A DNA stretch of 64,000 nt from an uncultured Planctomycetaceae bacterium (GTDB lineage Bacteria; Planctomycetota; Planctomycetia; Pirellulales; Thermoguttaceae): contig CAWDLR010000003.1 in assembly GCA_963803125.1 (NCBI GenBank), positions 2,579,548 to 2,643,547 of the forward strand. Direction: 5' to 3'. The notes below the pieces were generated by a model. The model worked only from the letters and a program-made list of their open reading frames with translations, was not told where the DNA came from and did no database searches. Positions 1-64,000 of the stretch are shown piece after piece. The position numbers were made by a program, and so were the translations under genes. How positions within the stretch are numbered: position 1 is the stretch's first letter; every line of letters starts with the position of its first letter.

Positions 1-2147
1 TTCTCAGCGACGTCCACGTGACGGCCGACACGCGCGCCAACGCCCTGGTCGTTTCCGCGCCTTCGGAAAACCTGGATTTGCTGGAGGCGATCATCCACCG
101 TCTCGACGACCTGCCCGCGGCCGAGGCGCAAATCAAGGTGTTCACGATCATCAACGGCGACGCCAAGAACTTGCAGACGACCCTCGACGCGCTGTTCGCC
201 CTGCAAATGGCGCAGGGCGGGGGACAACAGGCGGGAATGCCGCAGGCGACGGTCGGCGGCGCCGCCGCCACGCTCGTTCCTCTGCGATTCGCCATCAATA
301 CCCGCACCAACAGCATCATCGCCTGCGGGTCGAAAAGCGACCTGGACGTGGTCGAAGCGGTGCTGACGCGATTGGACGACAACGTCAGAAACCGAAAGAG
401 CGTGGTCATCCGGCTGAAGAACTCGCCAGCCTATAACATCGCGCAGACGGTCAACAGTTTCCTCGCCTCCGAGCGACAAATGGAGCAGCAGTCCCCAGGC
501 ATGACCAGTGCCTTCGAGCAGATCGAGCGCGAAGTGGTGGTGGTGTCGGAGACCGTCACCAACAGCCTGGTGCTCAGCGCCACGCCGCGGTTCTTCGACG
601 AGATCAAGGCGATCATCGACCAACTCGATGCCCGGCCGCCGATGGTGATGATCCAGGTGCTGATCGCCCAGATCGATCTGGGCAGCACCAACGAGTTCGG
701 CATCGAGCTCGGCTTGCAGGACTCGGTGTTGTTCGACCGCAGTTCGCTGCAAAACATCCAGTACTCGTCGACCACGGTGCCGAATGGGACCACGGTGCAG
801 AGCATCGCCTCGGCCGATCTGAATCCCGGCTTCAACTTCAACAGCACGCAGCCGCTGGGCAACACCAGCGTGTCCACTTCGGATCCGGCCTCGGTCGGCG
901 GGCAGAGCCTGTCCAATTTCTCGCTCGGGCGGAGCAACTCCACGCTCGGCTACGGCGGCCTCGTCCTCTCGCTGTCCAGCGAGAACATCACCGCCCTGAT
1001 CCGCGCGTTGGCCGAAAACCACCGCATCGAAGTCCTGCAACGACCGCAGATCATGACACTGGACAATCAGCAAGCTTACGTCCTGGTCGGCCAGAGCGTG
1101 CCGACGATCAGCAGCGTCAACACGACAACGACCGGCATCAGCAACTCGGTGCAGCAGCAGAACGTCGGCCTGAGTCTCCTTGTGTGGCCGCGAATTAGCC
1201 CCGACGGCCTGATCGTCATGCAGATCGACGCCGAGAAATCAGCCTTGGAGTCCGACTCTACCGGCATCCCGATTTACGCCTCGAACAACGGCACGGTCAT
1301 CCGCTCGCCGATCATCGATAAAACCACGGCGCAAACGACCGTCAGCGCCATGAGCGGGCAGACGGTAGTGCTGGGCGGACTGATCGCCAAGAGCACGAAC
1401 GAATCGCACCGTAAGGTGCCGTTGTTGGGTGATGTGCCGGTGTTGAAGTACCTTTTCCGCTTCGACACCACCACCACCGCCCGGACCGAGTTGCTGATCA
1501 TCATGACGCCACACATCGTCAAGAACGAAGCCGACGCCGACACGATCAAGCAGGCGGAGGCGGCTCGAATGAGCTGGTGCCTGTGCGACGTGACCGCGAT
1601 GTACGGCGAGGCCGGCCTGCGGCGACGCTGCGACAACTGGTCGGACGCCGAGACCAAGGTGATCTATCCCGACATGAAATACGAACCGGGCTCGCTGCCT
1701 GCGGAAAGGGAGGAACCCGAGCAGGTTCCCACGCCGGCCGGCACGTCGGCACAACCGTCGCAGCAGCCGCCGTCGGCCAATCCGCCGGGCCCGCCGCCGA
1801 CGCGGGGACCGGCGGTGCTCGCGCCCGGCTCGAACGCGATTCGGCCGGTGCCGCCCGTCGGCGGCGAGTCGCTGCCTAACCCGCCGGAGGTGGAACTCCG
1901 TCGCCGCTGGATGGAATATCAGGCCCAACACGCGCCGAAGGGCTTGCCCGCACAGCAGGGGCCGATCCAGCCGGCGGTCTATCAACAACCATCGAGTCCA
2001 GACGCCGCCCAGCCGGCGACCTATCAGCAGCCGATGCCGCCACAGCAGCCGGCTCCGGCGCAGCAGCCGGCTCCGGCGCAGCAGTGGGCGCCACCGCCGC
2101 AGCCGACCCCGGCGCAGCAGCCGTATCAAGGTTCGTTCTCTCGTTAG
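1..2147 (+). CDS. Secretin (GspD/PilQ family), 5'-partial, with Pro/Gln-rich C-terminal tail
   Basis: Frame is open to the window edge. Repeated secretin N-domain-like modules (ANALVVSAP..LLEAII..LD; NSIIACGS..LDVVEAVL..LD). Secretin core present (ITALIRALAENHRIEVLQRPQIMTLDNQQA ... VPLLGDVPVLKYLFRF ... ELLIIMTPHIV). Tail about 1690-2140 is P/Q-rich with QQPAPA repeats. Confidence 0.8.
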   Translation, partial: LSDVHVTADTRANALVVSAPSENLDLLEAIIHRLDDLPAAEAQIKVFTIINGDAKNLQTTLDALFALQMAQGGGQQAGMPQATVGGAAATLVPLRFAINTRTNSIIACGSKSDLDVVEAVLTRLDDNVRNRKSVVIRLKNSPAYNIAQTVNSFLASERQMEQQSPGMTSAFEQIEREVVVVSETVTNSLVLSATPRFFDEIKAIIDQLDARPPMVMIQVLIAQIDLGSTNEFGIELGLQDSVLFDRSSLQNIQYSSTTVPNGTTVQSIASADLNPGFNFNSTQPLGNTSVSTSDPASVGGQSLSNFSLGRSNSTLGYGGLVLSLSSENITALIRALAENHRIEVLQRPQIMTLDNQQAYVLVGQSVPTISSVNTTTTGISNSVQQQNVGLSLLVWPRISPDGLIVMQIDAEKSALESDSTGIPIYASNNGTVIRSPIIDKTTAQTTVSAMSGQTVVLGGLIAKSTNESHRKVPLLGDVPVLKYLFRFDTTTTARTELLIIMTPHIVKNEADADTIKQAEAARMSWCLCDVTAMYGEAGLRRRCDNWSDAETKVIYPDMKYEPGSLPAEREEPEQVPTPAGTSAQPSQQPPSANPPGPPPTRGPAVLAPGSNAIRPVPPVGGESLPNPPEVELRRRWMEYQAQHAPKGLPAQQGPIQPAVYQQPSSPDAAQPATYQQPMPPQQPAPAQQPAPAQQWAPPPQPTPAQQPYQGSFSR

Positions 2148-2157
2148 GAAACGTCGA

Positions 2158-2208
2158 GTCGCCTTTCGCTCCGCCAAAGCGGCGTGCTTTCGCGGAGCGA
2201 AAGGCGAC
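2158..2208. repeat. REP-like hairpin (GTCGCCTTTCGCTCCGC / GCGGAGCGAAAGGCGAC) just after the secretin stop
   Basis: Perfect 17-bp arms at 2158-2174 and 2192-2208. Possible terminator. Confidence 0.8.
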
Positions 2209-2241
2209 AGTAATAGCCCTGTCACCGCAAAGGGATTCCGC

Positions 2242-3369
2242 ATGTTGGCCGCGTACAGAAGACCTGTCCGTTTTGCTCCGCGGAGCCTGCGCAAGGCTCT
2301 CGGCGGCCTGTTGATTCTGGGATGGCTTGCGGCGGCGGCGCACGCCGAGTTGTGGCGGCCGTGGCCGTTTGGCGATGACAAGCCCGGCAAACCGGAGCGG
2401 GTCGTCGCCATGTGGACCGACACCGTGCTGACGCGGAGCGACACGCCGCCGGTACGGGGTTTCGGCGGGCGGTTGATGTTTTACGAGGGAAAGAAGGAGA
2501 GCCCCATCAAGGTCGAAGGCACGCTGGTGGTCTACGCTTTCGACGAGAACGGCCGCGATCCGGGCAGCGCCCGGCCCGACCGAAAATACATCGTTACGCA
2601 GCAGCAGCTTCCCGCCCACTACAGCAAATCGAAGATCGGGCATTCCTACAGCGTGTGGATTCCCTGGGACGAAGTGGGGGGCGTACAAAAGGAGATCTCG
2701 CTGATTGTGCGTTTCGAGCCGAAGAACGGCGCCGCGATCGTGGGAGAACAGCGGCGGCTGCTGCTGCCGGGCAAACCTCCCCGCCCGCGAACGGCCGGTG
2801 CAGTGGCGATCCCTTCCGTGGGGAACTACCCCGCGGCGACGGGCGACGCGGCCACGGCGTACGGCGGCGTGCGATGCGCCTCTTATGAAGCCCCGATGAC
2901 CGCCGGCGAGGCAATGCAACAGTACGACAGCGGGCGGCCGCGGCGAATGGCGACCGCGACCATCGCGATTCCGCCGGAGATGGCCGCGCGGGCGCCGAGC
3001 GGCGGAACGGCAGGGGGTAACTGGCAACAACAGCAGCCGGCCGCATCACAAACGTACGCGCCGCCGACGCCTTGGTGGGCTTGGCAAGTCCCTAGCGCGA
3101 CGCGGCCGGCCTACCAGCCGCCCCAGCAGCAGTCGCAGGCGAGCCCGCAGACGGCTTCACAGGCTTCGCCGAACCCGCCACCATTAATTGGTTATCCACT
3201 TGGTCGACAGCGGCCTCTAGGCGCGCCACCCGCTCCGCTAAGTCACGATCGTGCTCAGTGGCCACAACTCCCCGAAGGATCGCAGTTCGCCCCCGGACCT
3301 CAACCTGGTTCTGGCTGCGCCAATGGATCCCCGGCAAACCCGCCAACCGCTTGGTCACCGCAGAATTGA
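2242..3369 (+). CDS. Hypothetical secreted protein with P/Q-rich C-terminal half
   Basis: N-terminal signal-like segment (LGGLLILGWLAAAAHA). Non-repetitive globular region to about 2800. No in-frame stop before 3367-3369, so the 3' end overlaps the convergent BON gene. Confidence 0.55.
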   Translation: MLAAYRRPVRFAPRSLRKALGGLLILGWLAAAAHAELWRPWPFGDDKPGKPERVVAMWTDTVLTRSDTPPVRGFGGRLMFYEGKKESPIKVEGTLVVYAFDENGRDPGSARPDRKYIVTQQQLPAHYSKSKIGHSYSVWIPWDEVGGVQKEISLIVRFEPKNGAAIVGEQRRLLLPGKPPRPRTAGAVAIPSVGNYPAATGDAATAYGGVRCASYEAPMTAGEAMQQYDSGRPRRMATATIAIPPEMAARAPSGGTAGGNWQQQQPAASQTYAPPTPWWAWQVPSATRPAYQPPQQQSQASPQTASQASPNPPPLIGYPLGRQRPLGAPPAPLSHDRAQWPQLPEGSQFAPGPQPGSGCANGSPANPPTAWSPQN

Positions 3370-3988
3370 GTTGCGGCGAAAGCGGCGGGGAGTTCGTGAA
3401 GCCCACGGTCCAGACGGTGCGAATTGCGGTGCTGCCGCTGCTTCGCATGTTTCCTTGACCGTTGGGATACTGTCCCGAGTCATTCGGATACATGGATGAG
3501 TTATTGCCGAGACCGGACATTCCCGACCCCAGTCCTTGCATGCCGGGCATGCCGAGCCCTGACGTGCCGCCGAGCCCGGTCATCCCCGTGCCCATGCCCG
3601 TGCTGTTGGCTTGGGCGGCACCGACGAAGCCGCGTCCGGTCAACTGCTGTTGGTTGACGCCGACGAACGATTGCCCGCCGTAGCCCGAACCCATCGAGCT
3701 CATACCCATCGAGGAGCCGAAGCTCCCCATGCCGCTCGACATGTTGCCGAATCCGCTGCTGCCCATTCCCAGTCCCGTTCCCATTCCGCTCCCCATTCCC
3801 ATTCCGCCGAGGCCGGAGCCGGAGGAACTGCCGAAACTGCCGAGTGAGGAGCTGCCGAAGGAGCCGAGGCCAGAACTGCCCGAGCCGAGGCTGCTGCGGC
3901 CGCCGCTTGACAACTGCCCCCACGCCGCCCGCGGCTCACTGGCCAGGGCCGCCAACAAAACCGCCGAAATTGCAAGAGTCCATCGCAT
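3092..3988 (-). CDS. BON-domain protein with long Gly/Ser/Met-rich low-complexity region
   Basis: ATG at 3988 preceded by AGGAGA. Signal peptide MRWTLAISAVLLAALA. G/S/M-rich region. C-terminal BON-like segment (VEVRGRTAILRGVVATEHDRDLAERVARLEAAVDQVDNQL). Confidence 0.65.
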   Translation of the reverse strand: MRWTLAISAVLLAALASEPRAAWGQLSSGGRSSLGSGSSGLGSFGSSSLGSFGSSSGSGLGGMGMGSGMGTGLGMGSSGFGNMSSGMGSFGSSMGMSSMGSGYGGQSFVGVNQQQLTGRGFVGAAQANSTGMGTGMTGLGGTSGLGMPGMQGLGSGMSGLGNNSSMYPNDSGQYPNGQGNMRSSGSTAIRTVWTVGFTNSPPLSPQLNSAVTKRLAGLPGIHWRSQNQVEVRGRTAILRGVVATEHDRDLAERVARLEAAVDQVDNQLMVAGSAKPVKPSAGSPATAAGAAGRPAASR

Positions 3989-4007
3989 GACCAAGTCTCC
4001 TAGACCG

Positions 4008-4063
4008 GTAGGTTATGCTTCAGCATAACAAAAAGTGAGCTGTTATGCTGAAGCATAACCTAC
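4008..4063. repeat. REP family E pair (GTAGGTTATGCTTCAGCATAAC)
   Basis: Inverted pair at 4008-4029 and 4042-4063. The same unit occurs at 29534-29667 and 63689-63745. Confidence 0.85.
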
Positions 4064-4115
4064 GGGATTGCTTACCCCAACAGTAACAGTATCGTACACC
4101 GTTTCGACGAAATCG

Positions 4116-5063
4116 TCAATTCTTGCCGTATCCCTCAACTTCGATGCCGCCGCGAAGGTTGTCGCCGTCGTGCAGTCGGCGGCGATGGCCGTCGTAATCG
4201 AGGGTAACTTCGCGGCCGGGGTCGATCTTGCGAATCGTCCCGCCGTGTTCGCCGACCTTGAACTTGCCGCCTTCCTGCAATTGCCACACCTTGCCCCCCA
4301 TCCGATCCTGAATCCATACCTGGCGGAAGCCGTCAACCTCGGTAAACCCGGTTACAAAGGTAAACTGTGCGGTATCGACGGGCTGCGGTTTCTCGGGAGT
4401 CTTGTCCGCCATAGTCCCTCGGGGCGGCGGCGTGTAGCGGGCAAACAAATTCCGCTTGACGATCGGGTCGCGGTAATCGTCGACCTTGGTCAACTTCAGC
4501 CCTGTCCCCTTCTCCTTGCTAAGCTGGTCCTTGCGGTCGGCGTTGGGCAACGACAACGCCTCGATCGTAATGCCCACGTCCAACTCGCTGCTGTGCTCGA
4601 CGGGCTTCATCGTCAAGATGCGAATCTGATGCAGATGACCCGCACTGTAGAAGTCGTAGAGGAACTGCGTCAGGTCGGCCAACGACACATGGCCGCGAAC
4701 CGTGAACTTCATCCGCGTATAGATGTTGGCCCGCGACTCCATGTTATTCGATTCGACCGCGAGCGGATGGAAGTGACAGCGGTCGGCCAGGCCCCGCAGC
4801 CAGGTCTGGTAGAGCGTCCGCGCCGTGATCCGATCGGAGGGCAACGCCCGCTTGCGCCAATCCCGCATCAGTTTTTGGTCACGCTGGTCTTCGGTCGCCA
4901 GTGCGCGTTTGGTGAGGACCTCCGGCTTCAGGTTTTGCAGGTCGGCGGTAAGCTCGGTAGAGGAACGGCTCTCGAAGCCGAACAGGAGAAAATAGGCGGC
5001 CAGCACGGCCAGCAGTCCGCCGGTGGCGTAGGCCAGGGTCTTCTCGCGGCGTTGCAGTTTCAT
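4116..5063 (-). CDS. GspM/PilO-like secretion-system assembly protein
   Basis: ATG at 5063 overlaps the upstream stop (ATGA, 5060-5063). Single N-terminal TM (LAYATGGLLAVLAAYFLLFGF) followed by a periplasmic domain. Occupies the last position of a G-to-M ordered operon. Confidence 0.55.
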   Translation of the reverse strand: MKLQRREKTLAYATGGLLAVLAAYFLLFGFESRSSTELTADLQNLKPEVLTKRALATEDQRDQKLMRDWRKRALPSDRITARTLYQTWLRGLADRCHFHPLAVESNNMESRANIYTRMKFTVRGHVSLADLTQFLYDFYSAGHLHQIRILTMKPVEHSSELDVGITIEALSLPNADRKDQLSKEKGTGLKLTKVDDYRDPIVKRNLFARYTPPPRGTMADKTPEKPQPVDTAQFTFVTGFTEVDGFRQVWIQDRMGGKVWQLQEGGKFKVGEHGGTIRKIDPGREVTLDYDGHRRRLHDGDNLRGGIEVEGYGKN

Positions 5064-6506
5064 GGCTTCGCCCCCCGATCGAACTTGACGGTGTGGTCGA
5101 AGCGCCACGAATACTGCTTGTCGGCGGGGTCTTCGCTGCTGCTCTTGCTGGTGATCCGACCGACGCGGGCGCGAATGCGCTCCTCCATCTCTTCGATGAC
5201 ATGAACGTCGCGTGCCGAGCCTCTTAGATCCACTTGGATCTCATCCTGCCGGACGGCGAACGACAACTCATGCAGGATCGCGTCTTTGGACCGCGGAAGA
5301 CCCTTATTCAGGGCGAGAAACCCGTCGAGCCAGTCCGTGTCCTCGGCCGTCCATTTCGAGATCGCGGCGGCGGCAGTGCGAGCCATCTTCGCCTCGGGCT
5401 TGTTGGCGTCGTTGTCGAGCCGCTTGATCTCATTTTGCAGGTTTTCGACTTCGCAGGCCAGCAGGTAGTGGTCGATGCGAGCATAGGCGAAGTACGCCAG
5501 CAGCAGCACGCCCACGGCCGAGCCGGCCATGATCCACTTCCGCCGCTTGCTGGGCGGTGCGGGCCGGCGGCGGGGGTGTAAGAAATCGACCGCGGGGGTC
5601 TCCTGCCGCAGTTCCGCCTGGCACATGCCCAACAACGGGGCGAAACGCCCGGGGTGTTCCAGCGGTTTACCGCGCAGGCCCGGGCCGCGATCGAATCCGC
5701 CGAACGGATCGAACAACTGCACCGGGATCGATAATTCGGCCTCGACGCTCCGCGCCAAGTCGGCGTGGATTCCGTCCTGGCCGCAGAGCACGATCGCCGC
5801 GACCTTCCGCCCGTTCAACTGGCTCTGCACGGCGGCCATCGTCAGGCGGATTTCGGCCAAGAGCGCCGGCAAGGGGGGCGAACCGCCGCCAAGCCGCATC
5901 GTCCGCAAGAATAACGCCTTGCCGTCGCAGACCGCCGTCAGATCGACCTCGTCGGAGAGCATATCCACCAGCAGCCGCAACTCCCCCTTTGCCCCGGCCA
6001 GGTCGCCGGTCAGCAGCGACGCCGCGGCGCAGGGGCGAAGCAGGAGCCGCTGCATCTTGAGGTCCGCCCGCTGGCAAACCGCCTCGATCTGCCGGATCGC
6101 CGCCGGACCGATCGCCATCGCCAACACCGTGCGCGGCCCCTCGGTCCCCTGGTCGATCGGCACAAAGTCCAACAGCCATTTCTCGTCGAGCTCGTTGAAC
6201 TCCCTGGCGGCCTGAAAATGGACCATATCGGGCAGTTCTTCGTCGGGCGCGGGGGGAAGTTGAAGCTGACGCAGCTCGATGCTGCCCCGGCCTATGGCGA
6301 CCAGCGTCGGCGGACGCCCGATGCCGCGAGCGTCCAATTCCTCGGCAATCCGCCGGCCGACGTGGTCTTCCGCCTCGCCGGCCGCCGCGTCCTCCTCGTT
6401 CCAAGGAACCAGGAAGGCGTGCTCGATGAAAATCCGGCTGCCGCGCCGAAGCGGTGACCACACGGATCTCATGGCTGTTCCATTCGAGGGCGAGAAGTTG
6501 AGACAT
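5060..6506 (-). CDS. GspL-like protein (PilM-like actin-fold domain, TM, then PilN-like periplasmic domain); N-terminus appears frame-shifted near 6440
   Basis: 492-aa ORF 5060-6538. Cytoplasmic domain, then TM (WIMAGSAVGVLLLAYFAYA), then coiled-coil and alpha/beta tail. A second frame (ATG 6506) encodes MSQLLALEWNSHEIRVVTASAR, which joins naturally to ..SRIFIEHAFLVPW of the main frame. Confidence 0.65.
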
Positions 6507-6626
6507 GCGTCGGGCTCACAGGTTGTCTGTCGCGCCATCTTCGCAGTTGGAGTGACAGTTGCACTTCCAACTCAACCGTGCCTGGGCGACACAATCGAAA
6601 TCACATCACACGAGATCGGGTACGTG

Positions 6627-6779
6627 CTTTTTCACTAGCCCAGGCGTTTACGCCCGGGAGCGAAGAACCCACACCACCGCGCTTTTTCGACTGGTCCCCT
6701 TAAGGGGACCGAATAGAAAAGGAACAGGGGATAAGGCGGCCCTTCCGACCCAGGCGTGAACGCCTGGGCTAGTGAAAAG
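6627..6779. repeat. REP family A composite (CTTTTCACTAGCCCAGGCGTTTACGCCTGGG) inverted pair
   Basis: Arms at 6627-6658 and 6749-6779, with an inner palindrome GGTCCCCTTAAGGGGACC. Lies between gspK and the gspL-like gene. Confidence 0.85.
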
Positions 6780-6901
6780 ACGCGATATCAACGTCGAACT
6801 CGGAGAACTCCTTCAATTGTCAGTGCTGGACGGCATTGCAGCAAAACGTTTTCACTCCACCCCTTATGTCGAGGCATAACTCATGGGTTCACAACTTGGA
6901 T

Positions 6902-8515
6902 TCACGGGCTGTTTGTCGCGGCCTCGCGGGCGGCGGTCTCGACCGGAAAGCCGGTCGGCAGACGGCTCATATCTTTCCAGAATAATACCTTGGTGGGCGA
7001 TTTGCTAGCATCAAGGATGACTTCCAGCCGCGCCGTCGGCCCACCCCCCTCGAAACTGCCCAGGATTTGGGCCCGATAGACCTTCCCCCCCGCCGTAATG
7101 ACGGGCAATATCTTCTTCATCGTCGCCAGCGGGATAATCCCCTCGCATAGGGGCCATGTCTCGTACTTGTGGTCGTCCGAGTCGTTCTTCGGGTCCTCGA
7201 TCCGCTTGGAGATGATACTGTCGGCCATGTCGCTGGTCATGTTCGGAATGCAGAGCAGGACCGCCCGCGGGGCCTGGTTGATGTTGATCCGGCCTTTGAT
7301 CGTCTCCTCGGTGCTGGTGGTGGCGTTCTCCATCAACTTCGGCAGGTCGCTCGACATCGAACCTTCGGTGAAGGGCGACTTCACAGTGATAGGACGCGGC
7401 GTCTGCTGATGGCCTTGTGTTCCGGTCCCGGCCGCCGGCGTATAGGTCGCGGTGGCACCGACCAGATCCAACACGGTCGTCAACTGGACGGTGGCCTTTA
7501 GCGTCGAAACGTCGACGTGGTCCGCTACGGTGCTCACGGCGACTGCGCTTGGCGGAGGCTGGCCGTTTGCGCTGTCCGGCGCCGGCTTGCCGCCGCTGCG
7601 ATACAAGACGATGAACATGGCAGAGTTCTCGTCGAGCGCTTTCGCCAAGTCGTCGTGGAGTTTTTGCAGATCGGTACCGTTGAGATTGATTTTCTGGGTG
7701 CCGTCGGACTTGAGCGTCGATTCGGCGCTGTAGATCGTGAGGTAGGCGGCCCAGCCGTGGTCCATCGAGCCGTCGGAGTTGTCGACTTGGGCCATGGGAT
7801 CGCCGGAGGCGGGATCGACCAGGCCCATCGGAACCGCATCCAGCCCGTATAACAACTGCGGCGTGACCCCGCGCACCAGCAAGAGCTCGTCGATCGACTG
7901 GAGCGAGCCGTTTCGCGGGGCATATGGGGGCGTGAGCGAATTGTAGTAAGACGATTCCGCCCCGTTGTCGCGCGGCGTGTCGTCGGTGTCGAGCCAATCG
8001 AGAATCGCGTCGGCGATCTCGTCGGTCATGCTCGGCAACTGCATCAGCGTCGCCTTGGCAACGGGATTGGGATTCGAACTTGAACTGGCGCTGCCCGCGA
8101 TCGTGACCAATTTATCCATTTCCAGCAGGGTGTTGAGATTGATCCGCATCGATTCGTCTTGCAGGCCGTAGCGGACGCCGCTGATGCGGTTGTTTTCGTA
8201 CGTGGGGGCGATGACGGAGAAGTAGCCGCACAACTGCGGCGTGGGGTCGGGGGCGGCCACGGTGTGCCCAAAACGCTGGGAATTGTCATAGATGCCGCCG
8301 GCGTCGGTCTGGTCGTCGGCAGTGCGGTCGAGGAACTGGCGGGCCACCTCGGCGCCCGATTGGGCGAAGGCGCGTGCCCGGGCCTGCCGGGCAGCGGTCT
8401 CGACGGCCTTCCGTTCGTTGAGCATCAACTCGCAAAACGTCATGCTGGCCAGCGCCAGCAAGGCGACGACCACCAGCACCAACAACAGGATGACGCCGCG
8501 TCGGTTGGTTTTCAT
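6902..8515 (-). CDS. gspK: Type II secretion minor pseudopilin GspK-like
   Basis: N-terminal hydrophobic segment (RRGVILLLVLVVVALLALASM). GspK-like motifs (MRINLNTL, ILDWLDTDD, SIDELLLVRGVTPQLLYGL, RININQAP). Confidence 0.75.
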   Translation of the reverse strand: MKTNRRGVILLLVLVVVALLALASMTFCELMLNERKAVETAARQARARAFAQSGAEVARQFLDRTADDQTDAGGIYDNSQRFGHTVAAPDPTPQLCGYFSVIAPTYENNRISGVRYGLQDESMRINLNTLLEMDKLVTIAGSASSSSNPNPVAKATLMQLPSMTDEIADAILDWLDTDDTPRDNGAESSYYNSLTPPYAPRNGSLQSIDELLLVRGVTPQLLYGLDAVPMGLVDPASGDPMAQVDNSDGSMDHGWAAYLTIYSAESTLKSDGTQKINLNGTDLQKLHDDLAKALDENSAMFIVLYRSGGKPAPDSANGQPPPSAVAVSTVADHVDVSTLKATVQLTTVLDLVGATATYTPAAGTGTQGHQQTPRPITVKSPFTEGSMSSDLPKLMENATTSTEETIKGRININQAPRAVLLCIPNMTSDMADSIISKRIEDPKNDSDDHKYETWPLCEGIIPLATMKKILPVITAGGKVYRAQILGSFEGGGPTARLEVILDASKSPTKVLFWKDMSRLPTGFPVETAAREAATNSP

Positions 8516-8542
8516 AGCCCTTGCATCTGCTGCGCGAATGTG

Positions 8543-10231
8543 CTATTTGCCTTTGCCCGAAGTGCCGCCGCCGGCTTTGCCACCGCCGCTGCCCCCGCCT
8601 TTGCCTCCGGTGCCGCTACCAGTCCCGCCTCCTCCGGTGGTTCCGCCCTTGCCTCCTCCGGCGGTTCCTCCCTTGCCTCCTCCGGCGGTTCCTCCCTTGC
8701 CTCCTCCGGCGGTTCCACCCTTGCCTCCTCCGCCACCGCCTGTACCGCCTCCGCTGTTACGGCTGCCGCCGGTAGGCGACGTTGTCGTGCCGGCGCCGGA
8801 GGTGGTGCCGCCGGCGGTGCTGCCGCCCAAAGCCGGGCTGCCTTGGGCGTTTGGCAGATCGACAAGCATGTCGTAGACGGTGAACGAAGCGGCGCCGCCG
8901 GCCGCGGCCGTGGGGGTGGCCGGTCTCGGCGATGCCCGCTGGATCGTGATCGCCACTCGGATCGCGCTAGGCAATCCGCCTTCGGTATTGGAATCCCATT
9001 GTTCATAGGTGGTCGAGCCGGCGTAGTAGGTGAATTGCAGATTGGCGACCTCCGGGGCCATTTTGGCGATGCCTTGAGTCAAGAGATCCGACTGCCCTTG
9101 TTGCATCGCGGCGACGTAGGCCGTTCGATCGATCTCGCGGCGATACAATCCGGTCCCCGTCGAGCTGTCGCCGCGTTGCAGCGGCGTAGCCGTGCCCGGA
9201 TCGCCGAGACTATAGGTCACCGTCTTCACGTCGCTAAGCGCCATGTAGTCTGCCGGGTCGCCATTGACCGGCATTGCCATGCCAATCGGCCGCACGCGGC
9301 GGGTCGTGTCCATTTGCAGGCACTGGGCCGTGCCGGAGATTCCGCTGGGAATCAAGTTGCCGGAATCGGACGAATCGGACCCTGTCGAGGTCCCGCTCGC
9401 CGTCGAAGCTGCCGCCGTCGTCGAAGTCGCCGCCGTGGACCCGGCGGACGTTCCCCCCATCGTCAAGGTGCCGTTCGCCTGGGAGTAGGGGACGGAGTTG
9501 CGGAGATCCTCGGCGATGTGTTGCAGCAGCGTCCGCGCCAGTTGGGCCTCTTCGACCTGCCCGCGACTCTTGTCGGCCACGCCAAGATGGATGTGCATGG
9601 CCATGCCGATCAGGCCAAGAATGACCGTGGTTAGCGCCAGGGCGAGAATCACCTCCAGGAGCGTGTAGGCCGAGTGCTTGCGGCACCCCCCCTCTCCGCC
9701 GATCGTGCGGCCCTTTTCACTAGCCCAGGCGTTGTCGTCTGCGGCAAACACGCGGCCCTTTTCACTAGCCCAGGCGTTTACGCCTGGGAAGCGAGGGCCT
9801 CTGCCAATGTTCTCACTTTTCTCTTCAGCCCCCTTCAGGGGGTGGCGATCGGCTGGTTGGTGAATCGTGGCGCGAGAGCGGCTCGGTTGCGTCCCCTGAA
9901 GGGGACTGGAAAGAAAAAGGGAATAATTCCCGGCCTCCTCTTCCCCAGGCGTAAACGCCTGGGCTAGTGAAAAGGGACGCCCGCACAAGTGACGCGAAGA
10001 CACTGTACCCCGGCAACGCCGCAATCGTGAAAACGCACGATTCGCCGCCTCCTTTTCCCCAGGCGTAAACGCCTGGGCTAGTGAAAAGGGACGCCCGCAC
10101 AAGTGACGCGAAGACACTGTACCCCGGCAACGCCGCAATCGTGAAAACGCACGATTCGCCGCCCCTTCTTCCCCAGGCGTAAACGCCTGGGCTGGTGAAA
10201 AGGCACGTCTGGATCGGTTGCGGCGTTTCAT
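8543..10231 (-). CDS. GspJ-like minor pseudopilin with REP-derived N-terminal extension and Gly/Lys-rich tail
   Basis: ATG 10231 overlaps the upstream stop (ATGA). Pseudopilin hydrophobic segment YTLLEVILALALTTVILGLIGMA starts only at about 9667. Residues 1-188 are encoded by REP units. An alternative in-frame GTG exists at about 9751. The C-terminus carries GGKGGTAG repeats (24-nt period, 8646-8717). Confidence 0.6.
   Translation of the reverse strand: MKRRNRSRRAFSPAQAFTPGEEGAANRAFSRLRRCRGTVSSRHLCGRPFSLAQAFTPGEKEAANRAFSRLRRCRGTVSSRHLCGRPFSLAQAFTPGEEEAGNYSLFLSSPLQGTQPSRSRATIHQPADRHPLKGAEEKSENIGRGPRFPGVNAWASEKGRVFAADDNAWASEKGRTIGGEGGCRKHSAYTLLEVILALALTTVILGLIGMAMHIHLGVADKSRGQVEEAQLARTLLQHIAEDLRNSVPYSQANGTLTMGGTSAGSTAATSTTAAASTASGTSTGSDSSDSGNLIPSGISGTAQCLQMDTTRRVRPIGMAMPVNGDPADYMALSDVKTVTYSLGDPGTATPLQRGDSSTGTGLYRREIDRTAYVAAMQQGQSDLLTQGIAKMAPEVANLQFTYYAGSTTYEQWDSNTEGGLPSAIRVAITIQRASPRPATPTAAAGGAASFTVYDMLVDLPNAQGSPALGGSTAGGTTSGAGTTTSPTGGSRNSGGGTGGGGGGKGGTAGGGKGGTAGGGKGGTAGGGKGGTTGGGGTGSGTGGKGGGSGGGKAGGGTSGKGK
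9709..10205. repeat. REP family A array including a 114-bp tandem unit (starts 9943, 10057, 10171)
   Basis: Repeated CCCAGGCGTAAACGCCTGGGCTAGTGAAAAG units. Two full 114-bp copies plus a partial copy. All lie inside the 5' part of the gspJ-like ORF. Confidence 0.85.
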
Positions 10232-10707
10232 TGTCCGGAGGCCCCTGACGATGAGGAATTGCCACCTGATCCGCTGCTGCTGTTGTTGCTGCTGCCGCTT
10301 TCACTGGAAGACGTATAGTTGGGGTCGGGAATCCAGCGGACCAGCGAGAAACTGACGGGGTGTTGTGCCGCCGGGAGATTGCGGGTTACGGTGACGCAGA
10401 CGGCGATCAAACCGTCTTCATCAGTCGTTTGCGTGTCGATGGAGAAGAGCCAGCCCGGCACGCTGGGGTCGAGCGAAGCGGTCATCGTCGAATCGAAGGG
10501 CGTGGCGCTGACCTGCTCGGCCGGGGTGATGCCGATGGTCACTTCGGCCATCTTGCTTTCGCAGAGGAGTTGGGCGTGGGCCAGATCGCGGGCGATCTGG
10601 GCATTTCGCAGCGCCAGGCGGCCAGATTCTCCCAGCACGGCGATCGAACCGGCCAGCACGGCCAGGGCGAGAATCACTTCCAGCAGAGAGAAACCGCCCT
10701 TTCGCAT
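10228..10707 (-). CDS. GspI-like minor pseudopilin
   Basis: Short leader plus prepilin motif (MRKGGFSLLEVILALAVLAGSIAVL). Ser/Gly/Asn-rich tail. Confidence 0.7.
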   Translation of the reverse strand: MRKGGFSLLEVILALAVLAGSIAVLGESGRLALRNAQIARDLAHAQLLCESKMAEVTIGITPAEQVSATPFDSTMTASLDPSVPGWLFSIDTQTTDEDGLIAVCVTVTRNLPAAQHPVSFSLVRWIPDPNYTSSSESGSSNNSSSGSGGNSSSSGASGQ

Positions 10708-10713
10708 TGGCCG

Positions 10714-11556
10714 CTACTCCAAGGTCGAGCCCGCGTCGGCAACCGTCGCCGTGGCCGTGCTCCCTCGCAGCATAACGCGCAACGCGTAGCTCTGGTTGCA
10801 ACTTAAGATCAACTGAACGTCCGAGGCGGTCCCGTCCGGGTAGAAGAAGATCGGCTCGGACCAGCCGGCGGCCGGCTGATTTTGCGCGGAGGCCGCCGAA
10901 GGCGCTGTGGTCGTGTTCTCGGCAGGCTGCTGGCCGAGGAACTTGACCCCCGTCGGCAGCGTCTTGTTCTCGACGGGTGCAGCGGCATCGGCGGGGGAGG
11001 GCGTGTTGCCGCCGGTCGAACTCGCCGACGCTGGCGCGCCGGTGGCGGTGTTTGCCTCCGGTCCGCGATCCGGCTCGCTGTAGTAATGATCGCCGCCCAC
11101 CTCGTAGCGAAAGGCGTAGGTGCGGCCGGAGCGCATCGCCTCGGTGCGGGCCTGACACCACTCGGTGCGGACTTCGTCGGCCGCCGAGTGCAGACGACGG
11201 TAGGCCAACGGCTTTTCCAGCGCCGGCCAGACCAGCGCCGCCACGATCACCACAATTGCCACTACCAGCAGAACCTCGACCAAGGTGAATCCGTCGCTTG
11301 CCTCTGGTTCCCACGCTCTGCGTGGGAACCGCCCGCCCTTGCCACGTCTTCCTGGTTCCCACGCTCTGCGAGGGAACCGGCTCCCGTCGTCACCCGCCCA
11401 GGCCGTTCCCACGCGGAGCGTGGGAACGAGGAAAGCGCGGAGCGCGGGAACGAGGAGAGCGCGGAGCGTGGGAACGAGGAAAGCGCGGAGCGCGGGAACG
11501 AGGAGAGCGCGGAGCGAGGAAACCAAGAAGGATGTCCATCCATGACGATATCTCAC
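10714..11556 (-). CDS. GspH-like minor pseudopilin with REP-derived N-terminal extension
   Basis: GTG 11556 overlaps the gspG stop (GTGA). The prepilin motif GFTLVEVLLVVAIVVIVAAL begins at codon 89 (11292). Codons 1-88 are REP family C units. Confidence 0.6.
   Translation of the reverse strand: MRYRHGWTSFLVSSLRALLVPALRAFLVPTLRALLVPALRAFLVPTLRVGTAWAGDDGSRFPRRAWEPGRRGKGGRFPRRAWEPEASDGFTLVEVLLVVAIVVIVAALVWPALEKPLAYRRLHSAADEVRTEWCQARTEAMRSGRTYAFRYEVGGDHYYSEPDRGPEANTATGAPASASSTGGNTPSPADAAAPVENKTLPTGVKFLGQQPAENTTTAPSAASAQNQPAAGWSEPIFFYPDGTASDVQLILSCNQSYALRVMLRGSTATATVADAGSTLE
11307..11525. repeat. REP family C array (GTTCCCACGC-NNN-GCGTGGGAAC)
   Basis: Units at 11307-11331, 11354-11378 and 11405-11427, plus short tandem GAGGA(A/G)AGCGCGGAGCG(C/T)GGGAAC repeats to about 11525. 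Lies inside the 5' part of the gspH-like ORF. Confidence 0.85.
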
Positions 11557-11990
11557 CGCGCTGCCTCCTCATTCCAGTTTCCAATATCATCCGGCGTGCC
11601 GTTGACACGGTCGGGGCCAAAAGACCAGACGTCGAAGCTGTCTGGGTTATGCTGCCCGGGACACTGGTACTGATACGGATTGCCCCAGGGATCGGGCGGA
11701 ATATCACTGTCCAGGTACGGTCCCGCCCATTTGGTCGGGTCGGGAAGATCTTGGGGGCAGCTTCGCAGCGCCTGAAGGCTTGTGGGGAAGGAATTGACGG
11801 TTCCTTCGTAGGTCTGTATGGCGCTCTTTAGCAGCAGAACCTGCGCCTTCGCCGCTGCTTTGTTCGTTCTGGCGCGGACGCCCGAGTACGTCCCGACCGC
11901 GAACGAAGCCAGGATGACCAGAATCGTCATGACCAACAATACTTCCATCAGGGTGAAACCACCCTTTTGCCGCGGGGGCGATCGCATCAT
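11553..11990 (-). CDS. gspG: Type II secretion major pseudopilin GspG
   Basis: ATG 11990 preceded by GAGGAG. Leader and motif MMRSPPRQKGGFTLMEVLLVMTILVILA. Classical GspG signature DPWGNPYQY. Confidence 0.85.
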   Translation of the reverse strand: MMRSPPRQKGGFTLMEVLLVMTILVILASFAVGTYSGVRARTNKAAAKAQVLLLKSAIQTYEGTVNSFPTSLQALRSCPQDLPDPTKWAGPYLDSDIPPDPWGNPYQYQCPGQHNPDSFDVWSFGPDRVNGTPDDIGNWNEEAAR

Positions 11991-12093
11991 GTCCAACTCC
12001 TCTTCTGTCGGGGGATAGCGACCACTATCATACTGCGGCCGGCGTGAATTATCAAGCGCATGCCAGCACCGGCCATGGCCGATCAGTTTTCGC

Positions 12094-12176
12094 TGTAGGA
12101 GGCGACTCCTGTCGCCGATTTGCCGCGGTTTCGGCCGGGCGGCACTCCAAATCGGCGACAGGAGTCGCCTCCTACA
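12094..12176. repeat. REP family D pair (TGTAGGAGGCGACTCCTGTCGCCGAT)
   Basis: Arms at 12094-12119 and 12151-12176. The same family occurs at 28547-28618 and 43441-43513. Confidence 0.85.
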
Positions 12177-12461
12177 ATCCCCAAACTGAACAACTGAGCG
12201 GCCCTGCAGCGCCGGCCACAGAGCGCCATCCTCATGATTTAACCCCGCCCAGGGGAGATTGGGTCGCAAATACGCAAATGTTATAATAGACGGTCATAAT
12301 ACCTGTTTCGTTCCGCCTGAAAGAAGATTGGAAGCCTGGCAACCGGGGGATATGCTGTAGCATTCCGGTGTAGAACATCGCTTTGCACCCCCGAGCCCGC
12401 CCAATTACGCTGGTAGATGGCTCTCGTGCGACCGAAATCTTCGGTCTCTTGCTGTCCGCCC

Positions 12462-13658
12462 ATGAGTGAAACGCCGCGCGTCGTCCTAATGGTGATTCCA
12501 TCCTCCGCCTACGATCGTGGGCTGCTGGAGGGGATCACCTCCTATGCGCAGATTCATGGGCCCTGGGTTTTCTTGCTCTCCGGCGATCATCCCGACCTGC
12601 CGATCCCCGCTTCCGACAGCCTTAGCGGAGACCTCTCGGAAGAGGAGCATCGGAGCAGCGGCAAGGTGGCTGCCGCCACCCCCAGTTTTGAGCGGCTAAA
12701 CGCGACGGGGCTCATTGGCAGGATATCAAATCCGTTGACGGCGAAGCGACTGCTCTCGGCAGGATTGCCGGCGGTCGCCAGCTTCGCCTTGGCAAACGCC
12801 GACATCGAACGCCTGCTGCTCCGCTCGAAGGCATCGGAAATCGTCGCCGACGCGGCGCGGACGGGGCAATTCGCCGCCGAACATTTTCTCGATCGTGGGT
12901 TCTGGAACTACGCCTTCTGCGGTTACGAAGGTCGCGCCTGGGTCGAGCGTCGCCTGGAGGGATTTGCCGAGCGGCGGCTGGTCTGGAAGCAGGAGGTGCC
13001 GCGGGTCGTGGCCTGGCTGAAATCGCTGCCGCGCCCCGTGGCGGTGATGGCCTGCAACGATAAGCGCGGGCGACAGGTCATCGAGGCCTGCCTGCTCGCC
13101 GGGCTGAAGGTGCCGGAGGAGGTGGCGGTCGTCGGCGTCGACAACGATCACCTCTTCGGCAATCTCTCCAACCCGCCACTGTCGAGCGTCGCCCTGAACC
13201 TGAGCAAGGCAGGTTACCAGGCCGCCGAACTGCTCGATCAGTTGATGCGCGGCGCCGTGCGAAAGCCGCGGCAAATCGTGATCGAGCCGCTCTGGGTCGT
13301 GCCGCGCCGCTCCTCCGACGTGATCGCCGTCGACGATCCTCATCTGGCGATCGCCCTGCACTTCATCCGCGAACATGCCAAGGAAACCATCGGCGTGGAC
13401 GACGTGGTTGAACAGGCGGGAATCTCGCGCCGCGGTCTGGAGATTCGCTTCCACAACGTCTTGCGGCGCTCGATCCGCGGCGAAATCCAGCGGGTGCGGC
13501 TCGCGCAAGTCAGACAATTGCTGACGGAAACAAACCTCTCGGTCGATCGAATCGCCCAGCTTACCAGCTTTTGCAGCGTCTCGCACCTCGGCGGCGTCTT
13601 TCGCCATGAATTCGGGGCGACGCCCGCTCAGTTTCGCCGTCGTACCCGCGCCTTCTGA
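12462..13658 (+). CDS. XylR-like regulator (periplasmic-binding-protein-type sugar domain plus AraC-type HTH)
   Basis: N-terminal LacI/PBP-like fold (RVVLMVIPSSAYDRGLLEGI ... VAVMACNDKRG ... VAVVGVDND). C-terminal AraC HTH (VDDVVEQAGISRRGLEIRF ... SVSHLGGVFRHEFGATPAQFRRR). Confidence 0.75.
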   Translation: MSETPRVVLMVIPSSAYDRGLLEGITSYAQIHGPWVFLLSGDHPDLPIPASDSLSGDLSEEEHRSSGKVAAATPSFERLNATGLIGRISNPLTAKRLLSAGLPAVASFALANADIERLLLRSKASEIVADAARTGQFAAEHFLDRGFWNYAFCGYEGRAWVERRLEGFAERRLVWKQEVPRVVAWLKSLPRPVAVMACNDKRGRQVIEACLLAGLKVPEEVAVVGVDNDHLFGNLSNPPLSSVALNLSKAGYQAAELLDQLMRGAVRKPRQIVIEPLWVVPRRSSDVIAVDDPHLAIALHFIREHAKETIGVDDVVEQAGISRRGLEIRFHNVLRRSIRGEIQRVRLAQVRQLLTETNLSVDRIAQLTSFCSVSHLGGVFRHEFGATPAQFRRRTRAF

Positions 13659-13702
13659 GGAGCACGCGCCAAAACGCCATTCTCGCCACGCCGAGAATGC
13701 GG

Positions 13703-14413
13703 CTATTCTCCGGCGAACATGGCGGCTTCGGCCGACTGGGCGGCGCGATCGACGTGCCGTGCCATCGCCCGGGCAGTGGCGGCGGCGTTGCCGGCAAGCA
13801 TGGCGTTGACGATCGCGGCGTGTTCCTTGACCGCTTCGTTGGCGGCCCGGCGGCGGTTGCCTACCACGTCGCGCAGGACTTGCATCAGGCTGTCGTAGCG
13901 GCGGATGTCCTCGATCAGGCGGGTGTTGCCGCAACTGTTGCAGATCATCGCGTGCAGCCTGCGATCGGCGAGCATCTCCCGCTCCAGCCACTTGCCGCCG
14001 CGGGTTTGGCCGGTCAGGCCCCGCAGCTCGTCTCGCAGCTCGACGAGTTGCCGTCGATCGACGCGGCGACACGCCAGCCGCGCCGCCTCGGTTTCCAGAA
14101 TCCGCCGCAGGTGAAAGATCTCGCGAAGCTGCTCCGGCCCGAAGGGCTTGACGATCGCCCCGCGGTTGTGCACGAAATGGACCACGCCGTTGGCTTCCAG
14201 TTCCAGCAGGGCTTCTCGCACCGGCGTGGAACTGAGCTGGAAGCGATCGGCGAGATTCTGGATGATCAGCCGCGCGCCGGCGGGCAATTTGCCCTGGAAG
14301 ATGTCGGCCAGCAGCCGTTTCGCCAGTTCGTGCCGCAGCGCGCCGTGCGCGAGGGACTGCCCATCTCCATGCGCCTCGATCGATCGCGGCGGCGGCGTTT
14401 GCTTCCTTAACAT
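13703..14413 (-). CDS. GntR-family (FadR/FCD-type) transcriptional regulator
   Basis: ATG 14413. wHTH (LPAGARLIIQNLADRFQLSSTPVREALLELEANGVV) followed by an all-helical FCD-like domain. Confidence 0.8.
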   Translation of the reverse strand: MLRKQTPPPRSIEAHGDGQSLAHGALRHELAKRLLADIFQGKLPAGARLIIQNLADRFQLSSTPVREALLELEANGVVHFVHNRGAIVKPFGPEQLREIFHLRRILETEAARLACRRVDRRQLVELRDELRGLTGQTRGGKWLEREMLADRRLHAMICNSCGNTRLIEDIRRYDSLMQVLRDVVGNRRRAANEAVKEHAAIVNAMLAGNAAATARAMARHVDRAAQSAEAAMFAGE

Positions 14414-14489
14414 GACGGAACCGTCTCCAGGACCAGCGTCCCCAAGGGAATTGTAGCATTGCACGCTGCATGATGTACAGGTCGTGGGG

Positions 14490-14516
14490 TGCGCAAAAAT
14501 GATGTTCTTTTGCGCA
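14490..14516. promoter_or_regulatory. Perfect 9-bp inverted repeat in the gntR / PEP-CTERM divergent intergenic region (candidate operator)
   Basis: TGCGCAAAA-N9-TTTTGCGCA, in an AT-rich stretch between 14413 and 14635. Confidence 0.4.
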
Positions 14517-14634
14517 AACAATGCTATCCGATGGTTTTCCGCGGCATTATACATAATGTACGGTTTATGCCTTGTATGAGAAAGGCGCCGTCGCGCTGCT
14601 CTCTTTCACCATTTCACATGCGGAGGAACGACCT

Positions 14635-15450
14635 ATGAAACGCTACTTGCTCACCGCGTTGCTGGCGGCCGCGGCAACGCTCGCCGCCGGCAGTTTGGCC
14701 CGCGGCAACATCGTCGTCGGCGGCTACTACCACCTCGGTGAAAGCGATCCCGGCGCCGCCGACGGCCTGCTGGGAGATGCTTCGTCCTTGGATTCCAGCG
14801 GAAATGGCAACAATCTGACGTACTGGCAAGGCCATCAGACGTACTCGTCGAGCGTGGCTGCTTCCGCCGCTTCTGCAACCGGCAGCCACCTGTCGATGAG
14901 CTTTGCAGGGGACGGATTCTACTTGCATACCGGCAGTGCACTGACGGTCAACACCGACAACTTCGGCATCGAAGGCTGGTTCAAGGTGAACGACCTGTCG
15001 CAACAGGGGCTGGCCGACAATGGAGACGCATTCGACGGCGGATTCGGACTGTATATTCTTGGCGGACACATCCAAGGCCTTTATAACCAAGTGGCTCTGT
15101 TTGACACCGGCATCACTCCTACGGTGGGCCAGTGGTTCTACGTGGCGATGGTCAGAGACGCCGGCGACACAAAGATGTATGTCAACAGCACTACACCCAT
15201 CGATTTCGGCAGCACTTACGCCCCTCGTTCCCCTGATCCGCAGTTTTCGCTCGGCGTCGCCGGGTATGATTTTCTGCACGGCTCGGCCGACGAGGTCCGC
15301 GTGTTCGCCTTTGGTTCGCAATTCGGATACAACTTCAATGCGAACACCGATCTGTTGATCGGACAATCAGTTCCGGAGCCATCGACATTGACGCTGCTGA
15401 CCGTGACCTTGTTCGGTCTTGCGGCTTGTGCGTGGCGCAAACGAAAGTAG
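14635..15450 (+). CDS. PEP-CTERM-anchored LamG/concanavalin-like domain protein
   Basis: GGAGGA 7 nt upstream of ATG 14635. Signal peptide. LamG-like core (FGIEGWFKV ... WFYVAMVRDAGDTKMYVN ... ADEVRVF). C-terminal VPEPSTLTLL..WRKRK. Confidence 0.7.
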   Translation: MKRYLLTALLAAAATLAAGSLARGNIVVGGYYHLGESDPGAADGLLGDASSLDSSGNGNNLTYWQGHQTYSSSVAASAASATGSHLSMSFAGDGFYLHTGSALTVNTDNFGIEGWFKVNDLSQQGLADNGDAFDGGFGLYILGGHIQGLYNQVALFDTGITPTVGQWFYVAMVRDAGDTKMYVNSTTPIDFGSTYAPRSPDPQFSLGVAGYDFLHGSADEVRVFAFGSQFGYNFNANTDLLIGQSVPEPSTLTLLTVTLFGLAACAWRKRK

Positions 15451-15655
15451 TCCCCAAACGAACAGGGCCGTGGCGCCTTGTCGAATCGCAATACATGCAA
15501 AGTCCGCTGGGGCGGTTCATTCTCCCGTCGGTGCCAAGCAAGTGTTTGCATCGACGGGAGAATGAACCCCGCCCCGGGGCTTTGCCGGCCGCGTGTAGTG
15601 GCGAACGCCGCAAGACAGTGATTGTGGCAACGAGAATAATCTCTGCTTCTTCTGA

Positions 15656-17503
15656 ATGAAAAGGACCGTTCCGATGAGATCGATTTGCCGCACTCTCGCG
15701 TTGATGGTTGCTTTCGGCCCGGTTTTGTGCGTACATGCCGACACGGCACACGATCTCAACGAGGCTGGATTCTGGTTGGAGGCGAAATCCCAGCAACTGG
15801 TGCGGCAATCACAAGTGACGATGAGCAACGGCACTTCGGGATTCGAACCTGCCGCAAGCGGCTACTATCCCGCGTTCTGGACACGCGACTATGCCTATAT
15901 GGTGGAAGGCTGTCCGGAGGCGTTTACGAATACCGAACTCACCAACTCGTGTCTGACGTTTGTCAATAACATCGGCGCCTACAACGGCGTCGCCAATACG
16001 GCGATCGAGTGCATCAAGCCCGATGGCACCGTATACCATAAGCCTGGATGGGACACGATGGGAACCAACGCCACGGCCGACAACTCCCAATTCACCGTCG
16101 ACATCGCTTGGCGGACCTATCAGGTCACGAAGAACACCGCCCTGGTCAACCAAATTATCGACAAGCTCCAGGCCACGATGAACTCCGTCCCGCGTTCCGC
16201 CAACGGATTGGTCTATATCGATCCGACCCAGGCGTGGGACCGTTGCCCTTATGGATTCACCGATAGCGTGAAGAAGACGGGCAATGAGTTGTACTGCTCG
16301 CTTTTGGACGTTCGGGCCAGCAAGGAATTGGCCGACCTGTTGGACGTGGCGGGGCGACCGGCCGACGCGGCGACTTGGCGGGCCGCCGCCGCCAGCAAGA
16401 CCGCCGCCATCCAAACCACGTTCTGGGATCCGAGCAACACGGCGTCCAACCCGGGCTTGTTCTACGCAGCTACCGTCAAGTGCCATCAATTCGACGTTTG
16501 GGGGTCCGCGCTTGCGGTCCAATTGGGCGTGGCCACGCCCGATCAGGCGGCTTCCATCGCCAATTACTTCAATAACAACTACTCCACCATGGTTCTGTCG
16601 GGCCAAATCCGCGAAATCCCCACGCCTCTCTACTGGCAGGATTCGGTCTGCGGCCAGGGGACCAATCAGAACGGCGGCTACTGGGGCGTGGCCACCGGCC
16701 AGTTCGCCGCCGCATTGAACGCCGCCAATCCGGGCAAAGCCCAACAAACGCTGCTCGACATGGTCAACTTCTATAAGACGAGCAACGCGGTGCCGGAGTT
16801 CACGGACACCGGCAACGTGCTGGGCGGCGCTTCGTCGTACGTTTCAAGCGCCACGTTGCCCTTGGCGCAATTCAAGCAATACATGACCGCGCAACCGGTG
16901 CTCGCGTCGATGGGCGGAAGCTTGACGGCCGCGAAGGACATCGCCTTGGCGTCGAACGGCGGGACGGCTTTCGCCAAGGACTGCATTACCGGCTTCACGC
17001 AGCACTCCATCGCCCATCTCAACGACGGCATCTACGGCAACAGCAACAGTTGGATCGGCAATGGCCAATCCGATTTCGCCGGCGTGGCGTTCAAGCAGGC
17101 GTGTACGATCGACGCGCTGGCCTTCGGTCGCGACAACGGCGGCGAATCGACCGTCTACACCGACCGCTATACCGGCACCTACATCTTCCAGTACACGCGG
17201 GCCGCCAACCCCAACGCCAGCACGCCCGACAGCCAGTGGACCTCGTTCGGCGCGTTCTATCTCGACGCCGATTTTCCCAACACCATCAACCAGGATCGCC
17301 ACGTCTACGACTTCGATCCGATTTCCGGGATCACCGGGGTGCGGATTCTGACCTGCTCCGACGCCAACAATTTTGCCAGCTACATCTGCATCGACGAAAT
17401 CGAGGTCTACGCCGCGCCGGTACCCGAGCCGGGAACGCTGGCCCTGTTGGCGGCGGCTGGTCTGGCCGTCCTCGTCGGGTTTGCCTGGCGGCGTCGCAGG
17501 TGA
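15656..17503 (+). CDS. PEP-CTERM-anchored putative glycoside hydrolase with discoidin-like domain
   Basis: Signal peptide. Large globular domain of (alpha/alpha)6-like appearance. C-terminal F5/8-type-C-like region (HLNDGIYGNSNSWIG ... ICIDEIEVY). PVPEPGTLALL..WRRRR sorting signal. The catalytic family is not assignable by eye. Confidence 0.55.
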   Translation: MKRTVPMRSICRTLALMVAFGPVLCVHADTAHDLNEAGFWLEAKSQQLVRQSQVTMSNGTSGFEPAASGYYPAFWTRDYAYMVEGCPEAFTNTELTNSCLTFVNNIGAYNGVANTAIECIKPDGTVYHKPGWDTMGTNATADNSQFTVDIAWRTYQVTKNTALVNQIIDKLQATMNSVPRSANGLVYIDPTQAWDRCPYGFTDSVKKTGNELYCSLLDVRASKELADLLDVAGRPADAATWRAAAASKTAAIQTTFWDPSNTASNPGLFYAATVKCHQFDVWGSALAVQLGVATPDQAASIANYFNNNYSTMVLSGQIREIPTPLYWQDSVCGQGTNQNGGYWGVATGQFAAALNAANPGKAQQTLLDMVNFYKTSNAVPEFTDTGNVLGGASSYVSSATLPLAQFKQYMTAQPVLASMGGSLTAAKDIALASNGGTAFAKDCITGFTQHSIAHLNDGIYGNSNSWIGNGQSDFAGVAFKQACTIDALAFGRDNGGESTVYTDRYTGTYIFQYTRAANPNASTPDSQWTSFGAFYLDADFPNTINQDRHVYDFDPISGITGVRILTCSDANNFASYICIDEIEVYAAPVPEPGTLALLAAAGLAVLVGFAWRRRR

Positions 17504-17796
17504 CGCGTCTGGGATGGTCGCGAGACCGAGTTTTCCTGCGAGAGGCGACACAGCGGGCGGACCTTCGCGATCGACGTATCGCTTGGGAGGTGTCAGACGG
17601 CGCAGCCTTCGGCGGCACGTCTCCTCGCCGGCTTGGGGAACCGTGGCCATAAAGTGCCTTGAGGAAATGGCTTACGTCTGGTAAAATCTGCGCGCCACCA
17701 GGCGATGCAAGCGGACCCCGGCGACACCGGAACCGCGGCGCGTCGGGGCCGACGTTCCGTCGGTCGCTCAACGTTGAGGATCGCGGGATCTTATGC

Positions 17797-17842
17797 TACA
17801 CAACTACTGTTTTTACCGTTGACAACTACGGTATAATCCGTA
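17797..17842 (+). promoter_or_regulatory. Candidate blaI promoter/operator region
   Basis: AT-rich. Direct repeat ACAACTAC at 17800-17807 and 17822-17829. 16-bp palindrome TACGGTATAATCCGTA (17827-17842) embeds TATAAT, about 50 nt upstream of blaI. Confidence 0.35.
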
Positions 17843-17891
17843 CAATGTTGGGAAGTTGAGAACGTCAAGTTCTTCCTTGGGTAACGCACAG

Positions 17892-18287
17892 ATGCCGCGA
17901 CCGAAACACGAACATCCGACGCCGGCCGAATTGGAGGTCCTTCAGCTTCTCTGGGAGCAAGGGCCGGCGACCGTCCGGCAGGTGATGGAAGTCCTCAATC
18001 GCCGCCGCCGTCGGGCTTACACCTCGGTGATGAGCCTGCTGGGCGTAATGACCGAAAAGGGGCTGTTGAAGCGCCGCGCGAAAGGCCGGGCGTACCTGTA
18101 TGAAGCCCGCGTCGGCCGGGAAAAGACCGTCGGCCGGATGCTCCGCGACCTGTTGGGCCGGGCGTTCGACGGCTCGGCGGCGTCGCTGGTGGCGCGGCTA
18201 TTGGACGAGTCGAGCCCCTCGCCGCAGGAATTGGCCGATATCCACGAAACCATCGAACAGTTCCGCCAAAGGCGAGGAGGCGACTGA
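17892..18287 (+). CDS. BlaI/MecI/CopY-family transcriptional repressor
   Basis: PTPAELEVLQLLWEQGPATVRQVMEVL...YTSVMSLLGVMTEKGLLKR...YLYEA. Its stop overlaps the next start (TGATG). Confidence 0.85.
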   Translation: MPRPKHEHPTPAELEVLQLLWEQGPATVRQVMEVLNRRRRRAYTSVMSLLGVMTEKGLLKRRAKGRAYLYEARVGREKTVGRMLRDLLGRAFDGSAASLVARLLDESSPSPQELADIHETIEQFRQRRGGD

Positions 18288-20665
18288 TGTGGCCGCTTGA
18301 CGTGCTTCACGATCCGGGCTGGCAACCGCTGACCTGCACGCTGCTGCACTTTCTCTGGCAAGGAATGGTCGTTGCGGCGGCGTGGACAGTGTTGTTCCGG
18401 CTGCCGCGGGCGCAGTCGATGCAGTTCCGCTACGCGCTCGGCCTTGCCGGCATGTTCGTGATGGCCGCCTGCCCGGTGGCGACGTTTGCGCTGCTTCAAT
18501 CACGAGCCGGCGCGGGCGAGGCCAAGGCATTGTTTGGAAAGCCCTCGCCGACGGGAAAAGCCCCCCGATTGCAATCGGGGGGCGTTGGAGAGCGGAAAGG
18601 AACTCTCGGAGACCGAAACGGGTCGAGCATCGCGCCCCGTGTTGCCCGCGAATTACATGACACGCCAGGGGCTGTTCCCTGCGATCCGTTCTGCTGGATC
18701 GACAAAGCGCAACCGTACTTGCTTGGCGGCTGGATGCTCGGGCTGGTAGTCCTTAGCGGCCGGCTGATGTTTGGGGTCGTCGCCGAGCGCCGCCTGGGGC
18801 GAGGCCGGGTGGCAATCGCGGGCGAAATCAGCGAGCGGGTGAAGGTACTGGCAGTCCGCCTGGGGCTTCGGAGGGTTCCGCGGGTTTTCAGCACGAAGGC
18901 CGCCCGCGAGGCGGTCGTTACCGGCCTGTTGCGGCCGATGGTATTGCTGCCGGCCGCCTGGTTGGCGGGGATGCCGCCCGAGGTGCTGGAGGCGGTAATC
19001 GCCCATGAGTTGGCGCACATCCGCCGCTACGACGTTTGGTTCAATCTGTTTCAGCGTTTTGTCGAGACGTTGTTGTTCTATCATCCCGGCGTTTGGTGGC
19101 TCTCGCGCCGCGTGCGGCTGGCCCGCGAAATGTGCTGCGACGAGATGGCGGCCCGGGCGACGGGCGAGCGCGTGGTGTATGCAACCGCATTGGAGCTGGC
19201 GGCTCGAAAGCGACTAGAGCCGGCCGGAAGATCGCTCCTGGAAGTCGCATTGGGAATCACTCGCATGACTCTGTTGGATCGCGTTCGCAACGTATTGGGA
19301 TTGGCCGCCCGGCACGAGCAAGGGCGTTGGTGGCCGGCGGCGGTGATGGTGCTGTTGGTGCTTCCGGCCGTTTGGTTTGCGTCGCTGGCAGTCACTGCGG
19401 CCGATGAGAAGCCGATCGCCGTTCAGCCGGCGAAGAACGAAAGTCGGCCGCAGCAGTTGGTGTTGAACGTGGACGCCAAGGGGAAAGTGAGCGCGGCAAA
19501 GCCAATTCGCGACATCGACGAATTTCTCTCGGCCAAAGCCCGCGAAATCCTGGCGGCCAATCACATAACGGGGGCCGATCTGGAGGCGGGAAAAGACTTG
19601 CCGGCGACCATGGTGCTTCGCGTCGCCCGCGACGTGCCGCTTGCAAAACTCGAAGTCGTGATCAGGGCTTGCCAAGAACACGGCTTCCACAAATTGTCAT
19701 TCGCGCTGGACAAGGAAGCGGCATCACCTGCCGTTGCGCCGCTGGCCGCCGAAGAGACGGGGCCAAGGCACTCGGCGACCGCGACCTTCCGCATCGCAAT
19801 GGAAGAAAAACCCGTGCTCGGCGCGAGTAATGCGCCAACGAGCCGCGAGGCATTCGAAATCTACAAGAATACCCAGGCGGAACTGCTGAAGAGCAGGTTG
19901 GTGTCGATGGCGGCCCTACGCAATCCGAAGATCGCCGGACTTCAGTGGCTCGAACGTCACGAGGCGCCGGGCGATTCCGTTAAATGGCTTGCCGACCACT
20001 TGCAAGTCAGTTTTCCCGCCAATTCGGAATTGATGAAGGTCAGCCTTCGCACCAGCGGTCCGGTGGATGCGGTGGCGTTATTGACCGCCGTCACCAACGC
20101 CTACATGAGGGAAGTAGTGTCTGCCGAAAACGATCGGAGGGCGCGGCGTTTTGACCAGCTTGACAGGATCTGTTCTGAGGAACAGCAAGAGCTGCGCAGT
20201 AAGCGGGAGGAACTTAGGAGCCTGGCGGCATTGACGGGAGGGGCCGACCCGGCCATACGCGCCGCGCGAGCCAAGGCCGTCTTCGAAGAACTGGCCCTTT
20301 ATCGGAACCGATTGGCGACGGCGGGCTTCGAGATTTCGCACTACAGGGTGGATCTGGCAGTGCAGAAGGCCTACCTCGAAGACGCCAAGGGGGACGCCCG
20401 CGCTCCGATCCTCAAAGAGATCAAACGGCTTGAAGTCTCCATCCGCGTGACGACCGAGCAACTGGCGGAGTTGCAGAAGACGATCAAGGAGTTGGAAGAG
20501 ACTACCAGATCTCTGAGCAATCCTGAATCGGTTGACATAGAGATGGTCCGAACCGCGATCGCGAACGTCGAAGCCTCGCTGTCGAAATGTGTCGCGGAAA
20601 GGGAGCGATTGGGAATCGAGCTTCGTACTCCCCCGCGGATCACGTTGATAGAGCCCCCGCAATAG
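18287..20665 (+). CDS. BlaR1-like M56 metallopeptidase sensor with ExbD-like and Wzz/GumC-like C-terminal extension
   Basis: TM segments plus HELAHIRRYD (HEXXH). Later TM (WWPAAVMVLLVLPAVWFASLAV). ExbD/TolR-like block (MVLRVARDVPLAKLEVVIRACQEHGFHKLSFAL). Then a chain-length-determinant-like region and a long coiled coil. Confidence 0.75.
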   Translation: MWPLDVLHDPGWQPLTCTLLHFLWQGMVVAAAWTVLFRLPRAQSMQFRYALGLAGMFVMAACPVATFALLQSRAGAGEAKALFGKPSPTGKAPRLQSGGVGERKGTLGDRNGSSIAPRVARELHDTPGAVPCDPFCWIDKAQPYLLGGWMLGLVVLSGRLMFGVVAERRLGRGRVAIAGEISERVKVLAVRLGLRRVPRVFSTKAAREAVVTGLLRPMVLLPAAWLAGMPPEVLEAVIAHELAHIRRYDVWFNLFQRFVETLLFYHPGVWWLSRRVRLAREMCCDEMAARATGERVVYATALELAARKRLEPAGRSLLEVALGITRMTLLDRVRNVLGLAARHEQGRWWPAAVMVLLVLPAVWFASLAVTAADEKPIAVQPAKNESRPQQLVLNVDAKGKVSAAKPIRDIDEFLSAKAREILAANHITGADLEAGKDLPATMVLRVARDVPLAKLEVVIRACQEHGFHKLSFALDKEAASPAVAPLAAEETGPRHSATATFRIAMEEKPVLGASNAPTSREAFEIYKNTQAELLKSRLVSMAALRNPKIAGLQWLERHEAPGDSVKWLADHLQVSFPANSELMKVSLRTSGPVDAVALLTAVTNAYMREVVSAENDRRARRFDQLDRICSEEQQELRSKREELRSLAALTGGADPAIRAARAKAVFEELALYRNRLATAGFEISHYRVDLAVQKAYLEDAKGDARAPILKEIKRLEVSIRVTTEQLAELQKTIKELEETTRSLSNPESVDIEMVRTAIANVEASLSKCVAERERLGIELRTPPRITLIEPPQ

Positions 20666-20681
20666 CCGCCCGCGGCGGTGC

Positions 20682-21326
20682 CTACGCGGCCTGGCGGCGA
20701 GTGGCGAGCGACGCCAGGGCGTCGATTTCCGAGCGCGGCTTCAGGGCCAGCGGCGTCCCGCCCTCTTCCGACTTTCGCTCGACGAAAACCAACGAGCGTT
20801 CGTCGAGCATCCGCGGAACGAAGAACCACATTCGGGCAAACGCTGGGACTTCGAGCGCGGCGGGCAGGATCAGCAGATCGATCTTGCCCAACGAGTTTGC
20901 CGCCCGAACCAGGGAATCGGCGGGGTCACCGGGCAGGAGTCGCACGCGCACGCCATTGCGACGCAGGAGTTGGTGGGCGGCCTTCAGCGTCAGGCCCGGC
21001 CCGTCGGCTTCCGAGCGGTCTTCAAACGGGTCGAAGCCCCAATAATCGACCTTGTCGCCGGGGGAGGCCAGTTTGGCCACGTCGAGCATCCGCAGCGCCC
21101 GCCGGCCGTTCCCGATACCCAATTCGACGATCTTTCGTGCGCGCCGCCGCCAGATCGCGCGATAGAGGGGGCGATCGGACTGCGGCTTGGAAAAATAACA
21201 AAAATATGCCAGCCGAATACGTCTAAGGATCGACAACGTCACCCTCCCTGGCAACGATGGACGACAAAGAGCGGACCGCCATAGAGCAAATTCGGCCGGA
21301 ACGGGCGCTGGGTTCAGTGGATTCAA
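20682..21326 (-). CDS. Putative class I SAM-dependent methyltransferase
   Basis: Motif I-like IVELGIGNGRRA and downstream acidic loop DYWGFDPFED. Otherwise uncharacterised. Confidence 0.5.
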   Translation of the reverse strand: MNPLNPAPVPAEFALWRSALCRPSLPGRVTLSILRRIRLAYFCYFSKPQSDRPLYRAIWRRRARKIVELGIGNGRRALRMLDVAKLASPGDKVDYWGFDPFEDRSEADGPGLTLKAAHQLLRRNGVRVRLLPGDPADSLVRAANSLGKIDLLILPAALEVPAFARMWFFVPRMLDERSLVFVERKSEEGGTPLALKPRSEIDALASLATRRQAA

Positions 21327-21421
21327 TGGTCAGGCCCGGAGGATCCAGCACGCCCCCACAATTGACTGATGCCGGAGCGCCGGCGGACGTAGTAATCCTG
21401 TGCGGTCAACATGGGGAACCT

Positions 21422-21492
21422 GTTTAGCCGCCGCGTTTACGCGGCGGAGAATCGCTGACAACTGCATCGCCGCGCGGACGCGGCGGCTAAAC
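21422..21492. repeat. REP family I pair (GTTTAGCCGCCGCG...CGCGGCGGCTAAAC)
   Basis: Arms at 21422-21447 and 21470-21492. A second copy lies at 52604-52692. Confidence 0.8.
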
Positions 21493-21710
21493 GGTTCGGA
21501 GACAACCACCATAATCCGTTACTGCACCGGGACCGGCCTATTCATTCCGGTGACAATTCTGTATTCTGTAGGGCGACAACAGCGACACCTGGGGGTTTGG
21601 GCCGGCTGGCCAAGAGTGGTTGACATTGTCGGGCGGCCGGGGGTATCGTTTTCTGTTTCTTGCGGTAGGCGGGACGGGGTCGTGGTGTTTCGAGGCGGAG
21701 GCTGCCAGTA

Positions 21711-22853
21711 ATGAAGTACGCCGTGATCGGCCCCGTGGCCGTCCACTTGCCGGAGAAGGTCGAAGACAACGATTTTCTGGCGTCCCAGTATCCCAAATGG
21801 GACATGGACCTGATTTTTGCGAAGACGGGCATCCGGCAGCGGCACATCGCGGCCGCGGAGGAGTGCGCCTCGGACTTGGGAGTGGCAGCGGCGGAAAAGC
21901 TCTTCACCCAGTTCCAAATCGACCGCAAGACGATCGATTTTCTGCTGTTTTGCACGCAGACGCCCGATTATCCTCTGCCCACGACTGCTTGCCTGATTCA
22001 GGACCGGCTGCGGTTGCCTACCTCGGTCGGGGCGCTGGATTTTAATCTGGGCTGTTCTGGTTTTGTGTACGGGCTGTCGCTGGCGGACGGGTTGATCCGC
22101 AGCGGCACCGCCCGCCGCGTGCTGTTGATTACGGCCGAGACATATTCGAAATACATCGATCCGAGCGATCGGTCGCTGCGGACGATCTTCGGCGACGGGG
22201 CGGCCGCCACGCTGGTCGAGGCATCGGACGTGCCCTCGCTGGGCGGTTTTGTTTTCGGCACGGACGGCAGCGGGGGCGACATGCTGCTGGTGGCTGAAGG
22301 GGGGGCGCGGCCGTTGAAAGACGCCATTCAACCGCGGAAACGGCGGCGCTGGCCCAGCAGCCTCTACATGGACGGGCCGGAACTGGTCAAGTTCAGTCTG
22401 GACATCGCCCCGCCGCTGATCGAGAGCGTGCTGGCCCGCGCCCAATGGACGCGAGAACAGATCGACATGTACCTGATTCACCAGGCGACGCTTTTCATGC
22501 TCGATCACCTCCGCGAGCGGCTGTCCCTCGATCGCGAACACACGCCCGAGGCCCTGGAAAACTACGGCAACACCGTCTCTTCGACGATCCCGATCTTGAT
22601 CCGCGATCTCCGCGAGTCGGGCCGGCTGCGACCGGGCAAGCAGACGCTGCTAATGGGATTCGGCGTGGGGTTGTCGTGGGCGGGATGCGTCTGGAGCGAG
22701 ACCTGGGCAGCCGAACAAGCGGAAGTAGCAACGGCTGCCGATAAGCTGGCGGAGAAGCCGGGCGAACCGCCCAACGCTTCCACGCCCGACCTGTCGCCCG
22801 ACGCGCAACCGTGCCCGCAAGACTCCTCGTCCGATTCGCGCGAAGCCGCATAA
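21711..22853 (+). CDS. 3-oxoacyl-ACP synthase III (FabH-like KAS III) with acidic/Pro-rich tail
   Basis: Cys-His-Asn triad contexts: DFNLGCSGFVYGL, YLIHQATLFMLD, NYGNTVSSTIPI. Confidence 0.8.
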   Translation: MKYAVIGPVAVHLPEKVEDNDFLASQYPKWDMDLIFAKTGIRQRHIAAAEECASDLGVAAAEKLFTQFQIDRKTIDFLLFCTQTPDYPLPTTACLIQDRLRLPTSVGALDFNLGCSGFVYGLSLADGLIRSGTARRVLLITAETYSKYIDPSDRSLRTIFGDGAAATLVEASDVPSLGGFVFGTDGSGGDMLLVAEGGARPLKDAIQPRKRRRWPSSLYMDGPELVKFSLDIAPPLIESVLARAQWTREQIDMYLIHQATLFMLDHLRERLSLDREHTPEALENYGNTVSSTIPILIRDLRESGRLRPGKQTLLMGFGVGLSWAGCVWSETWAAEQAEVATAADKLAEKPGEPPNASTPDLSPDAQPCPQDSSSDSREAA

Positions 22854-22898
22854 CCCGCATTTCTCACCACGCGGGGAATACGCTCAATACAATTATTC

Positions 22899-22968
22899 GG
22901 TGGGGCAGACATTCCTGTCTGCCCCGTAGAATGCGGCAAATAGGGCAGACAGGAATGTCTGCCCCACC
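22899..22968. repeat. REP family B pair (GGTGGGGCAGACATTCCTGTCTGCCC)
   Basis: Arms at 22899-22925 and 22943-22968. The same family occurs at 28325-28392, 37301-37325, 39814-39891 and 43885-43954. Confidence 0.85.
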
Positions 22969-23016
22969 GTGGCGAGAAATGCGGGCTAGAAGTTTTCGAT
23001 CGGCCGACAACGCCTA

Positions 23017-23877
23017 TCAGTTTCCGAACGGATCGGCGTCATTGTCGGGAGACTTCTCCGACTTGCCGCCGCCCGCTCCCTTTTTGGCGTCGGGCTTCTT
23101 CTCGGATTTCTTGCCAGCCGAACCGCCGAACGGATCGTCCTCGTCGGCAGGCTTCTTGTCGGCGGCGGGTTTCTTTGCGTCGGACTTTTTCTTGGCGGAG
23201 CCGGCTTTTTCCGCGGCCTTGTCGGCGGGTTTTGCCGGGGCGTCAAAGGGGTTGTCCTCCGCCCCTGCTGCCGCCGCAGCCTCCTTCTTGCCCGCCGGTT
23301 TCGCCGCCGCGCCCTTGTTGGTGGCGGGCTTCTCGGCCGCTTCCGGCGCGGCAAACGGATTGTCGGAGTCGGCCGTGGCCTCGGGCGGAAGAGCGGGGAC
23401 GTCGGCAGGAGTGACGCTCTGTTCGCGCACGACCCGCTCCTCTTCGCGTTTCATCGCCTCGTAGCGCGCCTTGCGGATTCTCTCCTCTTGCTCGAGCACG
23501 GCCATGCGGGCGTCAACGCGATAGCTCTCCAACTGAACTCGTGCCGAGCCCTGCACGCGCTCCAGTGCTTTGCCCACATTGTAGAATCGGTTGATGTCCC
23601 TGCTCTCCAAGTCGGCACCCTTGCGGAAGTCGATCGTCGCGTCCTGCGGGCGACCGAATTGCAGGAAGGTCAGCCCGCGAAAGTAGAAGACGCGGGGGTC
23701 CTTCGAGCCGGCTTGGGCGGCCGCGGTCAGCCGGTCGTATGCCTGCTGCAAGTCGCCGGCAAAGTAGGCGTGAACGCCGCTGCCGTATTGCTGGGCCAGC
23801 ACGGCGTCCTGAGCGAACAGCGAAACGGCCGACAACGATGCCAGTGCTCCAACCAGCAAGACGATGCTACGAAACAT
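23017..23877 (-). CDS. Secreted protein with TPR-like N-domain and Lys/Ala/Pro-rich tail
   Basis: ATG 23877. Signal peptide MFRSIVLLVGALASLSAVSLFAQ. Helical repeat-like region. The tail is KKPA/AEKA-rich low complexity. Confidence 0.55.
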   Translation of the reverse strand: MFRSIVLLVGALASLSAVSLFAQDAVLAQQYGSGVHAYFAGDLQQAYDRLTAAAQAGSKDPRVFYFRGLTFLQFGRPQDATIDFRKGADLESRDINRFYNVGKALERVQGSARVQLESYRVDARMAVLEQEERIRKARYEAMKREEERVVREQSVTPADVPALPPEATADSDNPFAAPEAAEKPATNKGAAAKPAGKKEAAAAAGAEDNPFDAPAKPADKAAEKAGSAKKKSDAKKPAADKKPADEDDPFGGSAGKKSEKKPDAKKGAGGGKSEKSPDNDADPFGN

Positions 23878-24118
23878 GACAGTAAACTCCTGCCTAGACG
23901 GTGTGGTTTCTGCGCCGGGGGCGCAATGTGTTCCGCGAAAACGGGCCCGCGCTACCTCGATGGTAATTACTGACTGTCGAAAGATCAAGCAACCGAGCCG
24001 ATTTTGCCGCGGGACAACGCCCTGCAGGGGGGTATGGGAAACTTGACGCTCGCGGCGCGTGCTAACTATACTAAAGGCAGTAGTCGGCATAGTTTGCACC
24101 AGCCGTGCATCTTCCCGC

Positions 24119-24162
24119 GGGACTGTCCCGATTTTCGCGTCAACGAAAATGGGACTGTCCCC
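24119..24162. repeat. REP family G (GGGACTGTCCC-ATTTTCG...CGAAAAT-GGGACTGTCCCC)
   Basis: Palindrome at 24119-24162. Copies lie at 40447-40490 and 52894-52938. Confidence 0.8.
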
Positions 24163-24191
24163 TTTGCCTCCGAAACAGAAAGAGTCTCTCG

Positions 24192-25190
24192 ATGAATCGT
24201 TCGCTCTCGGTCTGGGCCTCTGCGGCCGCCGTAATGTTCCTGTTGAGCGGTTCGCCGCTGGTTGCCGAAGACGGGGTCGGGAAGCCGCCGCTGGCGAAAG
24301 AAGCGGCCAAGAACCTCGTCCCCACCGCCAAATCTCCCTATCGCCCGCTGGCGCCTGGGGTAATGATCTCGGTCGACCCGATGCGAAAGCTGGAAGAGTC
24401 GGTCAGCCGCCACGACGTCGTGGAGCTGCTGGCGGTCGATCCGAGCTTCGACTGGGCCAAAGATGTGCCGTTCCGCCACGACGTGTGGACGTTGGACTTC
24501 AAGTTCAAACCGGTCCGCATGATCTGGGTCGATATTCCGCAGCCGAGCGGCTACATGCAGCGGAAGCGGATTTGGTACATGGTTTATTCGGTGACGAACA
24601 CCGGAAACGTCATGCACCCGGTGGAGAACGATGACTTGCCGTACGAGACCTTTGAGAAGAGGCAGATCGCCAAGGTGGAGATGGTTGACCGGCCGGTGCA
24701 CTTCGACCCGGGATTTCTGCTGGAGGCCCACGTCCGCCGTCCCGACGCGAGCGTCTTGAACAAGGTCTATCCCGACCGTGTGATACCGGTGGCGATGGGG
24801 CCGATTCGCCTGCGCGAAGACCCGAACCGCCATTTCCTTACTTCGGTCGAGATGTGCCGCGACATCAAGGTGGGCGAGACGCAATGGGGCATCGCCACCT
24901 GGGAAGACATCGACCCGAGGACCTTCCGGTTCTCCGTTTACGTGATCGGTCTGACGAACTCCTATCGCTGGGCCGACGAGGATGGCGGCTATAAGAAGGG
25001 GGATCCGATCGGCAAGGGGCGGAAGCTCCGCCGCAAGACGCTGAAGCTCAACTTCTGGCGGCCGGGCGATCAATACTACGAGCACGAAGAGGAGATTCGT
25101 TACGGCGTCCCGCAAGAGCTCCTTCCCAAACAGCGCGACGGCAGCCCGAAGATCCCCGAAGGCCTTGACTACGATTGGGTTTACCGCTAG
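24192..25190 (+). CDS. Hypothetical secreted protein
   Basis: ATG 24192. Signal peptide (VWASAAAVMFLLSGSPLVA). 332-aa non-repetitive ORF with coding-like composition. Confidence 0.6.
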   Translation: MNRSLSVWASAAAVMFLLSGSPLVAEDGVGKPPLAKEAAKNLVPTAKSPYRPLAPGVMISVDPMRKLEESVSRHDVVELLAVDPSFDWAKDVPFRHDVWTLDFKFKPVRMIWVDIPQPSGYMQRKRIWYMVYSVTNTGNVMHPVENDDLPYETFEKRQIAKVEMVDRPVHFDPGFLLEAHVRRPDASVLNKVYPDRVIPVAMGPIRLREDPNRHFLTSVEMCRDIKVGETQWGIATWEDIDPRTFRFSVYVIGLTNSYRWADEDGGYKKGDPIGKGRKLRRKTLKLNFWRPGDQYYEHEEEIRYGVPQELLPKQRDGSPKIPEGLDYDWVYR

Positions 25191-25392
25191 AAAGAAAGGT
25201 TTGCCGCCGACTGCGCCTCAAGCGTCAGTGGGCGGCCAGTGGCGGTCTTTCGTTGCGTTGCCGGGTTTTTTCCGATCCGGCCGGTGTGCCGCCGCGGTGT
25301 GTTGGTGTAACGTAAACCCGTAATCGACAGGCTGTTTTGCTTCTGCAAGTCCGATCGGCTCGCGGAGCGGTTTTGTGCGGAGAAGTGATGCT

Positions 25393-25647
25393 ATGGCACA
25401 CAAAAAAGGACAAGGTTCGAGCCGAAACGGACGCGATTCCAACTCGCAGCGCCTGGGAGTGAAGCGATTCGGCGGCGAAGAAGTGCGGGCCGGAAACATC
25501 CTCGTCCGCCAGGTCGGCACCCGTTTTCACGCCGGCAAAGGCGTCGGCCAGGGGAGCGATTTTACGCTCTATGCCCTGATCGACGGATACGTCCATTTCG
25601 ACCGTGGAGGCCGCCGGGTTCAGATTGTTGACGCCCGCCCGGCCTGA
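25393..25647 (+). CDS. rpmA: 50S ribosomal protein L27
   Basis: [57 protein letters not shown], a near-canonical L27 sequence. Confidence 0.92.
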
Positions 25648-25687
25648 TCGGGACGTATCGCATCGCCGGAACGGGGTTGGCGGCGGC

Positions 25688-25823
25688 GTAAATATTCGCC
25701 CAACCCGTCAAATTCCTTGCCCAAGCTTACCAGCCTAACAATGGTCCTTGTTGTAACATCTTCCAGCTAAAGCGGTTGTGGCTAACTTGCCCAAATAGGC
25801 CAACGGGTTGGGCGAATATTTAC
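25688..25823. repeat. 21-bp perfect inverted repeat bracketing an AT-richer 94-nt segment (MITE-like or structured RNA)
   Basis: GTAAATATTCGCCCAACCCGT at 25688-25708 and ACGGGTTGGGCGAATATTTAC at 25803-25823. Confidence 0.7.
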
Positions 25824-26074
25824 TCCGGCCTGCCTCGTCGGCCAGCTTCTTCTACCGCTGGTCCGCTTGTGCCTTCTCCTCCCGGAAGCTCGCCGGGACC
25901 TTGAACCCTGGACCTTTCTTCTTAACGCTGGTCCACTCGCGAGTTCTTCTCCCCCGCAATCCCCCCAGAGAGAGGCAGAGACAATTCCGTCCTTTGAGAA
26001 ACCAGTGGGGCGATCGCGCAGTAGGCTTTCTTGTAGAAAGTTGTGCTCATTCGACGCGAGAGAGGGCTGGTGCC

Positions 26075-27130
26075 GTGAAAATCCTGATTGTCGATGACGA
26101 CCCGCTGCTCCTGCAAGTCTTGGAGCATGCAATTGTTGGTCTTGGCCACGAAGCGGCAACCGCCGGCAGCGGTCCGGAAGCGCTGCGGCTGATGCGGGAC
26201 GGCTCGTACCGCATGGTGATTTGCGACTGGGAGATGCCCGGCATGGATGGCCCCGAATTGTGCCGCCGCATCCGTCAACGCTATTGCAGCAAGTACGTCT
26301 ACATTATCATGCTCTCGGTGCGCTGCGGCACCCAGAACGTGGTCGAGGGCCTGGGCGCCGGCGCCGACGAGTTCATCAGCAAGCCGTTCGACCCGCAGGA
26401 GCTCAGCGTTCGCATCCGCACCGGCGAGCGGATCCTGGCCCTGGAGAGCCGCGACGTCACCATTTTCAGCTTGGCGCAACTGGCCGAGTCGCGCGACCAG
26501 GAGACCGGCGCGCACGTCGATCGGCTGCGAGAGTATTGCCGCCTGCTGGCCGAGCACTTGGCGCGGCAGGAGAAGTACAGCGACGTGATCGACGGCGATT
26601 TCGTCGAGCTGCTCTACATGACCAGCCCCTTGCACGACATCGGCAAGGTAAGCGTTCCCGATGAGATCTTGCTGAAGGCCGGCCCGCTGACCGAAGCGGA
26701 GTTCGAGATCATGAAACAGCACTCCGTGGCGGGAGCCATGACCTTGCAGTCGGCGATCTATGCCTATCCTGACGCGAAGTATCTCTACATGGCTCGCGAC
26801 ATCGCCCACAGCCACCACGAGCGCTACGACGGCACCGGCTACCCGGACGGTCTGGCGGGCGAGGCGATTCCGCTGTGCGGCCGGATCGTCGCCCTGGCCG
26901 ACGTCTACGATGCGCTGACGACCAAGCACGTCTACAAGCCGGCCTTCAGCCATGCCAAGGCGCACAAGATCATCTGCGAGGGGATCGGGACTCAATTCGA
27001 CCCGGACGTTGGTCAGGCATACATCGCCAACGAGGATCGCTTCGTCGAGATTCACAACCGCTTCGCCGTCCGCGAGGCAAGAGAAGCCCGCACATTGCGG
27101 CCGCTGGCCGACATGACGCTGAGCGGCTGA
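26075..27130 (+). CDS. Response regulator with HD-GYP domain (RpfG-like c-di-GMP phosphodiesterase)
   Basis: GTG 26075 after GAGAGG. REC domain (KILIVDDDPLL ... MVICDWEMPGMDG ... ISKPF). HD-GYP (HDIGKVSVPDEIL ... HHERYDGTGYPDGL). Confidence 0.85.
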   Translation: MKILIVDDDPLLLQVLEHAIVGLGHEAATAGSGPEALRLMRDGSYRMVICDWEMPGMDGPELCRRIRQRYCSKYVYIIMLSVRCGTQNVVEGLGAGADEFISKPFDPQELSVRIRTGERILALESRDVTIFSLAQLAESRDQETGAHVDRLREYCRLLAEHLARQEKYSDVIDGDFVELLYMTSPLHDIGKVSVPDEILLKAGPLTEAEFEIMKQHSVAGAMTLQSAIYAYPDAKYLYMARDIAHSHHERYDGTGYPDGLAGEAIPLCGRIVALADVYDALTTKHVYKPAFSHAKAHKIICEGIGTQFDPDVGQAYIANEDRFVEIHNRFAVREAREARTLRPLADMTLSG

Positions 27131-27137
27131 CCAGCCG

Positions 27138-28265
27138 TCATTTCGGCTTCGCCAAGCACTCCAGCGGGATCAGCTTGCGGACCGGGGCCACCAGCGTCCT
27201 GATTTGGGCCGCGACTTGGCGATACGCCTGGCGGCTTGCGCCGCTGTCGCCCGGGGATTGTTTTAGGGCTTCCCCCAAGAGATTCTGTTCGGCGTTGCTG
27301 TAATCCAGAACAGTGAGGGCGAGCAGGATTTGGTCGGTTGACTGGGCGGCCTCCTCGGCCCAGGCGATGCCTTTCGGCGGCGGAGGGATCGCACTGCGAC
27401 GCGACTTGATCACTTCGCTCTGCTTGGAATACTGCTCCGTCTTGGCCCCTTTCTCCAGCAGCCCGACCAGTTCATCGCAGCCATCGAGGAATGCCGACAA
27501 CTTTCCAGCAAACGCGATCTCCTCGGGCGACGGCTTGTAAGCCTGCGGCTTCGGCGCGGGCGGCGGCACGAGAGCGACCGGCGGCGAGGCGGCAACGGGT
27601 TGCGCGACGGGCGTGGGGGGCGGCGCGGAAGTGTTCCGCCCAATCATCCAAATCGCCACGGCCACGATCGGAACGATGACGACAATGGCCGCGGCGCCGG
27701 CAATGATCGGCCAGAGTCGCGTGGACGAGCCCGGCGAGGGAACGTCGTCATCGTCGCGTACCTGCCTCGCCGGGGGCTTCGCGACTTTCGCGCCGACGTA
27801 CGAGCCGCAATGTTTGCACTTGACCGCCACCGCGAGAATCTGCTCGCCGCAGTAGGGGCAGGCCTTGGTCGTCGGCGACGTGGCGGTGGCCTCGTCGGCG
27901 TCGTCGCCCAAGTCGAGATCGTCCAGGCCGCGAGGCAGATCCTCATCGTCGGCGCTGAGAATGTCCTCGATGCGGGCGTCGAGATTTTTTCCAACGGCCT
28001 TCGTCTCCGTACTCTGCTTCGCCGGGGCTTTCTCTGCCGAGACTCGTTTCTCCGCAGCGGGCGGCGGGGCAGATCTCTGTGGAGCGGCAGCCGCTTTGGG
28101 TGGAAGCGGGGCGGGTTCGGCCATCGGAATGATGCTCTCGACGGTCACTCCGTGCTTGTCGGCGATTTGCAGGGCCGCTTCGCGGCTGTCGGCGGAGATT
28201 ACGACCGACGCCCGTTGGCCTGTTGCCCGCACAACCCCCTTGCACGAGAATTTCTGCTTGGCCAT
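27138..28265 (-). CDS. Zinc-ribbon membrane protein
   Basis: ATG 28265. CPYCGEQILAVAVKCKHCGSY zinc ribbon, then TM (LWPIIAGAAAIVVIVPIVAVAIWMI), then a helical C-domain. Confidence 0.6.
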   Translation of the reverse strand: MAKQKFSCKGVVRATGQRASVVISADSREAALQIADKHGVTVESIIPMAEPAPLPPKAAAAPQRSAPPPAAEKRVSAEKAPAKQSTETKAVGKNLDARIEDILSADDEDLPRGLDDLDLGDDADEATATSPTTKACPYCGEQILAVAVKCKHCGSYVGAKVAKPPARQVRDDDDVPSPGSSTRLWPIIAGAAAIVVIVPIVAVAIWMIGRNTSAPPPTPVAQPVAASPPVALVPPPAPKPQAYKPSPEEIAFAGKLSAFLDGCDELVGLLEKGAKTEQYSKQSEVIKSRRSAIPPPPKGIAWAEEAAQSTDQILLALTVLDYSNAEQNLLGEALKQSPGDSGASRQAYRQVAAQIRTLVAPVRKLIPLECLAKPK

Positions 28266-28324
28266 GACGTTCCCCAACGCTTGAAAAGACAAGGCAGTTC
28301 GGGAAAAAGTACCCATTTCCGCGA

Positions 28325-28392
28325 GGTGGGGCAGACATTCCTGTCTGCCCAGGCGCCGCACAGGCGGGGCAGACAGGAATGTCTGCCCCACC
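28325..28392. repeat. REP family B pair
   Basis: Arms at 28325-28350 and 28366-28392. Confidence 0.85.
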
Positions 28393-28546
28393 AATCACTC
28401 GGTTGCCCCCTTTTCCACTATCGGAAGACTGCGGGACCGGTGCTCCCCCCTCCCCAGTCGATTCTACCACGCCGCCCCCTGCCGCGAAAAGCACAGGTTT
28501 GCTAAAATAGCCGTTATTGCAGCGGGCAATTCTTCGACAGAGGCGT

Positions 28547-28618
28547 TGTAGGAGGCGGCTCCTGTCGCCGATTCGGCGGCGTTGGCGACCCGGTCGGCGA
28601 CGGGAGTCGCCTCCCACA
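28547..28618. repeat. REP family D pair
   Basis: Arms at 28547-28572 and 28594-28618, immediately upstream of folD. Confidence 0.8.
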
Positions 28619-28636
28619 GTAATAGGAACAACATCA

Positions 28637-29504
28637 ATGACGGCTGCGATACTCAATGGGAAGGCGCTTTCCGAGCAAATTCGGGCGGAAATCGCGGGGG
28701 AAGTCGCCCTGTTCGTGGCGAAAACCGGCGTGATGCCCTGCCTGGCGGCCGTGCTGGTGGGCGAAGACCCCGGCAGCCAGGTCTACGTCCGCAACAAGCA
28801 GAAGGCGTGCGAAAAGGCGGGCATCGCCAGCCAATTGCATCGCCCGCCCGCGGAAACGACCACCGAGGAGCTGCTGGCCCTGATCGACCGGCTGAACCGC
28901 GACCCGGCGGTCCACGGCATTTTGGTGCAGTCGCCCCCGCCGAAACAAATCGACGAGCGGCGAGTCCTCTCAGCCATCAACCCGCTGAAGGACGTTCGAC
29001 GCCTTCCATCCCGAGAACGTCGGCCTGATCGTTCAGGGCCAGCCGCGGTTTCTTCCCTGCACGCCCCACGGAGTTCAACAACTGCTGTTGCGCAACGGCA
29101 TCCCGATCGCCGGCGCCAACGTGGTGGTGGTGGGCCGTAGCGACATCGTGGGCAAGCCGATGGCGATCCTGCTGATGCAGAAGGGTCCCGGCGGCGACGC
29201 CACGGTGACGGTTTGCCACAGCCGCACCCGCGATCTCCCCGCCGTCACCCGGCGGGCCGACATTCTGATTGTGGCGATCGGCCGCCCGCGTTTTGTCACC
29301 GCCGACATGGTCAAGCCCGGCGCGGTAGTGATCGACGTGGGGATGAATCGTTTGGCCAGCGGCCTGGCGGGGGACGTCGATTTCGAGGCGGTCAAGGAGG
29401 TGGCCGGGCAGATCACGCCCGTCCCCGGCGGCGTCGGCCTGCTAACGGTGACGATGCTGCTGCACAACACGCTCGTGGCGGCACGCTTGCAGCAAGAGGC
29501 CTAG
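28637..29504 (+). pseudogene. folD: folD (methylenetetrahydrofolate dehydrogenase/cyclohydrolase) interrupted by an apparent 1-nt insertion near 28997
   Basis: Frame A 28637-28996 reads MTAAILNGKAL..VGEDPGSQVYVRNKQKACEKAGI..HGILVQSPPP..NPLKDV. Frame B from 28998 reads [84 protein letters not shown]. Frame B is closed by TGA at 28986-28988, so the shift lies within 28989-28997. Confidence 0.85.
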
Positions 29505-29533
29505 AACCTGTCTGACAACCGGCGAACTCGTAG

Positions 29534-29667
29534 GTTATGCTTCAGCATAACACCCCTTTTTCGTTATGCTTCAGCATAACACCCGCTTCTTGTTATGTTT
29601 CAGCATAACACCCGCTTCTTGTTATGTTTCAGCATAACACCCGCTTCTTGTTATGCTGAAGCATAAC
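29534..29667. repeat. Tandem array of 5 family E palindromes with 29-bp period
   Basis: GTTATGCTTCAGCATAAC starts at 29534, 29563, 29592, 29621 and 29650. The 11-nt linkers are near-identical (ACCCGCTTCTT). Lies between convergent folD and DUF1080. Confidence 0.85.
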
Positions 29668-29689
29668 CTACTGATTGTGAAGCGGCTTC

Positions 29690-30415
29690 TTAACGACCCT
29701 TGGCCGCGGGGAGTTGCTTCAACCGGATGTTGCGGAATTGCACTTTCATCGGGTCGCCGGCGTGGATTTGCAGGGCGAGGATGCCTTCCAGTTTGCGGTT
29801 CTTCGTGTCGTTGTCGGTCACGTCGATCATCAGCCGGCCATTGATCTTCTGCACCAGATGGTTCCCACGAGCGATGATCTGGTACTCGTTCCACTGGCGG
29901 CTCTTAATGACTTTCGCCAGTTCGTCGGCGTCGCCGAACTGCTCGACCAGCTTCGGGCGGTGGTCTTTGCCAACAACCGTCTTCTGGCCGCGGGTGGCGA
30001 GGATGCCGCGCCCGCGTTCGTCGTAGAGGATGCCGGTGTACTGGTTCTGGCCGTCCATGTCGGCCTGGTATCCGCCGACGACCCAGCGGCCGGCCTTCTG
30101 CGGCTCTTCGCGGCTGCGGTATTGCACGCCGGAGTTGGCGAAGCCGGGATTGGGCATGCGGAATTCGAGTTTCAGCTCGAAATCGGCCGGCCGGCCGCCG
30201 CGCCAAATCAGAAACGTGTTGTTCTTGGCGGGATTGGCGGCGGTGGTCTGACCGGTGATCGCGCCGTCTTCCACCCGCCAGAACTTCGGGTCGCCGTCCC
30301 AGCCGTGCAGCGTTCGGCCGTCGAAGATCGGCTTAAAACCCTGCTCGCCCCCGGCGACGCCGCGAGCGATGAGCAGCAGAAACAACAGAGTCGATAGTCT
30401 TGTGACGTGTCGCAT
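29690..30415 (-). CDS. DUF1080 (3-keto-disaccharide hydrolase-like) secreted protein
   Basis: Signal peptide plus [64 protein letters not shown]. Confidence 0.8.
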
Positions 30416-30466
30416 GGTCTTCTCCCGATGGTTGTCTATTTGACAGGACGAAGTGGGCGTAAGGGC

Positions 30467-30556
30467 GAGGAAAAAGGGGAAACGGGGAAAAAGGGAAGCA
30501 ACAGTCTTATCATTTCTTCTTCCCCTTTTCCCCCTTTCCCCTTTTCCCCCTTTTCC
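30467..30556. repeat. Purine/pyrimidine-rich inverted repeat (GGAAAAAGGGGAAACGGGGAAAAAGGG / CCCCTTTTCCCCCTTTCCCC)
   Basis: Arms at about 30467-30498 and 30519-30556, between DUF1080 and ccsA. Confidence 0.7.
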
Positions 30557-30571
30557 TTTTTACACTAACGA

Positions 30572-33433
30572 TTACTCTTCGTTTCCTGCGATCGGGCTTT
30601 GCTGCCCGGCAGCGGGCGAGCAACGGCCGATGATCTCGAGCAGGTGGCGAGCGGCGGCAGCCACGAGGAAGAGCCATGTTGCCGCGATCGCGGTGCCCAC
30701 GGCCCATGCCCCGCCGCTGCCGGAACCGTAGGAGTGCATCCCGCTCCCCCAGACGAAATTGACGAAGTACCAAGTGCAGATGATGGCGGTGAATCCGAAC
30801 ACCGCCGCCACGGCCATGAGGAAATCGCCCGACCAGCTCAACGACCGTGCGCGGAGGATGAGTTGGCGAAGGTGCAGGATCAGGAGATAAACCAGCAGGG
30901 AGATGAGCGCCCAAACCTCCTTCGGATCCCAACTCCAGAAGCGTCCCCAGGACTCGTCGGCCCACAAGGCGCCGAGGATCGTGCCCGCCGCCAGCAGCAG
31001 GACCGTGATCTTGATCGCGGTGTAAATGAACCCGGCCAGGATGCGGCACGCTTCCGGCGGGCGGCGGCGGACGTTGCCCCCGCCGCTGTAACGGCCGAAG
31101 AGATAGTAGCCTAAGGCAATGCAGCCCAATATGAGCGCGATGGCGGCCGAGGCGTAGCTGGCCATGATCGTCACCACGTGCACGGCCAACCACCAGTTGT
31201 CACGGAGGATCGGTGTTACCGCCCCGATGTTGCGGTGCATCACCGTCGCCGGCGCGTAGTACGCCAGCACGGCCGCCGCGAAGCTGACGATCGCCCCAGC
31301 CACCGCGAACAGCCGACGCTGAAGAACAAGGTCAGTGCGCGATGGCGGGTTTGGAGGGATGAGCACTTCAGAGCAATGAGGGATGGGCACTTCAGTGCCC
31401 ATTGAGCCGCGATTTAGTGGGCACTGAAGTGCCCACCCCTCGACCGGCTTTGCGACGAGGCGCCCTCGCCAAAGCGGCGACAACGCGAACCACAAGCCGA
31501 GTAGGCCGGCGTAGAGGGCGACGAATTCGACCGTCTCGAACATCCCGGTCAGCGGCGCCAGGCCGGTGATGTAACCGCGAAGCCCCATGCCGACGATGCC
31601 GATCGCTTGGCCCGCCACCAGAACCGCCGCCCCCAGCCAGAACAGCCGCCGCTGCCAACCCCCGACCGCCAGCAGCAGACAGAGCGTCGCCGCCAGGCTG
31701 ACCGCCCACGACCAGAAGAACGGATCGAGCCGGTTGTAGAAGACTTCGGCGGCAGTGGAACCCGTCGGCGGATAGGCCGTCGCCTCGATCAGCCCGCGGT
31801 CGCGATGCCGCAGCGGCAGTTTTCGCCGCAGCGGCTCGATCTTCTCGGCCAACGCCCGAAGCGATTCGGCGAAGCGCTGCATCGCCGCCGCGAACTTCGC
31901 TGGCCGATCGCCCGCACCGCGATCGAGATATGCCGCCTTCGTTTCGGCAAACGCCCGGCGGACGTTTTTGAGCTCCGCCTGCGGACAGGTCTGCAACAGA
32001 TCGTCGGGACCGTAGAGCAGGGCCTGAAAGCCGAGCCAGGGCGATGCATCGTCCTCGGGCGTGCGATTCTCCTCGAGCGCGCCGGGATCGAGGGCGGGCA
32101 CGAGCCGCAAAATCTCGCCGCCGCCATAGAACGCCAGCCGCATTTCCGCCGCCTGATGTCGCAGATTGATCGCCAGCGCGGTGAGCGGCGCATTATCGGG
32201 CGCCGCCAGCCGTGACGCCAGCCGATCCGCCGCCCGGGAGAAATCCGCCACCGCCGGCTCGACCTTCTCGCGCGAGACATCATCTTCGTGCAGGCCGGCG
32301 AGAATTTTCTGCCAAGCATCGACGACCTGCGCAGCGGATTTAGCGGTCTTGGCGTCGCCGCTAATGCGCTTGACGACCTCCGGATCGTCGACGAGCCTCC
32401 TCAAGGCGTCGGCGGCCATCCGCGCCCGGCGGCTGGGCCACCAGAGCAGGTTCTGCGGCGACTTCGGATCGAGCGTCAGCTTTCGGTACTCGCTCAGGGC
32501 GTCGAGCAAGCGGCCGAAGGCCTTCTCGGCGCTGCTGAGTTGGAGTGCCTTGCCTTCTCCCGCTCGTCGGTGCAACTCCTGCAAACGCCGCGAGAGGGCC
32601 TCGCCGCCCTCCAGTTCCGCCAGCGAAGCGCCGCGCAAGCGGCGGCCGTTGTCATCGCAAAGCGGCAAGTCGAGGTATTTCCGCAACTCCTCGTCGGCGG
32701 GCAAGAAGGGGACGTGTTCCCATTTCCCGGGTTCGACGAGCCAGGAGAAGAGCAACTCGGCGGCCTCGAACTTCCGCACATCGTCGGCTTGCGTCTCCGA
32801 CATGTGCAGCAGCGGGTTCGCCCGGCCGCAAATCGCCGCGACCGTCTGCCGGGCGAAGGTGTCCAAAGGGGCGACGCGGCCGTCGCTGAGCACCGGCAAG
32901 TTCCGCCACGCGCTCCAATCGAGCGACGCCTCTTCCGCGCAAACGCGGCTGCCGAGAGAGAACAGGCCGATCGTCGCCAGGACAATTCCCAATTGCAGCG
33001 GTCTCGTTGGCAGGTCGTGCGAAACCGCAAGCGGTTCCGCAGTGGTTGCTGGCGGCGCGTGCGAAACCGCAAGCGGTTTGGCAGCGCGACACAGGTAATA
33101 GACCAGGCCGATGCCGATGACGATCAGCGCGCAGCCAAGGTACTTCAACCCTCTGCCCGGATCATAATTCAGGCTCAGCACCGATTGATAGACCTCGTCG
33201 CGGCTGTGATCGTTGCCGGCCAATTCGTCGAACTCCGCGTCGCCGGGCAGGCACGGTTCCTGAAAACTCGCTTGGAAGAAGCGGTAGGTTCGGCCGCTCT
33301 TCGGGTCGGTGAAATCGACCGGCTTGTTGAGTTCAATCAGCACGTCCTCTCGCAGCTTCTTCTCGGCCTCTAGCGGTTTCGGCGGACTGCTGCGTTCGAG
33401 GAAATCGACCCGGCTCGAATAATACGACGGCAT
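30572..33433 (-). CDS. ccsA: Cytochrome c biogenesis CcsA fused to the C-terminal part of ResB/CcsB (CcsBA-type)
   Basis: N-terminus is the ResB C-terminal block (MPSYYSSRVDFLE...FQASF...LKYLGCALIVIGIGLVYY). C-terminus carries the CcsA W-rich heme-handling motif (LGALWADESWGRFWSWDPKEVWA). Confidence 0.8.
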   Translation of the reverse strand: MPSYYSSRVDFLERSSPPKPLEAEKKLREDVLIELNKPVDFTDPKSGRTYRFFQASFQEPCLPGDAEFDELAGNDHSRDEVYQSVLSLNYDPGRGLKYLGCALIVIGIGLVYYLCRAAKPLAVSHAPPATTAEPLAVSHDLPTRPLQLGIVLATIGLFSLGSRVCAEEASLDWSAWRNLPVLSDGRVAPLDTFARQTVAAICGRANPLLHMSETQADDVRKFEAAELLFSWLVEPGKWEHVPFLPADEELRKYLDLPLCDDNGRRLRGASLAELEGGEALSRRLQELHRRAGEGKALQLSSAEKAFGRLLDALSEYRKLTLDPKSPQNLLWWPSRRARMAADALRRLVDDPEVVKRISGDAKTAKSAAQVVDAWQKILAGLHEDDVSREKVEPAVADFSRAADRLASRLAAPDNAPLTALAINLRHQAAEMRLAFYGGGEILRLVPALDPGALEENRTPEDDASPWLGFQALLYGPDDLLQTCPQAELKNVRRAFAETKAAYLDRGAGDRPAKFAAAMQRFAESLRALAEKIEPLRRKLPLRHRDRGLIEATAYPPTGSTAAEVFYNRLDPFFWSWAVSLAATLCLLLAVGGWQRRLFWLGAAVLVAGQAIGIVGMGLRGYITGLAPLTGMFETVEFVALYAGLLGLWFALSPLWRGRLVAKPVEGWALQCPLNRGSMGTEVPIPHCSEVLIPPNPPSRTDLVLQRRLFAVAGAIVSFAAAVLAYYAPATVMHRNIGAVTPILRDNWWLAVHVVTIMASYASAAIALILGCIALGYYLFGRYSGGGNVRRRPPEACRILAGFIYTAIKITVLLLAAGTILGALWADESWGRFWSWDPKEVWALISLLVYLLILHLRQLILRARSLSWSGDFLMAVAAVFGFTAIICTWYFVNFVWGSGMHSYGSGSGGAWAVGTAIAATWLFLVAAAARHLLEIIGRCSPAAGQQSPIAGNEE
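31359..31436. repeat. REP family J (GTGGGCACTGAAGTGCCCAC) triple unit inside ccsA
   Basis: Units near 31359, 31383-31402 and 31417-31436. Translated in frame as ..GWALQCPLNRGSMGTEVPIPHCSEVLIP.. Confidence 0.75.
33017..33078. repeat. REP family M (GTGCGAAACCGCAAGCGGTT) direct pair inside ccsA
   Basis: Copies at 33017-33036 and 33059-33078. The reverse-complement unit occurs at about 55546-55563 in the ArnT-like gene. Encodes PLAVSH/PLAVSQ. Confidence 0.75.
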
Positions 33434-34037
33434 TCTGGCTGCCCGGATCGAGTCGGCGGCGGAATTGGCGCAAATAGACTTGGAAGCCGAGGTCCAGCGG
33501 CTCGGCCTTTTCGCTCTCGGCGTTCTTTTCGGGCCGAATGATCGCGGCAGTATGATTGGCGTGTCCCTCGTAGATCGACATTTGCGCGTCGACGCCCCAG
33601 AGGCGCGTCAAAGCGCAGCCGGCCAGCAGCACGAGAATGCCGCCGTGCGCCACCAGGAAGCCGATCTGCCGCCGCCGCCAGGGGAGCCGAATCAACATGG
33701 CGGCCAACACGTTGACCGCCAGCACGACGTGAATCGCCGCGAACCAGCGGGTGCCGTAGACCTCGGCCCACGCCGCCGCCGAACCGTGATACTTGTCGAT
33801 GAACGTGGCCACGGCCAAGACGATCACGTAGACCGCGATTGTCACGACCGCCAGTTGCAGCGACGCCAGGGCGCCAAGACAGAGCCGCAATGGGGGCGGA
33901 AGCAGGTGGGCTAGGGACGGAGGCGACCCCGGCTGTGGAATTGGCCCCGCCTGTTCGCCGTCACTCGCCGCCGCATCGACCGCAGCGCCACCGGCCGACG
34001 TCTCGCGCAGCATCTGGTCGTCGCTCTCATCCCTCAT
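33333..34037 (-). CDS. ResB/CcsB N-terminal fragment, out of frame with the downstream ccsBA ORF
   Basis: ResB-like TM pair (LQLAVVTIAVYVIVLAV ... WFAAIHVVLAVNVLAAMLIRL ... GFLVAHGGILVLLAG). It ends LGFQVYLRQFRRRLDPGSQ, then runs on out of frame. MPSYYSSRV continues in the +1 frame at 33433. Confidence 0.7.
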   Translation of the reverse strand: MRDESDDQMLRETSAGGAAVDAAASDGEQAGPIPQPGSPPSLAHLLPPPLRLCLGALASLQLAVVTIAVYVIVLAVATFIDKYHGSAAAWAEVYGTRWFAAIHVVLAVNVLAAMLIRLPWRRRQIGFLVAHGGILVLLAGCALTRLWGVDAQMSIYEGHANHTAAIIRPEKNAESEKAEPLDLGFQVYLRQFRRRLDPGSQNAVVLFEPGRFPRTQQSAETARGREEAARGRAD

Positions 34038-34354
34038 CCTTCATCCCTCATCCTTCCACCTCGGATTTTACCACCACAGAGGGAGAAAGTTTAGACGCCG
34101 CCCGGGTCCGAGTCAGCGATTTCATTTCGGAAAACTCGTCTTGAAGAGGTCCGCGGGGGACCGCCTCGTTGATCGGATGTGGAAAACTCCCGAAACCGCT
34201 GGAAAACAGGACTCTTGCTGAATTTGCCAGCCAACCCTGTTTTAAGGCCCGCCAGAGGGGAACCCTGCGCAAGTTCTCTGGTAGCAGCGTCTTAAGACAA
34301 CTTGTCGGGCCACGGTTGACCTCGATGAGGAAATCATTAGACTTGGACGTTCTC

Positions 34355-34399
34355 GGCTGTATATTGTGGCCAGAGCGGAACGAGGTACAATATATGGTA
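34355..34399 (+). promoter_or_regulatory. Candidate tandem NrdR boxes upstream of nrdJ
   Basis: GGCTGTATATTGTGGC (34355-34370) and TACAATATATGGTA (34386-34399). Both are AT-rich pseudo-palindromes sharing an ACAATATA core. Centres are about 30 bp apart, 50-90 nt upstream of the nrdJ start. Confidence 0.45.
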
Positions 34400-34445
34400 G
34401 GAAGGATGCCAGATCTAACTCCTGATGGAATAAGGAATCTCTCTC

Positions 34446-37400
34446 ATGGACAGACGCGAACATAATACCGGGGAAGCGGTTGCGACGGCCGACCAGCCGA
34501 CAACGAAGCTGAGCAAGACCGTTATTGCGGGGCTGCACGTGCCCGCCCTGTTTTGCCCGGACGACGGCGGCGATCCGTTTGCCACCGTCCAGTGGGATCT
34601 GCGCACGGCAGCGATCAAGGGCGAGGGGGGCGAAGTGCTCTTTGAGCAGAAAGACTGCGAGATGCCCACCTCGTGGAGCCAATTGGCCACCAACGTGGTC
34701 GCCAACAAGTATTTCTACGGCGAGGTGGACACCGGCGAGCGGGAAAAGGGCGTCCGCCAACTCATCCACCGCGTCTGCCGCACGATCGCCGACTGGGGCA
34801 CCCACGACGGCTACTTCGCCAGCAAGGCCGACGGCGAGCGGTTCTACCGCGAGTTGGCCTGGCTCTGCCTGCACCAATACGCCTCATTCAATTCGCCCGT
34901 CTGGTTCAACGTCGGCTTGTATCATCAGTACGGCATCAAGGGGGCGATGTGCAATTGGCACTGGGACCAGACCCGCGGCGAGGCGATTCAGCCGCAGAAT
35001 CCGTACGAGTTTCCGCAGGCGTCGGCGTGCTTCATCCAGAGCGTGGGCGACAACATGGAAGACATCATGGAGCTTGCCCGCAGCGAGGCGATGCTCTTCA
35101 AGTTCGGCTCGGGCACGGGCACCGATCTCTCGACGCTGCGCTCGCACCGCGAGAAGCTCTCCGGCGGCGGCCGCCCCTCCGGGCCGCTGTCCTTTATGAG
35201 GGTCTACGATCAGATTGCGGCCGTGGTGAAAAGCGGCGGCAAGACCCGCCGGGCCGCCAAGATGCAGTCGATCAAGGACTGGCATCCCGACGTGCTGGAG
35301 TTCATCGAGTGCAAGAATCGCGAGGAGAAGAAGGTCCGCACGCTGGTCGAGCAGGGCTACGACGCGCAAGAGGCCTACGACACCGTGCTGTTCCAAAACG
35401 CCAATCTCTCGGTCCGCATCAGCGACGAGTTCATGCGGGCGGTCGAAGCCGATCAGCCCTGGACGACGCACTGGGTCACCAAGCCGGAAGTGGCCGGCCC
35501 AACGTATCCCGCGCGGGAGATGTTCACCAAGATGTCCAACTCCGCCTGGTGCTGCGGCGATCCCGGCGTGCAATACGACAGCACGATCAACCGCTGGCAC
35601 ACCTGCCCGAACTCAGGACGGATCAACGCGAGCAACCCCTGCTCCGAGTACATGTTCGTCGACGATTCGGCCTGCAACCTGGCGAGCATCAATCTGATGA
35701 AGTTCCGCCGCGACGACGGCACTTTCGATCACGAGCGGTTCGTCTCGGCGTGCCGGCTGGTGTTTATCGCCCAGGAAATCCTGGTCGATCACGCCAGCTA
35801 TCCGACGAAGCGAATCGCCGCCAACAGCCATCGCTTCCGGCCGATCGGGCTGGGCTACTCGAACCTGGGCAGCCTGATCATGACCGCCGGGCTGGCGTAC
35901 GATTCCGCAGAAGCCCGCGGGCTGTGCGGCGTGATTACCGCGCTTCTGCACGGGGCGGCCTGCTACACCAGCACCGAACTGGCGGCGGCGGTCGGGCCGT
36001 TCGACGAGTTCGAGAAGAACCGCGAGCCGATGCTCCGCGTGATGGAGATGCACTGGGAGAAGGTCGATCAGATTCCGGCCTGCCCCAAGTCCTTGCAGGA
36101 GGCCGCCCGCGACCTGTGGGACAAGGTGCTCACGCACGGCCGGCGGCTCGGTTTCCGCAACGCCCAGGCCACCGTGCTCGCCCCGACCGGCACGATCAGC
36201 TTCATGATGGACTGCGACACCACCGGCATCGAGCCGGACATCGCGCTGGTGAAGTACAAGCAACTGGCCGGCGGCGGAATGCTGAAAATCGTCAACCAGG
36301 AGGTGCCGCTGGCCCTGGCAACGCTCGGCTACGACCAGCCGGAGATCGACGCCATCGTGGCCTACATCGACAAGCACGACACGATCGAAGGGGCGGCCGA
36401 GCTGAAGCCCGAGCACCTGTCGGTCTTCGACTGCGCCTTTCCGCCGCGGAACGGCCGCCGCTCGATTCCCTGGCGGGCGCACATCCAGATGATGGCGGCC
36501 GCCCAGCCGTTCATCTCCGGGGCGATCTCGAAGACGGTGAACATGCCGCGCGAAAGCACCCCCGACGACGTGGCCGACGCCTACATGGAGGGCTGGCGGC
36601 TGGGGCTGAAGGCGCTGGCCATCTACCGCGACGGCTCGAAGGAGGTGCAGCCGCTTTCGACGAAGTCGAAATCGGACAAGGCGGCCGAGAAGCTGGTGGC
36701 CGCCCCGCGGCGCGAGCGCCTGCCCGATACGCGGCAATCGATCACGCACAAGTTCAGCGTCTCCGGCCACGAGGGCTACATCACCGTCGGGCTCTATCCC
36801 GACGGCCGGCCAGGCGAGCTTTTCATCACCATGGCCAAAGAGGGGAGCACGATCGGCGGGCTGATGGACTGTTTTGGCACCGCCGTTTCGATGAGCCTGC
36901 AATACGGCGTGCCGCTGGAGGTCTACGTCAACAAGTTCTCGCATACCCGCTTCGAGCCGATGGGCTTTACGAAGAACCCGGAGATCAAGATCGCCAAGAG
37001 CATCGTCGATTACATCTTCCGTTGGCTGGGGGTCACGTTCCTGCCGGGCTTCCGCGAGGCGAACAAGATGATGCCGCCATCGCCGACCGACCTGCCACAT
37101 GCCGAGCCGGGGCCGGGAGACGCGGAAACAGAGCCCCGGCCCGCCGCCACGATGGCCGGCGGGCCAGTCGCGGCCAACGGATCGGCGCCCAGCGGCAGCG
37201 GAGCGAAGGCCGCGGCCCAAGCCTCCGGCAACGGCCAGGCAGCATCGAAGCAGGCGGCCAAGCGCAACGGCTCGCCCGCCGCGGCCGCAAAGAAGGATCG
37301 GGTGGGGCAGACATTCGTGTCTGCCGCTCCCGTGGCACAGCCATCCCTGACTGTCACGACCTTGTTCGAGCCCTTCGGCGCTTCGCTCTCGCGGAGCGAG

Positions 37401-37517
37401 CAATTCGCCTCGTTCCAGACCGACGCCCCCGCCTGCGACAACTGCGGCGCGATCACCGTCCGCAGCGGTAACTGCTACCTGTGTTACAACTGCGGGAGCA
37501 GTATGGGGTGTTCGTAA
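34446..37517 (+). CDS. nrdJ: Class II (adenosylcobalamin-dependent) ribonucleotide reductase
   Basis: Typical NrdJ blocks (FNSPVWFN, ACFIQSV.DNMEDI, FKFGSGTG.DLS.LR, NPCSEY.F.DDSACNLASINL, TISFMMDCDTTGIEPD, ISKTVNMP, GLKA.AIYRDGSK). C-terminal Cys cluster CDNCG..CYLCYNCG. Confidence 0.92.
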   Translation: MDRREHNTGEAVATADQPTTKLSKTVIAGLHVPALFCPDDGGDPFATVQWDLRTAAIKGEGGEVLFEQKDCEMPTSWSQLATNVVANKYFYGEVDTGEREKGVRQLIHRVCRTIADWGTHDGYFASKADGERFYRELAWLCLHQYASFNSPVWFNVGLYHQYGIKGAMCNWHWDQTRGEAIQPQNPYEFPQASACFIQSVGDNMEDIMELARSEAMLFKFGSGTGTDLSTLRSHREKLSGGGRPSGPLSFMRVYDQIAAVVKSGGKTRRAAKMQSIKDWHPDVLEFIECKNREEKKVRTLVEQGYDAQEAYDTVLFQNANLSVRISDEFMRAVEADQPWTTHWVTKPEVAGPTYPAREMFTKMSNSAWCCGDPGVQYDSTINRWHTCPNSGRINASNPCSEYMFVDDSACNLASINLMKFRRDDGTFDHERFVSACRLVFIAQEILVDHASYPTKRIAANSHRFRPIGLGYSNLGSLIMTAGLAYDSAEARGLCGVITALLHGAACYTSTELAAAVGPFDEFEKNREPMLRVMEMHWEKVDQIPACPKSLQEAARDLWDKVLTHGRRLGFRNAQATVLAPTGTISFMMDCDTTGIEPDIALVKYKQLAGGGMLKIVNQEVPLALATLGYDQPEIDAIVAYIDKHDTIEGAAELKPEHLSVFDCAFPPRNGRRSIPWRAHIQMMAAAQPFISGAISKTVNMPRESTPDDVADAYMEGWRLGLKALAIYRDGSKEVQPLSTKSKSDKAAEKLVAAPRRERLPDTRQSITHKFSVSGHEGYITVGLYPDGRPGELFITMAKEGSTIGGLMDCFGTAVSMSLQYGVPLEVYVNKFSHTRFEPMGFTKNPEIKIAKSIVDYIFRWLGVTFLPGFREANKMMPPSPTDLPHAEPGPGDAETEPRPAATMAGGPVAANGSAPSGSGAKAAAQASGNGQAASKQAAKRNGSPAAAAKKDRVGQTFVSAAPVAQPSLTVTTLFEPFGASLSRSEQFASFQTDAPACDNCGAITVRSGNCYLCYNCGSSMGCS
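37301..37325. repeat. Single REP family B unit inside the nrdJ low-complexity linker
   Basis: GGTGGGGCAGACATTCGTGTCTGCC, translated as RVGQTFVSAA. Confidence 0.75.
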
Positions 37518-37520
37518 GAG

Positions 37521-37580
37521 AGGGGTTGGGGGCTGGGGATCAGGGGCCAGGGGCCAGAGGTTAGGGATTGGGGATTGGGA
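37521..37580. repeat. G-tract repeat family K (GGGGTTGGGGGCTGGGGATCAGGGGCCAGGGGCC...GGGATTGGGGATTGGG)
   Basis: At least 5 consecutive G4-5 runs with 2-5 nt loops. Related copies lie at 58872-58915 and, as the complement, at 54975-55005. Confidence 0.75.
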
Positions 37581-37629
37581 CGCCGCCGCGAGGCTGCGGT
37601 CGGTCGGGGCTTCCAGTGTGGAGCGAACA

Positions 37630-39087
37630 ATGGTTGAATTTGACCTGCGATCGGAGGCATTCAGGAGGGCGGTGCTCAACACGGAGAGACGAGCGGAGCG
37701 GCAACTGTACGATGAGAGGCTGGTCAGGTGTTTCGTGCCCAACCGCGTCCTAGAGGAGCTTGACAATAATCAAAATCAACTCCTATTCGGCAGGCGAGGC
37801 GTCGGCAAGACTCATACGCTCAAGGCGTTCTTGGGAAAGAAAGCATCAGGCGGGACACTCTGCCATTATCTCGATTGCACCGCATTTGGCAGCGGACTCG
37901 GCGTGGACGGATCCCGCAGGAACGTAGGGGTCCGCTTCTTCTCCAAGCTTCTCTCCAACCTCGCAGACAGCCTGCTCGATGATGCCACGCTGACGGAGAA
38001 GCCAGACAAAACTCTTCACGACGACCTTCAGAGCATTCTGCTACAATTCTCCGACCTCATCGGTCCGAAGTCCATCGGCGAGACCTTCGATTACTCTGCA
38101 ATTGCCGGTGCGATCTCCCGATTCCTCGATCGACTGCGCACTGATAGACTGATTCTGCTTATAGACGAGTGGGCTCAGATTCCACCGCCGGCACAGCCGT
38201 ATTTTGCCGAGTTCCTTAAGCGTGCGTTCTTCGCCAACGCGCGGGTTACAGTGAAGGTCGGTGTGGTGGATTATGCCTATAGATTAAGCGAACGAATTGG
38301 CGGTCAATTGATCGGTCTTGAGAGGTCGGCCGACATCTTCACCGACATTCGGATGGACCGCTTCTTTGTCTGGGATCAAGATGAGGAATTCGTCGAGCGG
38401 TTCTTCGCAGAGGTCCTGTTCAACCACTTGGTTCTTGAGCTTGATACCGCGCAGGAATGCCAGCCGGATGAGAAGGCGAACATCGTCTCCAACCAACTTT
38501 TTACGCAACGCCGCGTGCTCTCGGAATTGTGTCGTGCGTGCGAGGGCAACGCCAGGGACTTTCTCGTGCTCTTCGGAAAGGCGCACGCGAGGTACCGGCA
38601 GCAGACCGCACATCAGAAGGTCGGACTTGAGGATGTTCATAGCGCAGCAATCGACCTTTATCGCGGTGACAAGTACGCAAACATCTCCACGGAGAAGCCT
38701 CTCGAGGATTTTCTGGAGTATCTCGTGCATTCGATCATTAAGGAAAAGCGAGCGCGGACCTTCATGGTGCCATATCAATCTCGCAACCACCCTTTGCTCG
38801 CGCGCCTCTTTAGTGCCCGAATTCTTCACCCGCTGAACGTGGAGTGGTCACATCCACATGTTCCTGGGGAGCGGTACAGCCTCATCACGATGGACTACGG
38901 AACATACGCCTCGTTCCGCGGCACCAAGAGCGAGCCCGACCAGAAGTTGTTCTGGGGACAAGAAGGTCAAGGGGTTGAGAAGGCTGACGACCTTGTGCCG
39001 TTTGATGACCGGCGGAGCATTCGGCGAATTGTGGTGGAGAAAGATGTTCTGGACAATTTCTCCGGAAGAATGGCCGACGACTGCTAA
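37630..39087 (+). CDS. Orphan AAA+ P-loop ATPase (Orc1/Cdc6-like core plus probable wHTH tail), lower GC
   Basis: GGAG 7 nt upstream of ATG 37630. Walker A GRRGVGKTH. Walker B LILLIDEWAQI. Lid-like EGNARDFLVLFGKA. C-terminal about 130 aa are helix-rich. A hand count gives 30/60 GC at 38281-38340, against 45/60 in nrdJ at 36421-36480. Confidence 0.7.
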   Translation: MVEFDLRSEAFRRAVLNTERRAERQLYDERLVRCFVPNRVLEELDNNQNQLLFGRRGVGKTHTLKAFLGKKASGGTLCHYLDCTAFGSGLGVDGSRRNVGVRFFSKLLSNLADSLLDDATLTEKPDKTLHDDLQSILLQFSDLIGPKSIGETFDYSAIAGAISRFLDRLRTDRLILLIDEWAQIPPPAQPYFAEFLKRAFFANARVTVKVGVVDYAYRLSERIGGQLIGLERSADIFTDIRMDRFFVWDQDEEFVERFFAEVLFNHLVLELDTAQECQPDEKANIVSNQLFTQRRVLSELCRACEGNARDFLVLFGKAHARYRQQTAHQKVGLEDVHSAAIDLYRGDKYANISTEKPLEDFLEYLVHSIIKEKRARTFMVPYQSRNHPLLARLFSARILHPLNVEWSHPHVPGERYSLITMDYGTYASFRGTKSEPDQKLFWGQEGQGVEKADDLVPFDDRRSIRRIVVEKDVLDNFSGRMADDC

Positions 39088-39094
39088 GGACGCA

Positions 39095-39156
39095 CAAAGG
39101 GGATAAGTACAATTTCTGAGGCGGAGAATGATAAGTAATTGGACTTATCCCCTTTG
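39095..39156. repeat. REP family H-like hairpin (AAAGGGGATAAGTACAATT / AATTGGACTTATCCCCTTT) after the ATPase stop
   Basis: Arms at 39095-39114 and 39137-39156. Family members lie at 55136-55214 and 55774-55858. Confidence 0.7.
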
Positions 39157-39311
39157 TTTGCCCCCTTTGTTTGCCTCTGACCCGGACTCCTCCCTTGGGC
39201 GTTCGCCCAGCGGACCACGGCGGTCATGATACCCCTTCCCACGCGGGGACACAAGGAGCATAGGCCGGAGCGGGCCGGAAAACCGTGGCCCGAACGCGGA
39301 ACTACGAACGG

Positions 39312-39431
39312 AGGTTCACTACATTCTGCGGCGTGCCGGCGAGGAAGGCTTTGACGTTCGCCACGGTTACGTTGAGCAGGCGTTCGCGGGCGGCGCGGGT
39401 GGCCCAGGCGACGTGCGGGGTGATGTAGCAG
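39312..39431 (-). pseudogene. Duplicated 3'-terminal fragment of the 2-hydroxyacid dehydrogenase gene
   Basis: 120 nt are visually identical to 40036-40155. The fragment encodes YITPHVAWATRAARERLLNVTVANVKAFLAGTPQNVVNL and has no upstream catalytic part. Confidence 0.75.
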
Positions 39432-39813
39432 CGGGTAGCCCCGGTTCTCGAACCGGGGCGGCTTTGCCGCAAGAGGTGGAGCGGCAACGCCAGCGCGCAT
39501 CGCCTCCCGCATGGCCTCTTGGGCGTTCGCCCACCGGTTCAAGAACCGGTGCCACCCAGCGAGACCGCACGGCGGAGCACCTGTTGCGGAACCTGCTCCG
39601 TCACGCCGCGCGCAATGCGCATCGGAAAAAGGGGTCAGGCGGAAAAAGGGGACATTGTTGATTGTGGCAAACCGGACGACCAATAATCAGTGATGTCCCC
39701 TTTTCCGTCCCGTTCTCAGCGTTCGCAAGGACCGCTTCGAGCTCGCGCCTCACATACCGCAACTAGTGTAGTGTCTCACACAGATCGTGCTTTATGAACA
39801 AGAGACAGAAACA

Positions 39814-39891
39814 GGTGGGGCAGACATTCCTGTCTGCCCTAGATGTTCCCACTTGCCTGGTTCCTGGGCAGACAGGAATGTCTGCCCCACC
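39814..39891. repeat. REP family B pair
   Basis: Arms at 39814-39839 and 39866-39891. Confidence 0.85.
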
Positions 39892-40025
39892 TGTCGCCAT
39901 TTTATAAGTTAACCCAATTACGAGACACTACACTAGTCTACCGTAGCGCTCATAATACCCCTTCTGTTGCGGGGACACAAGCAGCACGGGCCACCGACGT
40001 GGAAGACTGCCACGCGACGGCAGCA

Positions 40026-41033
40026 CTACGAAGCGAGGTTCACTACATTCTGCGGCGTGCCGGCGAGGAAGGCTTTGACGTTCGCCACGGTTACGTTGAG
40101 CAGGCGTTCGCGGGCGGCGCGGGTGGCCCAGGCGACGTGCGGGGTGATGTAGCAGTTGGGGGCGGTTAGCAACGGGTGATCGGCCGGCGGCGGCTCGTCG
40201 TCGGAGAGCACGTCGAGGCCGGCGCCGGCGATTTGGCCATCATGCAGCGCTGCGGCCAACGCCGGCTCGTCAACCAGCGGCCCACGGCTGGTGTTGATCA
40301 GATAGGCCGATCGCTTCATCATTGCCAACCGCTCGGCATTTACCAGATTCTGCGTCTCCGGCGTCAAGGGGCAATGCAGGCTGACAACGTCGCTTTGGCG
40401 GAAGAGATCGTCGAGAGCGACCAGTTGCACGGCTGTTGGCGGGAAGGGGACAGTCCCATTTTCGCTGGCGCGAAAACTGGAACAGTCCCCGGTAATCAGC
40501 TTGTCGGACGCCAGCACCTTCATTCCCATCGCCAGGGCGACCTGGGCCGTCGCCCGGCCGATGCGGCCGAAGCCGACTATTCCCATTGTCAAGCCGGCCA
40601 CTTCGACCAGCGGGAAATCCCAATAGCAGAAATCGGGGCTGCGGCTCCAACGCCCTTCGGCCACGCCGCGAGCGTGCTCGGCGACGTGGAGCGTGAGGTT
40701 TAGCAGGTGGGCAAAGACCATCTGCACGACCGACGGCGTGGCATAGTCGGGCACATTACAGACGACGATCCCCCGCTGCCGCGCGGCGGCGACGTCGACG
40801 ATGTTGTAGCCCGTGGCCGTCACGGCGATGCACTTCAGCCGCGGCAGCCGGGCAATAGTCTCTCGCGAAAGCTGGACCTTGTTGGTCACCAGGATGTCGG
40901 CCTCGGCCGCGCGCGATACCAACTCTGCAGGCGACATCCTGTCGTAGATCGTACACGAGCCGAGGGCCTCCAGGGCGGCCCAGCTCAGGTCACCGGGATT
41001 GAGGGCATAGCCATCGAGAACGACGATTCGCAT
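40026..41033 (-). CDS. D-isomer-specific 2-hydroxyacid dehydrogenase (glycerate dehydrogenase/hydroxypyruvate reductase family)
   Basis: GGAGGAGG upstream of ATG 41033. NAD fold GIVGFGRIGRATAQVA. Also HCPLTPET..L, INTSRG.LVDE.AL, G.DV...EP and TPHVAW. Confidence 0.85.
   Translation of the reverse strand: MRIVVLDGYALNPGDLSWAALEALGSCTIYDRMSPAELVSRAAEADILVTNKVQLSRETIARLPRLKCIAVTATGYNIVDVAAARQRGIVVCNVPDYATPSVVQMVFAHLLNLTLHVAEHARGVAEGRWSRSPDFCYWDFPLVEVAGLTMGIVGFGRIGRATAQVALAMGMKVLASDKLITGDCSSFRASENGTVPFPPTAVQLVALDDLFRQSDVVSLHCPLTPETQNLVNAERLAMMKRSAYLINTSRGPLVDEPALAAALHDGQIAGAGLDVLSDDEPPPADHPLLTAPNCYITPHVAWATRAARERLLNVTVANVKAFLAGTPQNVVNLAS
40447..40490. repeat. REP family G unit inside the dehydrogenase gene
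   Basis: Translated in frame as ..CSSFRASENGTVPFP.. Confidence 0.75.
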
Positions 41034-41186
41034 GGACAAATGGGAACCTCCTCCACCCCCTCCACGGCCTTGGTTTGGGGGTGCTTGTGAGATTTTCTTT
41101 AGCGTACCCCTTGGGCAGCTCCCGCACAAGTGGTACAATAAAACGACACTTGTTGGAACTGCTCCGTAAGCAAGACTAGAGAAGCC

Positions 41187-41351
41187 ATGAACAAGACAGA
41201 ATCAGACGCCAAGCTGGCGAAAGTGAAATTGGCGTTGGCCGAGAAGTGCGAGCGGCTGGCGAAGCTATCCACCAGCACGCCGAAACGCAACACAATGCTG
41301 TACCAGGCGGCCCGATTTCGCCGGCAAGCGGCCGATTTGACCCGACAATAG
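41187..41351 (+). CDS. Possible small helical protein (54 aa)
   Basis: ATG..TAG ORF below the ORF-track cutoff (MNKTESDAKLAKVKLALAEKCERLAKLSTSTPKRNTMLYQAARFRRQAADLTRQ). It ends 6 nt before the yqgE-like start. No other support. Confidence 0.3.
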   Translation: MNKTESDAKLAKVKLALAEKCERLAKLSTSTPKRNTMLYQAARFRRQAADLTRQ

Positions 41352-41357
41352 CGGACT

Positions 41358-41909
41358 ATGGAATCGCTGGAAGGCCACCTGCTGGTCGCGGCGCCCCAAC
41401 TGCTCGACCCGAACTTCGCTCGCTGCCTGGTATTGCTGGTCGAGCACAACCAGGAGGGGGCGTTCGGCGTGATCGTCAACCGGCCGGTGGGCAAGACCTT
41501 GCAAGAGTTGTGGCGCGAGGTGGGCAGCGCGCCGTGCCACAGCCGGCAGCCGATCTACCTCGGCGGCCCCGTGCCCGGCCCGTTGCTTTCGCTGCACACG
41601 CAGCGCGAGCTGGCCGAAACCGAGCCGGTGCCCGGCGTCTACTTCGCCGCGAAGAAGCAGCACCTCGACAAACTGGTGCTCAACGAAGAGCCGGCGTACA
41701 AGATTTTCATCGGCCATGCCGGCTGGGGGGCGGGACAACTCGAGAACGAACTGAAGCAGGGTGATTGGCGGACGCTGCCCGCCACGGCCGAACACATCTT
41801 CTCCACCGCCGACGACCTGTGGGAGAACGTGCTGCGGCAGATCGGCCACGAAATGCTCAAGTCGATTCTCAAGCTGGACGAACTTCCGCCCGATCCGACG
41901 CTGAACTGA
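41358..41909 (+). CDS. YqgE/AlgH-family (UPF0301) protein
   Basis: LEGHLLVAAPQLLDPNFARCLVLLVEHNQEGAFGVIVNRP...GGPV...GHAGWGAGQLE.E...W. Confidence 0.85.
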   Translation: MESLEGHLLVAAPQLLDPNFARCLVLLVEHNQEGAFGVIVNRPVGKTLQELWREVGSAPCHSRQPIYLGGPVPGPLLSLHTQRELAETEPVPGVYFAAKKQHLDKLVLNEEPAYKIFIGHAGWGAGQLENELKQGDWRTLPATAEHIFSTADDLWENVLRQIGHEMLKSILKLDELPPDPTLN

Positions 41910-41930
41910 CTTTTCTGCCGGGGAGAGCCG

Positions 41931-43406
41931 ATGGGAACGATGCGATTCTCCGTCTTTCCTCCCGAACGCATCACGGCCGAGACGGTCCAGCAGGCGTATT
42001 TGGCGGGAATCGACCGCGTCTCATGGCCGGCGCGGACGAGCGTGGAAGGCGGTGAGTTGGTCCTTCAGCGTTCGGTCTCCGACTCGGCCAACCTGCACGT
42101 TCCCTGGTGGGTCGGGGGGCAGGGTGTGTTGACGCTCTCTTCGCCCAGTCTGATCGAGCGTGCCGAGCCATATCGCCTGCCGTTGGAGCTGGCCCGCGGC
42201 ACGGTCGTGCAGGTGCGGAATCAACTCAGCGACTGGCAGGCGATCGGGCTGGTCGTGCCCGAGGCGGTACACGCCAAGTTGGCGGCGGCGGTCGAGCGGC
42301 TCTCCTGGGCGGCGGTCGAGCAGGCGGACGCCGCAGTTTCGGCCGCCCGTGCCGAAGAGTCGCTCCGCGCGGCGCTCGAGGCGGCCAACCTGCTGGCGGC
42401 GGCCTACGCCGAGCAGGCGATTGTCGCCCGCCGCCGCAACGACGGGCCGCCTTTCGCCTTGCTTGCCGGAGACCTGACCACGACGCTGCTGGACGATCAG
42501 ATCGCGCGGCAGTTTCTCCGCACGTTCAATGCCGCCGAATTGCCCATCTGTTCGCGCGAGACGGAGACCACCGAAGGGCACATGACCTGGGTGGTCAACG
42601 ACAAGCAGGTGGAATGGTGCCGCAAGCACGGGCTGAAGATCCTCGCCGGCCCGCTTTTGCTGCTCGCTCCACAGTCGCTGCCCGACTGGCTCTCGCTGTT
42701 TGAAGACGACTTCGAAAGCGTGCTGGAATGCGCCTCGGCCTTCATCCGCACGGCCGTGGAGCGGTATCGCGGCAAGGTCGATTATTGGATCTGCGCCGGG
42801 CGGGTCAATGCCGCGGGGGTGTTGCCGCTTTCCGATCAGAAACGGCTGCGGCTGGCGGTGCAGGCCGTGGAACTCGTCCGTTCCTTAGATCCGGACACGC
42901 CGGCGCTGATCTCCTTCGACCAGCCCTGGGCCGAATACATGCTGCAACAGCACTCCGATTTTCCTACGCTGCAATTTGCCGACGCGCTGGTCCGGGGTGG
43001 ACTGGACCTGGGTGGGCTGATGATGGAAATCAACGTCAGCCGCCAGCCGGGCGGAACCTCGCCGCGGCAAGTGCTGGAATTCAGTCGGCAATTGGACGAA
43101 TGGGCAAAGCTGGGGCTGCCGCTGTGGCTGTCGGTCTCGGCCCCCAGCGACGAGCACGACGATCCCCTGGCGCAGCGGCGGGCGGCGATGTCGCCCGGCG
43201 GATGGACCCCGCTGGCGCAGCAGCGCTGGGCGGCGCGGTTCGTGCCGCTGGCCTTGGCCAAACCGCCGCTGCACGGCGTGATCTGGAATCAACTCTGCGA
43301 CGGCAAGCCGCACGATTTCCCCCACGCCGGCCTGTTCGACGCCGATGCCCACGCCAAGCCGGTCCTCCGCACGCTGGCGGCAATCCGCAAGACGCACTTG
43401 ACGTAG
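41931..43406 (+). CDS. Conserved hypothetical protein (possible TIM-barrel glycosidase-like)
   Basis: 491-aa ORF with coding-like composition, no signal peptide and no motif I can assign confidently. Confidence 0.5.
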   Translation: MGTMRFSVFPPERITAETVQQAYLAGIDRVSWPARTSVEGGELVLQRSVSDSANLHVPWWVGGQGVLTLSSPSLIERAEPYRLPLELARGTVVQVRNQLSDWQAIGLVVPEAVHAKLAAAVERLSWAAVEQADAAVSAARAEESLRAALEAANLLAAAYAEQAIVARRRNDGPPFALLAGDLTTTLLDDQIARQFLRTFNAAELPICSRETETTEGHMTWVVNDKQVEWCRKHGLKILAGPLLLLAPQSLPDWLSLFEDDFESVLECASAFIRTAVERYRGKVDYWICAGRVNAAGVLPLSDQKRLRLAVQAVELVRSLDPDTPALISFDQPWAEYMLQQHSDFPTLQFADALVRGGLDLGGLMMEINVSRQPGGTSPRQVLEFSRQLDEWAKLGLPLWLSVSAPSDEHDDPLAQRRAAMSPGGWTPLAQQRWAARFVPLALAKPPLHGVIWNQLCDGKPHDFPHAGLFDADAHAKPVLRTLAAIRKTHLT

Positions 43407-43440
43407 GCGGCGGAACTTATTGACCCGCGCAGTTCACTAT

Positions 43441-43513
43441 TGTACGAGGCGACTCCTGTCGCCGATATTGCGATTTTTTCCCCGCTGATCGGCGACAGGA
43501 GTCGCCTCCTACA
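43441..43513. repeat. REP family D pair
   Basis: Arms at 43441-43466 and 43488-43513. Confidence 0.85.
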
Positions 43514-43531
43514 ATACCGTGCTCGATCCAT

Positions 43532-44842
43532 TCACGCCGCTTCGCCGAGCAATGCCTGCTTATGCCGCGGCCCGCGCTCGTGCCATAGAAGCCAGGCGGC
43601 AAAGAGCACAACGCCTAAGGGGAGGAGGATTTTGCCGGCGGGAAACACCAGGCGGACGACCGCCTCAAGGTCGCCGGAAGCGAACATCGCCAGCGTCGCC
43701 CAGGCCGTCACGGTCAGCCAACGAGCACGTTTCTCGTCAAAACTGACGATCACCGCCCAACTGGCCGCGGGGGCGATGATGCCGTAGGTGAGCTGTTCGC
43801 TGCCCGGCCCGAAGAACAACTGCCACGAGGCCCAGATCGAGAAGATCAGCAGCAGCAGGCGGCTCGCTGCGCCTTTCTGAAAAGGGTGGGGCAGACATTC
43901 TTGTCTGCCTCGGGCAACCCCGGGGCTTGGGCAAACAAGAATATCTGCCCCACCGGAGGCGATCTTCAGTCGCCGATATTGCCGCCAACACCAGTAGAGC
44001 ACGCCGCCGGCCGCGATCAATCGCAGCGCCATGTATACATGATGCTGGCACGGCGAAGCGAGCGATCGCCGCATGCCCGTGGGAGAGAGCGCTGCCCAAA
44101 TTGTCCATGCGTCGCGGTATCCGGGCCAGGTGTTCTTAAGGAGGGGTCCCGTCAGCGCGTTGTACCATTCGCAGTATTGCCACTTGACCATGCCGGGCGG
44201 CCGCGTCAGAAATGGAACCAGCGCCAGCACCGCGCAAACCACCGCAAAACGCCAGCCCAGTTGCCGCGGCCAAAACACCAGCAACAGCATTACAATCGCC
44301 AGCGGCCAGACCTTGATGAAGACCGCTACCGCCAACAGCGTCGCCGCCCACCACCACCGCTGCCGCACGATCGCCGCCAATGCCAACATGATCGTGGCAA
44401 TGACGATGGCGTTGCTCTGCGCCGACCAGATGCCCACGATCGAGCCGGGCAGCGCCAGCATCAAAAACAGGCCCTCGCGCTCCGGCGGCCACTCGCCAGG
44501 CAATACGTCGCGGGCGAAAACGTGCAGGGCCCAAACCAGCAGAAGGATGCTGGCAACGTCCCAGACCATCGTTCCCAGTCGCGGGGGTAGGTAAGCCAGC
44601 GGCGTGAAGGCGACGGCAAACGTCGGCGAGTAACGATAGCCGTCGATATGCTCCGTCGCCCAATAGTTGGCATAGAGCGACTTGTCGGCCCACCAGTGGT
44701 GCGAGCCGGCGGCGAATTGCGGAAAGACCGACCGCGGCTGCGCCGACACGGCCGCCTTCACACACACCGCCACGGCCAAACAGGCCCAGAGCGTTACCGC
44801 TCGGCGCAGATGTTTATTGGTGAGCAGGCGGGAAGATGTCAT
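43532..44842 (-). CDS. Polytopic membrane glycosyltransferase-like protein (DUF2029/GT87-like)
   Basis: About 10 predicted TM segments. N-proximal loop WWADKSLYANYW..DGYRYSPTFAVAFTPLAYLP resembles the DUF2029 signature. Contains an in-frame REP family B insert. Confidence 0.5.
   Translation of the reverse strand: MTSSRLLTNKHLRRAVTLWACLAVAVCVKAAVSAQPRSVFPQFAAGSHHWWADKSLYANYWATEHIDGYRYSPTFAVAFTPLAYLPPRLGTMVWDVASILLLVWALHVFARDVLPGEWPPEREGLFLMLALPGSIVGIWSAQSNAIVIATIMLALAAIVRQRWWWAATLLAVAVFIKVWPLAIVMLLLVFWPRQLGWRFAVVCAVLALVPFLTRPPGMVKWQYCEWYNALTGPLLKNTWPGYRDAWTIWAALSPTGMRRSLASPCQHHVYMALRLIAAGGVLYWCWRQYRRLKIASGGADILVCPSPGVARGRQECLPHPFQKGAASRLLLLIFSIWASWQLFFGPGSEQLTYGIIAPAASWAVIVSFDEKRARWLTVTAWATLAMFASGDLEAVVRLVFPAGKILLPLGVVLFAAWLLWHERGPRHKQALLGEAA
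43885..43954. repeat. REP family B pair inside the DUF2029-like gene
   Basis: Arms at 43885-43909 and 43929-43954. Translated as ..GGADILVCPSPGVARGRQECLPHP.. Confidence 0.8.
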
Positions 44843-45040
44843 CGTCGCTTCGCCGGCAATGAGCAGATTGTCTAACCAGACAGGGGGGGAGTGTAGGGAA
44901 AGCCGCCGCTTCGGTCAAGGTCAGTTGCCGCAAGGGCAGCGCCGGGTGTGAGCGTCTTGATTGTGGGTGGAAAATCGTGTACACCAGCCACTTCGCAAGG
45001 AGGTTTACCTATTTTCCACCGAATCAAGGAGGGGTGAGTT

Positions 45041-46434
45041 ATGGACGACTTGCCAACGGCGGCGGTGTGTGAGCCGAGTCAATCGGCAGAAGTTGAACGG
45101 GTAATTGCACTTGTGATGAAGGCCATTGAAGGCGACGTGCGCAGGATCGCCGAAGCGATGGTCCTCAAGCGCGACGACCAGTTGTTGGGGCCAGGCGAGT
45201 TTGATCTTCGCAATAAGGTGCTGGGGATGGCTCGTCACATGCTTGAGGCAACGGTCAACGACCGTAAAAAAGGGGGTATCAAGGTTCCAGCACGATCTGT
45301 CCGCAGTGCGGCGAAAACGCCCGCTTCGTCGAGTGGCGGAACAAGACGTTCGTGAGTTTGTTTGGCGAAGTCACCATCCGGTTCGCCTACTATCACTGCA
45401 AGCATTGCGGAAAGGGATGGCGGCCGTGGTGCGACAAGTTGCGGTTGAGTAACGGGGCGTTGACGCCAGCCGCCGACGAAATCGCGGCGCTGGCTGGCGT
45501 GTTGGGCAGCTTCGCCGACGGCGCCGAACGAGTGTTGTGGAAGATGGCCGGTTTGCAAATGAGCGAATCGACGGTGGAGCGCACCACCGAGGCGGCAGGC
45601 GAGCGCGTTCGCCAACAACTTCGCGGGGGACAATCACTTGGTCTAACGCGCGACTGGCAGTGGCAGCGCGACGCCCGCGGACAACGTTGCGCCTACGTCA
45701 GTCTCGACGCCACGGGCGTGCGTCAACAAGATTCCGGCGGTCACCACGCAGAGGGCCGGATGGCTTACGTAGGTATGGTCTACAATCCACAAAGCGAACA
45801 CGATTCCAAGCGGCCGCCGCCGCGCCAAGTACGCTATTTATCAGGCTTTTTCGAGCTTGACGACCTCGGACGGCAACTTCATCGCGAGGCGTTGGAGGTC
45901 GGCTGGGCCAACGCCGATCAACACATCGCGCTCAGCGACGGAGGATCGGGCTTGGAGCCGTTTTTCAAGCGGTTCTTTCCCAAGGCCGTTTGCATTCTCG
46001 ACTTCTTTCATGCCAAGGAATATCTCGTGGAATTGAGCCAGGCGCTGTATGGCGAAGACGAGTCGGGGCGACAAGCATGGCTCGACGATATGTGCCATCG
46101 TTTGAAACACGAAGGCGGTCCGACGGTGCGACGATGTTTGCAGGAATTGGACCTTGGCGCAGCCTCGACGGCGCTTCGGGAAGAGCATCGCCAAGTGGTG
46201 CAATACTATCGCAATCACGAGCACCGCATGGACTACCCGACCTACGTCCGCAACGGTTGGCAGATTGGTTCGGGCCCGGTGGAGTCGGCCTGCAAGACGG
46301 TCGTGGGCAACCGGCTGAAGGGTGGTGGAATGCGTTGGAGTGAGGATGGAGCGGACGCCGTTTGTCACCTCCGCGCCCTCTACCTCAGCGAGTCCGTCTG
46401 TTGGGAATCCTTCTGGAATCCTCCCCCCAACTGA
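45041..46434 (+). CDS. ISKra4-family-like DDE transposase in two frames (45041-45271 and 45268-46434) joined at an A6G5 run
   Basis: orfA is MDDLPTAAV...EATVNDRKK. The -1 frame continues RGYQGSSTICPQCGENARFVEWRNKTFVSLFGEVTIRFAYYHCKHCGKGW...VSLDATGV...ALSDGGSGLE..ILDFFHAKEYL. The zinc-ribbon motif is split from its N-terminal domain only by the frame change. Confidence 0.75.
45266..45276 (+). promoter_or_regulatory. Candidate -1 frameshift / transcriptional slippage site (AAAAAAGGGGG)
   Basis: The 0-frame reads CGT AAA AAA GGG GGT. The -1 frame is closed by TAA at 45265-45267 and open from 45268. The A6 run sits exactly at the junction of the two transposase frames. Confidence 0.5.
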
Positions 46435-46487
46435 CGCCACCCACAAACTTGACGCTCACACCAGCGCCGGTCAGTTTTCCAATCTAC

Positions 46488-48042
46488 GTGGCACGCAATG
46501 CCATTTCCAGTTTACTGTGTTATGCCGCTTGTAACTGTTGTTGAATCTTGACTTTCTGTTCTTCTGTCAGCCGCAGCAAGACCGGCGGGTGTGGCGCCGT
46601 GTGAGCTTTGCGACGCGGCCATTCCCGCTTCTGTTTCGGGCTGGTACGCACACGCCGTTCGCGTTGCGCTCGGGCAATCCTTTCACGAAATGGCTTGGAT
46701 TCCCTACGGCCTAACATGTCACGACGCACCTCCAGCAACACCCCCCGTGGGCTGCACATTATCGGGAGGCTGTCTTTCGGCGGTGCCGGCATCGCCAACG
46801 CGCCTTGACAAAGCAATAACTGCGTTGCGATCATCGAAGCCTCTGCCTCGCGATGCACTAGCCGTAGCGTCCGACTCATCAACGCCACTTTCTTCAAGGT
46901 TCGCTTGTAGGTTCTGAAAAATCCCTCGTTTTCCCACCTCCAACGATAACAAGTTCCCGCCATCTCCAAGGATAGCTGCTTCGCATCTTCCACGTTCGTA
47001 AACAGCCAGACGTCCACCTTATGACGGCAACTGTGAATCCGCAGCAATCGGCCGCGAATCGGCGGCTTGCCGTCCTCCTGCTGGCTCTTCGGCCAATAAT
47101 AGACAATCCCTTCGCGGAACTCCTCCAACAGTTCCTGGGTTTCGCTGTAAAAGGTGGCCTTGGAGGACATGCGGATGAGAAAGGACACGTTCGCCAAGAT
47201 CATGGTCGCGGCCACGTTGTAGCCCACATATCCCGCGTCGGCCACCACCAACGCCGCCGCTGGCAGCCAACGCAGCATGTACATGAGGTGACTTCGTTCG
47301 CTGGCTTTGCCCCCCTTCCCCAATCGCCAGCAAAAGGGAATGCCCAAGGTAAGATGCACGATCGAGGTGTTCCAGATCGTCGGTGACGAATCCTCTTTGC
47401 CGCCGCTTCCCAAGCGTTGCTCCAGTTCCTCGGTGCGGGGACACGTCTGCCGCGTGCCATCACAGCCAAAGGGGATGAAGTTTCCCACTTTCCACTGATT
47501 GCCGAAAATGACTTCCATCCGTGCGCGCAGGGCCGCCGCCAACGCCCGCAGGATGGGCATGGGAAGTTTGGCGATGGCCTTTTCAAAGCCGGAAAAGTGC
47601 TGGCCCGGCCGTTTTCGTTTTGGACAACTGGCGACATAGAACATTCTGGCGGCTTCAAACTTTTCCGGGAGGCTGTCGCCACAGCAATAGGTCGTCAGGA
47701 TGATGATGTAAAGCAAAGGATGCAAGTCCCAACGCGGGCATTTCCTGCGTTTTGGAGCATTTCGGACTTGCTTGAAAACTTCCGGCGTGAGAAACTCTCG
47801 CATCGAGCCGATCAACGATTTCGCCCGCCGTCGTTGGCGGGCCCGCTTCCTTGCGTTGGCCATTTGCCGTTCCTTCCATGATGGGGTTTGGTGTTGTGAC
47901 CCCCTATCATTGCTGGAACGGCTTTTTCATGCGCGGTCAATTCACCGCCATTTTCCCAAAGCACATTTTCAACGCAACCCTCGACCTCGCAAAAGATTAC
48001 ATCAAAACCGCTTCCAATCAAGCCTTGGCATTGCGTGGCACG
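46488..48042 (-). mobile_element. Candidate extent of the IS4-like element (boundaries uncertain)
   Basis: CGTGGCACGCAATGCCA at 46488-46504 and TGGCATTGCGTGGCACG at 48026-48042 form a 16/17 inverted repeat bracketing the transposase. No clear TSD. The right arm overlaps a REP-like palindrome. Confidence 0.35.
46520..47863 (-). CDS. IS4-superfamily DDE transposase
   Basis: VVADAGYVGY (D). C-terminal Y-2-R-3-E-6-K signature in YRWRWENEGFFRTYK. Basic N-terminus. Confidence 0.8.
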   Translation of the reverse strand: MANARKRARQRRRAKSLIGSMREFLTPEVFKQVRNAPKRRKCPRWDLHPLLYIIILTTYCCGDSLPEKFEAARMFYVASCPKRKRPGQHFSGFEKAIAKLPMPILRALAAALRARMEVIFGNQWKVGNFIPFGCDGTRQTCPRTEELEQRLGSGGKEDSSPTIWNTSIVHLTLGIPFCWRLGKGGKASERSHLMYMLRWLPAAALVVADAGYVGYNVAATMILANVSFLIRMSSKATFYSETQELLEEFREGIVYYWPKSQQEDGKPPIRGRLLRIHSCRHKVDVWLFTNVEDAKQLSLEMAGTCYRWRWENEGFFRTYKRTLKKVALMSRTLRLVHREAEASMIATQLLLCQGALAMPAPPKDSLPIMCSPRGVLLEVRRDMLGRRESKPFRERIARAQRERRVRTSPKQKREWPRRKAHTAPHPPVLLRLTEEQKVKIQQQLQAA

Positions 48043-48175
48043 GGCATCCTGCCCGTGGCCGCAAGACACGGGCAAGATGCCCGTGCCACTTCAAACATCG
48101 TTACCCAACTTGAATAACCGATTGGCCCTTACCGCGACGGCCTTCGGCTTGCCGGCGCTGGGATTTCGCGACAGA

Positions 48176-50689
48176 ATGACGTCCATGCCGATTTCCAACA
48201 GACCCGTCGATTCGCGGCCCCGTAGGCCGCGCTATCAGCCGCTGGTGAACGTCCTGTTAGCCGTTGCGGCCGGCATCCTGGTTGACCGCTTCTGGCCGCT
48301 GCCGTTTCCGGCATGGGGGACGTTGGCTGTCGCCGGCTTGCTGCTCTGGGCCGTTGGTACGGCCTCGCGGCGCGTGCCGCTTCTCCTCGCCAGCGTGCTG
48401 CTCCTCTTGGCGGTGGCGGCGACGGCGGGGGCGTGGCGGCACTGCTGCTGGAACCTCTTCTCCGCCGACGACCTGGGCCGCTATGCCCGCCGCAACCCAC
48501 AGCCGATCGCCGTCAACGCCGTGGTGCTCGAATCGCCGCGGGCCCTCCCCCCACTGCCGTCCGATGCGTTGCGAGCAACGCCGGCACGCGAGGGAGCCCG
48601 GCTGACTGTCGACCTGCGCGGGTTGCGGAACGGCGCCGCCTGGCAGCCAGCCTCTGGTCGGGCGACGCTGTTCGTGGCGGGCGAGCCGCCGAGCGTCGAG
48701 CCGGGCGATTGCGTCCGTTGCTTCGTCCACCTCTCCGCCCCCGAGGGGCCGCAAAACCCCGGCGAAGCCGATCGTGCCGCCCGGCTCCGCGCCGATCGCA
48801 TCCTGAGCTGCCTTTCGGCCAAGACGGCCGATTGCGTTTCAGTCACAAAGACCGGATCCGAGTGCAATCTCTGGCGGCAACTCGGCCGCGTTCGCTCGTT
48901 CGGCAATCATACGCTAAAACGATACCTGGACCAGCAACGGGCCGAGTTGGCCGCCGCCGTGCTGCTCGGGCTGCGCGAGGAGCTCGACGCCGGGCGAAAC
49001 GAGGCCTTTCTCACCACCGGCGCCGTTCACGTCCTCTGCATCTCCGGCCTGCACGTCGGTATCTTGGCGGGTGCCCTGTTCTGGATCATGCAGCGAACGC
49101 GAATCCCCCGCGGCTGGGCGGTGGCTTCGGTCGCCGCCATCACGCTGCTCTACGCGATCATGGTTGACGTTAGCCCGTCCGTGGTCCGGGCGACGATTCT
49201 GGTGCTGATCGTCTGCATTGCCGCCTGGCTCGGCCGCCGCCCGCTGGGTTTCAGTTCGCTGGCCGCTGCGGCGCTGGTCGTATTGGCGGTCAATCCCGAA
49301 CACCTGTTCCACACCGGCGCCCAACTGTCCTTCCTCTGCGTCGCCGTGCTGATCTGGTTCGCCAACCGCCGGCCACATTGGGATGACGACGTGGCAGCAA
49401 CTAAGACAACGCTCGACCGCCTGGTTCAGCAGAATCTGAGCTGGCCCGCGCGGAACCGGGCGAAGCTCAAACGAAGCGTGGTCGGCATCGCCGAGGCCGG
49501 TCTGTTGCTTTGGGTGCTGGCGCTGCCGCTGGTCATGGCGCGGTTTCATATTCTCTCACTGGTGGCGCTGGTGCTGAATGTGTTGCTCTGGCCGCTGATA
49601 TCGATGTGCCTTTTGAGCGGATTTGCGGTATTGTTGTTCGGCCCGCTCTGTCCGCCGCTGGGATACCTCTGCGGCTCGATGTGCAACGGAGGCCTTTGGC
49701 TGCTGGAAGGGGGCGTAAAGCTGGGCGATCGCCTGCCGTACGGCCATTTCTGGCTGCCCGGGCCGGCCGATTGGTGGCTGTGGGGATTTTACGGCGCCGT
49801 GGGTTTGGCCGTCGCGTTTCCGCGGCTTCGCCCCCGGTGGCGTTGGTGCGTCGCGTTATTGGCCGCGTGGATCGCCCTCGGCTTTGCGGCCTCCGCGTGG
49901 CGGCACGATCGCAGCCGGCTCGATTGCACCTTTCTCAGCGTCGGCCACGGCTGCGCGGTCTTCATCGAGTTTCCCTCCGGCAAAACCATGCTCTACGACG
50001 CCGGGCGGATGGGCGAGCCCGCCCTGGGCGCCCGCACCATCGCCGGTTTCCTCTGGGATCGCGGCCTGTCGCATCTCGACGCCGTGGTCCTCTCCCATTC
50101 CGATATCGACCACTACAACGCCCTGCCGGAGTTGCTCGGCAAGTTCTCGGTCGGAGCGGTCTACGTTTCGCCGGTGATGTTCGAGAAGCACAACCGCATG
50201 ATCGCGGCCTTGCACGACGCGATCGAGCAGAATCGAGTCCCATTGCAGGAAGTGAGCGCGGGCAAGCGTCTCCCGGCGGGCGGCGATTGCCTGGTCGAGG
50301 TGCTGCACCCGCCACCCAGCGGCATCCCCGGCTCGGACAACGCCAACAGCGTGGTGCTGGCGGTCGAGTATCGCCGCCGGCGGATCGTCTTGCCCGGCGA
50401 CTTGGAATCGCCGGGGCTCGACGAGATGCTGGCGCAGCAGCCGCGGCAGTGCGAGGTGCTGATGGCCCCGCATCACGGCAGCCGCAAGAGCAATTCGCCC
50501 GCCCTGGCCGCCTGGTGCAGACCGCGCTGGGTCGTCTTCAGCGGCGATGGCCGCTGGAACCTGCCGGCGATCAACCAGACCTATCAAGCCGTCGGCAGCC
50601 AGACGCTGCACACGCACGCCTGCGGCGCGATCCGCGTGCAAATCGGCGACGGCGGAGTTGAGGTATCGCAATTTGTCAAACCGTTGTAA
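48176..50689 (+). CDS. comEC: DNA internalization competence protein ComEC/Rec2 (DUF4131, competence and metallo-beta-lactamase domains)
   Basis: ATG 48176. TM-rich competence core (TGAVHVLCISGLHVGILAG ... LSFLCV). C-terminal MBL domain (FLSVGHGCAVFIEF..GKTMLYDAG ... LSHSDIDHYNAL ... LMAPHHGS). Confidence 0.85.
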   Translation: MTSMPISNRPVDSRPRRPRYQPLVNVLLAVAAGILVDRFWPLPFPAWGTLAVAGLLLWAVGTASRRVPLLLASVLLLLAVAATAGAWRHCCWNLFSADDLGRYARRNPQPIAVNAVVLESPRALPPLPSDALRATPAREGARLTVDLRGLRNGAAWQPASGRATLFVAGEPPSVEPGDCVRCFVHLSAPEGPQNPGEADRAARLRADRILSCLSAKTADCVSVTKTGSECNLWRQLGRVRSFGNHTLKRYLDQQRAELAAAVLLGLREELDAGRNEAFLTTGAVHVLCISGLHVGILAGALFWIMQRTRIPRGWAVASVAAITLLYAIMVDVSPSVVRATILVLIVCIAAWLGRRPLGFSSLAAAALVVLAVNPEHLFHTGAQLSFLCVAVLIWFANRRPHWDDDVAATKTTLDRLVQQNLSWPARNRAKLKRSVVGIAEAGLLLWVLALPLVMARFHILSLVALVLNVLLWPLISMCLLSGFAVLLFGPLCPPLGYLCGSMCNGGLWLLEGGVKLGDRLPYGHFWLPGPADWWLWGFYGAVGLAVAFPRLRPRWRWCVALLAAWIALGFAASAWRHDRSRLDCTFLSVGHGCAVFIEFPSGKTMLYDAGRMGEPALGARTIAGFLWDRGLSHLDAVVLSHSDIDHYNALPELLGKFSVGAVYVSPVMFEKHNRMIAALHDAIEQNRVPLQEVSAGKRLPAGGDCLVEVLHPPPSGIPGSDNANSVVLAVEYRRRRIVLPGDLESPGLDEMLAQQPRQCEVLMAPHHGSRKSNSPALAAWCRPRWVVFSGDGRWNLPAINQTYQAVGSQTLHTHACGAIRVQIGDGGVEVSQFVKPL

Positions 50690-50710
50690 CCTTCACCCGG
50701 CAATCCGCTC

Positions 50711-50869
50711 GTTCCCACGCGGAGCGTGGGAACCAGGGAACGCGCAAACCGCACCATTCCCTCGTTCCCACGCTCTGCGTGGGAACGCCCTAGCCCTCGG
50801 CGCTGCGCGTCATTCGCTGCGACGCCGAGCGTCGGGGGAGGGGCGGTTCCCACGCGGAGTGTGGGAACC
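50711..50869. repeat. REP family C cluster
   Basis: Units at 50711-50733, 50764-50786 and 50847-50869, each followed by CAGGGAACGCGCAAAC in two cases. Confidence 0.85.
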
Positions 50870-50890
50870 AGGGAACGCGCAAACTACACC

Positions 50891-51547
50891 ATGCAGCTAA
50901 TCTTGCGAACACTGATCATTTTGCAGACGATTGCCGTCGAGTTGGCGGCATTGGCTGCGATGGACGACGTCGAGACGGCCCCAATCTCGGGGCCGATGCT
51001 CGCCGCCTCGGGCCTGATCGTCGCTTACCTCTCGTTTCGCCGCAACCGGCCCTGTGGGCTCTGCTTCGGGTCGATCGCGCCGACCGCTTATGTGCTATCC
51101 TTCTCGCTTATCAGCGGATTGGGCTGGAGCAAATACGACGCGTGGACGCCGATGTTCGTCATCGTCGCCGTGGTTGCCGCGTTTCATGTGGTGGCGGCGT
51201 TTCTTGCGATCGGCGAAATCGCCGCAACGCTGGAGGATAATCGCCCGAAGCTCCCCTTTCAGTTCAGCATCTTCTCCATGCTGGTGCTGATGCTGCTGGT
51301 TTCGATCTTTTTCGGATCGTACCAAACCTTCGGTCCGGCTGGGGCGGGAATCGGGGCGCTGTTTGCCTATGCGGTCATCCTCACCTATTTGCTGCGGCAG
51401 TTTCACCTCATGCGCGTGCGGCAAAAAGAAGAGCTTCGCGAGAAAAGTTGGCCCTCCGCTTCGCGCGACACGGCAATCCGGAAAAACGAGGGAGCGTCCC
51501 GAGAACAGCCGGCACCTCACCCAGTTCGCAACCTGAGACAACTGTGA
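50891..51547 (+). CDS. Hypothetical polytopic membrane protein
   Basis: ATG 50891 lies just after a REP cluster. About 6 hydrophobic segments. Its stop overlaps the next gene's GTG (GTGA, 51544-51547). Confidence 0.5.
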   Translation: MQLILRTLIILQTIAVELAALAAMDDVETAPISGPMLAASGLIVAYLSFRRNRPCGLCFGSIAPTAYVLSFSLISGLGWSKYDAWTPMFVIVAVVAAFHVVAAFLAIGEIAATLEDNRPKLPFQFSIFSMLVLMLLVSIFFGSYQTFGPAGAGIGALFAYAVILTYLLRQFHLMRVRQKEELREKSWPSASRDTAIRKNEGASREQPAPHPVRNLRQL

Positions 51548-52091
51548 CCGTGACCATTGACAACAACGGCGCAGCGACGTTGACCAATAATCAGGGCACA
51601 TCCTGCCGTCCGCTGGTGCTGCTGGCGATCGCGATTGCGGCGGTGATTTTTATCTTCCCGCTCTTGCTGCGATTCCCGCTGTTGGATCCCGACGAGGGCC
51701 TGCACGCCTCGATCGCCCAGGAGATGGTGGAACGCGGCGACTGGATCGTGCCCCGCTTTCTCGGTCAGCCCTTCTTCGACAAGCCGATCCTCTATTTCTG
51801 GATTCAGGCGGCGTCGCTGCGGCTGTTCGGCTGGAACGAGACGGCCGTGCGGTTGCCGGGGCTGATGTTCGGCCTGCTCGGCGCGGTGACGACGGGGTTG
51901 CTGGCCTGGCGGATGTTCGGCCGCAAGACCGGCTGGATCGCCGGCATCTTCTACGCCACGACCATCCTGCCCACCGCATTGGCCCAGGCGGCCTCGCACG
52001 ACGTCGCCCTGGTCCCCTGGGTCAATCTGGCAATGCTGCTGCTCTGGGATGCGGAATGTAGGAGGCGTCTGCGGGCACCGATCCCAGAACT

Positions 52092-52131
52092 CCCCTCGCC
52101 CGCTCACGGGAGAGGGGCAGGGGGTGAGGGC
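52092..52131. repeat. REP family F unit (CCCCTCGCCCGCTCACGGGAGAGGGGCAGGGGGTGAGGGC) inside ArnT-like gene 1
   Basis: Translated as PSPAHGRGAGGEG. The family also occurs at 56505-56655 and 58762-58856. Confidence 0.8.
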
Positions 52132-52603
52132 GTCGCACAGAACCCTCGGACGCCATTCTCGCGCGCGATCCTCGCCTGTTGGCCCAACGGCGCCGGAAGG
52201 CGCCTCCTGCAACCCTTCTGCGAGACCGTCGGCGCCGGGCTGTTTCTCGGGCTGTCGATTCTGACGAAGGGCCTCCTGGGCGTGGCCGTCGTGGGGCTGG
52301 CTTTCGGCGGCTATCTGCTGATTGCCCGGCGAGTGACGATCGCGGCGTTGCTGCAAGCCACGGCCGTGCTGTTGATCGCTGTCGCCGTGGCCGCACCGTG
52401 GTATCTTGCCGTCGAGGCGCGACAGGCCGGTTTTCTCCACTACTACTTCTTCGAACGCCACGTCCTCGGCTTCGCCACCGGCAAGCAACCGCACAGCGAT
52501 CAGCCCTGGTGGTATTATCTGCCGATCCTGCTCGGCGGCGGACTGCCGTGGATCGCCTATCTGCGCTGGGCGGCAGGCGGGGGCCGAGATTTCGCAGATG
52601 ACC

Positions 52604-52692
52604 GTTTAGCCGTCGCGTCCACGCGACGTGGAATTACCGGCGCATTTCGATCTTATCTTCACTTCATCGCCGCGTGGACGCGGCGGCTAAAC
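52604..52692. repeat. REP family I pair inside ArnT-like gene 1
   Basis: Arms at 52604-52628 and 52670-52692. The ORF stays open through it. Confidence 0.8.
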
Positions 52693-52893
52693 GCTGGTTC
52701 TCAATCCTCGACCGCCGATTCTCCGCCCTCCGCTCTCCCTTTCCTCTGGTTCTGGCTGATCGGCTGGGTCGTTTTCTTGACCGTGGCGCGGTCGAAACTG
52801 GCGACGTACCTTTGGCCGGCGTTTCCGCCGCTGGCGATCTTGGCGGCGGTGGCCTGGACGCGGGCGATCGCCGGTTCGCTCGGCGCCATCGAG

Positions 52894-52938
52894 GGGGACC
52901 GTCCCATTTTCGTTGACACGAAAATTGGGACAGTCCCC
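52894..52938. repeat. REP family G unit inside ArnT-like gene 1
   Basis: Translated as GDRPIFVDTKIGTVPG. Confidence 0.8.
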
Positions 52939-53625
52939 GGCGAGGCGGCCAGGCGATCGTTCGCCCGCTCGTTCGTCAGCTCTTGTTGGGGCGGACCGAT
53001 CGTGTTGCCGGCAGCCGTGGCGGTGCTGCAATCGGCGCTGGCGTTCCGCTTCGCTTGGCCGGTCTGGCTGGCGGTGATCGCGGTGGCCGCGGTGTCGCCG
53101 TTGCCGCTGGTTCCCTGGCGCGGGCCGGCGGCAGGCGGCCATGGCGGCGGCGGCGCTCTCGCTGGCCGCGCAGTTCGTCGTGGTGATGACGTTGATTCTG
53201 CCGCCGCTTGCGGAAATGTACTCCGCCCGCGATTTGGCCGAGCATTTTAATCGCACCGGCGAGTTTCCGCCGCGGCTGTTTGTGGCGGAAGAGCGCGCCG
53301 GCTCGCTGGTGTTTTATCTCAACGCCGCGCTCTGCGCCGAACTTACCGAGGGCCGGCTTCAGTTTCTTCCCACCGATCCGCCGACGCCGCTACGGCCCGG
53401 CGACGTGGTGGCCGTCAAAGATCGGAATCTATCGAAGGCCGAGCAGTGGCTCGACCTCGACGACAGCCCCTACCAGCGCGTCGGGCAATATCGCTTGTAC
53501 CGTCTGGCGAAACCGCAAGCGGGAAATTGAGATCGAGCGTCTATCTAAGTGCGAGCGAATAGAACTTGTGCTCACAGTAGCCCGCACACGCCGTGTGCGC
53601 GGCGGCGGCACACGGCGTGTGCCGC

Positions 53626-54324
53626 CTACTTCCCTGTACCGGTCCACTTAGCCCGCCAGCGAGACTCCCAACGCTCGAACCAGACGGGGAGTCGTCCCAC
53701 GTACAGCAGGAAGGTCGCGGCGAGACAACCGGCCACCGCGCCGGCGCAGACGTCGCTGGGGAAGTGGGCCCCCGAGACGATCCGCTGGCAGCCGACCAGC
53801 ACCGCCAGCAGCGTGAACAGCAGCCGGCCTTGCGGATAAAGCCAGATCAAGGCGGCGGCAAGCCCGACGGCGGTGGCCGTGTGCGCCGAAGGGAAGCCCT
53901 GCGTGCCGCTCTGGCCGCTGAGCATCGGCAGCCAGCGGCCGAACGTCTCCCAAACCGAGCCGCTGAAGTCGAGCGGAACGTCGTTCGGTCGGGTGCGAAT
54001 GATCAGCATTTTCAGCAGGTCGGCCACTCCGCCGGCTGCCAACGCGCAGGCCGCCACCCGCGGTATGGCCCAGCGGCGGCGGGCGTCGAGTTGATGCAGC
54101 ACCACCAAGATCAGCGCCACCCCAATTCCGTGCCCGAACGGCTCGAAGATGTCGAAATAGCCCAGATAGGCATGGGTGGTTTGGTCGAATTCCGTGCTCG
54201 CCCGGTCGTTCCAACGCCGCAGTTTTATGCCCACCGGCAGATCGATGGCCAGCGCAGCAACCGCGGCCACAGCCAGCAGCAGGGGCAACAGAAATCTGCG
54301 AGAAACTGGGCGGCTGTCGGGCAT
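53626..54324 (-). CDS. PAP2-family phosphatase (lipid phosphate / undecaprenyl-diphosphate phosphatase-like)
   Basis: ATG 54324. The three PAP2 motifs are present: LKMLIIRTRPND, GFPSAHTA, QRIVSGAHFPSDV. Confidence 0.8.
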   Translation of the reverse strand: MPDSRPVSRRFLLPLLLAVAAVAALAIDLPVGIKLRRWNDRASTEFDQTTHAYLGYFDIFEPFGHGIGVALILVVLHQLDARRRWAIPRVAACALAAGGVADLLKMLIIRTRPNDVPLDFSGSVWETFGRWLPMLSGQSGTQGFPSAHTATAVGLAAALIWLYPQGRLLFTLLAVLVGCQRIVSGAHFPSDVCAGAVAGCLAATFLLYVGRLPVWFERWESRWRAKWTGTGK

Positions 54325-54448
54325 GGCGGAAGTGGTGTTGGCCTGGCGGGGCCGATGGCTTACAGTGTGCATAAACCTTCCGCCGCACCCTGTCAAGTCC
54401 AACGAAGCGGGCGGTTGCGTCCATCTTCGGCAACAAAGGATCGCCGAA

Positions 54449-56479
54449 ATGTCTCGAATGATGCGCTATCAACTCTGGATTGCCGCCGTCGCCGCGGCGA
54501 TCTTCTTCACCAACCTCGGCGCCGCGGCCCTCTTCGACATGGACGAGGCCCTCTACAGTTCCTGTGCCCGCGAAATGCTCCATCGCGGCAACCTGGTCGT
54601 GCCCTGGTTCAACGGGGCAATGTTCCCCGAAAAGCCGCCGCTGATGTTCTGGACGATGATCGGGGGATACAAGTTGTTTGGCGTCGACGAACTGGGCGCC
54701 CGCTTCTTCTCGGCCCTATTCGGCGTGGGCACGGCCCTGGTGGCGTTTCATCTCGGCCGGATTTTTTTCAATCCTCGCGTGGGCCTCTGGGCCGGCCTGA
54801 TCACCGCCTCGACGATCGTGTTCACCATTTCGGCCCGCGCCGCCACGGTCGATTCGGCCCTGACGTTCTTCACAGCTTTGGCGTTCTTGATGTTCGTGAT
54901 GGGATGGAGGAGGTCGGCAGTGGGCAGTGAGCGGTGGGCAGTGGGTGGCGCTGAAATTGGGGAAGGCGCTGCCTCTAATCCCCAATCCCCAATCCCTAAT
55001 CCCTCCCTTTCACAATTTCCCTTGCCCTACGCCATCGCGACCTACGCCTCGATCGGCGTGGCCGTCTTGGGCAAAGGGCCGGTGGGAATGCTGCTGCCGC
55101 TGGCGGCGATGGGTCTGTTCCTGCTGGTCACGGCGGAGAAAAAGGGGACAGGTACAATTTGTGCGCAGCACCCTTCGGGCCGTTCCGGCAAATTGTACCT
55201 GTCCCCTTTTTCTCCGGACTGCTGGCGCAGCCTGTTTCGCTCGGCCTGGTGGATGCGGCCGTTCACGATGATCGTGGTCATCGCCGCGGTCGCCGCGCCG
55301 TGGTACTTGGCGGTCGGCGTCGAGACGAACGGGGAATGGCCGAAGCAGTTCATCCGCGACTTCTGTCTGCGTCCATTTAAGCAGCCGATCCAAGGCCACG
55401 GTGACGCCACCGCCGTGATCGTCTCGATCCTCTACTATTTCTATCAGGTTCCTGCGGTGCTGGTCGGCTTCTTCCCCTGGTCGGTGTTCTTGGCGCCGAC
55501 GCTGATCGATGCGTGGCGACGGCTGCGCCGCCCCTTGCCCAACCAGCCGCTTGCGGTTTCGCAAGCGTCCCAGACGAGTGCAAACCTCCCAGAGGATCCG
55601 CCAGCACAGCCACCGACACTGGAACGGGCGGGAATCGTGCTCGCGCTCTGCTGGTTCGGCACTTGGTTCCTCTTCTGGTCGATCTGCAAGACGAAACTGC
55701 TGCACTACTTGTTGCCGGCCTATCCGGCATTGGCCCTGCTGACCGCATGTTTCATCGATCGCTGGCTGGCGTCGGAAAAGGGGTCAGAACTGTTTTGCGC
55801 CGGCCGGCCCGCCTCGCAGCCTCCATCGTCCGAAAAAACAGTTCTGACCCCTTTTTCCCCGTGGGTGTTGCGAAACGCCTGGATTTCGCTGATTCTCGTC
55901 GGCGTCGGCATCGCGATCGCTGTTCCCTTCATTGCCGCGAAGTTCCTGCCCGGCGAAGGTTCGTTGGGACTGTTGGGACTTCTCCTTGTCTTCGGCGGCG
56001 GGTGGTGCTGGTGGAAGACCTCGCGCGGACTGCACTACGACGCCGCCATCACCATCGTCATCACCGCCGCGGCGTTCTTGATCGGCGTATTCGGCCTCGC
56101 TGTTCTGCGGGTCGATCGCTTCCAGAATGCGAAATCAATGATAGCGGCGATCCGTGCCGACGAAGAAAAGGGGTCGGGTGTCATTTCCGCGCCTCCGCGG
56201 TCGCCCATCGCCACCTATCGCTTCTTCCGCGAGAGCACGGTTTTCTACGCCGGCAAGCCGGTGCGAAGATGCGACGACGATCCGGCCGCCCACCAAACCG
56301 CCCCGCAGGCCCTGGCCCAATTCCTCGCCACCCCAGGCCGCTCGTACGTGATTACCACCGACGAGTACGCGGCGGAACTGAAACAGAAGAAGGAGTTCTC
56401 CGGCCGCCTCAAAGAGATTCATCGCGAGCCGCGTTTTCTCGCGGACGGCGAGATGGTCATCTTCCGCCACGGCAATTGA
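54449..56479 (+). CDS. ArnT/PMT_2-like GT39 glycosyltransferase (paralog of 51544-53530)
   Basis: ATG 54449. LFDMDEALYSSCAREMLHRGNLVVPWFNGAMFPEKPPLMFWTMIGGYKLFG. Many TM segments. Several in-frame REP inserts. Confidence 0.8.
   Translation: MSRMMRYQLWIAAVAAAIFFTNLGAAALFDMDEALYSSCAREMLHRGNLVVPWFNGAMFPEKPPLMFWTMIGGYKLFGVDELGARFFSALFGVGTALVAFHLGRIFFNPRVGLWAGLITASTIVFTISARAATVDSALTFFTALAFLMFVMGWRRSAVGSERWAVGGAEIGEGAASNPQSPIPNPSLSQFPLPYAIATYASIGVAVLGKGPVGMLLPLAAMGLFLLVTAEKKGTGTICAQHPSGRSGKLYLSPFSPDCWRSLFRSAWWMRPFTMIVVIAAVAAPWYLAVGVETNGEWPKQFIRDFCLRPFKQPIQGHGDATAVIVSILYYFYQVPAVLVGFFPWSVFLAPTLIDAWRRLRRPLPNQPLAVSQASQTSANLPEDPPAQPPTLERAGIVLALCWFGTWFLFWSICKTKLLHYLLPAYPALALLTACFIDRWLASEKGSELFCAGRPASQPPSSEKTVLTPFSPWVLRNAWISLILVGVGIAIAVPFIAAKFLPGEGSLGLLGLLLVFGGGWCWWKTSRGLHYDAAITIVITAAAFLIGVFGLAVLRVDRFQNAKSMIAAIRADEEKGSGVISAPPRSPIATYRFFRESTVFYAGKPVRRCDDDPAAHQTAPQALAQFLATPGRSYVITTDEYAAELKQKKEFSGRLKEIHREPRFLADGEMVIFRHGN
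55136..55214. repeat. REP family H pair inside ArnT-like gene 2
   Basis: GAGAAAAAGGGGACAGGTACAATTTG ... CAAATTGTACCTGTCCCCTTTTTCTC. Translated as EKKGTGTICAQHPSGRSGKLYLSPFS. Confidence 0.85.
55774..55858. repeat. REP family H pair inside ArnT-like gene 2
   Basis: GGAAAAGGGGTCAGAACTGTTTT ... AAAACAGTTCTGACCCCTTTTTCC. Translated as EKGSELFCAGRP...EKTVLTPFS. Confidence 0.85.
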
Positions 56480-56504
56480 CGTTCCGGGGGCGCAGCCCCC
56501 ATCT

Positions 56505-56655
56505 CCCCTCGCCCGCTCGCGGGAGAGGGGCCGGGGGTGAGGGCCGTTCGTCTCCTCCTCCCCTCGCCCGCTCGCGGGAGAGGGGCCGGGGGTGAGGGCC
56601 GTTCGTCTCCTCCTCCCCTCGCCCGCTCGCGGGAGAGGGGCCGGGGGTGAGGGCC
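56505..56655. repeat. Three tandem 55-bp copies of REP family F
   Basis: Unit starts at 56505, 56560 and 56615, immediately after the stop of ArnT-like gene 2. Confidence 0.85.
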
Positions 56656-56774
56656 GTTCGCCCGGATCGCCTCCTTGTCTCCTTGTCTCCCCGTCTCCTT
56701 TTCACTTGCCCAGGCGGTCATGCGTGGGGAAGCGGGCTGCGGTTTTGCACCAAACGGGTTTTGCACCGCACTTC

Positions 56775-57281
56775 TCATACGGCCACCTCGCTGGTGACGA
56801 TTGGAATCGTTGGAAGCGATGCTGTGACAACGGGTTTCGGCGACGATTGCGGCTCGGGCTGACTGGGCGGTTCCGCGGTGCGCGGTGCAAAACCCTGGGC
56901 AGACCGGGCATCGGGGACTGCCGAGGGGAGAGCGGCATTTTCGTCAGCCTCGGTGTGCTGCCCGCGGAAAACGGGAGAGCTGCCGTCTTCGTCCCAGGCT
57001 CGCTTGGGCCACTGGTGGTTGTCGGTGGTGCTTGGTGCAAAACCGTCCGAGTTATGTTCGGCGGCGTCGAGTTCGGCGGCGAATTGCGGATCGCGTTGTG
57101 CGGTGCGGGCGATGGTGCTATGCGCGCAGCCGGCGATGCGGGCGGCCACGCGGCGGCTGCTGCCGTTGGCCAGCAGGGCCAGGATTTTGCGTCGTTTCGT
57201 TTCGTCCAGCGCCGGCGGTCGTCCGCCGCTGTTCTGAACTTCGGCCAGGATTTCCGCCTGATTTAGGGACTGGTCGGCCAT
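56775..57281 (-). CDS. HTH-domain protein (resolvase/terminase-small-subunit-like HTH); C-terminal half doubtful
   Basis: ATG 57281. GGRPPALDETKRRKILALLANGSSRRVAARIAGCAHSTIARTAQRDPQFAAEL. The rest is Pro/Ser-rich. Confidence 0.5.
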   Translation of the reverse strand: MADQSLNQAEILAEVQNSGGRPPALDETKRRKILALLANGSSRRVAARIAGCAHSTIARTAQRDPQFAAELDAAEHNSDGFAPSTTDNHQWPKRAWDEDGSSPVFRGQHTEADENAALPSAVPDARSAQGFAPRTAEPPSQPEPQSSPKPVVTASLPTIPIVTSEVAV

Positions 57282-57413
57282 GAAAACCCCTTGATATACA
57301 TACGACCACCTTATAGCAGAGGGTGGAGGGGATTTCAAGGGAAGTTCTTGGGCCAAAGGAGGAATGGCGGGACGGGGCGATGAACCGCGAGGAAAGAGTC
57401 GCTCGGGGCCTCG

Positions 57414-58049
57414 CTACGGGTCATCGTAGTCCGAACTTTTTCGGAACAATGACTTGAATGTTTGCTTGTAGTCCTTGTCATGCTCAAGGGCGCCGACGTT
57501 GACCGCATAGTTGACGACCGACAGCAATCGATCGTTCATGAAGCTCTTGTTGCCGTTCTTTGGGGTGTAATTAAAATAGGCGCCCATCACTCGGACACCT
57601 TGCTTGTTAAGCGCCCTGACGAGAGGCACGAAGTCGGCGTCCCCGGTGACAAGCACGGCTATGTCAATCTTGCCACCCAGGCCGACCTGAAGTGCATCGA
57701 CGGCGAGAGCAACGTCCACGCCCTTCTCATGGAGGCTTTGGGAAATGGGCAGGTATTTTGGCTCGACGCCAGCGTGCATGAGGTCGTGGTGGAGATTGCG
57801 ATCGCGTCGAAGTTGTTCCGGTGTCGACTTCTTGCTGGTGAAGAGCCCCTGGTGCCAAGCCGCGTACACAACTTTGTAGCTGGCATATCCCTGCTCTTTC
57901 TGCGCCAGGAAGGACTCGATGAACGCATGAAACGGCTGGAACTTGAGCCAACCCAAGTCGCGCTCATGGTAGTAGTATGCCTGGGCGTACGCAAAGAAAG
58001 AACCATCGTAGAAGACGCCAATCCGGCATATTGCGTTGCCTGATTTCAT
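57414..58049 (-). CDS. NYN-domain (LabA-like, PIN-related) putative ribonuclease
   Basis: RIGVFYDGSFF..., EKGVDVALAVDAL, and the hallmark VLVTGDADFVPLVRALNKQGVRV. Hand counts give 29/60 and 34/60 GC at 57541-57600 and 57481-57540. Confidence 0.8.
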   Translation of the reverse strand: MKSGNAICRIGVFYDGSFFAYAQAYYYHERDLGWLKFQPFHAFIESFLAQKEQGYASYKVVYAAWHQGLFTSKKSTPEQLRRDRNLHHDLMHAGVEPKYLPISQSLHEKGVDVALAVDALQVGLGGKIDIAVLVTGDADFVPLVRALNKQGVRVMGAYFNYTPKNGNKSFMNDRLLSVVNYAVNVGALEHDKDYKQTFKSLFRKSSDYDDP

Positions 58050-58087
58050 GGACGTGCGATCTCACTTCCTGCCTGTTCTCTGGATTG

Positions 58088-58318
58088 CTAATCTGGCACT
58101 TTGTCCCACTCTCGCAGATCCTCGGGAATCCCCAAGGTCGCGGTGTCGATCCCGGATGAAATCGAAAACGTGTGGCCCCCCGCGAGATCTTCTGCGGCTT
58201 GCCACGCCTGTGCGTAGCTCCCGAGGCTCTCGTCATCGTAAACGGGGTGGAAGCGCCCATCGCGCTCTCCGATGTAGAACGGACCGATCCGTGTCTTGAA
58301 AACGTATAGTAGTTTCAT
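58088..58318 (-). CDS. Small hypothetical protein (76 aa) upstream of the NYN gene
   Basis: ATG 58318 (MKLLYVFKTRIGPFYIGERDGRFHPVYDDESLGSYAQAWQAAEDLAGGH...). Its stop lies 38 nt before the NYN start, on the same strand. Composition is similar to the NYN gene. Confidence 0.45.
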   Translation of the reverse strand: MKLLYVFKTRIGPFYIGERDGRFHPVYDDESLGSYAQAWQAAEDLAGGHTFSISSGIDTATLGIPEDLREWDKVPD

Positions 58319-58659
58319 TTGGTTCCTCGCGTGCCCGTCATCACTTTGCCGCCGAAGTGCCGTAGGAATACACCGCATCTCCGCAGGTGCGCATGATATA
58401 GCGAGCGGGCGGGGAATCATAGTCCCCCCGAATCGCCAGAGTGTTGTCCAGCGGCCACCCGGGCGACACGGGGCGGGGATTTCAGAGTTGAGATTTCAGA
58501 ATGCAGATTTCAGAGGCCATATTTCGGGGTTCGGATTTCGGAGTTGACGGTGTGGGGCGGCGGGGGCGGAAACGTTGCCGTCTCGCGGGGTGGGCCGCAT
58601 CGGTCAACGCCCCCTGAAGGGGGCTGATGGGAAAAAGGGGAAGGGGTTGGATTCGCTTT

Positions 58660-58690
58660 CCCAGGCGTGAACGCCTGGGCTAGTGAAAAG
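58660..58690. repeat. REP family A unit
   Basis: CCCAGGCGTGAACGCCTGGGCTAGTGAAAAG. Confidence 0.85.
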
Positions 58691-58761
58691 GAAGAGTGGG
58701 AGACGGGGAGGAGGGGAGAGAGGAGAGGGGAGAGGGGAGAGGGGAAGACGGCGGGCGAGGA

Positions 58762-58856
58762 GCCCTCACGCCGGGCCCCTCTCCCGCGAACGGGCGAGGG
58801 GAGGCGGGGACGAACAGCCCTCACCCCCGGCCCCTCTCCCGCGAGCGGGCGAGGGG
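58762..58856. repeat. Two REP family F units (opposite orientation)
   Basis: Units at 58762-58801 and 58817-58856. Confidence 0.8.
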
Positions 58857-58871
58857 GAGGACGTTGTCGTC

Positions 58872-58915
58872 AGGGGCTGGGGGCTAGGGGCTGGGGATCA
58901 GGGGTCAGAGGCCAA
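58872..58915. repeat. G-tract repeat family K copy
   Basis: GGGGCTGGGGGCTAGGGGCTGGGGATCAGGGGTCAG. Confidence 0.75.
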
Positions 58916-58921
58916 GGTTCC

Positions 58922-59005
58922 CATCATTCATCACTCATCATTCATCACTCATCATTCATCACTCATCCTTCATCCCTCATCCTTCATCCCTCATCCTTCA
59001 TCCCC
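58922..59005. repeat. 14-bp tandem repeat in two variants (CATTCATCACTCAT x3, then CCTTCATCCCTCAT x about 2.5)
   Basis: Directly downstream of the pat stop. The second variant recurs at 34021-34058. Confidence 0.8.
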
Positions 59006-59010
59006 CGCCC

Positions 59011-61695
59011 TTACTCGATCGGCTTGCTGACCAGCACCACATCCTGCTCGTCTTCGTTTAGCGTGAAGCCGCGGTTGCGGAAGGTGGCCAACATGCGGTT
59101 GTTGTCCTTGGAGACTTCGGCGACCACCTTCTTGACGCCCCATTGCTTGGCGACTTCGAGACAGTAGTCGGTTAAGAGGCCGCCCAGGCCGTGGCCGTGC
59201 CAGCGATCGACGACGATCACGGCGTACTCGGCGGTGTCGTGGTCGGAGTCGGCCACCAGCCGGCCCACGCCGATCAGTTTGCGTTGCCCCTCCTCTTCGA
59301 CCTCGGCCACAATGCCCAGCTCGCGGTCGTAGTCGATGAAACAGTAACGGGTGGCCATCTCGTGCGTCGTCTGCTTGAAGAGGTAGCTGAAGCGGAACCA
59401 GAGCGATTGCGTCGAGCAGCTTCCCAGCAGTTCGTGCCACATCGGCTCGTCCTCCGGCTTGATCGGCCGCAAGGTCACGTTGGTGCCGTCCTTCATCTGC
59501 CGCTCGGTCACGTATTCCTCGGGATACGGGCGGACGGCAAGGTGGGCGTAGGGGCGGACCGTGCGGACCACGATGTCGCGGTCGATCACCACGCGGGCGT
59601 CGAGGGCAACGACCTCGTCGGGCGTGACCAGCAGCGGATTGATGTCTAACTCCCTGATCTCGGGATAGTCGGCCACGAGATACGAGAACCGCATGATGAC
59701 TTCGATGAGCTTGTCGATGTTGGCGCCCGGCTTGCCGCGGTAGCCCTGCAAGAGCGGCCAGGACTTGAGCGATTCGAGCATTCGCCGGGCCAGCGCCTCG
59801 TTCAACGGCGGCAGTCCCAAGGCGCGGTCCTGGAACAATTCGGCGGCGACGCCCCCCATGCCCACCATGATCACCGAGCCGAAAATCGGGTCCTTCTTCG
59901 TCCCCATGATCAACTCGAAGCTGTTCGGATAGGTGACCATCTTCTGCACGGTGACGCCGATGATGTCGGCTTTGGGGCGCCTCTCCTTGGCGCGGCGGGT
60001 GATCTGCTCGAAGGCCGTGCGCACCGCCTCGTCGGAAGCGAGATTGAGCATGACGCCGCCGACGTCGGTCTTGTGGGTGATCTGCGGCGAGTGGATCTTC
60101 AGCACGACCGGATAGCCGAAGTGATGGGCCACTTCGGCCGCCTCGTCGGCGGTGCGGGCGGCTTGCGGACGGGTCACCGGGATCTCGTACGATTCCAAGA
60201 ACGCCTTCGAGACGTTCTCGGAGAGAATCTCGCCGCCTTCGCTGAGGATCGTGTCGAAGACGCCCCGCAGGCGTTGCCGGTCGAGCGTGAACTCCAACGG
60301 GATGTCTTTCGGCGTCTCGTGCAGGATTTCGAGGTTGCGGGCGTAGGAGACCAGGTGCATGAACGCGCGGACGCCCTTTTCGGGTGTGTTGTAGGTGGGG
60401 ATGCCGGCGGTGTTGAGGATCTGAATGCCCTCGGCCACCACTCGCCCGCCCATCCAAGCCGCCAAGACGGGCTTGTGCGCATGGTTGGCCGCCTTGCCCA
60501 ACGCCATGGCGGTGGCGGTCGGATCGGTCATCGCTTGCGGCGTGAGAATCACCAGTACCGCGTCGACCTGTTTGTCCTTCAGCACGATTTCGACCGCCTT
60601 GGCAAAACGATCGGGCGGGGCGTCGCCCAGCACGTCGATCGGGTTGCCGTGCGACCAACAGACCGGCAGAAAGGCATTCAATTGGGCCATCGTCTCGTCG
60701 GTGATCGTGGCCAATTTGCCGTCGCGGGCGATCAGGGCGTCGGTGGTCATCACGCCCGGGCCGCCGGCATTGGTGATGATCGCCAGGCGGTCGCCCTTGG
60801 GCGTCTGCTGACGTGCCAACAGCTCGGCGCAGTCGAACATCTCCTCGACCTGGAAGATTCGCTCGATTCCCGCCCGCTGGAAGGCCGCCTCGTAGACGGC
60901 GTCGACGCCGGCCATGGCGCCGGTGTGCGAGGCCGCCGCCTGCGCCGATTCGGCGAAGCGGCCGGCCTTGTAGGCCACGATCGGCTTCGTGCGCGAGAAC
61001 GCGCGGGCGGCCGACATGAACTCGCGGGCCTCGCTGATCGACTCGATGTACAAGATGATCGATCGCGTCTCCGTGGCCGAGCCGAAATAGTCGATCAGGT
61101 CGCCCATGCTCACGTCGAGCATGTTGCCGACCGAAACGAAATACGAGAACCCGATGCCTTCGTCCAACGCCCAATCGAGCACCGAGGTGCAGAGCGCGCC
61201 GGACTGGGAAATGAAACCGATGTGCCCCTTCTCGGGCGAAGCGGCGGCGAAACTGGCGTTCAGACTGATGCCCGGCACAATGATGCCCAGACAATTCGGG
61301 CCGAGAATCCTCATGCCGTCGAATTTCCGCTGCTCCTGCTGAACGAGGGCTTCCAGCTTGCGGCCTTCGACGCCGATTTCGCGGAAGCCCGCCGAGATGA
61401 TCACCAGCCCGCGAGTACCTACCTCGCCGCATTGTCGCACCAGCGCCGGCACAGAGGAGGCGGGCGTGCAAATCACCGCCAGGTCGGGCGGATGCGGCAG
61501 GCTGGGGATGTCCTTGTAAGCCTGGATCCCCTGAACCGACTCACGCTTCGGATTGACCGGATAGACCACGCCGCGAAAACCCGACCCGACCAGATTCCTC
61601 AATACGGTATATCCGACGCTGGTCGGAGCATCGCTGGCGCCGATGACGGCAATTCGGTGGGGATCGAAGATCTTGTCGAGATTGCGGATGCTCAA
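59011..61695 (-). CDS. Pat-type protein acetyltransferase (ADP-forming acyl-CoA synthetase-like domains plus C-terminal GNAT)
   Basis: CoA-binding N-terminus (IAVIGASDAPTSVGYTVLRNL...VYPVNPK). Succinyl-CoA-synthetase-like and ATP-grasp blocks. GNAT (EYAVIVVDRWHGHGLGGLL ... RNRGF). Confidence 0.85.
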   Translation of the reverse strand: MSIRNLDKIFDPHRIAVIGASDAPTSVGYTVLRNLVGSGFRGVVYPVNPKRESVQGIQAYKDIPSLPHPPDLAVICTPASSVPALVRQCGEVGTRGLVIISAGFREIGVEGRKLEALVQQEQRKFDGMRILGPNCLGIIVPGISLNASFAAASPEKGHIGFISQSGALCTSVLDWALDEGIGFSYFVSVGNMLDVSMGDLIDYFGSATETRSIILYIESISEAREFMSAARAFSRTKPIVAYKAGRFAESAQAAASHTGAMAGVDAVYEAAFQRAGIERIFQVEEMFDCAELLARQQTPKGDRLAIITNAGGPGVMTTDALIARDGKLATITDETMAQLNAFLPVCWSHGNPIDVLGDAPPDRFAKAVEIVLKDKQVDAVLVILTPQAMTDPTATAMALGKAANHAHKPVLAAWMGGRVVAEGIQILNTAGIPTYNTPEKGVRAFMHLVSYARNLEILHETPKDIPLEFTLDRQRLRGVFDTILSEGGEILSENVSKAFLESYEIPVTRPQAARTADEAAEVAHHFGYPVVLKIHSPQITHKTDVGGVMLNLASDEAVRTAFEQITRRAKERRPKADIIGVTVQKMVTYPNSFELIMGTKKDPIFGSVIMVGMGGVAAELFQDRALGLPPLNEALARRMLESLKSWPLLQGYRGKPGANIDKLIEVIMRFSYLVADYPEIRELDINPLLVTPDEVVALDARVVIDRDIVVRTVRPYAHLAVRPYPEEYVTERQMKDGTNVTLRPIKPEDEPMWHELLGSCSTQSLWFRFSYLFKQTTHEMATRYCFIDYDRELGIVAEVEEEGQRKLIGVGRLVADSDHDTAEYAVIVVDRWHGHGLGGLLTDYCLEVAKQWGVKKVVAEVSKDNNRMLATFRNRGFTLNEDEQDVVLVSKPIE

Positions 61696-61958
61696 GATTT
61701 ATTCCTCAGGGGGGCCGTACAACGTCGGCTTGGAGCCACCAATGCCGGGAGCACGAAAGTATACGTCAAACTACGTATCATAGCCTGTTGATAGGGGTCG
61801 CGAAAGAGCCGCCGATTGCGATGAGAAGTCCGATCGTGCCAACTGGCGCGAGGAGAGTGGCGATACACCGGTATCCCGTCGCGATGCACGCAGTGGTGGG
61901 GGATGACTTCAGAATGCCGGGGGTGGCCCACGCGGGTCGGCGCAGCGGCTCGCGGCCG

Positions 61959-62888
61959 TCAAGGCCCCGCCCGTCGCAGAGCAGCCCGCGGGTTGTCGCA
62001 GGTGAGCCGTCTCACCACGTCGGCCGACAATCCCACCGCCTGGCGAAGCACCGTAGCCATCCGCGGCATCGTCGCCGTCGAGCCGACGAAATGCGAGCCG
62101 TCGGCCGAGCGGGCGACCAGGTCCTCGCCGATCTCGACGCACTGCGACCCCAACGGGTAACGTCCCGGCCCCAGGCCGGCAGCCGAAATGGCGTCGCTAA
62201 CGACGATCGAGTGATTGAGGCCGGCCAGCCGCAGGTAATTTGCCAGGGCCGTGGGCGGGACGTGGACGCCGTCGGCGATGAAACAGATTGTCAGCCGCTC
62301 GTGCAGTGCCAGCACGCGCTGGATGACGTTATCGTGCCGATCGAGCAGCATCGGGCAGCCATTGCCCAGGTGAGTAAACATCGACAAGCCGGCGTCGATC
62401 GCCGCTCGCAGTTCGTCGAGGCTCGGGTCGCAGTGGCCGGCGGACGCCAAAATCTCCCGCTCGGCAAGATATCGGATGACCTTCATGCCGCGGTCGCGTT
62501 CGGGGGCGAGCGTGACCAGCCGCGTCAGCCCGCCGGCGGCATCGAGCAGTTGCTTCATCGTCTCCAGGTCGGCTGGGCGAACGGCCTGGGGCAGATGCGC
62601 TCCGGTATAGCCGGGCGTTTCATTGAGGAACGGCCCCTCGATGTGAATGCCCCAGATCAGGTCATGCACCAGTGCATCCCGGTCTCGAATCGCGGCGATC
62701 CGCCGCAGCCGCGCTGCCATTCGCGGCAGGTCGTCGGTAATGATCGTCGCCAGGATGCCGGCCAGGCCGTCGTCGCGCAGCCGTCGGCAGGCCAGGTGCA
62801 GATCGGCCTCCGCCAGGTCATCCTGATTGAAGTCGACGCCCGCATAGCCATTGACTTGCAGATCAACGTATCGCGGCTCGCCGGACAT
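61959..62888 (-). CDS. nagA: N-acetylglucosamine-6-phosphate deacetylase-like amidohydrolase (short form)
   Basis: ATG 62888, 11 nt after the nagB stop. VDLQVNGYAGVDFN (Q-x-N type site), IHIEGPFLN...GAH, SAGHCD, FTHLGNGC, VSDAISAAG. Confidence 0.7.
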   Translation of the reverse strand: MSGEPRYVDLQVNGYAGVDFNQDDLAEADLHLACRRLRDDGLAGILATIITDDLPRMAARLRRIAAIRDRDALVHDLIWGIHIEGPFLNETPGYTGAHLPQAVRPADLETMKQLLDAAGGLTRLVTLAPERDRGMKVIRYLAEREILASAGHCDPSLDELRAAIDAGLSMFTHLGNGCPMLLDRHDNVIQRVLALHERLTICFIADGVHVPPTALANYLRLAGLNHSIVVSDAISAAGLGPGRYPLGSQCVEIGEDLVARSADGSHFVGSTATMPRMATVLRQAVGLSADVVRRLTCDNPRAALRRAGP

Positions 62889-62899
62889 GCTTGGGTTCT

Positions 62900-63655
62900 T
62901 CACTCGGCCAGAGTCTTGTAGAAGGGGGAAAGCAGCGAGGCCGCGGGCGGGTCGAGGTAGAGGGTCGCGTGCGGGTGTTGTTGCAGGATCGAGGCCGGCA
63001 CAAGCGGCGTCACCGGTCCCTCGACCGCCGCCCGTACCGCTTCGGCCTTGCGGCGATCGGGGACGCTGCAAACGATCATTCGCGACTTCATGATCTGCCG
63101 GATCGACATGCTGATCGCCCGCGTGGGCACGTCGGCGAGCGTGGGGAACCAGCCTTCGCCGAGCTGCTGTCGCCGGCAGGCGGCGTCGAGTTCGACCGCG
63201 ATATACGGCGCTTCGGTCTGGAAATCGGCCGGGGGATCGTTGAAGGCCAGATGTCCGTTTTCGCCAATCCCCACCAATGCCACGTCGATCGGATGCTCCT
63301 GGATCAACTCGCCAAGGCGGCGGCACTCCGCAGCAGGTTCGGACTCGCCGTCAACGTAGTGGAAAGCGCGGAGCGGCACGCGGTCGACAAGTCGCTCGCG
63401 GAGATAGCGGCGGAAAGACGCCGGGTGCGACGCCGGCAGGCCGAGGTACTCGTCGAGATGAAAACCGACGACGCGGGGCCACTCGATCCCGGCGGCGGCA
63501 ACCAGGGCCGCCAGCACCGCAAACTGCGAAGCGCCGGTAGCGACGACGATGTTGGCCTGGCCGCGCTGGCGGATAGCGTGGCGGATGCCCTCCGCGGCAT
63601 CGGCCGCGGCGTGGCGTGCCATGCTGCTAGAATCCCGGAAAAGCGCAATCTTCAT
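62900..63655 (-). CDS. nagB: Glucosamine-6-phosphate deaminase
   Basis: [38 protein letters not shown]. Confidence 0.85.
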
Positions 63656-63688
63656 CGGCAGAATAGCTTAGAAGCTGCCTCATAGCCC

Positions 63689-63745
63689 GTAGGTTATGCT
63701 TCAGCATAACAAGAGACAGGGCTGTTATGCTAAAGCATAACCTAC
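63689..63745. repeat. REP family E pair
   Basis: Arms at 63689-63710 and 63724-63745, between nagB and the PEP-CTERM gene. Confidence 0.85.
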
Positions 63746-63774
63746 CTGTTTGCCGCTCGTGCCGGACGCCCGGA

Positions 63775-64000
63775 TCAATGCTTGAAGCGGCGGACTGTCA
63801 CCGCCAGCCAGCTTGCCAACCCCAGCAGCGACCAGACAATGACCGTCGCCGGCTCGGGAGCAGTAATATCCGACACGCAGACGCCGCACATCATCGGCGG
63901 AAGACTGATGTCACCGAACGCCTGGAAACTTGCGAAAGCCTTGCTGGAGGCAGCGGAAAAATCCAGACTTTCGGCGACCCAAGGAATCAGGGGCACGTCC
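63775..64000 (-). CDS. PEP-CTERM protein, 3' end only (N-terminus beyond the window)
   Basis: C-terminal APEPATVIVWSLLGLASWLAVTVRRFKH. The frame is open to the window edge. Confidence 0.5.
   Translation of the reverse strand, partial: DVPLIPWVAESLDFSAASSKAFASFQAFGDISLPPMMCGVCVSDITAPEPATVIVWSLLGLASWLAVTVRRFKH

Follow-up and report, generated by a model that had tools for sequence, protein, structure and literature searches.

In-frame REP/MITE-like palindromic arrays in the leader regions of two minor pseudopilin genes of a planctomycete

[quoted passage not shown] Those described have leaders of 6-26 aa, with about 15-30 aa in type IVb pilins (Berry and Pelicic, PMC4471445), and for an archaellin a leader of 26 aa was already considered unusually long (PMC12448462). 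In the DNA analysed here, 64,000 nucleotides from an uncultured Planctomycetaceae bacterium (the window), two minor pseudopilin genes of one operon start at codons coupled to the upstream stop, and their hydrophobic segments begin only after long stretches of palindromic repeat DNA. An earlier note on this DNA had offered three explanations: the leaders are extraordinarily long and repeat-encoded, translation starts inside the repeats, or the genes are disabled. Which of these best accounts for the locus is the question addressed here.

A pseudopilin operon carrying two repeat arrays

The gspG-H-I-J-K-like operon lies on the minus strand and contains two arrays, one in the gspH-like and one in the gspJ-like gene (Table 1). 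This gene order is typical, and a secretin gene lies nearby. All gspH and gspJ family models scored below cutoff (TIGR01708, 33 against 80 bits; PF12019, 19.2 against 21 bits; PF11612, 17.7 against 28 bits), and these two genes were assigned because the G-H-I-J-K order, including the position of the gspJ-like gene, is conserved in at least 40 loci. In the gspH-like protein, for which the source genome's own gene call also gives a 280-aa product, the PF07963 match covers residues 89-109, and TIGR02532 matches as well. The gspJ-like protein scored 18.6 bits with PF07963, just below the cutoff of 21.2, and has A↓YTLLEV (the arrow marks the cleavage site), Glu at +5 and a hydrophobic segment.

The gspG-like TGA overlaps the gspH-like GTG as GTGA (11553-11556) and the gspI-like TGA overlaps the gspJ-like ATG as ATGA (10228-10231), just where the earlier note had placed the coupled starts. 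Its leader counts were also correct: 88 codons precede the Gly codon (11292-11290) that ends an 89-residue gspH leader, and the 188-codon gspJ leader ends in Ala, with the Tyr of YTLLEV at 9667-9665. The gspG-like (MMRSPPRQKGG↓FTLMEV) and gspI-like (MRKGG↓FSLLEV, 5 aa) leaders are indeed short and normal. The missing Gly at -1 of gspJ, which had been presented as an oddity, is not one; Ala is typical of the clade and was found in at least 15 orthologues. As in other class III signal peptides, both proteins have Gly (gspH) or Ala (gspJ) at -1, an aromatic residue at +1, Glu at +5, a helix of about 21 residues and a hydrophilic, basic leader. They depart in length from the usual short hydrophilic leader ending in Gly: the leaders span 89 and 188 aa (no less than 41 and 28 aa when counted from the nearest internal GTGs), they are encoded by mobile repeat DNA, and a leader of 89-188 aa is unprecedented against a literature range of 6-26 or about 30 aa (PMC4471445). 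Their net charges, +10 for gspH and +18 for gspJ, are strongly basic, which fits the positive-inside rule.

Table 1. Coordinates of the genes, arrays and leader remnants in the window
Feature	Position	Strand	Evidence
gspK-like gene	6902..8515	-	PF21687 68.9 bits; NF037980 110.7 bits, below cutoff
gspJ-like minor pseudopilin, full ORF of 562 aa from coupled ATG	8543..10231	-	PF07963, PF11612 weak
Ancestral gspJ leader end, CGC AAG CAC TCG GCC (RKHSA), before Tyr +1	9668..9682	-	Aligns with L002 CGC AAT CAT TCC GCC
Family-A palindromic/MITE-like array, 540 nt (180 codons)	9677..10216	-	Allelic series among relatives
45-bp (15-codon) direct duplication of right repeat arm, family D2	9693..9782	-	45-nt gap against L001
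114-bp (38-codon) tandem, 2.5 copies, in gspJ array	9926..10207	-	95% matches; absent from L001
Ancestral gspJ start and first codons, ATG AAA CGC CGC AAC (MKRRN)	10217..10231	-	Matches empty sites L002, L044
gspI-like minor pseudopilin	10228..10707	-	TIGR01707 35.1 bits, below cutoff
gspH-like minor pseudopilin, full ORF of 280 aa from coupled GTG	10714..11556	-	PF07963 23.6 bits (cutoff 21.2)
Hydrophobic segment of gspH class III signal (FTLVEVLLVVAIVVIVAALVW), Glu at +5	11227..11289	-	N_methyl Pfam match
Family-C palindromic array, 249 nt (83 codons), inserted at Gly(-1) codon	11290..11538	-	Absent from L001, L002, L038, L041
24/48-bp tandem of half-repeat units (8/16 codons) in gspH array	11412..11523	-	Tandem Repeats Finder
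Ancestral gspH start region: GAGGAGG Shine-Dalgarno, 7-nt spacer, GTG AGA TAT CGT CAT GGA (V-RYRH-G)	11539..11570	-	Alignment to L001, L002
gspG-like major pseudopilin	11553..11990	-	TIGR01710 103.7 bits, above cutoff; PF08334
Intergenic family-A element copy, gspK-like/pilM-like gap	6639..6768		Stops in all frames
Intergenic family-C array	50711..50868		Begins 22 nt past stop of ComEC-like gene

The gspH array has GGAT duplicated at both junctions, and its last codon, a new Gly, precedes FTLVEV. It contains hairpins at 11307-11329, 11355-11377 and 11405-11427, and its tandem (period 24, 4.7 copies; period 48, 2.3 copies at 96%) encodes LRALLVPA/LRAFLVPT. In the gspJ array GCCGCAA is duplicated at both junctions, judged against the empty site of the related locus L002, the inverted arms are 37-45 nt long and 84-97% complementary, and the 114-bp tandem was recovered as first described. 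The claim that all sequence between start and signal is repeat DNA kept open in frame proved right for the arrays; the first six codons of gspH (VRYRHG), the first five of gspJ (MKRRN) and the last three to five of the gspJ leader (..HSA) are ancestral. Both arrays are identical in L045, a second assembly that is 99.75% identical to the window.

The repeats are dispersed. The palindrome CCCAGGCGTAAACGCCTGGG occurs at seven sites in the 64-kb window and GTTCCCACGCnnnGCGTGGGAAC at six, with none expected from shuffled sequence; copies outside the gspH-like and gspJ-like genes are intergenic, and repeat 14-mers are common to other loci and genomes. REP/MITE-like palindromic elements are abundant in this planctomycete lineage. 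Families A and C are short (20-40 bp) imperfect palindromes in many dispersed copies, as REPs are, and the gspJ element has the terminal inverted repeats and target-site duplication of a MITE, the gspH junction duplication being only 4 nt. Unlike extragenic REPs, the two arrays sit downstream of ancestral start codons.

Empty sites and allelic series among relatives

Using the gspK-like gene as the query, we fetched orthologous loci and assembled a comparison set of 45 related loci, numbered with the prefix L. The gspH site is empty in L001, L002 and L038 (V-RNRH-G↓LTLMEV); in L001 and L002 it reads GTG AGA AAC CGT CAC GGA followed by TTG ACG, with Gly directly before LTLMEV. The gspJ site is empty in L002 and L044 (M/V-ERRNHSA↓YTLLEV), L002 reading ATG GAA CGC CGC AAT CAT TCC GCC TAT. 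At the stop of each upstream gene, the window keeps the ancestral start codons and the first 5-6 leader codons of gspH and gspJ, and L001 and L002 share with it the GGAGG Shine-Dalgarno 7 nt 5' of GTG 11556. Leaders of 6-8 residues at empty sites have accordingly become 89 and 188 residues in the window. For gspJ an allelic series was found, all in frame: 8 aa (L002, L044), 26 aa (L038), 95 aa (L001) and 188 aa (window), the window and L001 differing by 228, 6 and 45 nt, all multiples of 3.

Other repeat families in relatives have a like architecture, a coupled ATGA or GTGA start followed by an open leader of 44-151 aa, as in gspH of L004/L007, L006 and L039/L040 and in gspJ of L012, L018 and L040. 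L040 gspJ starts VEPRNH and L040 gspH starts VTDHQ, both matching empty-site starts. The long-leader architecture has arisen independently in many related genomes. Orthologues showing long leaders free of REP similarity would have refuted the earlier note; what we found instead were either empty short-leader sites or long leaders with dispersed palindromic repeats. In L016 (gspH and gspJ), L042 (gspJ) and Pirellulaceae loci, repeats or spacers with in-frame stops lie upstream of a short-leader start, so that an alternative architecture, with the repeat 5' of a short-leader start, also exists.

Reading frame, selection and start codons

Openness by itself could be trivial: GC-rich repeats may simply lack stops, making an upstream ORF extension meaningless. 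For gspH taken alone this has some force, since its array has 0, 0 and 1 stops by frame and is open in nearly all six frames; openness there is mostly compositional, and only the one-in-three match of frame counts. The intergenic family-C array at 50711-50868 is likewise open in the frame of the downstream gene, as far as GTG 50726. The gspJ array, however, has no in-frame stop, and its two alternative frames contain 4 and 6. In the 45 loci, 22 spacers before gspH or gspJ were 100 nt or longer; the mature frame was open in 15 of these 22 and the other two frames in 8 of 44 (Fisher p = 1e-4). Within the high-GC clade, frame 0 of the spacers held 4 stops where frames 1 and 2 held 67. Control gspK-to-pilM-like spacers from the same loci, which bear the same repeat families, had downstream-frame stops in 12 of 12 cases (none open; 47 in-frame stops). 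The same open-leader pattern was seen for gspI in L008, L027, L031 and L043. Since the empty sites show that the ancestral start codon lay 5' of the arrays, a purely compositional origin is extremely improbable, and for gspJ it is largely refuted.

Leader substitutions fell about equally on the three codon positions (L004 against L007, 12/14/13 with no indel in 180 nt; window against L001, 13/19/15), while mature gspH of L004 and L007 showed 25/15/76. These counts indicate a leader whose peptide sequence is unconstrained and whose frame is kept. Mature H and J had dN/dS of 0.25-0.37 in every pair, as expected of purifying selection on the mature parts, and the window-L001 gspJ pair, in which both members carry the insert at dS 0.88, lay within this range.

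These values bear on the idea that one or both genes are disabled or becoming pseudogenes, their long precursors mistargeted or left unprocessed. The leaders are far longer than the known range (PMC4471445), and one repeat stretch of the gspH leader is semi-hydrophobic (Kyte-Doolittle maximum of 1.82 over 19 residues, Arg every 8 residues), which could disturb membrane topology. Moreover, the gspH insertion is recent, occurring in no relative except the near-identical L045, so that long-term selection has yet to act and dN/dS says little on the fate of gspH since insertion. Against this, the mature H and J parts are intact with dN/dS of about 0.3, selection on gspJ has continued since an insertion common to L001 and the window, and long-leader alleles persist between species (L004 and L007, for example). 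The 1-nt frameshift in the neighbouring pilM-like gene of the window might suggest local decay, but it is absent from L045 and is probably an assembly error; L045 has indels of its own, and indel errors occur elsewhere in both assemblies. We regard disabled genes as most unlikely.

The remaining question is where translation begins. Neither leader contains an in-frame ATG, as the earlier note had said. Its two GTGs, at 11412 and 9751, are the nearest alternative starts, but TTG 11526 and further GTG/TTG codons at 10138, 10117, 10102, 10024, 10003 and 9988 are in frame as well; the 40 codons nearest the gspH cleavage site include no canonical or near-cognate start. The arrays might then be inserted spacers, with translation from GTG 11412 (41-aa leader) and GTG 9751 (28-aa leader), hairpins near these codons regulating initiation, and the ORF from the old coupled start either untranslated or acting only as a coupling upstream ORF. 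GTG 9751 does have AAAAGGG 5-11 nt upstream and is where the L045 gene caller begins gspJ, L001 has an ATG at -13, and repeats precede the short-leader ATG in L016 and L042; many REPs at ORF N-termini have been considered probably extragenic, with translation starting downstream (Di Nocera et al., PMC3733652). Yet relatives do not share internal starts: where L001 has its ATG at -13 the window reads ACG, in L038 the coupled ATG is the sole start, and seven long-leader loci have none of the canonical kind within 30 codons of their cleavage site. GTG 11412 is part of a hairpin stem and lacks a Shine-Dalgarno, and gspH would still receive a 41-residue leader of repeat sequence. Internal initiation also implies no constraint on frame or stops upstream, whereas the coupled-start frame is open far more often than other frames or control spacers and the indels are multiples of 3. 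Starts inside the repeats are therefore unlikely.

Insertion into leader codons and its likeness to known systems

The insertion sites, the retained ancestral starts, the conservation of frame across genomes and the purifying selection on the mature parts are all shown here, and comparison with related genomes suggests that the repeats are translated and tolerated. Among the three explanations first offered, comparative evidence thus favours very long, repeat-encoded leaders, because ancestral starts are kept, the arrays are in frame and stop-free, the architecture recurs and a control spacer is never open. Our probable model is that REP/MITE-like elements inserted 11-15 nt past the stop codons of gspG and gspI, just after an ORF 3' end, where such repeats usually land. 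The operon being tightly coupled, this position is inside the class III leader codons of the next gene. Only in-frame, stop-free insertions would have survived, and so would the tandem expansions that followed (24, 45 and 114 bp, all multiples of 3), in a leader that would be almost free of sequence constraint, stay in the cytoplasm and be removed by prepilin peptidase after the -1 residue. Translation would still run from the ancestral coupled GTG 11556 and ATG 10231 through the arrays, and the basic leaders would be cleaved at G↓FTLVEV and A↓YTLLEV to give normal mature pseudopilins. As a side effect, strong mRNA hairpins would likely lower or modulate translation of these low-abundance subunits, and they may also protect the upstream gspG message.

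REP/BIME elements in operons of the E. coli malE-malF type stabilise upstream mRNA and attenuate downstream expression. The arrays resemble them as stable hairpin arrays directly after the stop of an abundant upstream gene in a polycistronic message; classical REPs are untranslated and intercistronic, whereas these are part of the downstream gene's reading frame. The hairpins could be a selected device that sets subunit stoichiometry, stabilising the gspG and gspI messages and throttling coupled translation of H and J, a reading compatible with leader insertion. Predicted RNA folds are very stable (-163 kcal/mol, z = -6.5 for gspH; -324.5 kcal/mol, z = -10.5 for gspJ), and in the gspH fold the Shine-Dalgarno GAGGAGG is paired with CUCUCCUC of the array. 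Many genomes carry repeats at these same two or three junctions, and REPs are generally regarded as post-transcriptional elements (PMC3733652). On the other hand, the closest relatives do well with empty sites, the families, lengths and exact sites of the repeats vary by genome, leader sequences drift neutrally, and insertion preference at a permissive site explains the recurrence equally well. A selected device is hence doubtful. It is similarly speculative that planctomycete prepilin peptidases routinely process 50-190-residue leaders written by repeats and that the arrays have been co-opted as translated mRNA structures tuning H, I and J against GspG; if so, selfish repeats would have a new route to become operon-internal regulators without intergenic space.

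Insertion into leader codons, our preferred reading, has a parallel in the Rickettsia palindromic elements, which are known as in-frame insertions within protein-coding genes (Ogata et al. 2000, reviewed in PMC10969869). Both are dispersed, palindromic, MITE-like repeats lying in ORFs, in frame and stop-free, in host genes under (here purifying) selection, with the peptide placed where function is undisturbed; the likeness is of mode and not of family membership, the phylum being another and a sequence relation not expected. The present insertions differ in being confined to a single, very specific permissive site, the leader that is cut off from class III pilin-like precursors, in growing by tandem duplication up to 180 codons, and in yielding a peptide that is presumably discarded instead of displayed on the protein.

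REPs of the GTAG/CGTC super-families lie mostly just past ORFs and sometimes in coding regions, with intragenic clusters encoding 43-82 aa and in excess at ORF N-termini (Di Nocera et al. 2013, PMC3733652). Its authors were unable to say if the N-terminal REPs undergo translation, a question that the empty-site alleles and frame statistics given here address. The present arrays are longer (83 and 180 codons). REPs are recognised by a GTAG or CGTC tag at one end and by their association with a RAYT transposase; no such tag was evident by eye in families A and C. Separately, a GTAG...CTAC palindrome occurs in the window at 12098-12172.

Repeat arrays in the gspH and gspJ leader regions

The five-gene operon spans 6.9-12.0 kb on the minus strand of the window, and more than 40 loci, drawn from Planctomycetota genomes and from metagenomes, keep its G-H-I-J-K order. 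Its best relatives belong to uncultured Planctomycetaceae and Thermoguttaceae-like MAGs, among which the related locus L001 encodes a GspK 80% identical to that of the window. A promoter scan placed a sigma-70-like site ahead of gspG (12055-12027). Directly upstream of it lies a perfect long GTAG...CTAC palindrome (GTAGGAGGCGACTCCTGTCGCCGATT / AATCGGCGACAGGAGTCGCCTCCTAC, 12098-12172), a third repeat family for which Rfam gave sub-threshold miRNA-like matches only.

The repeat arrays that the earlier note had described in the gspH (family C) and gspJ (family A) leader regions are real, and their coordinates, tandem units, coupled starts and lack of an in-frame ATG were confirmed. gspH is coupled to gspG by GTGA (11553-11556) and gspJ to gspI by ATGA (10228-10231); 89 and 188 codons, respectively, precede the class III hydrophobic segments (G↓FTLVEV and A↓YTLLEV, the arrow marking predicted prepilin peptidase cleavage), with no in-frame ATG between coupled start and segment in either gene. 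Besides the tandem repeats, the gspH leader DNA has three GTTCCCACGCnnnGCGTGGGAAC hairpins, and that of gspJ a 45-bp duplication and four CCCAGGCGTAAACGCCTGGG hairpins. One palindrome recurs at 6639, 6749 and 58660 of the window and the other at 50711, 50764 and 50846; the chance expectation for such matches is 0, and the copies outside the two genes are intergenic. An Rfam scan of 6400-12500 detected no known RNA family, just sub-threshold miRNA-like hairpin noise. A search of 5.8 billion protein clusters with the 76-aa peptide encoded by a family-A element gave no match at E <= 1e-3, so this reading of the element is not common among called proteins; the search provided no wider census of in-frame copies. 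A weak terminator-like hairpin with a T-run (GGGAATTATTCCC TTTTTCTTTC) was seen within the gspJ array at 9931-9919 (minus), its stem not being kept in L001.

Features of the operon and of related loci (L numbers) discussed in the text
Feature	Location	Strand	Length	Remarks
gspG-like	window 11990-11553	minus		TIGR01710, 103.7 bits, above curated cutoff
gspH-like	window 11556-10714	minus		weak match to corresponding model; prepilin N-terminal motif
gspI-like	window 10707-10228	minus		weak match to corresponding model; prepilin N-terminal motif
gspJ-like	window 10231-8543	minus		weak match to corresponding model; prepilin N-terminal motif
gspK-like	window 8515-6902	minus		weak match to corresponding model
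Secretin gene	window 18-2147			near operon
PilM-like (pilM/gspL-like) gene	window 5060-6538	minus		near operon
24/48-bp tandem	window 11412-11523			inside gspH leader
114-bp tandem	window 9926-10207		2.5 copies	inside gspJ leader
gspJ leader	L002 and L044		8 aa	empty site; in frame
gspJ leader	L038		26 aa	single repeat unit, RAFSLAQAFTPGE; in frame
gspJ leader	L001		95 aa	complete element, inverted arms; in frame
gspJ leader	window		188 aa	L001-type element plus tandem expansions; in frame
Long open gspH leader	L004/L007		60 aa	coupled start
Long open gspH leader	L006		111 aa	coupled start
Long open gspH leader	L039/L040		49 aa	coupled start
Long open gspJ leader	L012		59 aa	coupled start
Long open gspJ leader	L018		64 aa	coupled start
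Long open gspJ leader	L040		151 aa	coupled start
Long gspI-like spacers	L008:7382-7847, L027:7879-8086, L031:8043-8266, L043:1035-1195		161-466 nt	open only in mature frame
Alternative architecture	L016:7334-7621, L016:8400-9007, L042:4412-4583			intergenic repeats with in-frame stops, then short-leader ATG (e.g. MQRDRQG↓LTLMEV)

Comparison with orthologous operons, a check the earlier note had proposed, uncovered short-leader alleles without an array (empty sites) and in-frame leaders of graded length. In gspH of L001, L002 and L038, a GTG overlapping the gspG stop opens the sequence V-R(N/H)R(H/Q)-G↓(L/M)TLMEV. The window retains the Shine-Dalgarno GGAGG (7 nt upstream) and GTG AGA nAn CGT CAn GGA; 249 nt of repeats follow this GGA before GGA↓TTC ACC TTG (FTL) resumes, and GGAT is found at both array junctions. 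The gspJ empty site reads ATG GAA CGC CGC AAT CAT TCC GCC↓TAT in L002 (L044 has a GTG version), and the window has ATG AAA CGC CGC AAC, then 540 nt, then CGC AAG CAC TCG GCC↓TAC, with GCCGCAA duplicated. These alignments place the arrays inside the coding sequence, not ahead of the gene start. Junctions were read by eye and by pairwise alignment because MAFFT three-way alignments misplaced short sequences across the insert. The gspJ leaders of the window and L001 show net differences of 228, 6 and 45 nt. The same arrays are carried by L045, an independent assembly 99.75% identical to the window, both assemblies having indel errors elsewhere. The gspH insertion is recent, so that the case for its functionality draws on analogy with other loci. 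L001 and L038 are very near in gspH (dS 0.09) and far more diverged in gspJ (dS 0.41), where their leaders are also unlike (95 and 26 aa), which suggests recombination or rapid turnover at gspJ.

Retention of the mature reading frame

The openness of the gspH array is by itself mostly compositional, since the three frames contain only 0, 0 and 1 stops. The gspJ array has no stop in the mature frame (that of the pseudopilin after the cleavage site) versus 4 and 6 in the other two. In related genomes, 22 spacers running from the upstream stop to the gspH or gspJ +1 codon measure 100 nt or more; 15 of these were fully open in the mature frame, compared with 8 of 44 for the other frames (Fisher p = 1e-4). 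Spacers of the high-GC clade held 4 stops in frame versus 67 in the other two frames. As a control, the spacer from gspK to the PilM-like gene, from the same loci and with the same repeat families, was never open in the frame of the downstream gene (0 of 12), and 47 stops interrupted that frame. Most open spacers carry a start codon overlapping or abutting the upstream stop, often preceded by an AGGAG-like motif. In L040, the gspJ start VEPRNH resembles the empty-site MERRNH, and the gspH start VTDHQ resembles VTSHRG of L041. The spacers, which fold strongly and have 14-mers in common with other loci and genomes, are therefore dispersed palindromic repeats too. The phenomenon is not limited to gspH and gspJ, as gspI-like spacers in other genomes are likewise open only in the mature frame (466 nt in L008, with 0, 3 and 5 stops).

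An intergenic family-C array after the ComEC-like gene (50690-50900) was also seen to be open in frame with a downstream membrane-protein ORF, from GTG 50726. The true start of this ORF is probably the ATG of MQLILRTL; family-C arrays can thus lengthen ORFs through composition alone.

Substitutions in the leaders were spread evenly over codon positions, 12/14/13 between the gspH leaders of L004 and L007 (180 nt without indel, 78% identity) and 13/19/15 between the window and L001, whereas mature gspH of L004 and L007 showed the coding signature 25/15/76. The leader peptide sequence therefore drifts freely, yet the frame is retained, as would be expected for a stretch that is translated and later discarded. 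The dN/dS of mature H and J was 0.25-0.37 in all pairs, a range that includes gspJ of the window versus L001, both with insert (dS 0.88). The genes are therefore not decaying, which argues against the disablement considered in the earlier note.

Initiation at GTGs within the arrays (11412 in gspH, 9751 in gspJ) is an unlikely alternative: a gene caller chose GTG 9751 as the gspJ start in L045, but neither start is conserved, the window has ACG in place of the ATG at -13 in L001, internal starts are absent from L038, and in seven long-leader loci the 30 codons nearest the cleavage site lack a canonical start. With the internal start, the gspH leader would still be repeat-encoded and 41 aa long. 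Spacers upstream of a short-leader ATG do occur in L016, L042 and Pirellulaceae, and they speak for this alternative. (The gspI of L016 shows apparent frameshifts, which may be long-read errors.) Gene calls differ, starting gspH (280 aa) at the coupled GTG and gspJ at an internal GTG. An exact look-up found the 562-aa GspJ absent from the protein collection; the annotation of the source therefore begins the gene at a different codon, a result that does not settle the matter. Given such disagreement among gene callers over gspH and gspJ, pseudopilin starts may be systematically mis-set wherever a genome is GC-rich and rich in repeats. Of the three readings first proposed, very long repeat-encoded leaders are the best supported, judging from the ancestral starts that are kept and the frame that stays open across relatives.

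A possible route to long leaders and its relation to known repeats

Such repeats are mostly found just 3' of ORF ends (PMC3733652). The arrays begin 15 nt past the gspG stop and 11 nt past the gspI stop, and the intergenic family-C array 22 nt past the ComEC-like stop. Where genes overlap, the landing zone of a repeat would be the leader of the next pseudopilin. Because class III signal peptides have a leader that remains cytoplasmic and is cut off after the -1 residue (PMC4471445), stop-free in-frame insertions could be tolerated there and grow through tandem duplication of multiple-of-3 units. With net charges of +10 and +18, the two leaders are basic, which would keep the N-in topology; a semi-hydrophobic LRALLVPA repeat stretch in that of gspH (KD19 of 1.82) might interfere with targeting.

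The secondary structure prediction suggested in the earlier note gave very stable mRNA folds across both leaders (z-scores -6.5 and -10.5), with the gspH Shine-Dalgarno GAGGAGG (11556-11570) paired with the array CUCUCCUC (11490-11500). It is plausible from these predicted folds that the arrays dampen H and J translation or shield gspG mRNA, and they might govern subunit stoichiometry from inside a reading frame. Every 24-bp unit has an anti-Shine-Dalgarno-like CTCCTC.

In-frame palindromic repeats within genes are already known from the Rickettsia RPEs (PMC10969869), and clusters of intragenic GTAG/CGTC REPs encode 43-82 aa, their excess at ORF N-termini having been left unresolved (PMC3733652). 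Unlike in both systems, the target here is specific and recurrent, a cleaved pseudopilin leader, and the arrays reach 180 codons; compared with the GTAG/CGTC REPs, the comparative evidence here would put N-terminal repeats within the translated frame. The implied length also greatly exceeds that of described class III leaders, 6-26 or 15-30 aa (PMC4471445), among which 26 aa was termed unusually long (PMC12448462). Papers on planctomycete pseudopilin leaders did not turn up in our literature search. The arrays are best read as translated, cleaved-off long leaders, a new variation on known in-frame repeats. If this is true, prepilin peptidase and SRP/Sec targeting would be independent of leader length or sequence, and such leaders would offer pilus and secretion researchers a natural experiment. 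In operons without intergenic DNA, a discarded peptide would be a place where selfish repeats survive.

Near the operon, the conserved pilM/gspL-like N-terminus MSQLLALEWNSHEIRV (ATG 6506) is out of frame with the remainder of the gene in the window (6430-6510, minus), the region being a single frame in L001 and L002. An additional C at window position 6446 puts the gene back in frame in L045, and the frameshift is probably an assembly indel or polymorphism. It was rejected as a sign of operon decay, being absent from L045, which has other indels. The gspJ-like C-terminus (8543-8830) is a Gly-rich low-complexity tail (GGGKGGTAGGGKGGTAGGG...) encoded by 12/24/48-bp tandem repeats, and its length varies among relatives.

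Follow-up and report, generated by a model that had tools for sequence, protein, structure and literature searches.

We analysed a window of 64,000 nt from the Thermoguttaceae assembly GCA_963803125.1 (contig CAWDLR010000003.1, positions 2,579,548 to 2,643,547, forward strand). It contains genes for a BlaR1/M56-like membrane metalloprotease, the ResB-CcsA fusion protein of cytochrome c maturation (ccsBA), a class II ribonucleotide reductase (nrdJ), a D-2-hydroxyacid dehydrogenase, a GT87-family membrane glycosyltransferase and two GT39 (ArnT/PMT-like) glycosyltransferases, GT39-1 and GT39-2. The best homologues of every one of these genes come from Thermoguttaceae/Pirellulales. The original prediction held that palindromic units lie inside these genes and that the ORFs remain open through them. 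All 13 elements it named were found in place, each within a long ORF that is open throughout, and the host identities were upheld by Pfam.

The intragenic units had also been assigned to families that occur between genes. This was true of families B, F, G and I, whose intragenic units are almost identical to intergenic copies in the window, and a K-like intergenic copy lies at 37557-37576; family J, however, was seen at the orthologous ccsBA site only. Intergenic copies include family B doublets at 22898-22969 (unstranded; the reference copy), 28325-28392 and 39808-39897, all with 100% complementary arms, a family G reference copy at 24144-24161 (unstranded), ahead of the probable start of the following gene, a family I copy at 21418-21496, three family F units of 55 nt arrayed in tandem at 56503-56667 (unstranded; reference copies) and reverse copies of family F at 58775-58858. 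Unit counts within the 64 kb were nine for B, six for F, four for I and three each for G and M; the nine B cores compare with 0.01 expected, and the three G cores with 0.02. Further copies of the element families occupy non-orthologous positions of related loci, and H, H2 and M recur at non-orthologous positions in related genomes. Units of B, G, I, J and M form hairpins 20-30 nt long, and an inverted-doublet architecture was observed for B (at 22898, 28325, 39808 and 43885), I (21418 and 52601) and J (31378-31441). The element hairpins range from -31 to -59 kcal/mol in predicted energy and reach z-scores as low as -9.8, and an Rfam search returned no family matching any of them.

The GTAG tag was confined to two intergenic families, represented by 12094-12176 and 4005-4066 and their relatives; their sequences include TGTAGGAGGCGACTCC... 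and GGTAGGTTATGC..., and they share the inverted-doublet architecture. Intragenic B (GGTGGGGCAGAC), G, H, I (GTTTAGCCG) and J lack GTAG. The family GTAG2 (GTTATGCTTCAGCATAAC) is the sole one with stops in all six frames.

The nrdJ gene (34446-37517, + strand; Pfam Ribonuc_red_lgC, Ribonuc_red_2_N and TSCPD) yielded 80 orthologous loci. It carries an in-frame insert of 45 nt (37306-37350, +) that begins with a single family B unit (core 37304-37327) and encodes GQTFVSAAPVAQPSL in a low-complexity linker ahead of the C-terminal Cys cluster. The insert is present in the window and in one related locus, L003, where it measures 42 nt, and is absent from 41 other orthologues, among them the nrdJ of L004, which is 88% identical. 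Sequence identity is 83% in the insert and 90.5% in its flanks. The same linker also holds a separate hairpin, whose conservation over 71 loci involves compensatory changes.

The dehydrogenase gene (40026-41033, - strand, with the true start Met at 41033; Pfam 2-Hacid_dh and 2-Hacid_dh_C) matches PDB 5tx7 with E = 1e-102; an exact-sequence look-up of the protein found no record. Its insert of 48 nt (40449-40496, -) is a single family G hairpin (40447-40490) in frame, encodes ITGDCSSFRASENGTV (residues 180-195) and has a core identical to the intergenic copy at 24144-24161. It lies a few residues past the conserved Asp at the end of strand beta-B in the NAD-binding domain. Exactly these 48 nt are missing from the syntenic orthologue in L146, and the protein is 13 residues longer than 5tx7 at this site. 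When the neighbouring GH10-like gene (41931-43403) was used in a metagenome scan, neither the dehydrogenase nor GT87 adjoined it in any of 61 loci; the dehydrogenase/GH10-like/GT87 synteny is limited to the closest relatives.

The gene originally listed as ccsA does contain units of J and M, but it is a ResB-CcsA fusion of which the listed ORF is only the larger part (ccsBA, 30572-34037, -; Pfam Cytochrom_C_asm and ResB). A 1-nt indel near 33429-33446, placed by comparison with L003, splits it over two frames in the window, and the N-terminal part (33333-34037) is read in a different frame from the larger part; L003 and L004 both have one fused gene. Family J forms an inverted doublet plus a third half-unit (31354-31441, -; arms 31354-31374, 31378-31401 and 31418-31441), folds at -52 kcal/mol and encodes ..EGWALQCPLNRGSMGTEVPIPHCSEVLIP.. 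in a loop ahead of the CcsA core. It is present in L003, degenerate in L004 and absent from the 63% identical protein P0123, and in most of 150 representatives the alignment is interrupted from residues ~655-660 to ~700. Family M is represented by two direct 20-nt hairpin units (33017-33078, -; units 33017-33036 and 33059-33078) encoding KPLAVSH..EPLAVSH in the linker that joins the ResB module to the CcsA module; L003, L004 and P0123 have one unit and P0124 has none. The evidence for insertion of J and M into ccsBA is at the protein level.

GT87 (43532-44842, -; Pfam GT87) yielded 120 orthologues, of which 34 were compared at the loop that holds the element. This is a REPIN-like inverted doublet of family B (43885-43954, -) with 25-nt arms, 92% complementary, and it encodes ..SGGADILVCPSPGVARGRQECLPHP.. 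(residues 297-320). The AlphaFold model (pLDDT 84, pTM 0.88) places it in a non-helical loop between helices 263-294 and 319-342. L001 and L144 share the doublet, the loop is empty in 12 of the 34 orthologues, and at least four other repeat families occupy it in others, as judged at the protein level. The element is 80% identical between species, its flanks 78.5%.

For GT39-1 (51448-53530, +; Pfam PMT_2 and PMT), the F, I and G elements reported for "ArnT-like 1" are present, but a 2-nt deletion/frameshift near 53113-53120, placed against the intact L002 orthologue, puts the true C-terminus in another ORF (53141-53530). The family F unit (52090-52144, +) is part of a longer lineage-specific segment, encodes ..ELPSPAHGRGAGGEGVAQNP... 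and differs from the tandem intergenic copies at 56503-56667 by one mismatch in 29 nt; L001 and L144 have a different family at this site, and L145 is nearly empty. The family I inverted doublet (52601-52695, +; 28-nt arms) encodes ..RLAVASTRRG..FIAAWTRRLN... and is also found in L001, with the site varying in all relatives. The third element is a 57-nt in-frame insert (52881-52937, +) made of a single family G hairpin (52895-52936) and encoding AIEGDRPIFVDTKIGTVPG. It is shared by the window and L002 at 93% identity, against 81% for the flanks; exactly these 57 nt are missing from L001, and in L144 and L145 another palindromic family occupies the site to within 1-3 codons.

GT39-2 (54449-56479, +; Pfam PMT and PMT_2, true start about 54449) yielded 120 orthologues and was modelled by AlphaFold (pLDDT 80.6, pTM 0.85). 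K, H1, M and H2 coincide exactly with four of the non-helical, low-confidence segments in this model. Family K is indeed present in this "ArnT-like 2" gene, as a tract at 54975-55010 (+), but it is a heptanucleotide repeat (AATCCCY) and not a palindrome; it encodes SNPQSPIPNPS (residues 176-188, in low-confidence segment 162-186), and orthologues have variant heptad tracts or nothing in this loop. H1, a family H element (55134-55216, +) with perfect 28-nt arms, encodes AEKKGTGTICAQHPSGRSGKLYLSPFSP (residues 229-256, in low-confidence loop 233-252) and forms a hairpin of -59 kcal/mol. It amounts to 84 nt relative to the empty site, is exactly absent in L002 and L145, and is carried by 4 of 29 aligned proteins, the L001 copy being 78 nt long and the L144 copy 105 nt. 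Identity to L001 is 96% within H1 and 81% in the flanks. A possible 5-bp direct repeat, AACGG, stands on both sides of the L144 insert and matches the L002 empty site ...ACAAACGGCTGG; no clear target-site duplication was found at the H1 copies of the window or L001, nor at the nrdJ, dehydrogenase and G sites. A single family M unit in reverse orientation (55545-55564, +) encodes QPLAVSQ (residues 366-372, within low-confidence segment 366-377) in a hypervariable loop, with a similar PLAASQ in P0001 and P0003 and different or empty sites in other orthologues. H2, also of the H superfamily (55774-55857, +; perfect 21-23-nt arms), encodes SEKGSELFCAGRPASQPPSSEKTVLTPFSP (residues 442-470, in low-confidence segments 445-464); L001 and L145 have different H subfamilies here, and at least 11 more distant orthologues are empty. 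Insertion of H2, K and M was assessed at the protein level. Members of the H superfamily measure 69-105 nt; terminal inverted repeats of 21-28 nt enclose a conserved central part, which occurs in either orientation. All three frames are used in orthologues, by ~30, 10 and 0-1 proteins, the very basic frame being the rarest.

The BlaR1/M56-like gene (18287-20665, +; Pfam Peptidase_M56 at residues 144-302) stands apart. The perfect 22-nt palindrome claimed for it exists at 18561-18582 (unstranded), in the TM3-TM4 loop, and its RNA hairpin is predicted at -21.8 kcal/mol (z = -3.3), but it is isolated and has no family: no second copy was found in the window or in 148 related loci (1.9 Mb). A Corallococcus M56 protein of 35% identity, a distant homologue and the sole one compared, has a loop of similar length to the non-conserved loop at residues 72-130, and a search of the N-terminus against PDB sequences gave no match; these comparisons support neither insertion nor ancestry of the palindrome.

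The ortholog comparisons confirm that short palindromic repeats, probably mobile, lie in frame within several ordinary genes, where they would add 15-30 residues in surface loops. Alignment of orthologues, proposed at the outset as a check for exact presence or absence, revealed empty sites of 45, 48, 57 and 84 nt in close orthologues, and homologous residues at the same positions in orthologues, as expected of ancestral segments, were looked for and were not found. The GT39-2 and GT87 inserts fall on loops of the AlphaFold models. The insertions, their frame, their loop position and their family relation to intergenic copies were all demonstrated, and the Rickettsia-like interpretation of in-frame insertion into loops is supported by the empty sites, the insert lengths and the structure models.

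The bias towards multiples of 3 that was to be tested was seen in all inserts resolved at the DNA level. Six independent insertions measure 45, 48, 57 and 84 nt and, for another family in L144 and L145, 57 and 63 nt; six multiples of 3 without frame constraint have a chance of (1/3)^6, about 0.001. The later length variants of 42, 78 and 105 nt are multiples of 3 as well. Downstream of the inserts, conserved sequence continues in the same frame with many invariant residues. GTAG2, with its stops in every frame, never occurs within genes here, which counts for selection acting as a filter. The idea that the repeats are specially stop-free was rejected, since 66% of their frames are open compared with 68% for random window segments; in any segment of 50-90 nt from this genome roughly two thirds of the frames are stop-free, so the stop-free state of the inserts is unremarkable. 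Long perfect hairpins could in principle be excised from the RNA or bypassed by the ribosome, so that the elements would never reach the protein. We regard such removal as extremely improbable: it would lift the constraint on length and stops, yet the DNA-resolved inserts and their later variants are all stop-free multiples of 3 and the all-frame-stop family is absent from genes.

It could also be argued that the hosts are pseudogenes or pairs of adjacent genes whose ORFs are open by chance in a GC-rich genome, or that the repeats are assembly artefacts. The high share of open frames in any segment would allow this, ccsBA and GT39-1 are each frameshifted in the window, GT39-1 is broken into four frames in L001, and the M units sit exactly at the ResB/CcsA junction, the two modules being separate proteins in many relatives. 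Against this, the sequence downstream of the inserts is conserved in frame, the frameshifts are not located at the repeats, and intact orthologues in L002, L144 and L145 have repeats at the same loops. GT39-2, GT87, nrdJ and the dehydrogenase are intact and can be modelled or aligned end to end. The same inserts were recovered in independent assemblies, short-read as well as long-read, and they recur in L001, L002, L003 and L144, which derive from different samples. This explanation is very improbable overall and largely refuted for four hosts. The ccsBA and GT39-1 frameshifts of the window are likely, but not proven, to be sequencing errors, because related long-read assemblies show many split genes.

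A further possibility is that the inserts are kept for a function, as mRNA hairpins (causing ribosome pausing between TM segments or acting as RNase III/stability signals) or as exchangeable cassettes by which cell-envelope glycosyltransferases diversify their loops. The extreme stability of the hairpins is consistent with this, as are arms that stay perfectly complementary even between differing orthologue subfamilies, the recurrence of different families in the same loops and the skewed frame use of the H superfamily. H1 and the GT39-1 G insert are conserved above flanking coding DNA between species, which pure neutrality does not predict; recent insertion, or gene conversion by copies elsewhere in the genome, could produce high conservation too. 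The covarying hairpin of the nrdJ linker indicates that hairpins in coding regions can be selected in this lineage. However, each insert is dispensed with by close relatives, the host genes are functionally unrelated, and other inserts (nrdJ-B and GT87-B) decay at or above the rate of their flanks. The frame in which family B is read differs between nrdJ and GT87, and this speaks against any conserved function of the encoded peptide. On balance we consider retention for function improbable.

Our preferred reading, which we hold with high confidence, is that mobile palindromic repeats of several families insert genome-wide and that only stop-free insertions of a multiple of 3 in permissive loops survive. 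The elements, about 45-105 nt long, would be non-autonomous hairpins of REP/REPIN-like type and small MITE-like elements, inserting throughout the chromosome, with most insertions into coding sequence being purged. Survivors would be those with a length divisible by 3, no stop in the frame read and a permissive surface loop or linker as target, such as the loops between TM helices of GT39, GT87 and ccsBA, the C-terminal linker of nrdJ and the dehydrogenase loop after beta-B. Ribosomes would read through them, adding lineage-specific segments of 15-30 residues that are probably disordered. We infer that the inserts are translated and nearly neutral. Their dispersal and presence/absence patterns suggest mobility in trans through a transposase not seen here; no transposase able to move them was found in the window, where the sole insertion sequence is a DDE_Tnp_1 gene at 46520-47863 and none of the 27 ORFs scanned matched Y1/RAYT (Y1_Tnp). 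The lack of the classical REP GTAG or CGTC tag in most intragenic families also counts against this reading.

Existing repeats may in addition attract other copies or be replaced by them, and this, together with the small number of permissive loops, would explain why a given loop holds one family in one relative and another family in the next. Where distinct families occupy identical codons, more than a passive filter may be needed. We also weighed a more speculative proposal, for which the odds seem low, that a few permissive loops of envelope enzymes are re-targeted "landing pads" where arriving palindromes home to, or replace, residents, some coding hairpins having a role at the mRNA level. 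Hairpin- or repeat-directed insertion or gene conversion may be the route, the loop turning over as a cassette without loss of perfect pairing between the arms; the mRNA-level role is suggested by the covarying nrdJ-linker hairpin. Landing pads, if real, would mean more than passive survivorship of random insertions.

The filter reading has precedents in the same behaviour described in PMC3733652 and PMC10969869. Intragenic REP monomers and dimers have been catalogued in known proteins of many phyla (Di Nocera, De Gregorio and Rocco 2013, BMC Genomics 14:522; PMC3733652); they encode about 7-30 residues, sometimes occur two or more per gene, and were read as neutral decorations of loops and linkers. 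They are most numerous in Opitutus terrae, of the same PVC superphylum, and in Rickettsia conorii, and the only planctomycete entries, from R. baltica, lie in small hypothetical ORFs (PMC3733652). The present elements resemble these GTAG/CGTC REPs in being short palindromic monomers or inverted dimers wholly inside ORFs of known proteins, but most of the intragenic families have neither tag. What the present comparison adds to that catalogue are precise empty sites in close relatives and loops whose repeat family changes from one relative to the next. Rickettsia palindromic elements (RPE), as far as PMC10969869 and PMC3733652 summarise them (Ogata et al. 2000), are several palindromic families found in frame in unrelated housekeeping genes, compatible with fold and function, about 100-150 bp long, AT-rich and specific to Rickettsia. 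The likeness is one of behaviour: multiples of 3, stop-free, in loops, with the downstream frame conserved. The present elements are instead 45-105 nt and GC-rich, several also occur as short intergenic REP hairpins or doublets, and they reside in a free-living planctomycete whose genome is large; by size, composition and host lineage they do not belong to RPE-1 to RPE-10. Families B, I and J recall the REPIN-RAYT system (Bertels and Rainey 2011, PMC3116915) in their inverted REP doublets, long hairpins and dispersed populations, but REPINs are described as extragenic (PMC3116915), no RAYT gene was seen in the window, and only two families, both intergenic, bear the GTAG tag. Bacterial MITEs can form in-frame fusions, as with ERIC, Correia and cyanobacterial MITEs (reviewed in PMC10969869). 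The H superfamily is MITE-like in its terminal inverted repeats and in a length within the 50-500 bp range of such elements, but it is shorter than most MITEs, a possible target-site duplication is seen clearly in one copy only, and no parent insertion sequence was identified.

The multi-family equivalent of RPE that was suggested to be notable is not new in kind, the kind being already known from RPE and from intragenic REPs, including those of Opitutus (PMC3733652). What is new is the Thermoguttaceae lineage and the finding that the same loops carry one repeat family in one relative and another in the next. Free-living planctomycetes with large genomes thereby join Rickettsia and Opitutus in showing this behaviour. 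In Thermoguttaceae proteins, gene callers and homology tools will meet lineage-specific segments of 15-30 residues, split domain matches and length variation, and such segments should be recognised as repeat-derived, neither new domains nor errors. The inserts also flag permissive loops in membrane glycosyltransferases, ccsBA, nrdJ and the dehydrogenase that are useful for tagging or engineering, and the cases of exact presence/absence and family replacement could serve to date element activity and to test insertion targeting.

Short palindromic repeats are dense in the window, whose G+C content is 57-66%: at least 60 direct-repeat families and 48 inverted pairs were counted. The nearest homologues of every gene examined came from metagenome-assembled Thermoguttaceae/Pirellulales (Planctomycetota). 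The original prediction was that repeat units of the REP type lie in frame within housekeeping genes. All 13 elements that it named were located, each inside a long ORF that runs through it without interruption. In shuffles, 0.01 units of the family B core and 0.02 of the family G core were expected, versus nine and three observed. The claimed identity to intergenic families was borne out for B, G, I, F and a K-like tract, each with near-identical copies between genes of the window, and 1.9 Mb of related loci yielded non-orthologous copies of H, H2, M, G and I. Family J was found in these related loci at the orthologous ccsBA site only, and the 22-nt palindrome of the BlaR1-like gene (18287-20665) had no second copy in either the window or the 1.9 Mb. 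Family K is not a palindrome but a heptanucleotide tract. Such tracts (TCATCCY and AATCCCY, 14-nt period) occur at 34027-34071, 37540-37580, 54975-55010 and 58928-59014, between genes and also in frame within the first large loop of GT39-2 (54449-56479), where orthologues carry variant heptads encoding 7-residue periodic peptides (SNPQSPIPNP, QFAICNL, SSLILHP, EPRTLNP).

REP-like units also form tandem arrays between genes, at 9926-10267 (114-nt period, three copies), 11412-11531 (24-nt, five copies), 29527-29679 (29-nt, five copies of the GTAG-tagged GTTATGCTTCAGCATAAC unit) and 56503-56667 (55-nt, three copies of family F). Repeat doublets at 28325-28392 and 48035-48089 fall within 5' extensions of ORFs 27138-28394 and 48035-50689. 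These copies probably lie in 5' leaders and are non-coding, with likely starts downstream (MAKQKF... and the comEC core, respectively). An insertion sequence at 45352-47863, between GT87 and comEC, comprises a DDE_Tnp_1 transposase (46520-47863, minus strand) and an unassigned 360-residue ORF (45352-46434), and is missing from the syntenic relatives L001 and L144.

Pfam assignments agreed with the proposed hosts: cytochrome c assembly, class II ribonucleotide reductase, D-2-hydroxyacid dehydrogenase, GT87, two GT39/PMT-like transferases and an M56/BlaR1-like protease. Two hosts required correction. The cytochrome c assembly gene (30572-34037) is not ccsA but a ResB-CcsA fusion (ccsBA), which is one gene in the related loci L003 and L004; in the window, a 1-nt indel near 33429-33446 (an insertion relative to L003) puts its N-terminal part out of frame. 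The first ArnT-like host, GT39-1 (51448-53530), is not intact: compared with the intact L002 orthologue, two nucleotides are deleted near 53113-53120, which places the true C-terminus in ORF 53141-53530. Neither indel is located at a repeat. The folD gene is seemingly split too (about 28989-29140), with ORFs 28517-29140 and 28989-29501 overlapping in different frames and the C-terminal domain only in the latter. Split genes are common in related ENA "contig_N" assemblies, so consensus errors of long-read sequencing are the likelier source of these frameshifts.

If the segments were ancestral, orthologues should carry homologous residues at the same sites; for the hosts other than the BlaR1-like gene, a host-by-host comparison favoured insertion. 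In nrdJ (34446-37517), the window was compared with 42 orthologues. Only L003, whose protein is 91% identical, shares its 15-residue segment GQTFVSAAPVAQPSL, which is exactly missing from all the others, including L004 (88%). At the DNA level, the insert is 45 nt long and follows ...GACCGGGTGG. For the dehydrogenase (40026-41033), the closest solved structure, 5tx7 (E = 1e-102), is shorter by 13 residues at the insert site, and the syntenic L146 orthologue lacks exactly 48 nt (40449-40496), corresponding to one family G hairpin. The palindrome of the BlaR1-like gene sits in a non-conserved loop, and the loop of a distant homologue is of similar length.

In an alignment of 29 GT39-2 proteins, H1 (55134-55216) was present in four and missing from 25, the H2 site (55774-55857) was filled in the closer orthologues while at least 11 remoter ones had nothing there, and the K and M loops were likewise hypervariable. 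At the DNA level, H1 sites are empty in L002 and L145; the insert measures 84 nt in the window, against 78 nt in L001 and 105 nt in L144. The 57-nt G hairpin of GT39-1 occurs in both the window and L002, and L001 lacks it exactly; within the same 1-3 codons, another palindromic family occupies L144 (57 nt) and L145 (63 nt). At the F site of this gene, yet another family is found in L001 and L144, and L145 is nearly empty. The B doublet of GT87 (43532-44842) is common to the window, L001, L144 and some orthologues down to 57% identity; the loop is empty in 12 of 34 orthologues, and others have at least four further repeat-derived segments in its place. Of the two ccsBA repeats, J occurs in L003, in degenerate form in L004 and not in protein P0123, and M occurs twice in the window, once each in L003, L004 and P0123, and not in P0124. 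The ccsBA alignments break at residues ~655-660 and resume at ~700 in most of 150 representatives. Relatives also carry additional repeat-derived segments in loops that are empty in the window, in the L145 GT39-1 orthologue (L145:7133-9073) and in GT39-2 orthologues P0008, P0009, P0011 and P0015; one is a 45-residue insert following ..GGYLL in L145, and others are EKGSDPICAKHPQGRSGKWGLTPF-type inserts preceding the C-terminal domain. The phenomenon is thus general in this clade.

Insert lengths were checked for the suggested bias towards multiples of three: all DNA-resolved insertions (in the window 45, 48, 57 and 84 nt; in relatives, for another family, 57 and 63 nt) are 3n, as are later length variants (42, 78 and 105 nt). 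The stop-free state of the elements is nothing special, since 66% of their frames are open versus 68% for random segments of the same length. Just one family (GTTATGCTTCAGCATAAC) has stops in all six frames, and it never occurs inside a gene. Mapping onto AlphaFold models placed the GT39-2 and GT87 inserts in loops. In GT39-2 (pLDDT 80.6, pTM 0.85), K, H1, M and H2 coincide with non-helical stretches of low confidence (162-186, 233-252, 366-377 and 445-464, respectively); in GT87 (pLDDT 84, pTM 0.88), insert residues 297-320 form the loop joining helices 263-294 and 319-342. The dehydrogenase insert starts a few residues past a conserved Asp, which, from the GxGxxG...D pattern and family knowledge, we take to end Rossmann-fold beta-B. 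Predicted junction-spanning peptides include ..LLVTAEKKGTGTICAQHPSGR.. and ..DKLITGDCSSFR... RNA folding of the elements gives highly stable hairpins (-22 to -59 kcal/mol, z-scores down to -9.8).

The best-supported explanation is survivorship of mobile palindromic repeats in permissive loops. Several families would insert everywhere, only 3n, stop-free insertions in such loops would persist, and the survivors would be translated into lineage-specific segments without ordered structure. A conserved peptide function is argued against by family B, whose reading frame in nrdJ (GQTFVSA) differs from that in GT87 (GGADILVCP...GRQECLPHP). The H superfamily uses all three frames in orthologues, unevenly (about 30, 10 and 0-1 proteins, the very basic frame being rare), a skew consistent with selection at the peptide level, though in counts that are phylogenetically non-independent. 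The H elements resemble small MITEs more than they do classical REPs, with 21-28-nt arms, a centre conserved in either orientation (encoding ...CAQHPSGRSGK... or ...CRNGPxGAxHK...) and, in one copy, a possible 5-bp target duplication (AACGG). Copies with the shared centre in either orientation include 55134-55216, 55774-55857, L040:13755-13823, L129:5888-5956 and L147:9915-9983; the bases just outside their AAAGGGG...CCCCTTT core are inverted complements within a copy and differ from copy to copy (CAACGA/TCGTTG, AGTGGGAA/TTCCCACT, GGAGAA/TTCTCC). None of 27 window ORFs scanned showed a Y1/RAYT domain.

Two inserts are better conserved than their flanks: H1, 96% identical between the window and L001 versus 81% for its flanks, and the GT39-1 G hairpin (93% versus 81%). 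Other inserts decay at the rate of their flanks or faster. At the H2 site, three orthologues hold three subfamilies with many arm differences, the arms being perfectly paired in each, and replacement by another genomic copy is more parsimonious than in-situ divergence. In addition, unrelated families recur in the same loops. Pure neutrality does not explain the H1/G conservation, the paired H2 arms or the loop reuse, and because of them we keep a minority reading beside survivorship: targeted re-insertion or turnover of the elements, or a role at the mRNA level.

The nrdJ linker also contains a 28-nt hairpin, GGCCCGCCGCCACGATGGCCGGCGGGCC (37139-37166), which encodes RPAATMAGGP and precedes the B insert by about 140 nt. 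Of 80 Thermoguttaceae/Pirellulales nrdJ loci (L003-L082), 71 retain it at the equivalent position, in a linker that is otherwise hypervariable. In an alignment of 71 sequences (the window and 70 of the 71 loci, the most divergent match, L015, being excluded), 95% of cells were paired versus 20-50% in slid registers. Four pairs showed changes on both sides, such as C-G to U-A in four loci, which alters residues (Pro to Leu, Gly to Glu), and G-U wobbles fit the sense strand only. No Rfam match and no dispersed copies elsewhere were found. These patterns suggest an mRNA structure under selection.

The behaviour of the inserts is that of Rickettsia palindromic elements, the precedent originally invoked; the intragenic GTAG/CGTC REP monomers and dimers of Di Nocera et al. 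2013 (PMC3733652) are a closer likeness. That study, in which Opitutus terrae, a member of the same superphylum, has about 70 intragenic REP entries, already proposed neutral loop decoration, and in-frame fusions by several MITEs are described in a 2024 review (PMC10969869). For Thermoguttaceae, no description of such inserts was found in the literature, and the search turned up only one planctomycete case, REPs of R. baltica that lie within small hypothetical ORFs. The behaviour itself is already known, and the inserts are a further case of it, to which the present analysis adds nucleotide-exact empty sites, structure mapping and the recurrent use of the same loops.

Follow-up and report, generated by a model that had tools for sequence, protein, structure and literature searches.

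A solitary ORC/Cdc6-like AAA+ ATPase gene of family PF24389 at a repeat-rich synteny breakpoint

What might a lone AAA+ ATPase do for a cell when its gene has a foreign composition and keeps no partner? This question is raised by an ORF on the + strand of the window, which is the entire 64-kb stretch of DNA that was analyzed. The ORF runs from GTG 37618 or ATG 37630 to position 39087 and thus encodes 489 or 485 amino acids. An earlier note on this DNA had described a 485-aa protein with its own ribosome-binding site, and both are found in the sequence, wherein the ATG is the start used by the database protein P0001.

37630..39087, + strand: coding sequence of the 485-aa stand-alone ORC/Cdc6-like AAA+ ATPase (Pfam PF24389), with an alternative GTG start at 37618
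37620..37623, + strand: Shine-Dalgarno-like GGAG, 6 nt 5′ of the ATG, read from the sequence

The gene is 55.1% GC with a GC3 of 66%, whereas its neighbors are 64 to 67% GC with GC3 values of 77 to 88%. It constitutes the lowest-GC 1.46-kb stretch in the window (55% versus 63%), and its GC content lies in the bottom 0.16% of equal-length windows across the 64-kb sequence. The lower GC content that had been claimed from a hand count is therefore borne out, and the count itself (30 of 60 nucleotides at positions 38281 to 38340) is exact. The gene is intact and under purifying selection, with a pN of 0.18 against a saturated pS in comparisons with 71%-identical homologs. Independent short-read contigs of a freshwater-sediment metagenome cross both gene junctions at a depth equal to that of the flanks (~4–5x), and thus the arrangement is not an assembly chimera. 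A promoter scan revealed no recognizable promoter for the gene.

The protein matches the Pfam model PF24389 (“ORC-CDC6-like”) with 49.1 bits (E = 4.8e-13; gathering threshold 27 bits), and its top Foldseek matches are Orc1/Cdc6 proteins and ORC subunits, as expected from the Orc1/Cdc6-like AAA+ identity that the earlier note had assigned. Nearly all full-length homologs carry a precomputed PF24389 assignment. The model comprises 571 positions, and aligns well only to the N-terminal 40 to 50 residues and to a second stretch of the 485-aa subgroup. Within the family, the window protein falls in a shorter subclade that is rich in Planctomycetota and Chloroflexota, and is 30% identical to the 520- to 560-aa majority. 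A profile search collected 2,232 family clusters (50% identity), nearly all of 480 to 560 aa and with a common architecture. At least 483 matches are present in 185,579 species genomes, spanning more than 10 phyla and ~0.3% of species genomes. Most obvious locations aside, in chromosomes, the genes also reside in a small number of plasmids and close to the edges of predicted prophages. Cultured hosts with a homolog include Mycolicibacterium neoaurum ATCC 25795, Streptomyces sanyensis, Nostoc and, on plasmid bglu_4p, Burkholderia glumae. A search of 50,697 isolated phage genomes found no homolog, a PHROGs scan of the window protein returned nothing significant, and a viral structure library gave only generic clamp-loader/RFC matches.

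Two other assignments were rejected. The match to NCBIfam NF047389 (P-loop ATPase, Sll1717 family) reaches 32.1 bits against a cut-off of 75 and covers only residues 26 to 128. Likewise, a STAND NTPase of the NACHT, NB-ARC or Avs type would call for repeat or effector domains that neither the protein nor the family carries, and the nSTAND3 match has an E value of 0.22. A family-wide domain check detected no fused effector domain, the only addition being a C-terminal FHA domain in a few members, which extends to the family what had been noticed by eye for this protein. Our literature search recovered no experimental function for PF24389, no paper that names PF24389 or Sll1717, and no description of a stand-alone bacterial ORC/Cdc6-like system. 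The sole mention of “ORC-CDC6-like” is in a BREX paper, where the phrase is used for a different, inactive domain. Judged by its profile matches, the window gene is a fresh member of a catalogued, functionally uncharacterized family.

The motifs and domains of the protein are as follows.

37789..37815, + strand: Walker A / P-loop GRRGVGKTH, residues 54 to 62; invariant G54, R55, R56, G57, G59, K60 and H62
37915..38139, + strand: variable helical insert between beta2 and beta3, residues 96 to 170, from the models and the conservation profile
38149..38172, + strand: Walker B LILLIDEW, residues 174 to 181; invariant D179 and E180
38542..38562, + strand: lid / sensor-2 motif EGNARDF, residues 305 to 311; invariant E305, G306, R309 and D310
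38620..39084, + strand: C-terminal domain, residues 331 to 485, from the structure models and conservation
38995..39039, + strand: VPFDDRRSIRRIVVE, residues 456 to 470, the most conserved motif of the family; invariant V456, P457, D460 and R465

The Walker A, Walker B and lid motifs are those that the earlier note had picked out, and in an alignment of 76 homologs their catalytic and sensor residues are invariant. Every family-invariant residue is kept in the window protein. Together with an R-E motif in an N-terminal helix ~30 residues upstream of Walker A, they form a predicted nucleotide-binding set that is complete: the R-E helix, Walker A, Walker B and the sensor-2 Arg. The lid motif of Cdc6 is of the GDAR type, to which EGNARDF can be compared, and the profile places the EGNARDF stretch on the clamp-loader gamma/tau lid. 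When the PDB sequences were searched with the 76-sequence profile, only weak matches emerged, to DnaA (1.3e-4) and to the clamp-loader lid; the profile also touches DnaC and DnaI. Between beta4 and the lid (residues 205 to 290), the invariant residues are G229, D235, D243 and H266, and no invariant Arg occupies the expected Box VII position. Oligomerization is therefore uncertain.

An AlphaFold2 model of the protein (pLDDT 90.8, pTM 0.88) was compared with the PDB by using Foldseek. Each of the top 10 matches is an ORC/Cdc6 chain (E = 2e-6 to 8e-5), the best being Drosophila Orc1 (7jgr_A), Sulfolobus Cdc6/Orc1 (2qby_A/B) and human ORC4, with alignments of 444 to 461 columns. Further matches include RdrA of RADAR (E = 3e-4), the archaeal ATPase SSO1545, and MalT (8bob). 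Thus, the modeled overall fold is most like that of Orc1/Cdc6. In the model, the insert forms helices at residues 96 to 120, 127 to 142 and 155 to 169. No other region of the protein is so weakly conserved (mean top-residue frequency 0.36) or so rich in indels, the biggest insertions following residues 138 and 149. The insert is a candidate specificity determinant.

The C-terminal domain begins with two helices, which are followed by a winged-helix-like alpha/beta unit (residues 376 to 430), a disordered variable loop (residues 431 to 455), the VPFDDRRSIRRIVVE motif and a C-terminal helix. Conservation is highest in the tail motif (0.82), which folds back onto the C-terminal domain in both models, and in the winged-helix-like unit (0.61). 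The earlier suggestion that this part of the protein could be a winged helix-turn-helix holds for topology, which is alpha-beta-alpha-alpha-beta-beta over residues 356 to 421 in the models, and for the full-length Foldseek alignment of ~450 columns. However, the C-terminal domain modeled alone has no significant match in the PDB (best E = 0.46), and the winged-helix proteins TFIIE-beta, LmrR and RTP are reached only at probabilities below 0.2.

All-versus-all BLASTP of the ORFs within 4 kb of ~80 homolog loci revealed no neighbor family in more than four loci, and the 134 nearest neighbors fall into 125 Pfam families, none of which occurs in more than two loci. A small conserved flanking ORF was also sought, but the only candidates were antisense artifacts over the gene's own conserved 5′ end. 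The absence of a partner gene, as originally read from this one locus, is therefore a property of the family. A core gene should have been found next to nrdJ across the lineage; nrdJ stands beside no homolog in the loci with identified neighbors, and the family is patchy. In relatives whose dehydrogenase is 82 to 83% identical, synteny is kept 5′ of the dehydrogenase gene, and the other side holds a DDE transposase fragment or an XRE regulator, so that the presence/absence comparison called for earlier finds other genes at the same junction. Because the closest relatives are rearranged at this junction, the insertion boundaries are not definable.

The ORC-like gene therefore sits at a repeat-rich synteny breakpoint as a PF24389 ATPase, and is not an nrdJ-linked core gene. 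Its GC content (the lowest of the window), its low GC3, and the other genes that occupy the junction in relatives establish that it was acquired horizontally. More broadly, comparison of the homologous loci indicates that members of the family are transferred one gene at a time, without a conserved partner, across distant phyla. We rejected a mobile cassette marked by a conserved downstream hairpin or by terminal repeats; the hairpins of homologs are unrelated in sequence, and the gene is not enclosed by inverted repeats. Iteron-like repeated sites are likewise absent beside it, and a tRNA scan found none within 25 to 50 kb.

The earlier note had proposed that the gene might serve in defense, a reading that gains little from the searches made. 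PADLOC (PADLOC-DB v2) gave no significant match (best mad8, 6.5e-4, and PDC-M28C, 0.014), and none of the NCBIfam antiphage models was significant (best DS41_1, 0.0074, with 15 bits against a 370-bit cut-off). Defense-system partner genes do not adjoin the homologs at ~80 loci, and few of the 134 nearest neighbors are defense-like in a PADLOC scan. Several homolog loci are purely housekeeping, such as one with DnaE and an aldo-keto reductase, and the window neighborhood is of the same kind. Other contexts are richer in genes of conflict and mobility. By raw count, seven of nine Pfam-annotated contexts have toxin-antitoxin (TA), restriction-modification (RM), TIR or integrase genes no more than 5 kb away. 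Individual loci contain MNT/HepT with an iREase fragment; PIN with a 98-aa neighbor that is presumably its antitoxin; TIR, DUF433 and DUF2442; or type I RM fragments. At locus L120 the gene has a tyrosine integrase on one side and a DnaB-family helicase on the other. On conjugative Burkholderia plasmids its neighbors are an ATPase/UvrD pair and a gamma-mobile-trio element, and on an Acetobacter plasmid it is near IS5, integrase and TIR genes. Among IMG/VR provirus contigs, 9 of 21 gene copies lie in the outer 20% (p = 0.014), a statistic weakened by partial redundancy of the loci. An anti-phage role is a plausible hypothesis.

Comparison with known systems helps to define what the protein could do. 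It resembles Orc1/Cdc6 and ORC (2qby, 7jgr) in its AAA+ core, in the helical insert after beta2, in the sensor-2 Arg of the lid, in the R-E motif ahead of Walker A, and in a modeled C-terminal alpha/beta domain whose topology is winged-helix-like; the structural match is near full length. Residues 96 to 170 occupy the place where ORC/Cdc6-type ATPases carry the initiator-specific/HEH insert. In contrast, sequence identity to these proteins is 11 to 16% and TM-scores are only 0.3 to 0.45; the window protein has extra helices before the winged-helix-like unit and an ultra-conserved, returning C-terminal tail, and no invariant Box VII Arg is seen among its homologs. Orc1/Cdc6 initiators are also encoded by core, vertically inherited, origin-linked genes, whereas the gene described here is not core, belongs to a patchy family with variable context, has a foreign composition, and shows no link to an origin.

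The same AAA+ branch includes BrxC of BREX, SspC of Ssp, the ATPases of Orc/CDC6-HerA/FtsK-REase “capture” systems, and RdrA of RADAR, which often act as DNA-associated scaffolds or sensors against invaders (PMC10853773, PMC12839542). Those ATPases need partners (a methyltransferase, PglZ, a nuclease, a deaminase or HerA) and are much larger or carry an iREase, an extra wHTH or other domains, whereas PF24389 proteins have neither such partners nor such domains, and the window protein matches no PADLOC model of these systems. Archaeal ATPase SSO1545 (PF01637; 2fna) is a compact, functionally uncharacterized AAA+ plus winged-helix protein and has the highest TM-scores listed (0.39/0.50, rmsd 8.1), but its C-terminal domain and tail differ, and the Pfam score is 14.5 bits against a cut-off of 33.2. 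The IstB/DnaC/DnaA helpers have a similar P-loop and, broadly, use ATP to bind DNA or a helicase; they are unlike the window protein in their domain order, the match is sub-threshold and confined to the P-loop, and the window protein has no transposase or replisome partner. A widespread, lone, effector-less ATPase of the ORC/Cdc6 clade thus contrasts both with the scaffolds inside BREX, Ssp and RADAR and with initiators.

We are inclined, by a modest margin of confidence, to view the gene as encoding a self-sufficient, ATP-gated and probably DNA-binding switch of the ORC/Cdc6-STAND branch with an accessory role. In such a switch, ATP binding would close the lid, and the winged-helix-like C-terminal domain and the hypervariable insert (residues 96 to 170) of the model might then engage nucleic acid, wherein the helical insert would set specificity. 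The output would be steric rather than enzymatic, by occupancy or oligomerization on DNA or by capture of a replication factor; because the protein has no effector domain, this output is conjectural. Interference with invading or competing replicons, through phage or plasmid defense or mobile-element exclusion, is the likeliest single role for the switch, and we propose it tentatively. That the family is an effector-less, single-protein immune or exclusion system is a doubtful step beyond this. If it were, the insert and the winged-helix-like domain would recognize a feature of the invading replicon, and the block would be non-enzymatic, through origin-recognition-like occupancy of DNA or by trapping the replicative helicase or its loader. 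Such a system would put the replication-initiator fold to work in prokaryotic immunity with no need for a nuclease, NADase or membrane effector. Indeed, protection against phages or plasmids would make an initiator-type ATPase sensor and effector in one protein and would add a compact single-gene system with members in cultured hosts that can be tested. If the protein is not protective, it is still a clean case of a solitary gene that crosses phyla and settles among housekeeping genes.

Archaeal Orc1/Cdc6 proteins act as replication initiators, and it is conceivable, if unlikely, that the family serves mobile elements as a replication or maintenance factor, either an initiator or a helicase loader, whose solitary chromosomal copies, the one in the window included, would be remnants or domesticated survivors of decayed elements. 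The initiator-type fold, the contacts of the profile with DnaA, DnaC and DnaI, and the integrase and DnaB-family helicase that flank the gene at L120 would all fit, as would the members on conjugative or mobilizable plasmids and in provirus predictions. The window copy also lies at a repeat-rich breakpoint, beside a footprint that resembles site-specific integration into the 3′ end of a gene. Nevertheless, at nearly all of the ~80 loci no element gene, be it for a helicase, an integrase or another function, lies nearby; the Burkholderia plasmid carries a typed replicon of its own; and iteron-like repeats are missing next to the gene. Nor do the solitary copies look like relics: they have kept their full length and every invariant residue, and they evolve under purifying selection. 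That the gene is a decaying, non-functional passenger we find scarcely credible: it is solitary, foreign in composition, located in a rearrangement hotspot and devoid of a recognizable promoter, yet its frame is intact, every family-invariant residue of the full-length protein is kept, pN is low relative to saturated pS, and a ribosome-binding site and a terminator-like hairpin are present.

Two further functions were weighed. A host protein that controls chromosomal genes in an ATP-dependent manner, as a transcription regulator or as a nucleoid-associated switch of AAA+/STAND plus wHTH build (MalT-type), would agree with the NTPase plus winged-helix-like architecture, the Foldseek match to MalT and the many housekeeping neighborhoods, and the C-terminal FHA domain of some members indicates phospho-signaling input. 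We regard this as improbable for a very patchy family that has neither a conserved target operon or neighbor nor a sensor repeat or ligand-binding domain, and whose window member is of foreign composition. Less probable still is an orphaned transposition helper of the IstB, TniB, TnsC or MuB type that has lost its transposase. The matches that hint at this origin, to AAA_22 (2.4e-4) and IstB (0.073 in Pfam, 0.011 in NCBIfam), are below cut-offs and limited to the P-loop (IstB 13 versus 24.1 bits, IS21_help 15 versus 200). One Mutator-family transposase and two integrases are among the 134 nearest neighbors, and IS5 is near the gene on the Acetobacter plasmid, but no transposase neighbor is recurrent, the gene has no terminal inverted repeats, and the conserved C-terminal domain is unlike those of such helpers.

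The switch that we favor is bordered in the window by repeats and by a duplicated gene end.

37521..37580, + strand: G-tract (GGGG-N3-4) repeat in the spacer between nrdJ and the ORC-like gene, with 16 matches in the window versus 1.3 expected
39094..39157, + strand: strong stem-loop with 24-nt arms that are 92% complementary, starting 7 nt past the stop codon
39220..39431, − strand: remnant copy of the D-2-hydroxyacid dehydrogenase 3′ end and downstream sequence, which keeps the ancestral C-terminus ...NLRS* of relatives
39432..39945, no strand: repeat-rich spacer between the copies, with a palindrome at 39811–39894, from repeat analysis and metagenome depth
39946..40155, − strand: copy now joined to the dehydrogenase gene (40026–41138, − strand), from alignment and relatives

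The G-tract repeat, correctly located by the earlier note, has an 88% copy at 58880–58919. It belongs to a genome-wide intergenic type and is unlikely to be part of the gene's function. The downstream hairpin is likewise real, but nothing ties it to a REP family as had been supposed. It is likely a transcription terminator: a T-rich CCCCTTTGTTTGC repeat occurs twice just 3′ of the stem-loop, and the ~100 nt that include the hairpin have a fold energy of −31.8 kcal/mol. A simple terminator scan did not call it, and it is not conserved in homolog loci. Both elements, the G-tract repeat as well as the hairpin, are intergenic repeats of an ordinary host type and do not belong to the gene's own system.

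An Rfam scan of positions 33800 to 41500 gave only sub-threshold “miRNA” matches to the long palindrome. The segmental duplication that had been noticed beyond the hairpin is evident from alignment, in which 39220–39431 and 39946–40155 are 87% identical over 212 bp, and the depth of the source metagenome over 39339–40006 is 28 to 112x versus ~5x in the flanks.

The product of the ORC-like gene, a stand-alone ATPase of 485 amino acids, carries all three motifs that had been read from the sequence: Walker A (GRRGVGKTH, residues 54 to 62), Walker B (LILLIDEW, residues 174 to 181), and EGNARDF (residues 305 to 311), the lid motif with the sensor-2 arginine. The nucleotide-site residues are all present, and across 76 aligned full-length homologs there is no variation at G54, R55, R56, G57, G59, K60, H62, D179, E180, E305, G306, R309, or D310. 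The proposed Orc1/Cdc6-like AAA+ identity also holds. The Pfam model PF24389 ("ORC-CDC6-like") matches the protein with 49 bits against a cut-off of 27, AAA_16, AAA_22, ATPase_2, and IstB are below threshold in the Pfam search, and the nearest NCBIfam model, "Sll1717 family P-loop ATPase", scores 32 bits, below its 75-bit cut-off. A 76-sequence profile compared with PDB sequences recovered DnaA over the P-loop (1.3e-4), a clamp-loader lid over the EGNARDF helix, and nothing else.

An AlphaFold2 model of the full-length protein, built from the alignment, has a pLDDT of 90.8 and a pTM of 0.88, with disorder limited to residues 438 to 457. Its top ten Foldseek matches in the PDB are all ORC/Cdc6 chains, led by Drosophila Orc1 (E 2.3e-6) and the origin-DNA-bound Sulfolobus Cdc6/Orc1 pair (E 3.6e-6 and 1e-5) and including human ORC4 and ORC1 (down to 8e-5). 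Weaker matches are RFC subunits, RdrA of RADAR (about 3e-4), and MalT; the archaeal ATPase SSO1545 (E 4.3e-4) gives the highest TM-scores, 0.39/0.50. Alignments to Orc1/Cdc6 extend over 444 to 461 columns, with TM-scores that are low because domain orientations differ. The fold, as modeled, is Orc1/Cdc6-like.

The N-terminal helix contains R21 and E23, both invariant and some 30 residues ahead of Walker A, a position that we take to be the R-E motif site of Cdc6/AAA_16-type ATPases. Within the AAA+ core, a 75-residue helical insert (residues 96 to 170) separates beta2 from beta3, and the core is followed by the lid and two helices. The model then places an alpha/beta unit of winged-helix topology at residues 376 to 430, a disordered loop at 431 to 455, the ultra-conserved motif VPFDDRRSIRRIV at 456 to 468, and the last helix. 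When residues 331 to 485 were modeled alone, this tail packed confidently on the C-terminal domain and is therefore part of the C-terminal fold. The isolated model finds no significant match in the PDB, with winged-helix proteins at E > 0.6 at best. Thus, the topology expected for the suggested C-terminal wHTH is predicted, but the domain is best called winged-helix-like rather than a confirmed wHTH. Conservation, given as the commonest-residue frequency per column averaged over a region, is 0.82 for the tail motif, 0.61 for both the winged-helix-like unit and the Walker B region, and 0.36 for the helical insert, where the large indels of the family are located.

The gene and its immediate surroundings contain the following features.
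37521-37580, G-tract run of the GGGG-N3-4 type, on the nrdJ side
37618-39087, + strand, ORC-like ORF from a GTG start, 489 aa
37620-37623, + strand, GGAG ahead of the ATG, read in the sequence
37630-39087, + strand, the same ORF from its ATG start, 485 aa, as in the database
39094-39157, hairpin with 24-nt arms, starting 7 nt past the ORC-like stop and followed by a T-rich tandem repeat
40026-41138, - strand, D-2-hydroxyacid dehydrogenase gene

The database protein P0001, on a 3.27-Mb contig, is the same 485-aa product of the ATG at 37630, and the GGAG agrees with the claim that the gene has its own RBS. Its low GC content is also borne out: the gene has 55.1% GC and a GC3 of 66%, versus 64 to 67% and 77 to 88% in six neighbor genes, and is the lowest of the same-length stretches in the 64-kb window (0.16th percentile). 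The earlier hand count of 30/60 GC at 38281-38340 was exact on recount. Comparison with 71%-identical homologs gave a pN of 0.18 with pS saturated. The gene is intact, and it is horizontally mobile. Short-read contigs from a freshwater-sediment metagenome span both of its junctions (37340-37662 and 39024-39340) at a depth of about 4-5x, equal to that of the flanks in the same run, which rules out an assembly artefact.

The closest homologs of the dehydrogenase, 82 to 84% identical, are on Pirellulales/Thermoguttaceae-like contigs. Two long contigs of window-genome relatives, L115 and L116, keep the genes 5′ of the dehydrogenase (DUF179, a 491-aa protein, and GT87), corresponding to 41358-44842 of the window. 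On the 3′ side, L115 has a DDE_3 transposase fragment (11355-12294) and L116 an XRE-family HTH gene (11023-11634), and neither carries nrdJ or the ORC-like gene within 10 kb. The ORC-like gene therefore lies at a lineage-variable synteny breakpoint, and the differing occupants downstream of the dehydrogenase identify this junction as a lineage hotspot for rearrangement and insertion. Conserved synteny with nrdJ, which the earlier note had named as the sign of a core gene, is absent from every homolog context examined.

A word-indexed search returned 137 relatives, the best 73% identical and most of them unnamed or "hypothetical protein". Against 1.84 billion representatives, a profile search gave 2,232 clusters with E <= 1e-3, of which 702 reach E <= 1e-30; almost all are of 480 to 560 aa and match end to end. 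In a Pfam scan of ten longer members, a C-terminal FHA domain occurs in four and a second N-terminal P-loop domain in one, the remaining ones have extensions without a significant Pfam domain, and no nuclease, TIR, protease, or other effector turned up in any of the ten. The FHA (phosphothreonine-binding) subgroup consists of P0226, P0238, P0241, and P0244 (about 650-660 aa); the protein with the extra P-loop NTPase domain is P0159 (1011 aa). These fusions are occasional and suggest that phospho-signals are read by part of the family. A one-genome-per-species scan (185,579) yielded at least 483 confirmed loci, in Planctomycetota, Chloroflexota, Actinomycetota, Bacteroidota, Pseudomonadota (alpha, beta, and gamma classes), Desulfobacterota, Cyanobacteria, Acidobacteriota, Verrucomicrobiota, Firmicutes, Eremiobacterota, and one Methanobacterium, a distribution that is thin and very patchy.

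Consistent with the earlier report of no partner gene, no neighbor family recurs in more than 4 of about 80 loci (all-vs-all, ORFs within 4 kb), and a search for a small conserved flanking ORF found none. The 134 nearest neighbors represent 125 Pfam families, each seen at most twice and mostly metabolic or housekeeping, with two integrases and one transposase; the few PADLOC matches among them are DarG, a DRT reverse transcriptase, a methyltransferase, a UvrD-like helicase, and mad2 (twice). The ORC-like gene has neither a partner nor an effector domain. Pfam-annotated neighbors at individual family loci are as follows.
L001, DUF2442, DUF433, and a CAP12/TIR protein, within 5 kb
L003, MNT/HepT pair and an iREase fragment
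L005, PIN and a 98-aa neighbor, presumably its antitoxin
L118, housekeeping genes (DnaE, aldo-keto reductase)
L120, tyrosine integrase and DnaB-family helicase
L121, Type I RM fragments
P0021 contig, housekeeping genes (DUF2752, glycosyl hydrolase)

On L120, a betaproteobacterial-type contig, the gene is inside an apparent small integrative element (5479-11886; tyrosine integrase, small ORF, ORC-like gene, 212-aa ORF, DnaB-family helicase), with an AAA_15/AAA_23 ATPase pair 5 kb beyond it. Family members are carried by 22 Burkholderia glumae plasmids, nearly all typed conjugative; on the one examined, bglu_4p, the gene adjoins an AAA-ATPase/UvrD pair and a gamma-mobile-trio element. One member on an Acetobacter plasmid is near IS5, integrase, and TIR genes. 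No homolog occurs in 50,697 isolated phage genomes. In IMG/VR, 26 contigs carry one, with the gene skewed toward contig ends (9/21 in the outer 20%, binomial p = 0.014; several contigs are mutually related).

We propose that the protein would be an ATP-gated switch that binds nucleic acid: its conserved C-terminal domain would offer a surface for binding that stays constant, and specificity would come from the hypervariable helical insert. The insert presumably occupies the site of the initiator-specific motif, which contacts DNA in ORC, Cdc6, and DnaA. Because the protein has no enzymatic domain, its output would be steric, through DNA occupancy or oligomerization, or through capture of a replication factor. 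The phyletic pattern, foreign composition, plasmid and provirus-edge copies, and the TA, RM, or TIR neighbors of part of the family lead us to favor, tentatively and at somewhat short of an even chance, an accessory conflict role (defense or exclusion). The description as a whole we judge slightly likelier to be right than wrong.

The integrase-DnaB context of L120 could instead point to an initiator or helicase loader serving mobile elements, which we consider unlikely. A host regulator would be consistent with the architecture and the FHA fusions, but there is no conserved target, and this reading is distinctly improbable. For an orphaned transposition helper, the P-loop matches are the only ones and all are sub-threshold, making it very improbable, and a decaying passenger gene is scarcely credible given an intact frame under purifying selection.

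Among known systems, the protein would work most like Orc1/Cdc6. The gene differs from these replication initiators in being non-core and in having no link seen to a replication origin, and an initiator by biological definition was rejected on these grounds. A STAND sensor was rejected because the protein has no repeats. Comparative genomics places ORC/Cdc6-clade ATPases in BREX, Ssp, and HerA/FtsK "capture" systems, where they invariably have partner genes and additional domains (PMC10853773, PMC12839542), whereas the ORC-like family has no partner. The PADLOC and NCBIfam defense models gave no significant match to the protein, and the stand-alone family is described in none of the papers searched. 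The family is therefore catalogued by Pfam (PF24389) but apparently characterized by nobody. The earlier reading stands as to an orphan, ORC-like, horizontally acquired gene, but its defense role is unproven. Nothing in the analysis shows an unusual mechanism, but the gene would suit a single-gene defense screen well and at low cost.

The flanking features described earlier were all recovered. The G-tract run at 37521-37580 is one of 16 matches to GGGG-N3-GGGG-N4-GGGG in the window (1.3 expected), has an 88% copy at 58880-58919, and is host intergenic DNA rather than part of the ORC-like gene. Such repeats, potential G-quadruplex formers, are strongly over-represented in intergenic DNA of the window (37521-37580, 58698-58919, 30522-30549, and others), and at 58920-59000 a tandem heptamer-like repeat (CATCATT/CATCACT/CATCCTT and so on) directly follows one G-tract cluster. 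The hairpin lies within about 100 nt of predicted folding energy -31.8 kcal/mol and, because of its distance from the stop and the T-rich repeat after it, is a plausible terminator; the hairpins that follow the homologs are unrelated in sequence.

The segmental duplication pairs 39220-39431 with 39946-40155 (87% identity over 212 bp), each copy comprising the last ~130 bp of the dehydrogenase gene and about 80 bp downstream. Alignment with two relatives shows that the ancestral end (...NLRS-stop, then TTCCGC.TTC.GGC) survives in the detached copy (39220-39431), and the gene-joined copy has an altered end (...NLAS-stop). The stretch 39220-40155 has the look of an integration footprint, in which an insertion into the 3′ end of the dehydrogenase gene brought a substitute for that end; the ORC-like gene is just outside it. 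The spacing of the copies, 724-726 bp, is too short for an autonomous element, and the 514 bp between them are repeat-rich. Positions 39339-40006 are multicopy in the source metagenome (word depth 28-112x versus about 5x in the genome on either side) and may represent a cluster of MITE-like or REP-like repeats; several palindromes lie there, such as CCCCGGTTCTCGAACCGGGG and CACCGGTTCAAGAACCGGTG.

For nrdJ, a class II ribonucleotide reductase gene, no upstream cobalamin riboswitch was found at E <= 0.1. Its 3′ end (36900-37517) encodes a long low-complexity Ala/Pro/Gly-rich linker ahead of a C-terminal Cys-rich zinc-ribbon-like tail (CDNCG...CYLCYNCG). A perfect palindrome with 29-nt arms at 39811-39894 (ACAGGTGGGGCAGACATTCCTGTCTGCCC...) recurs at 22899-22968, 28324-28392, and 43885-43954, with a half-copy inside nrdJ at 37301-37325. 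Translated, it gives an "ECLPH"-type peptide found in many spurious ORFs, and it is the source of false contig "joints" in the region and of sub-threshold Rfam miRNA matches.
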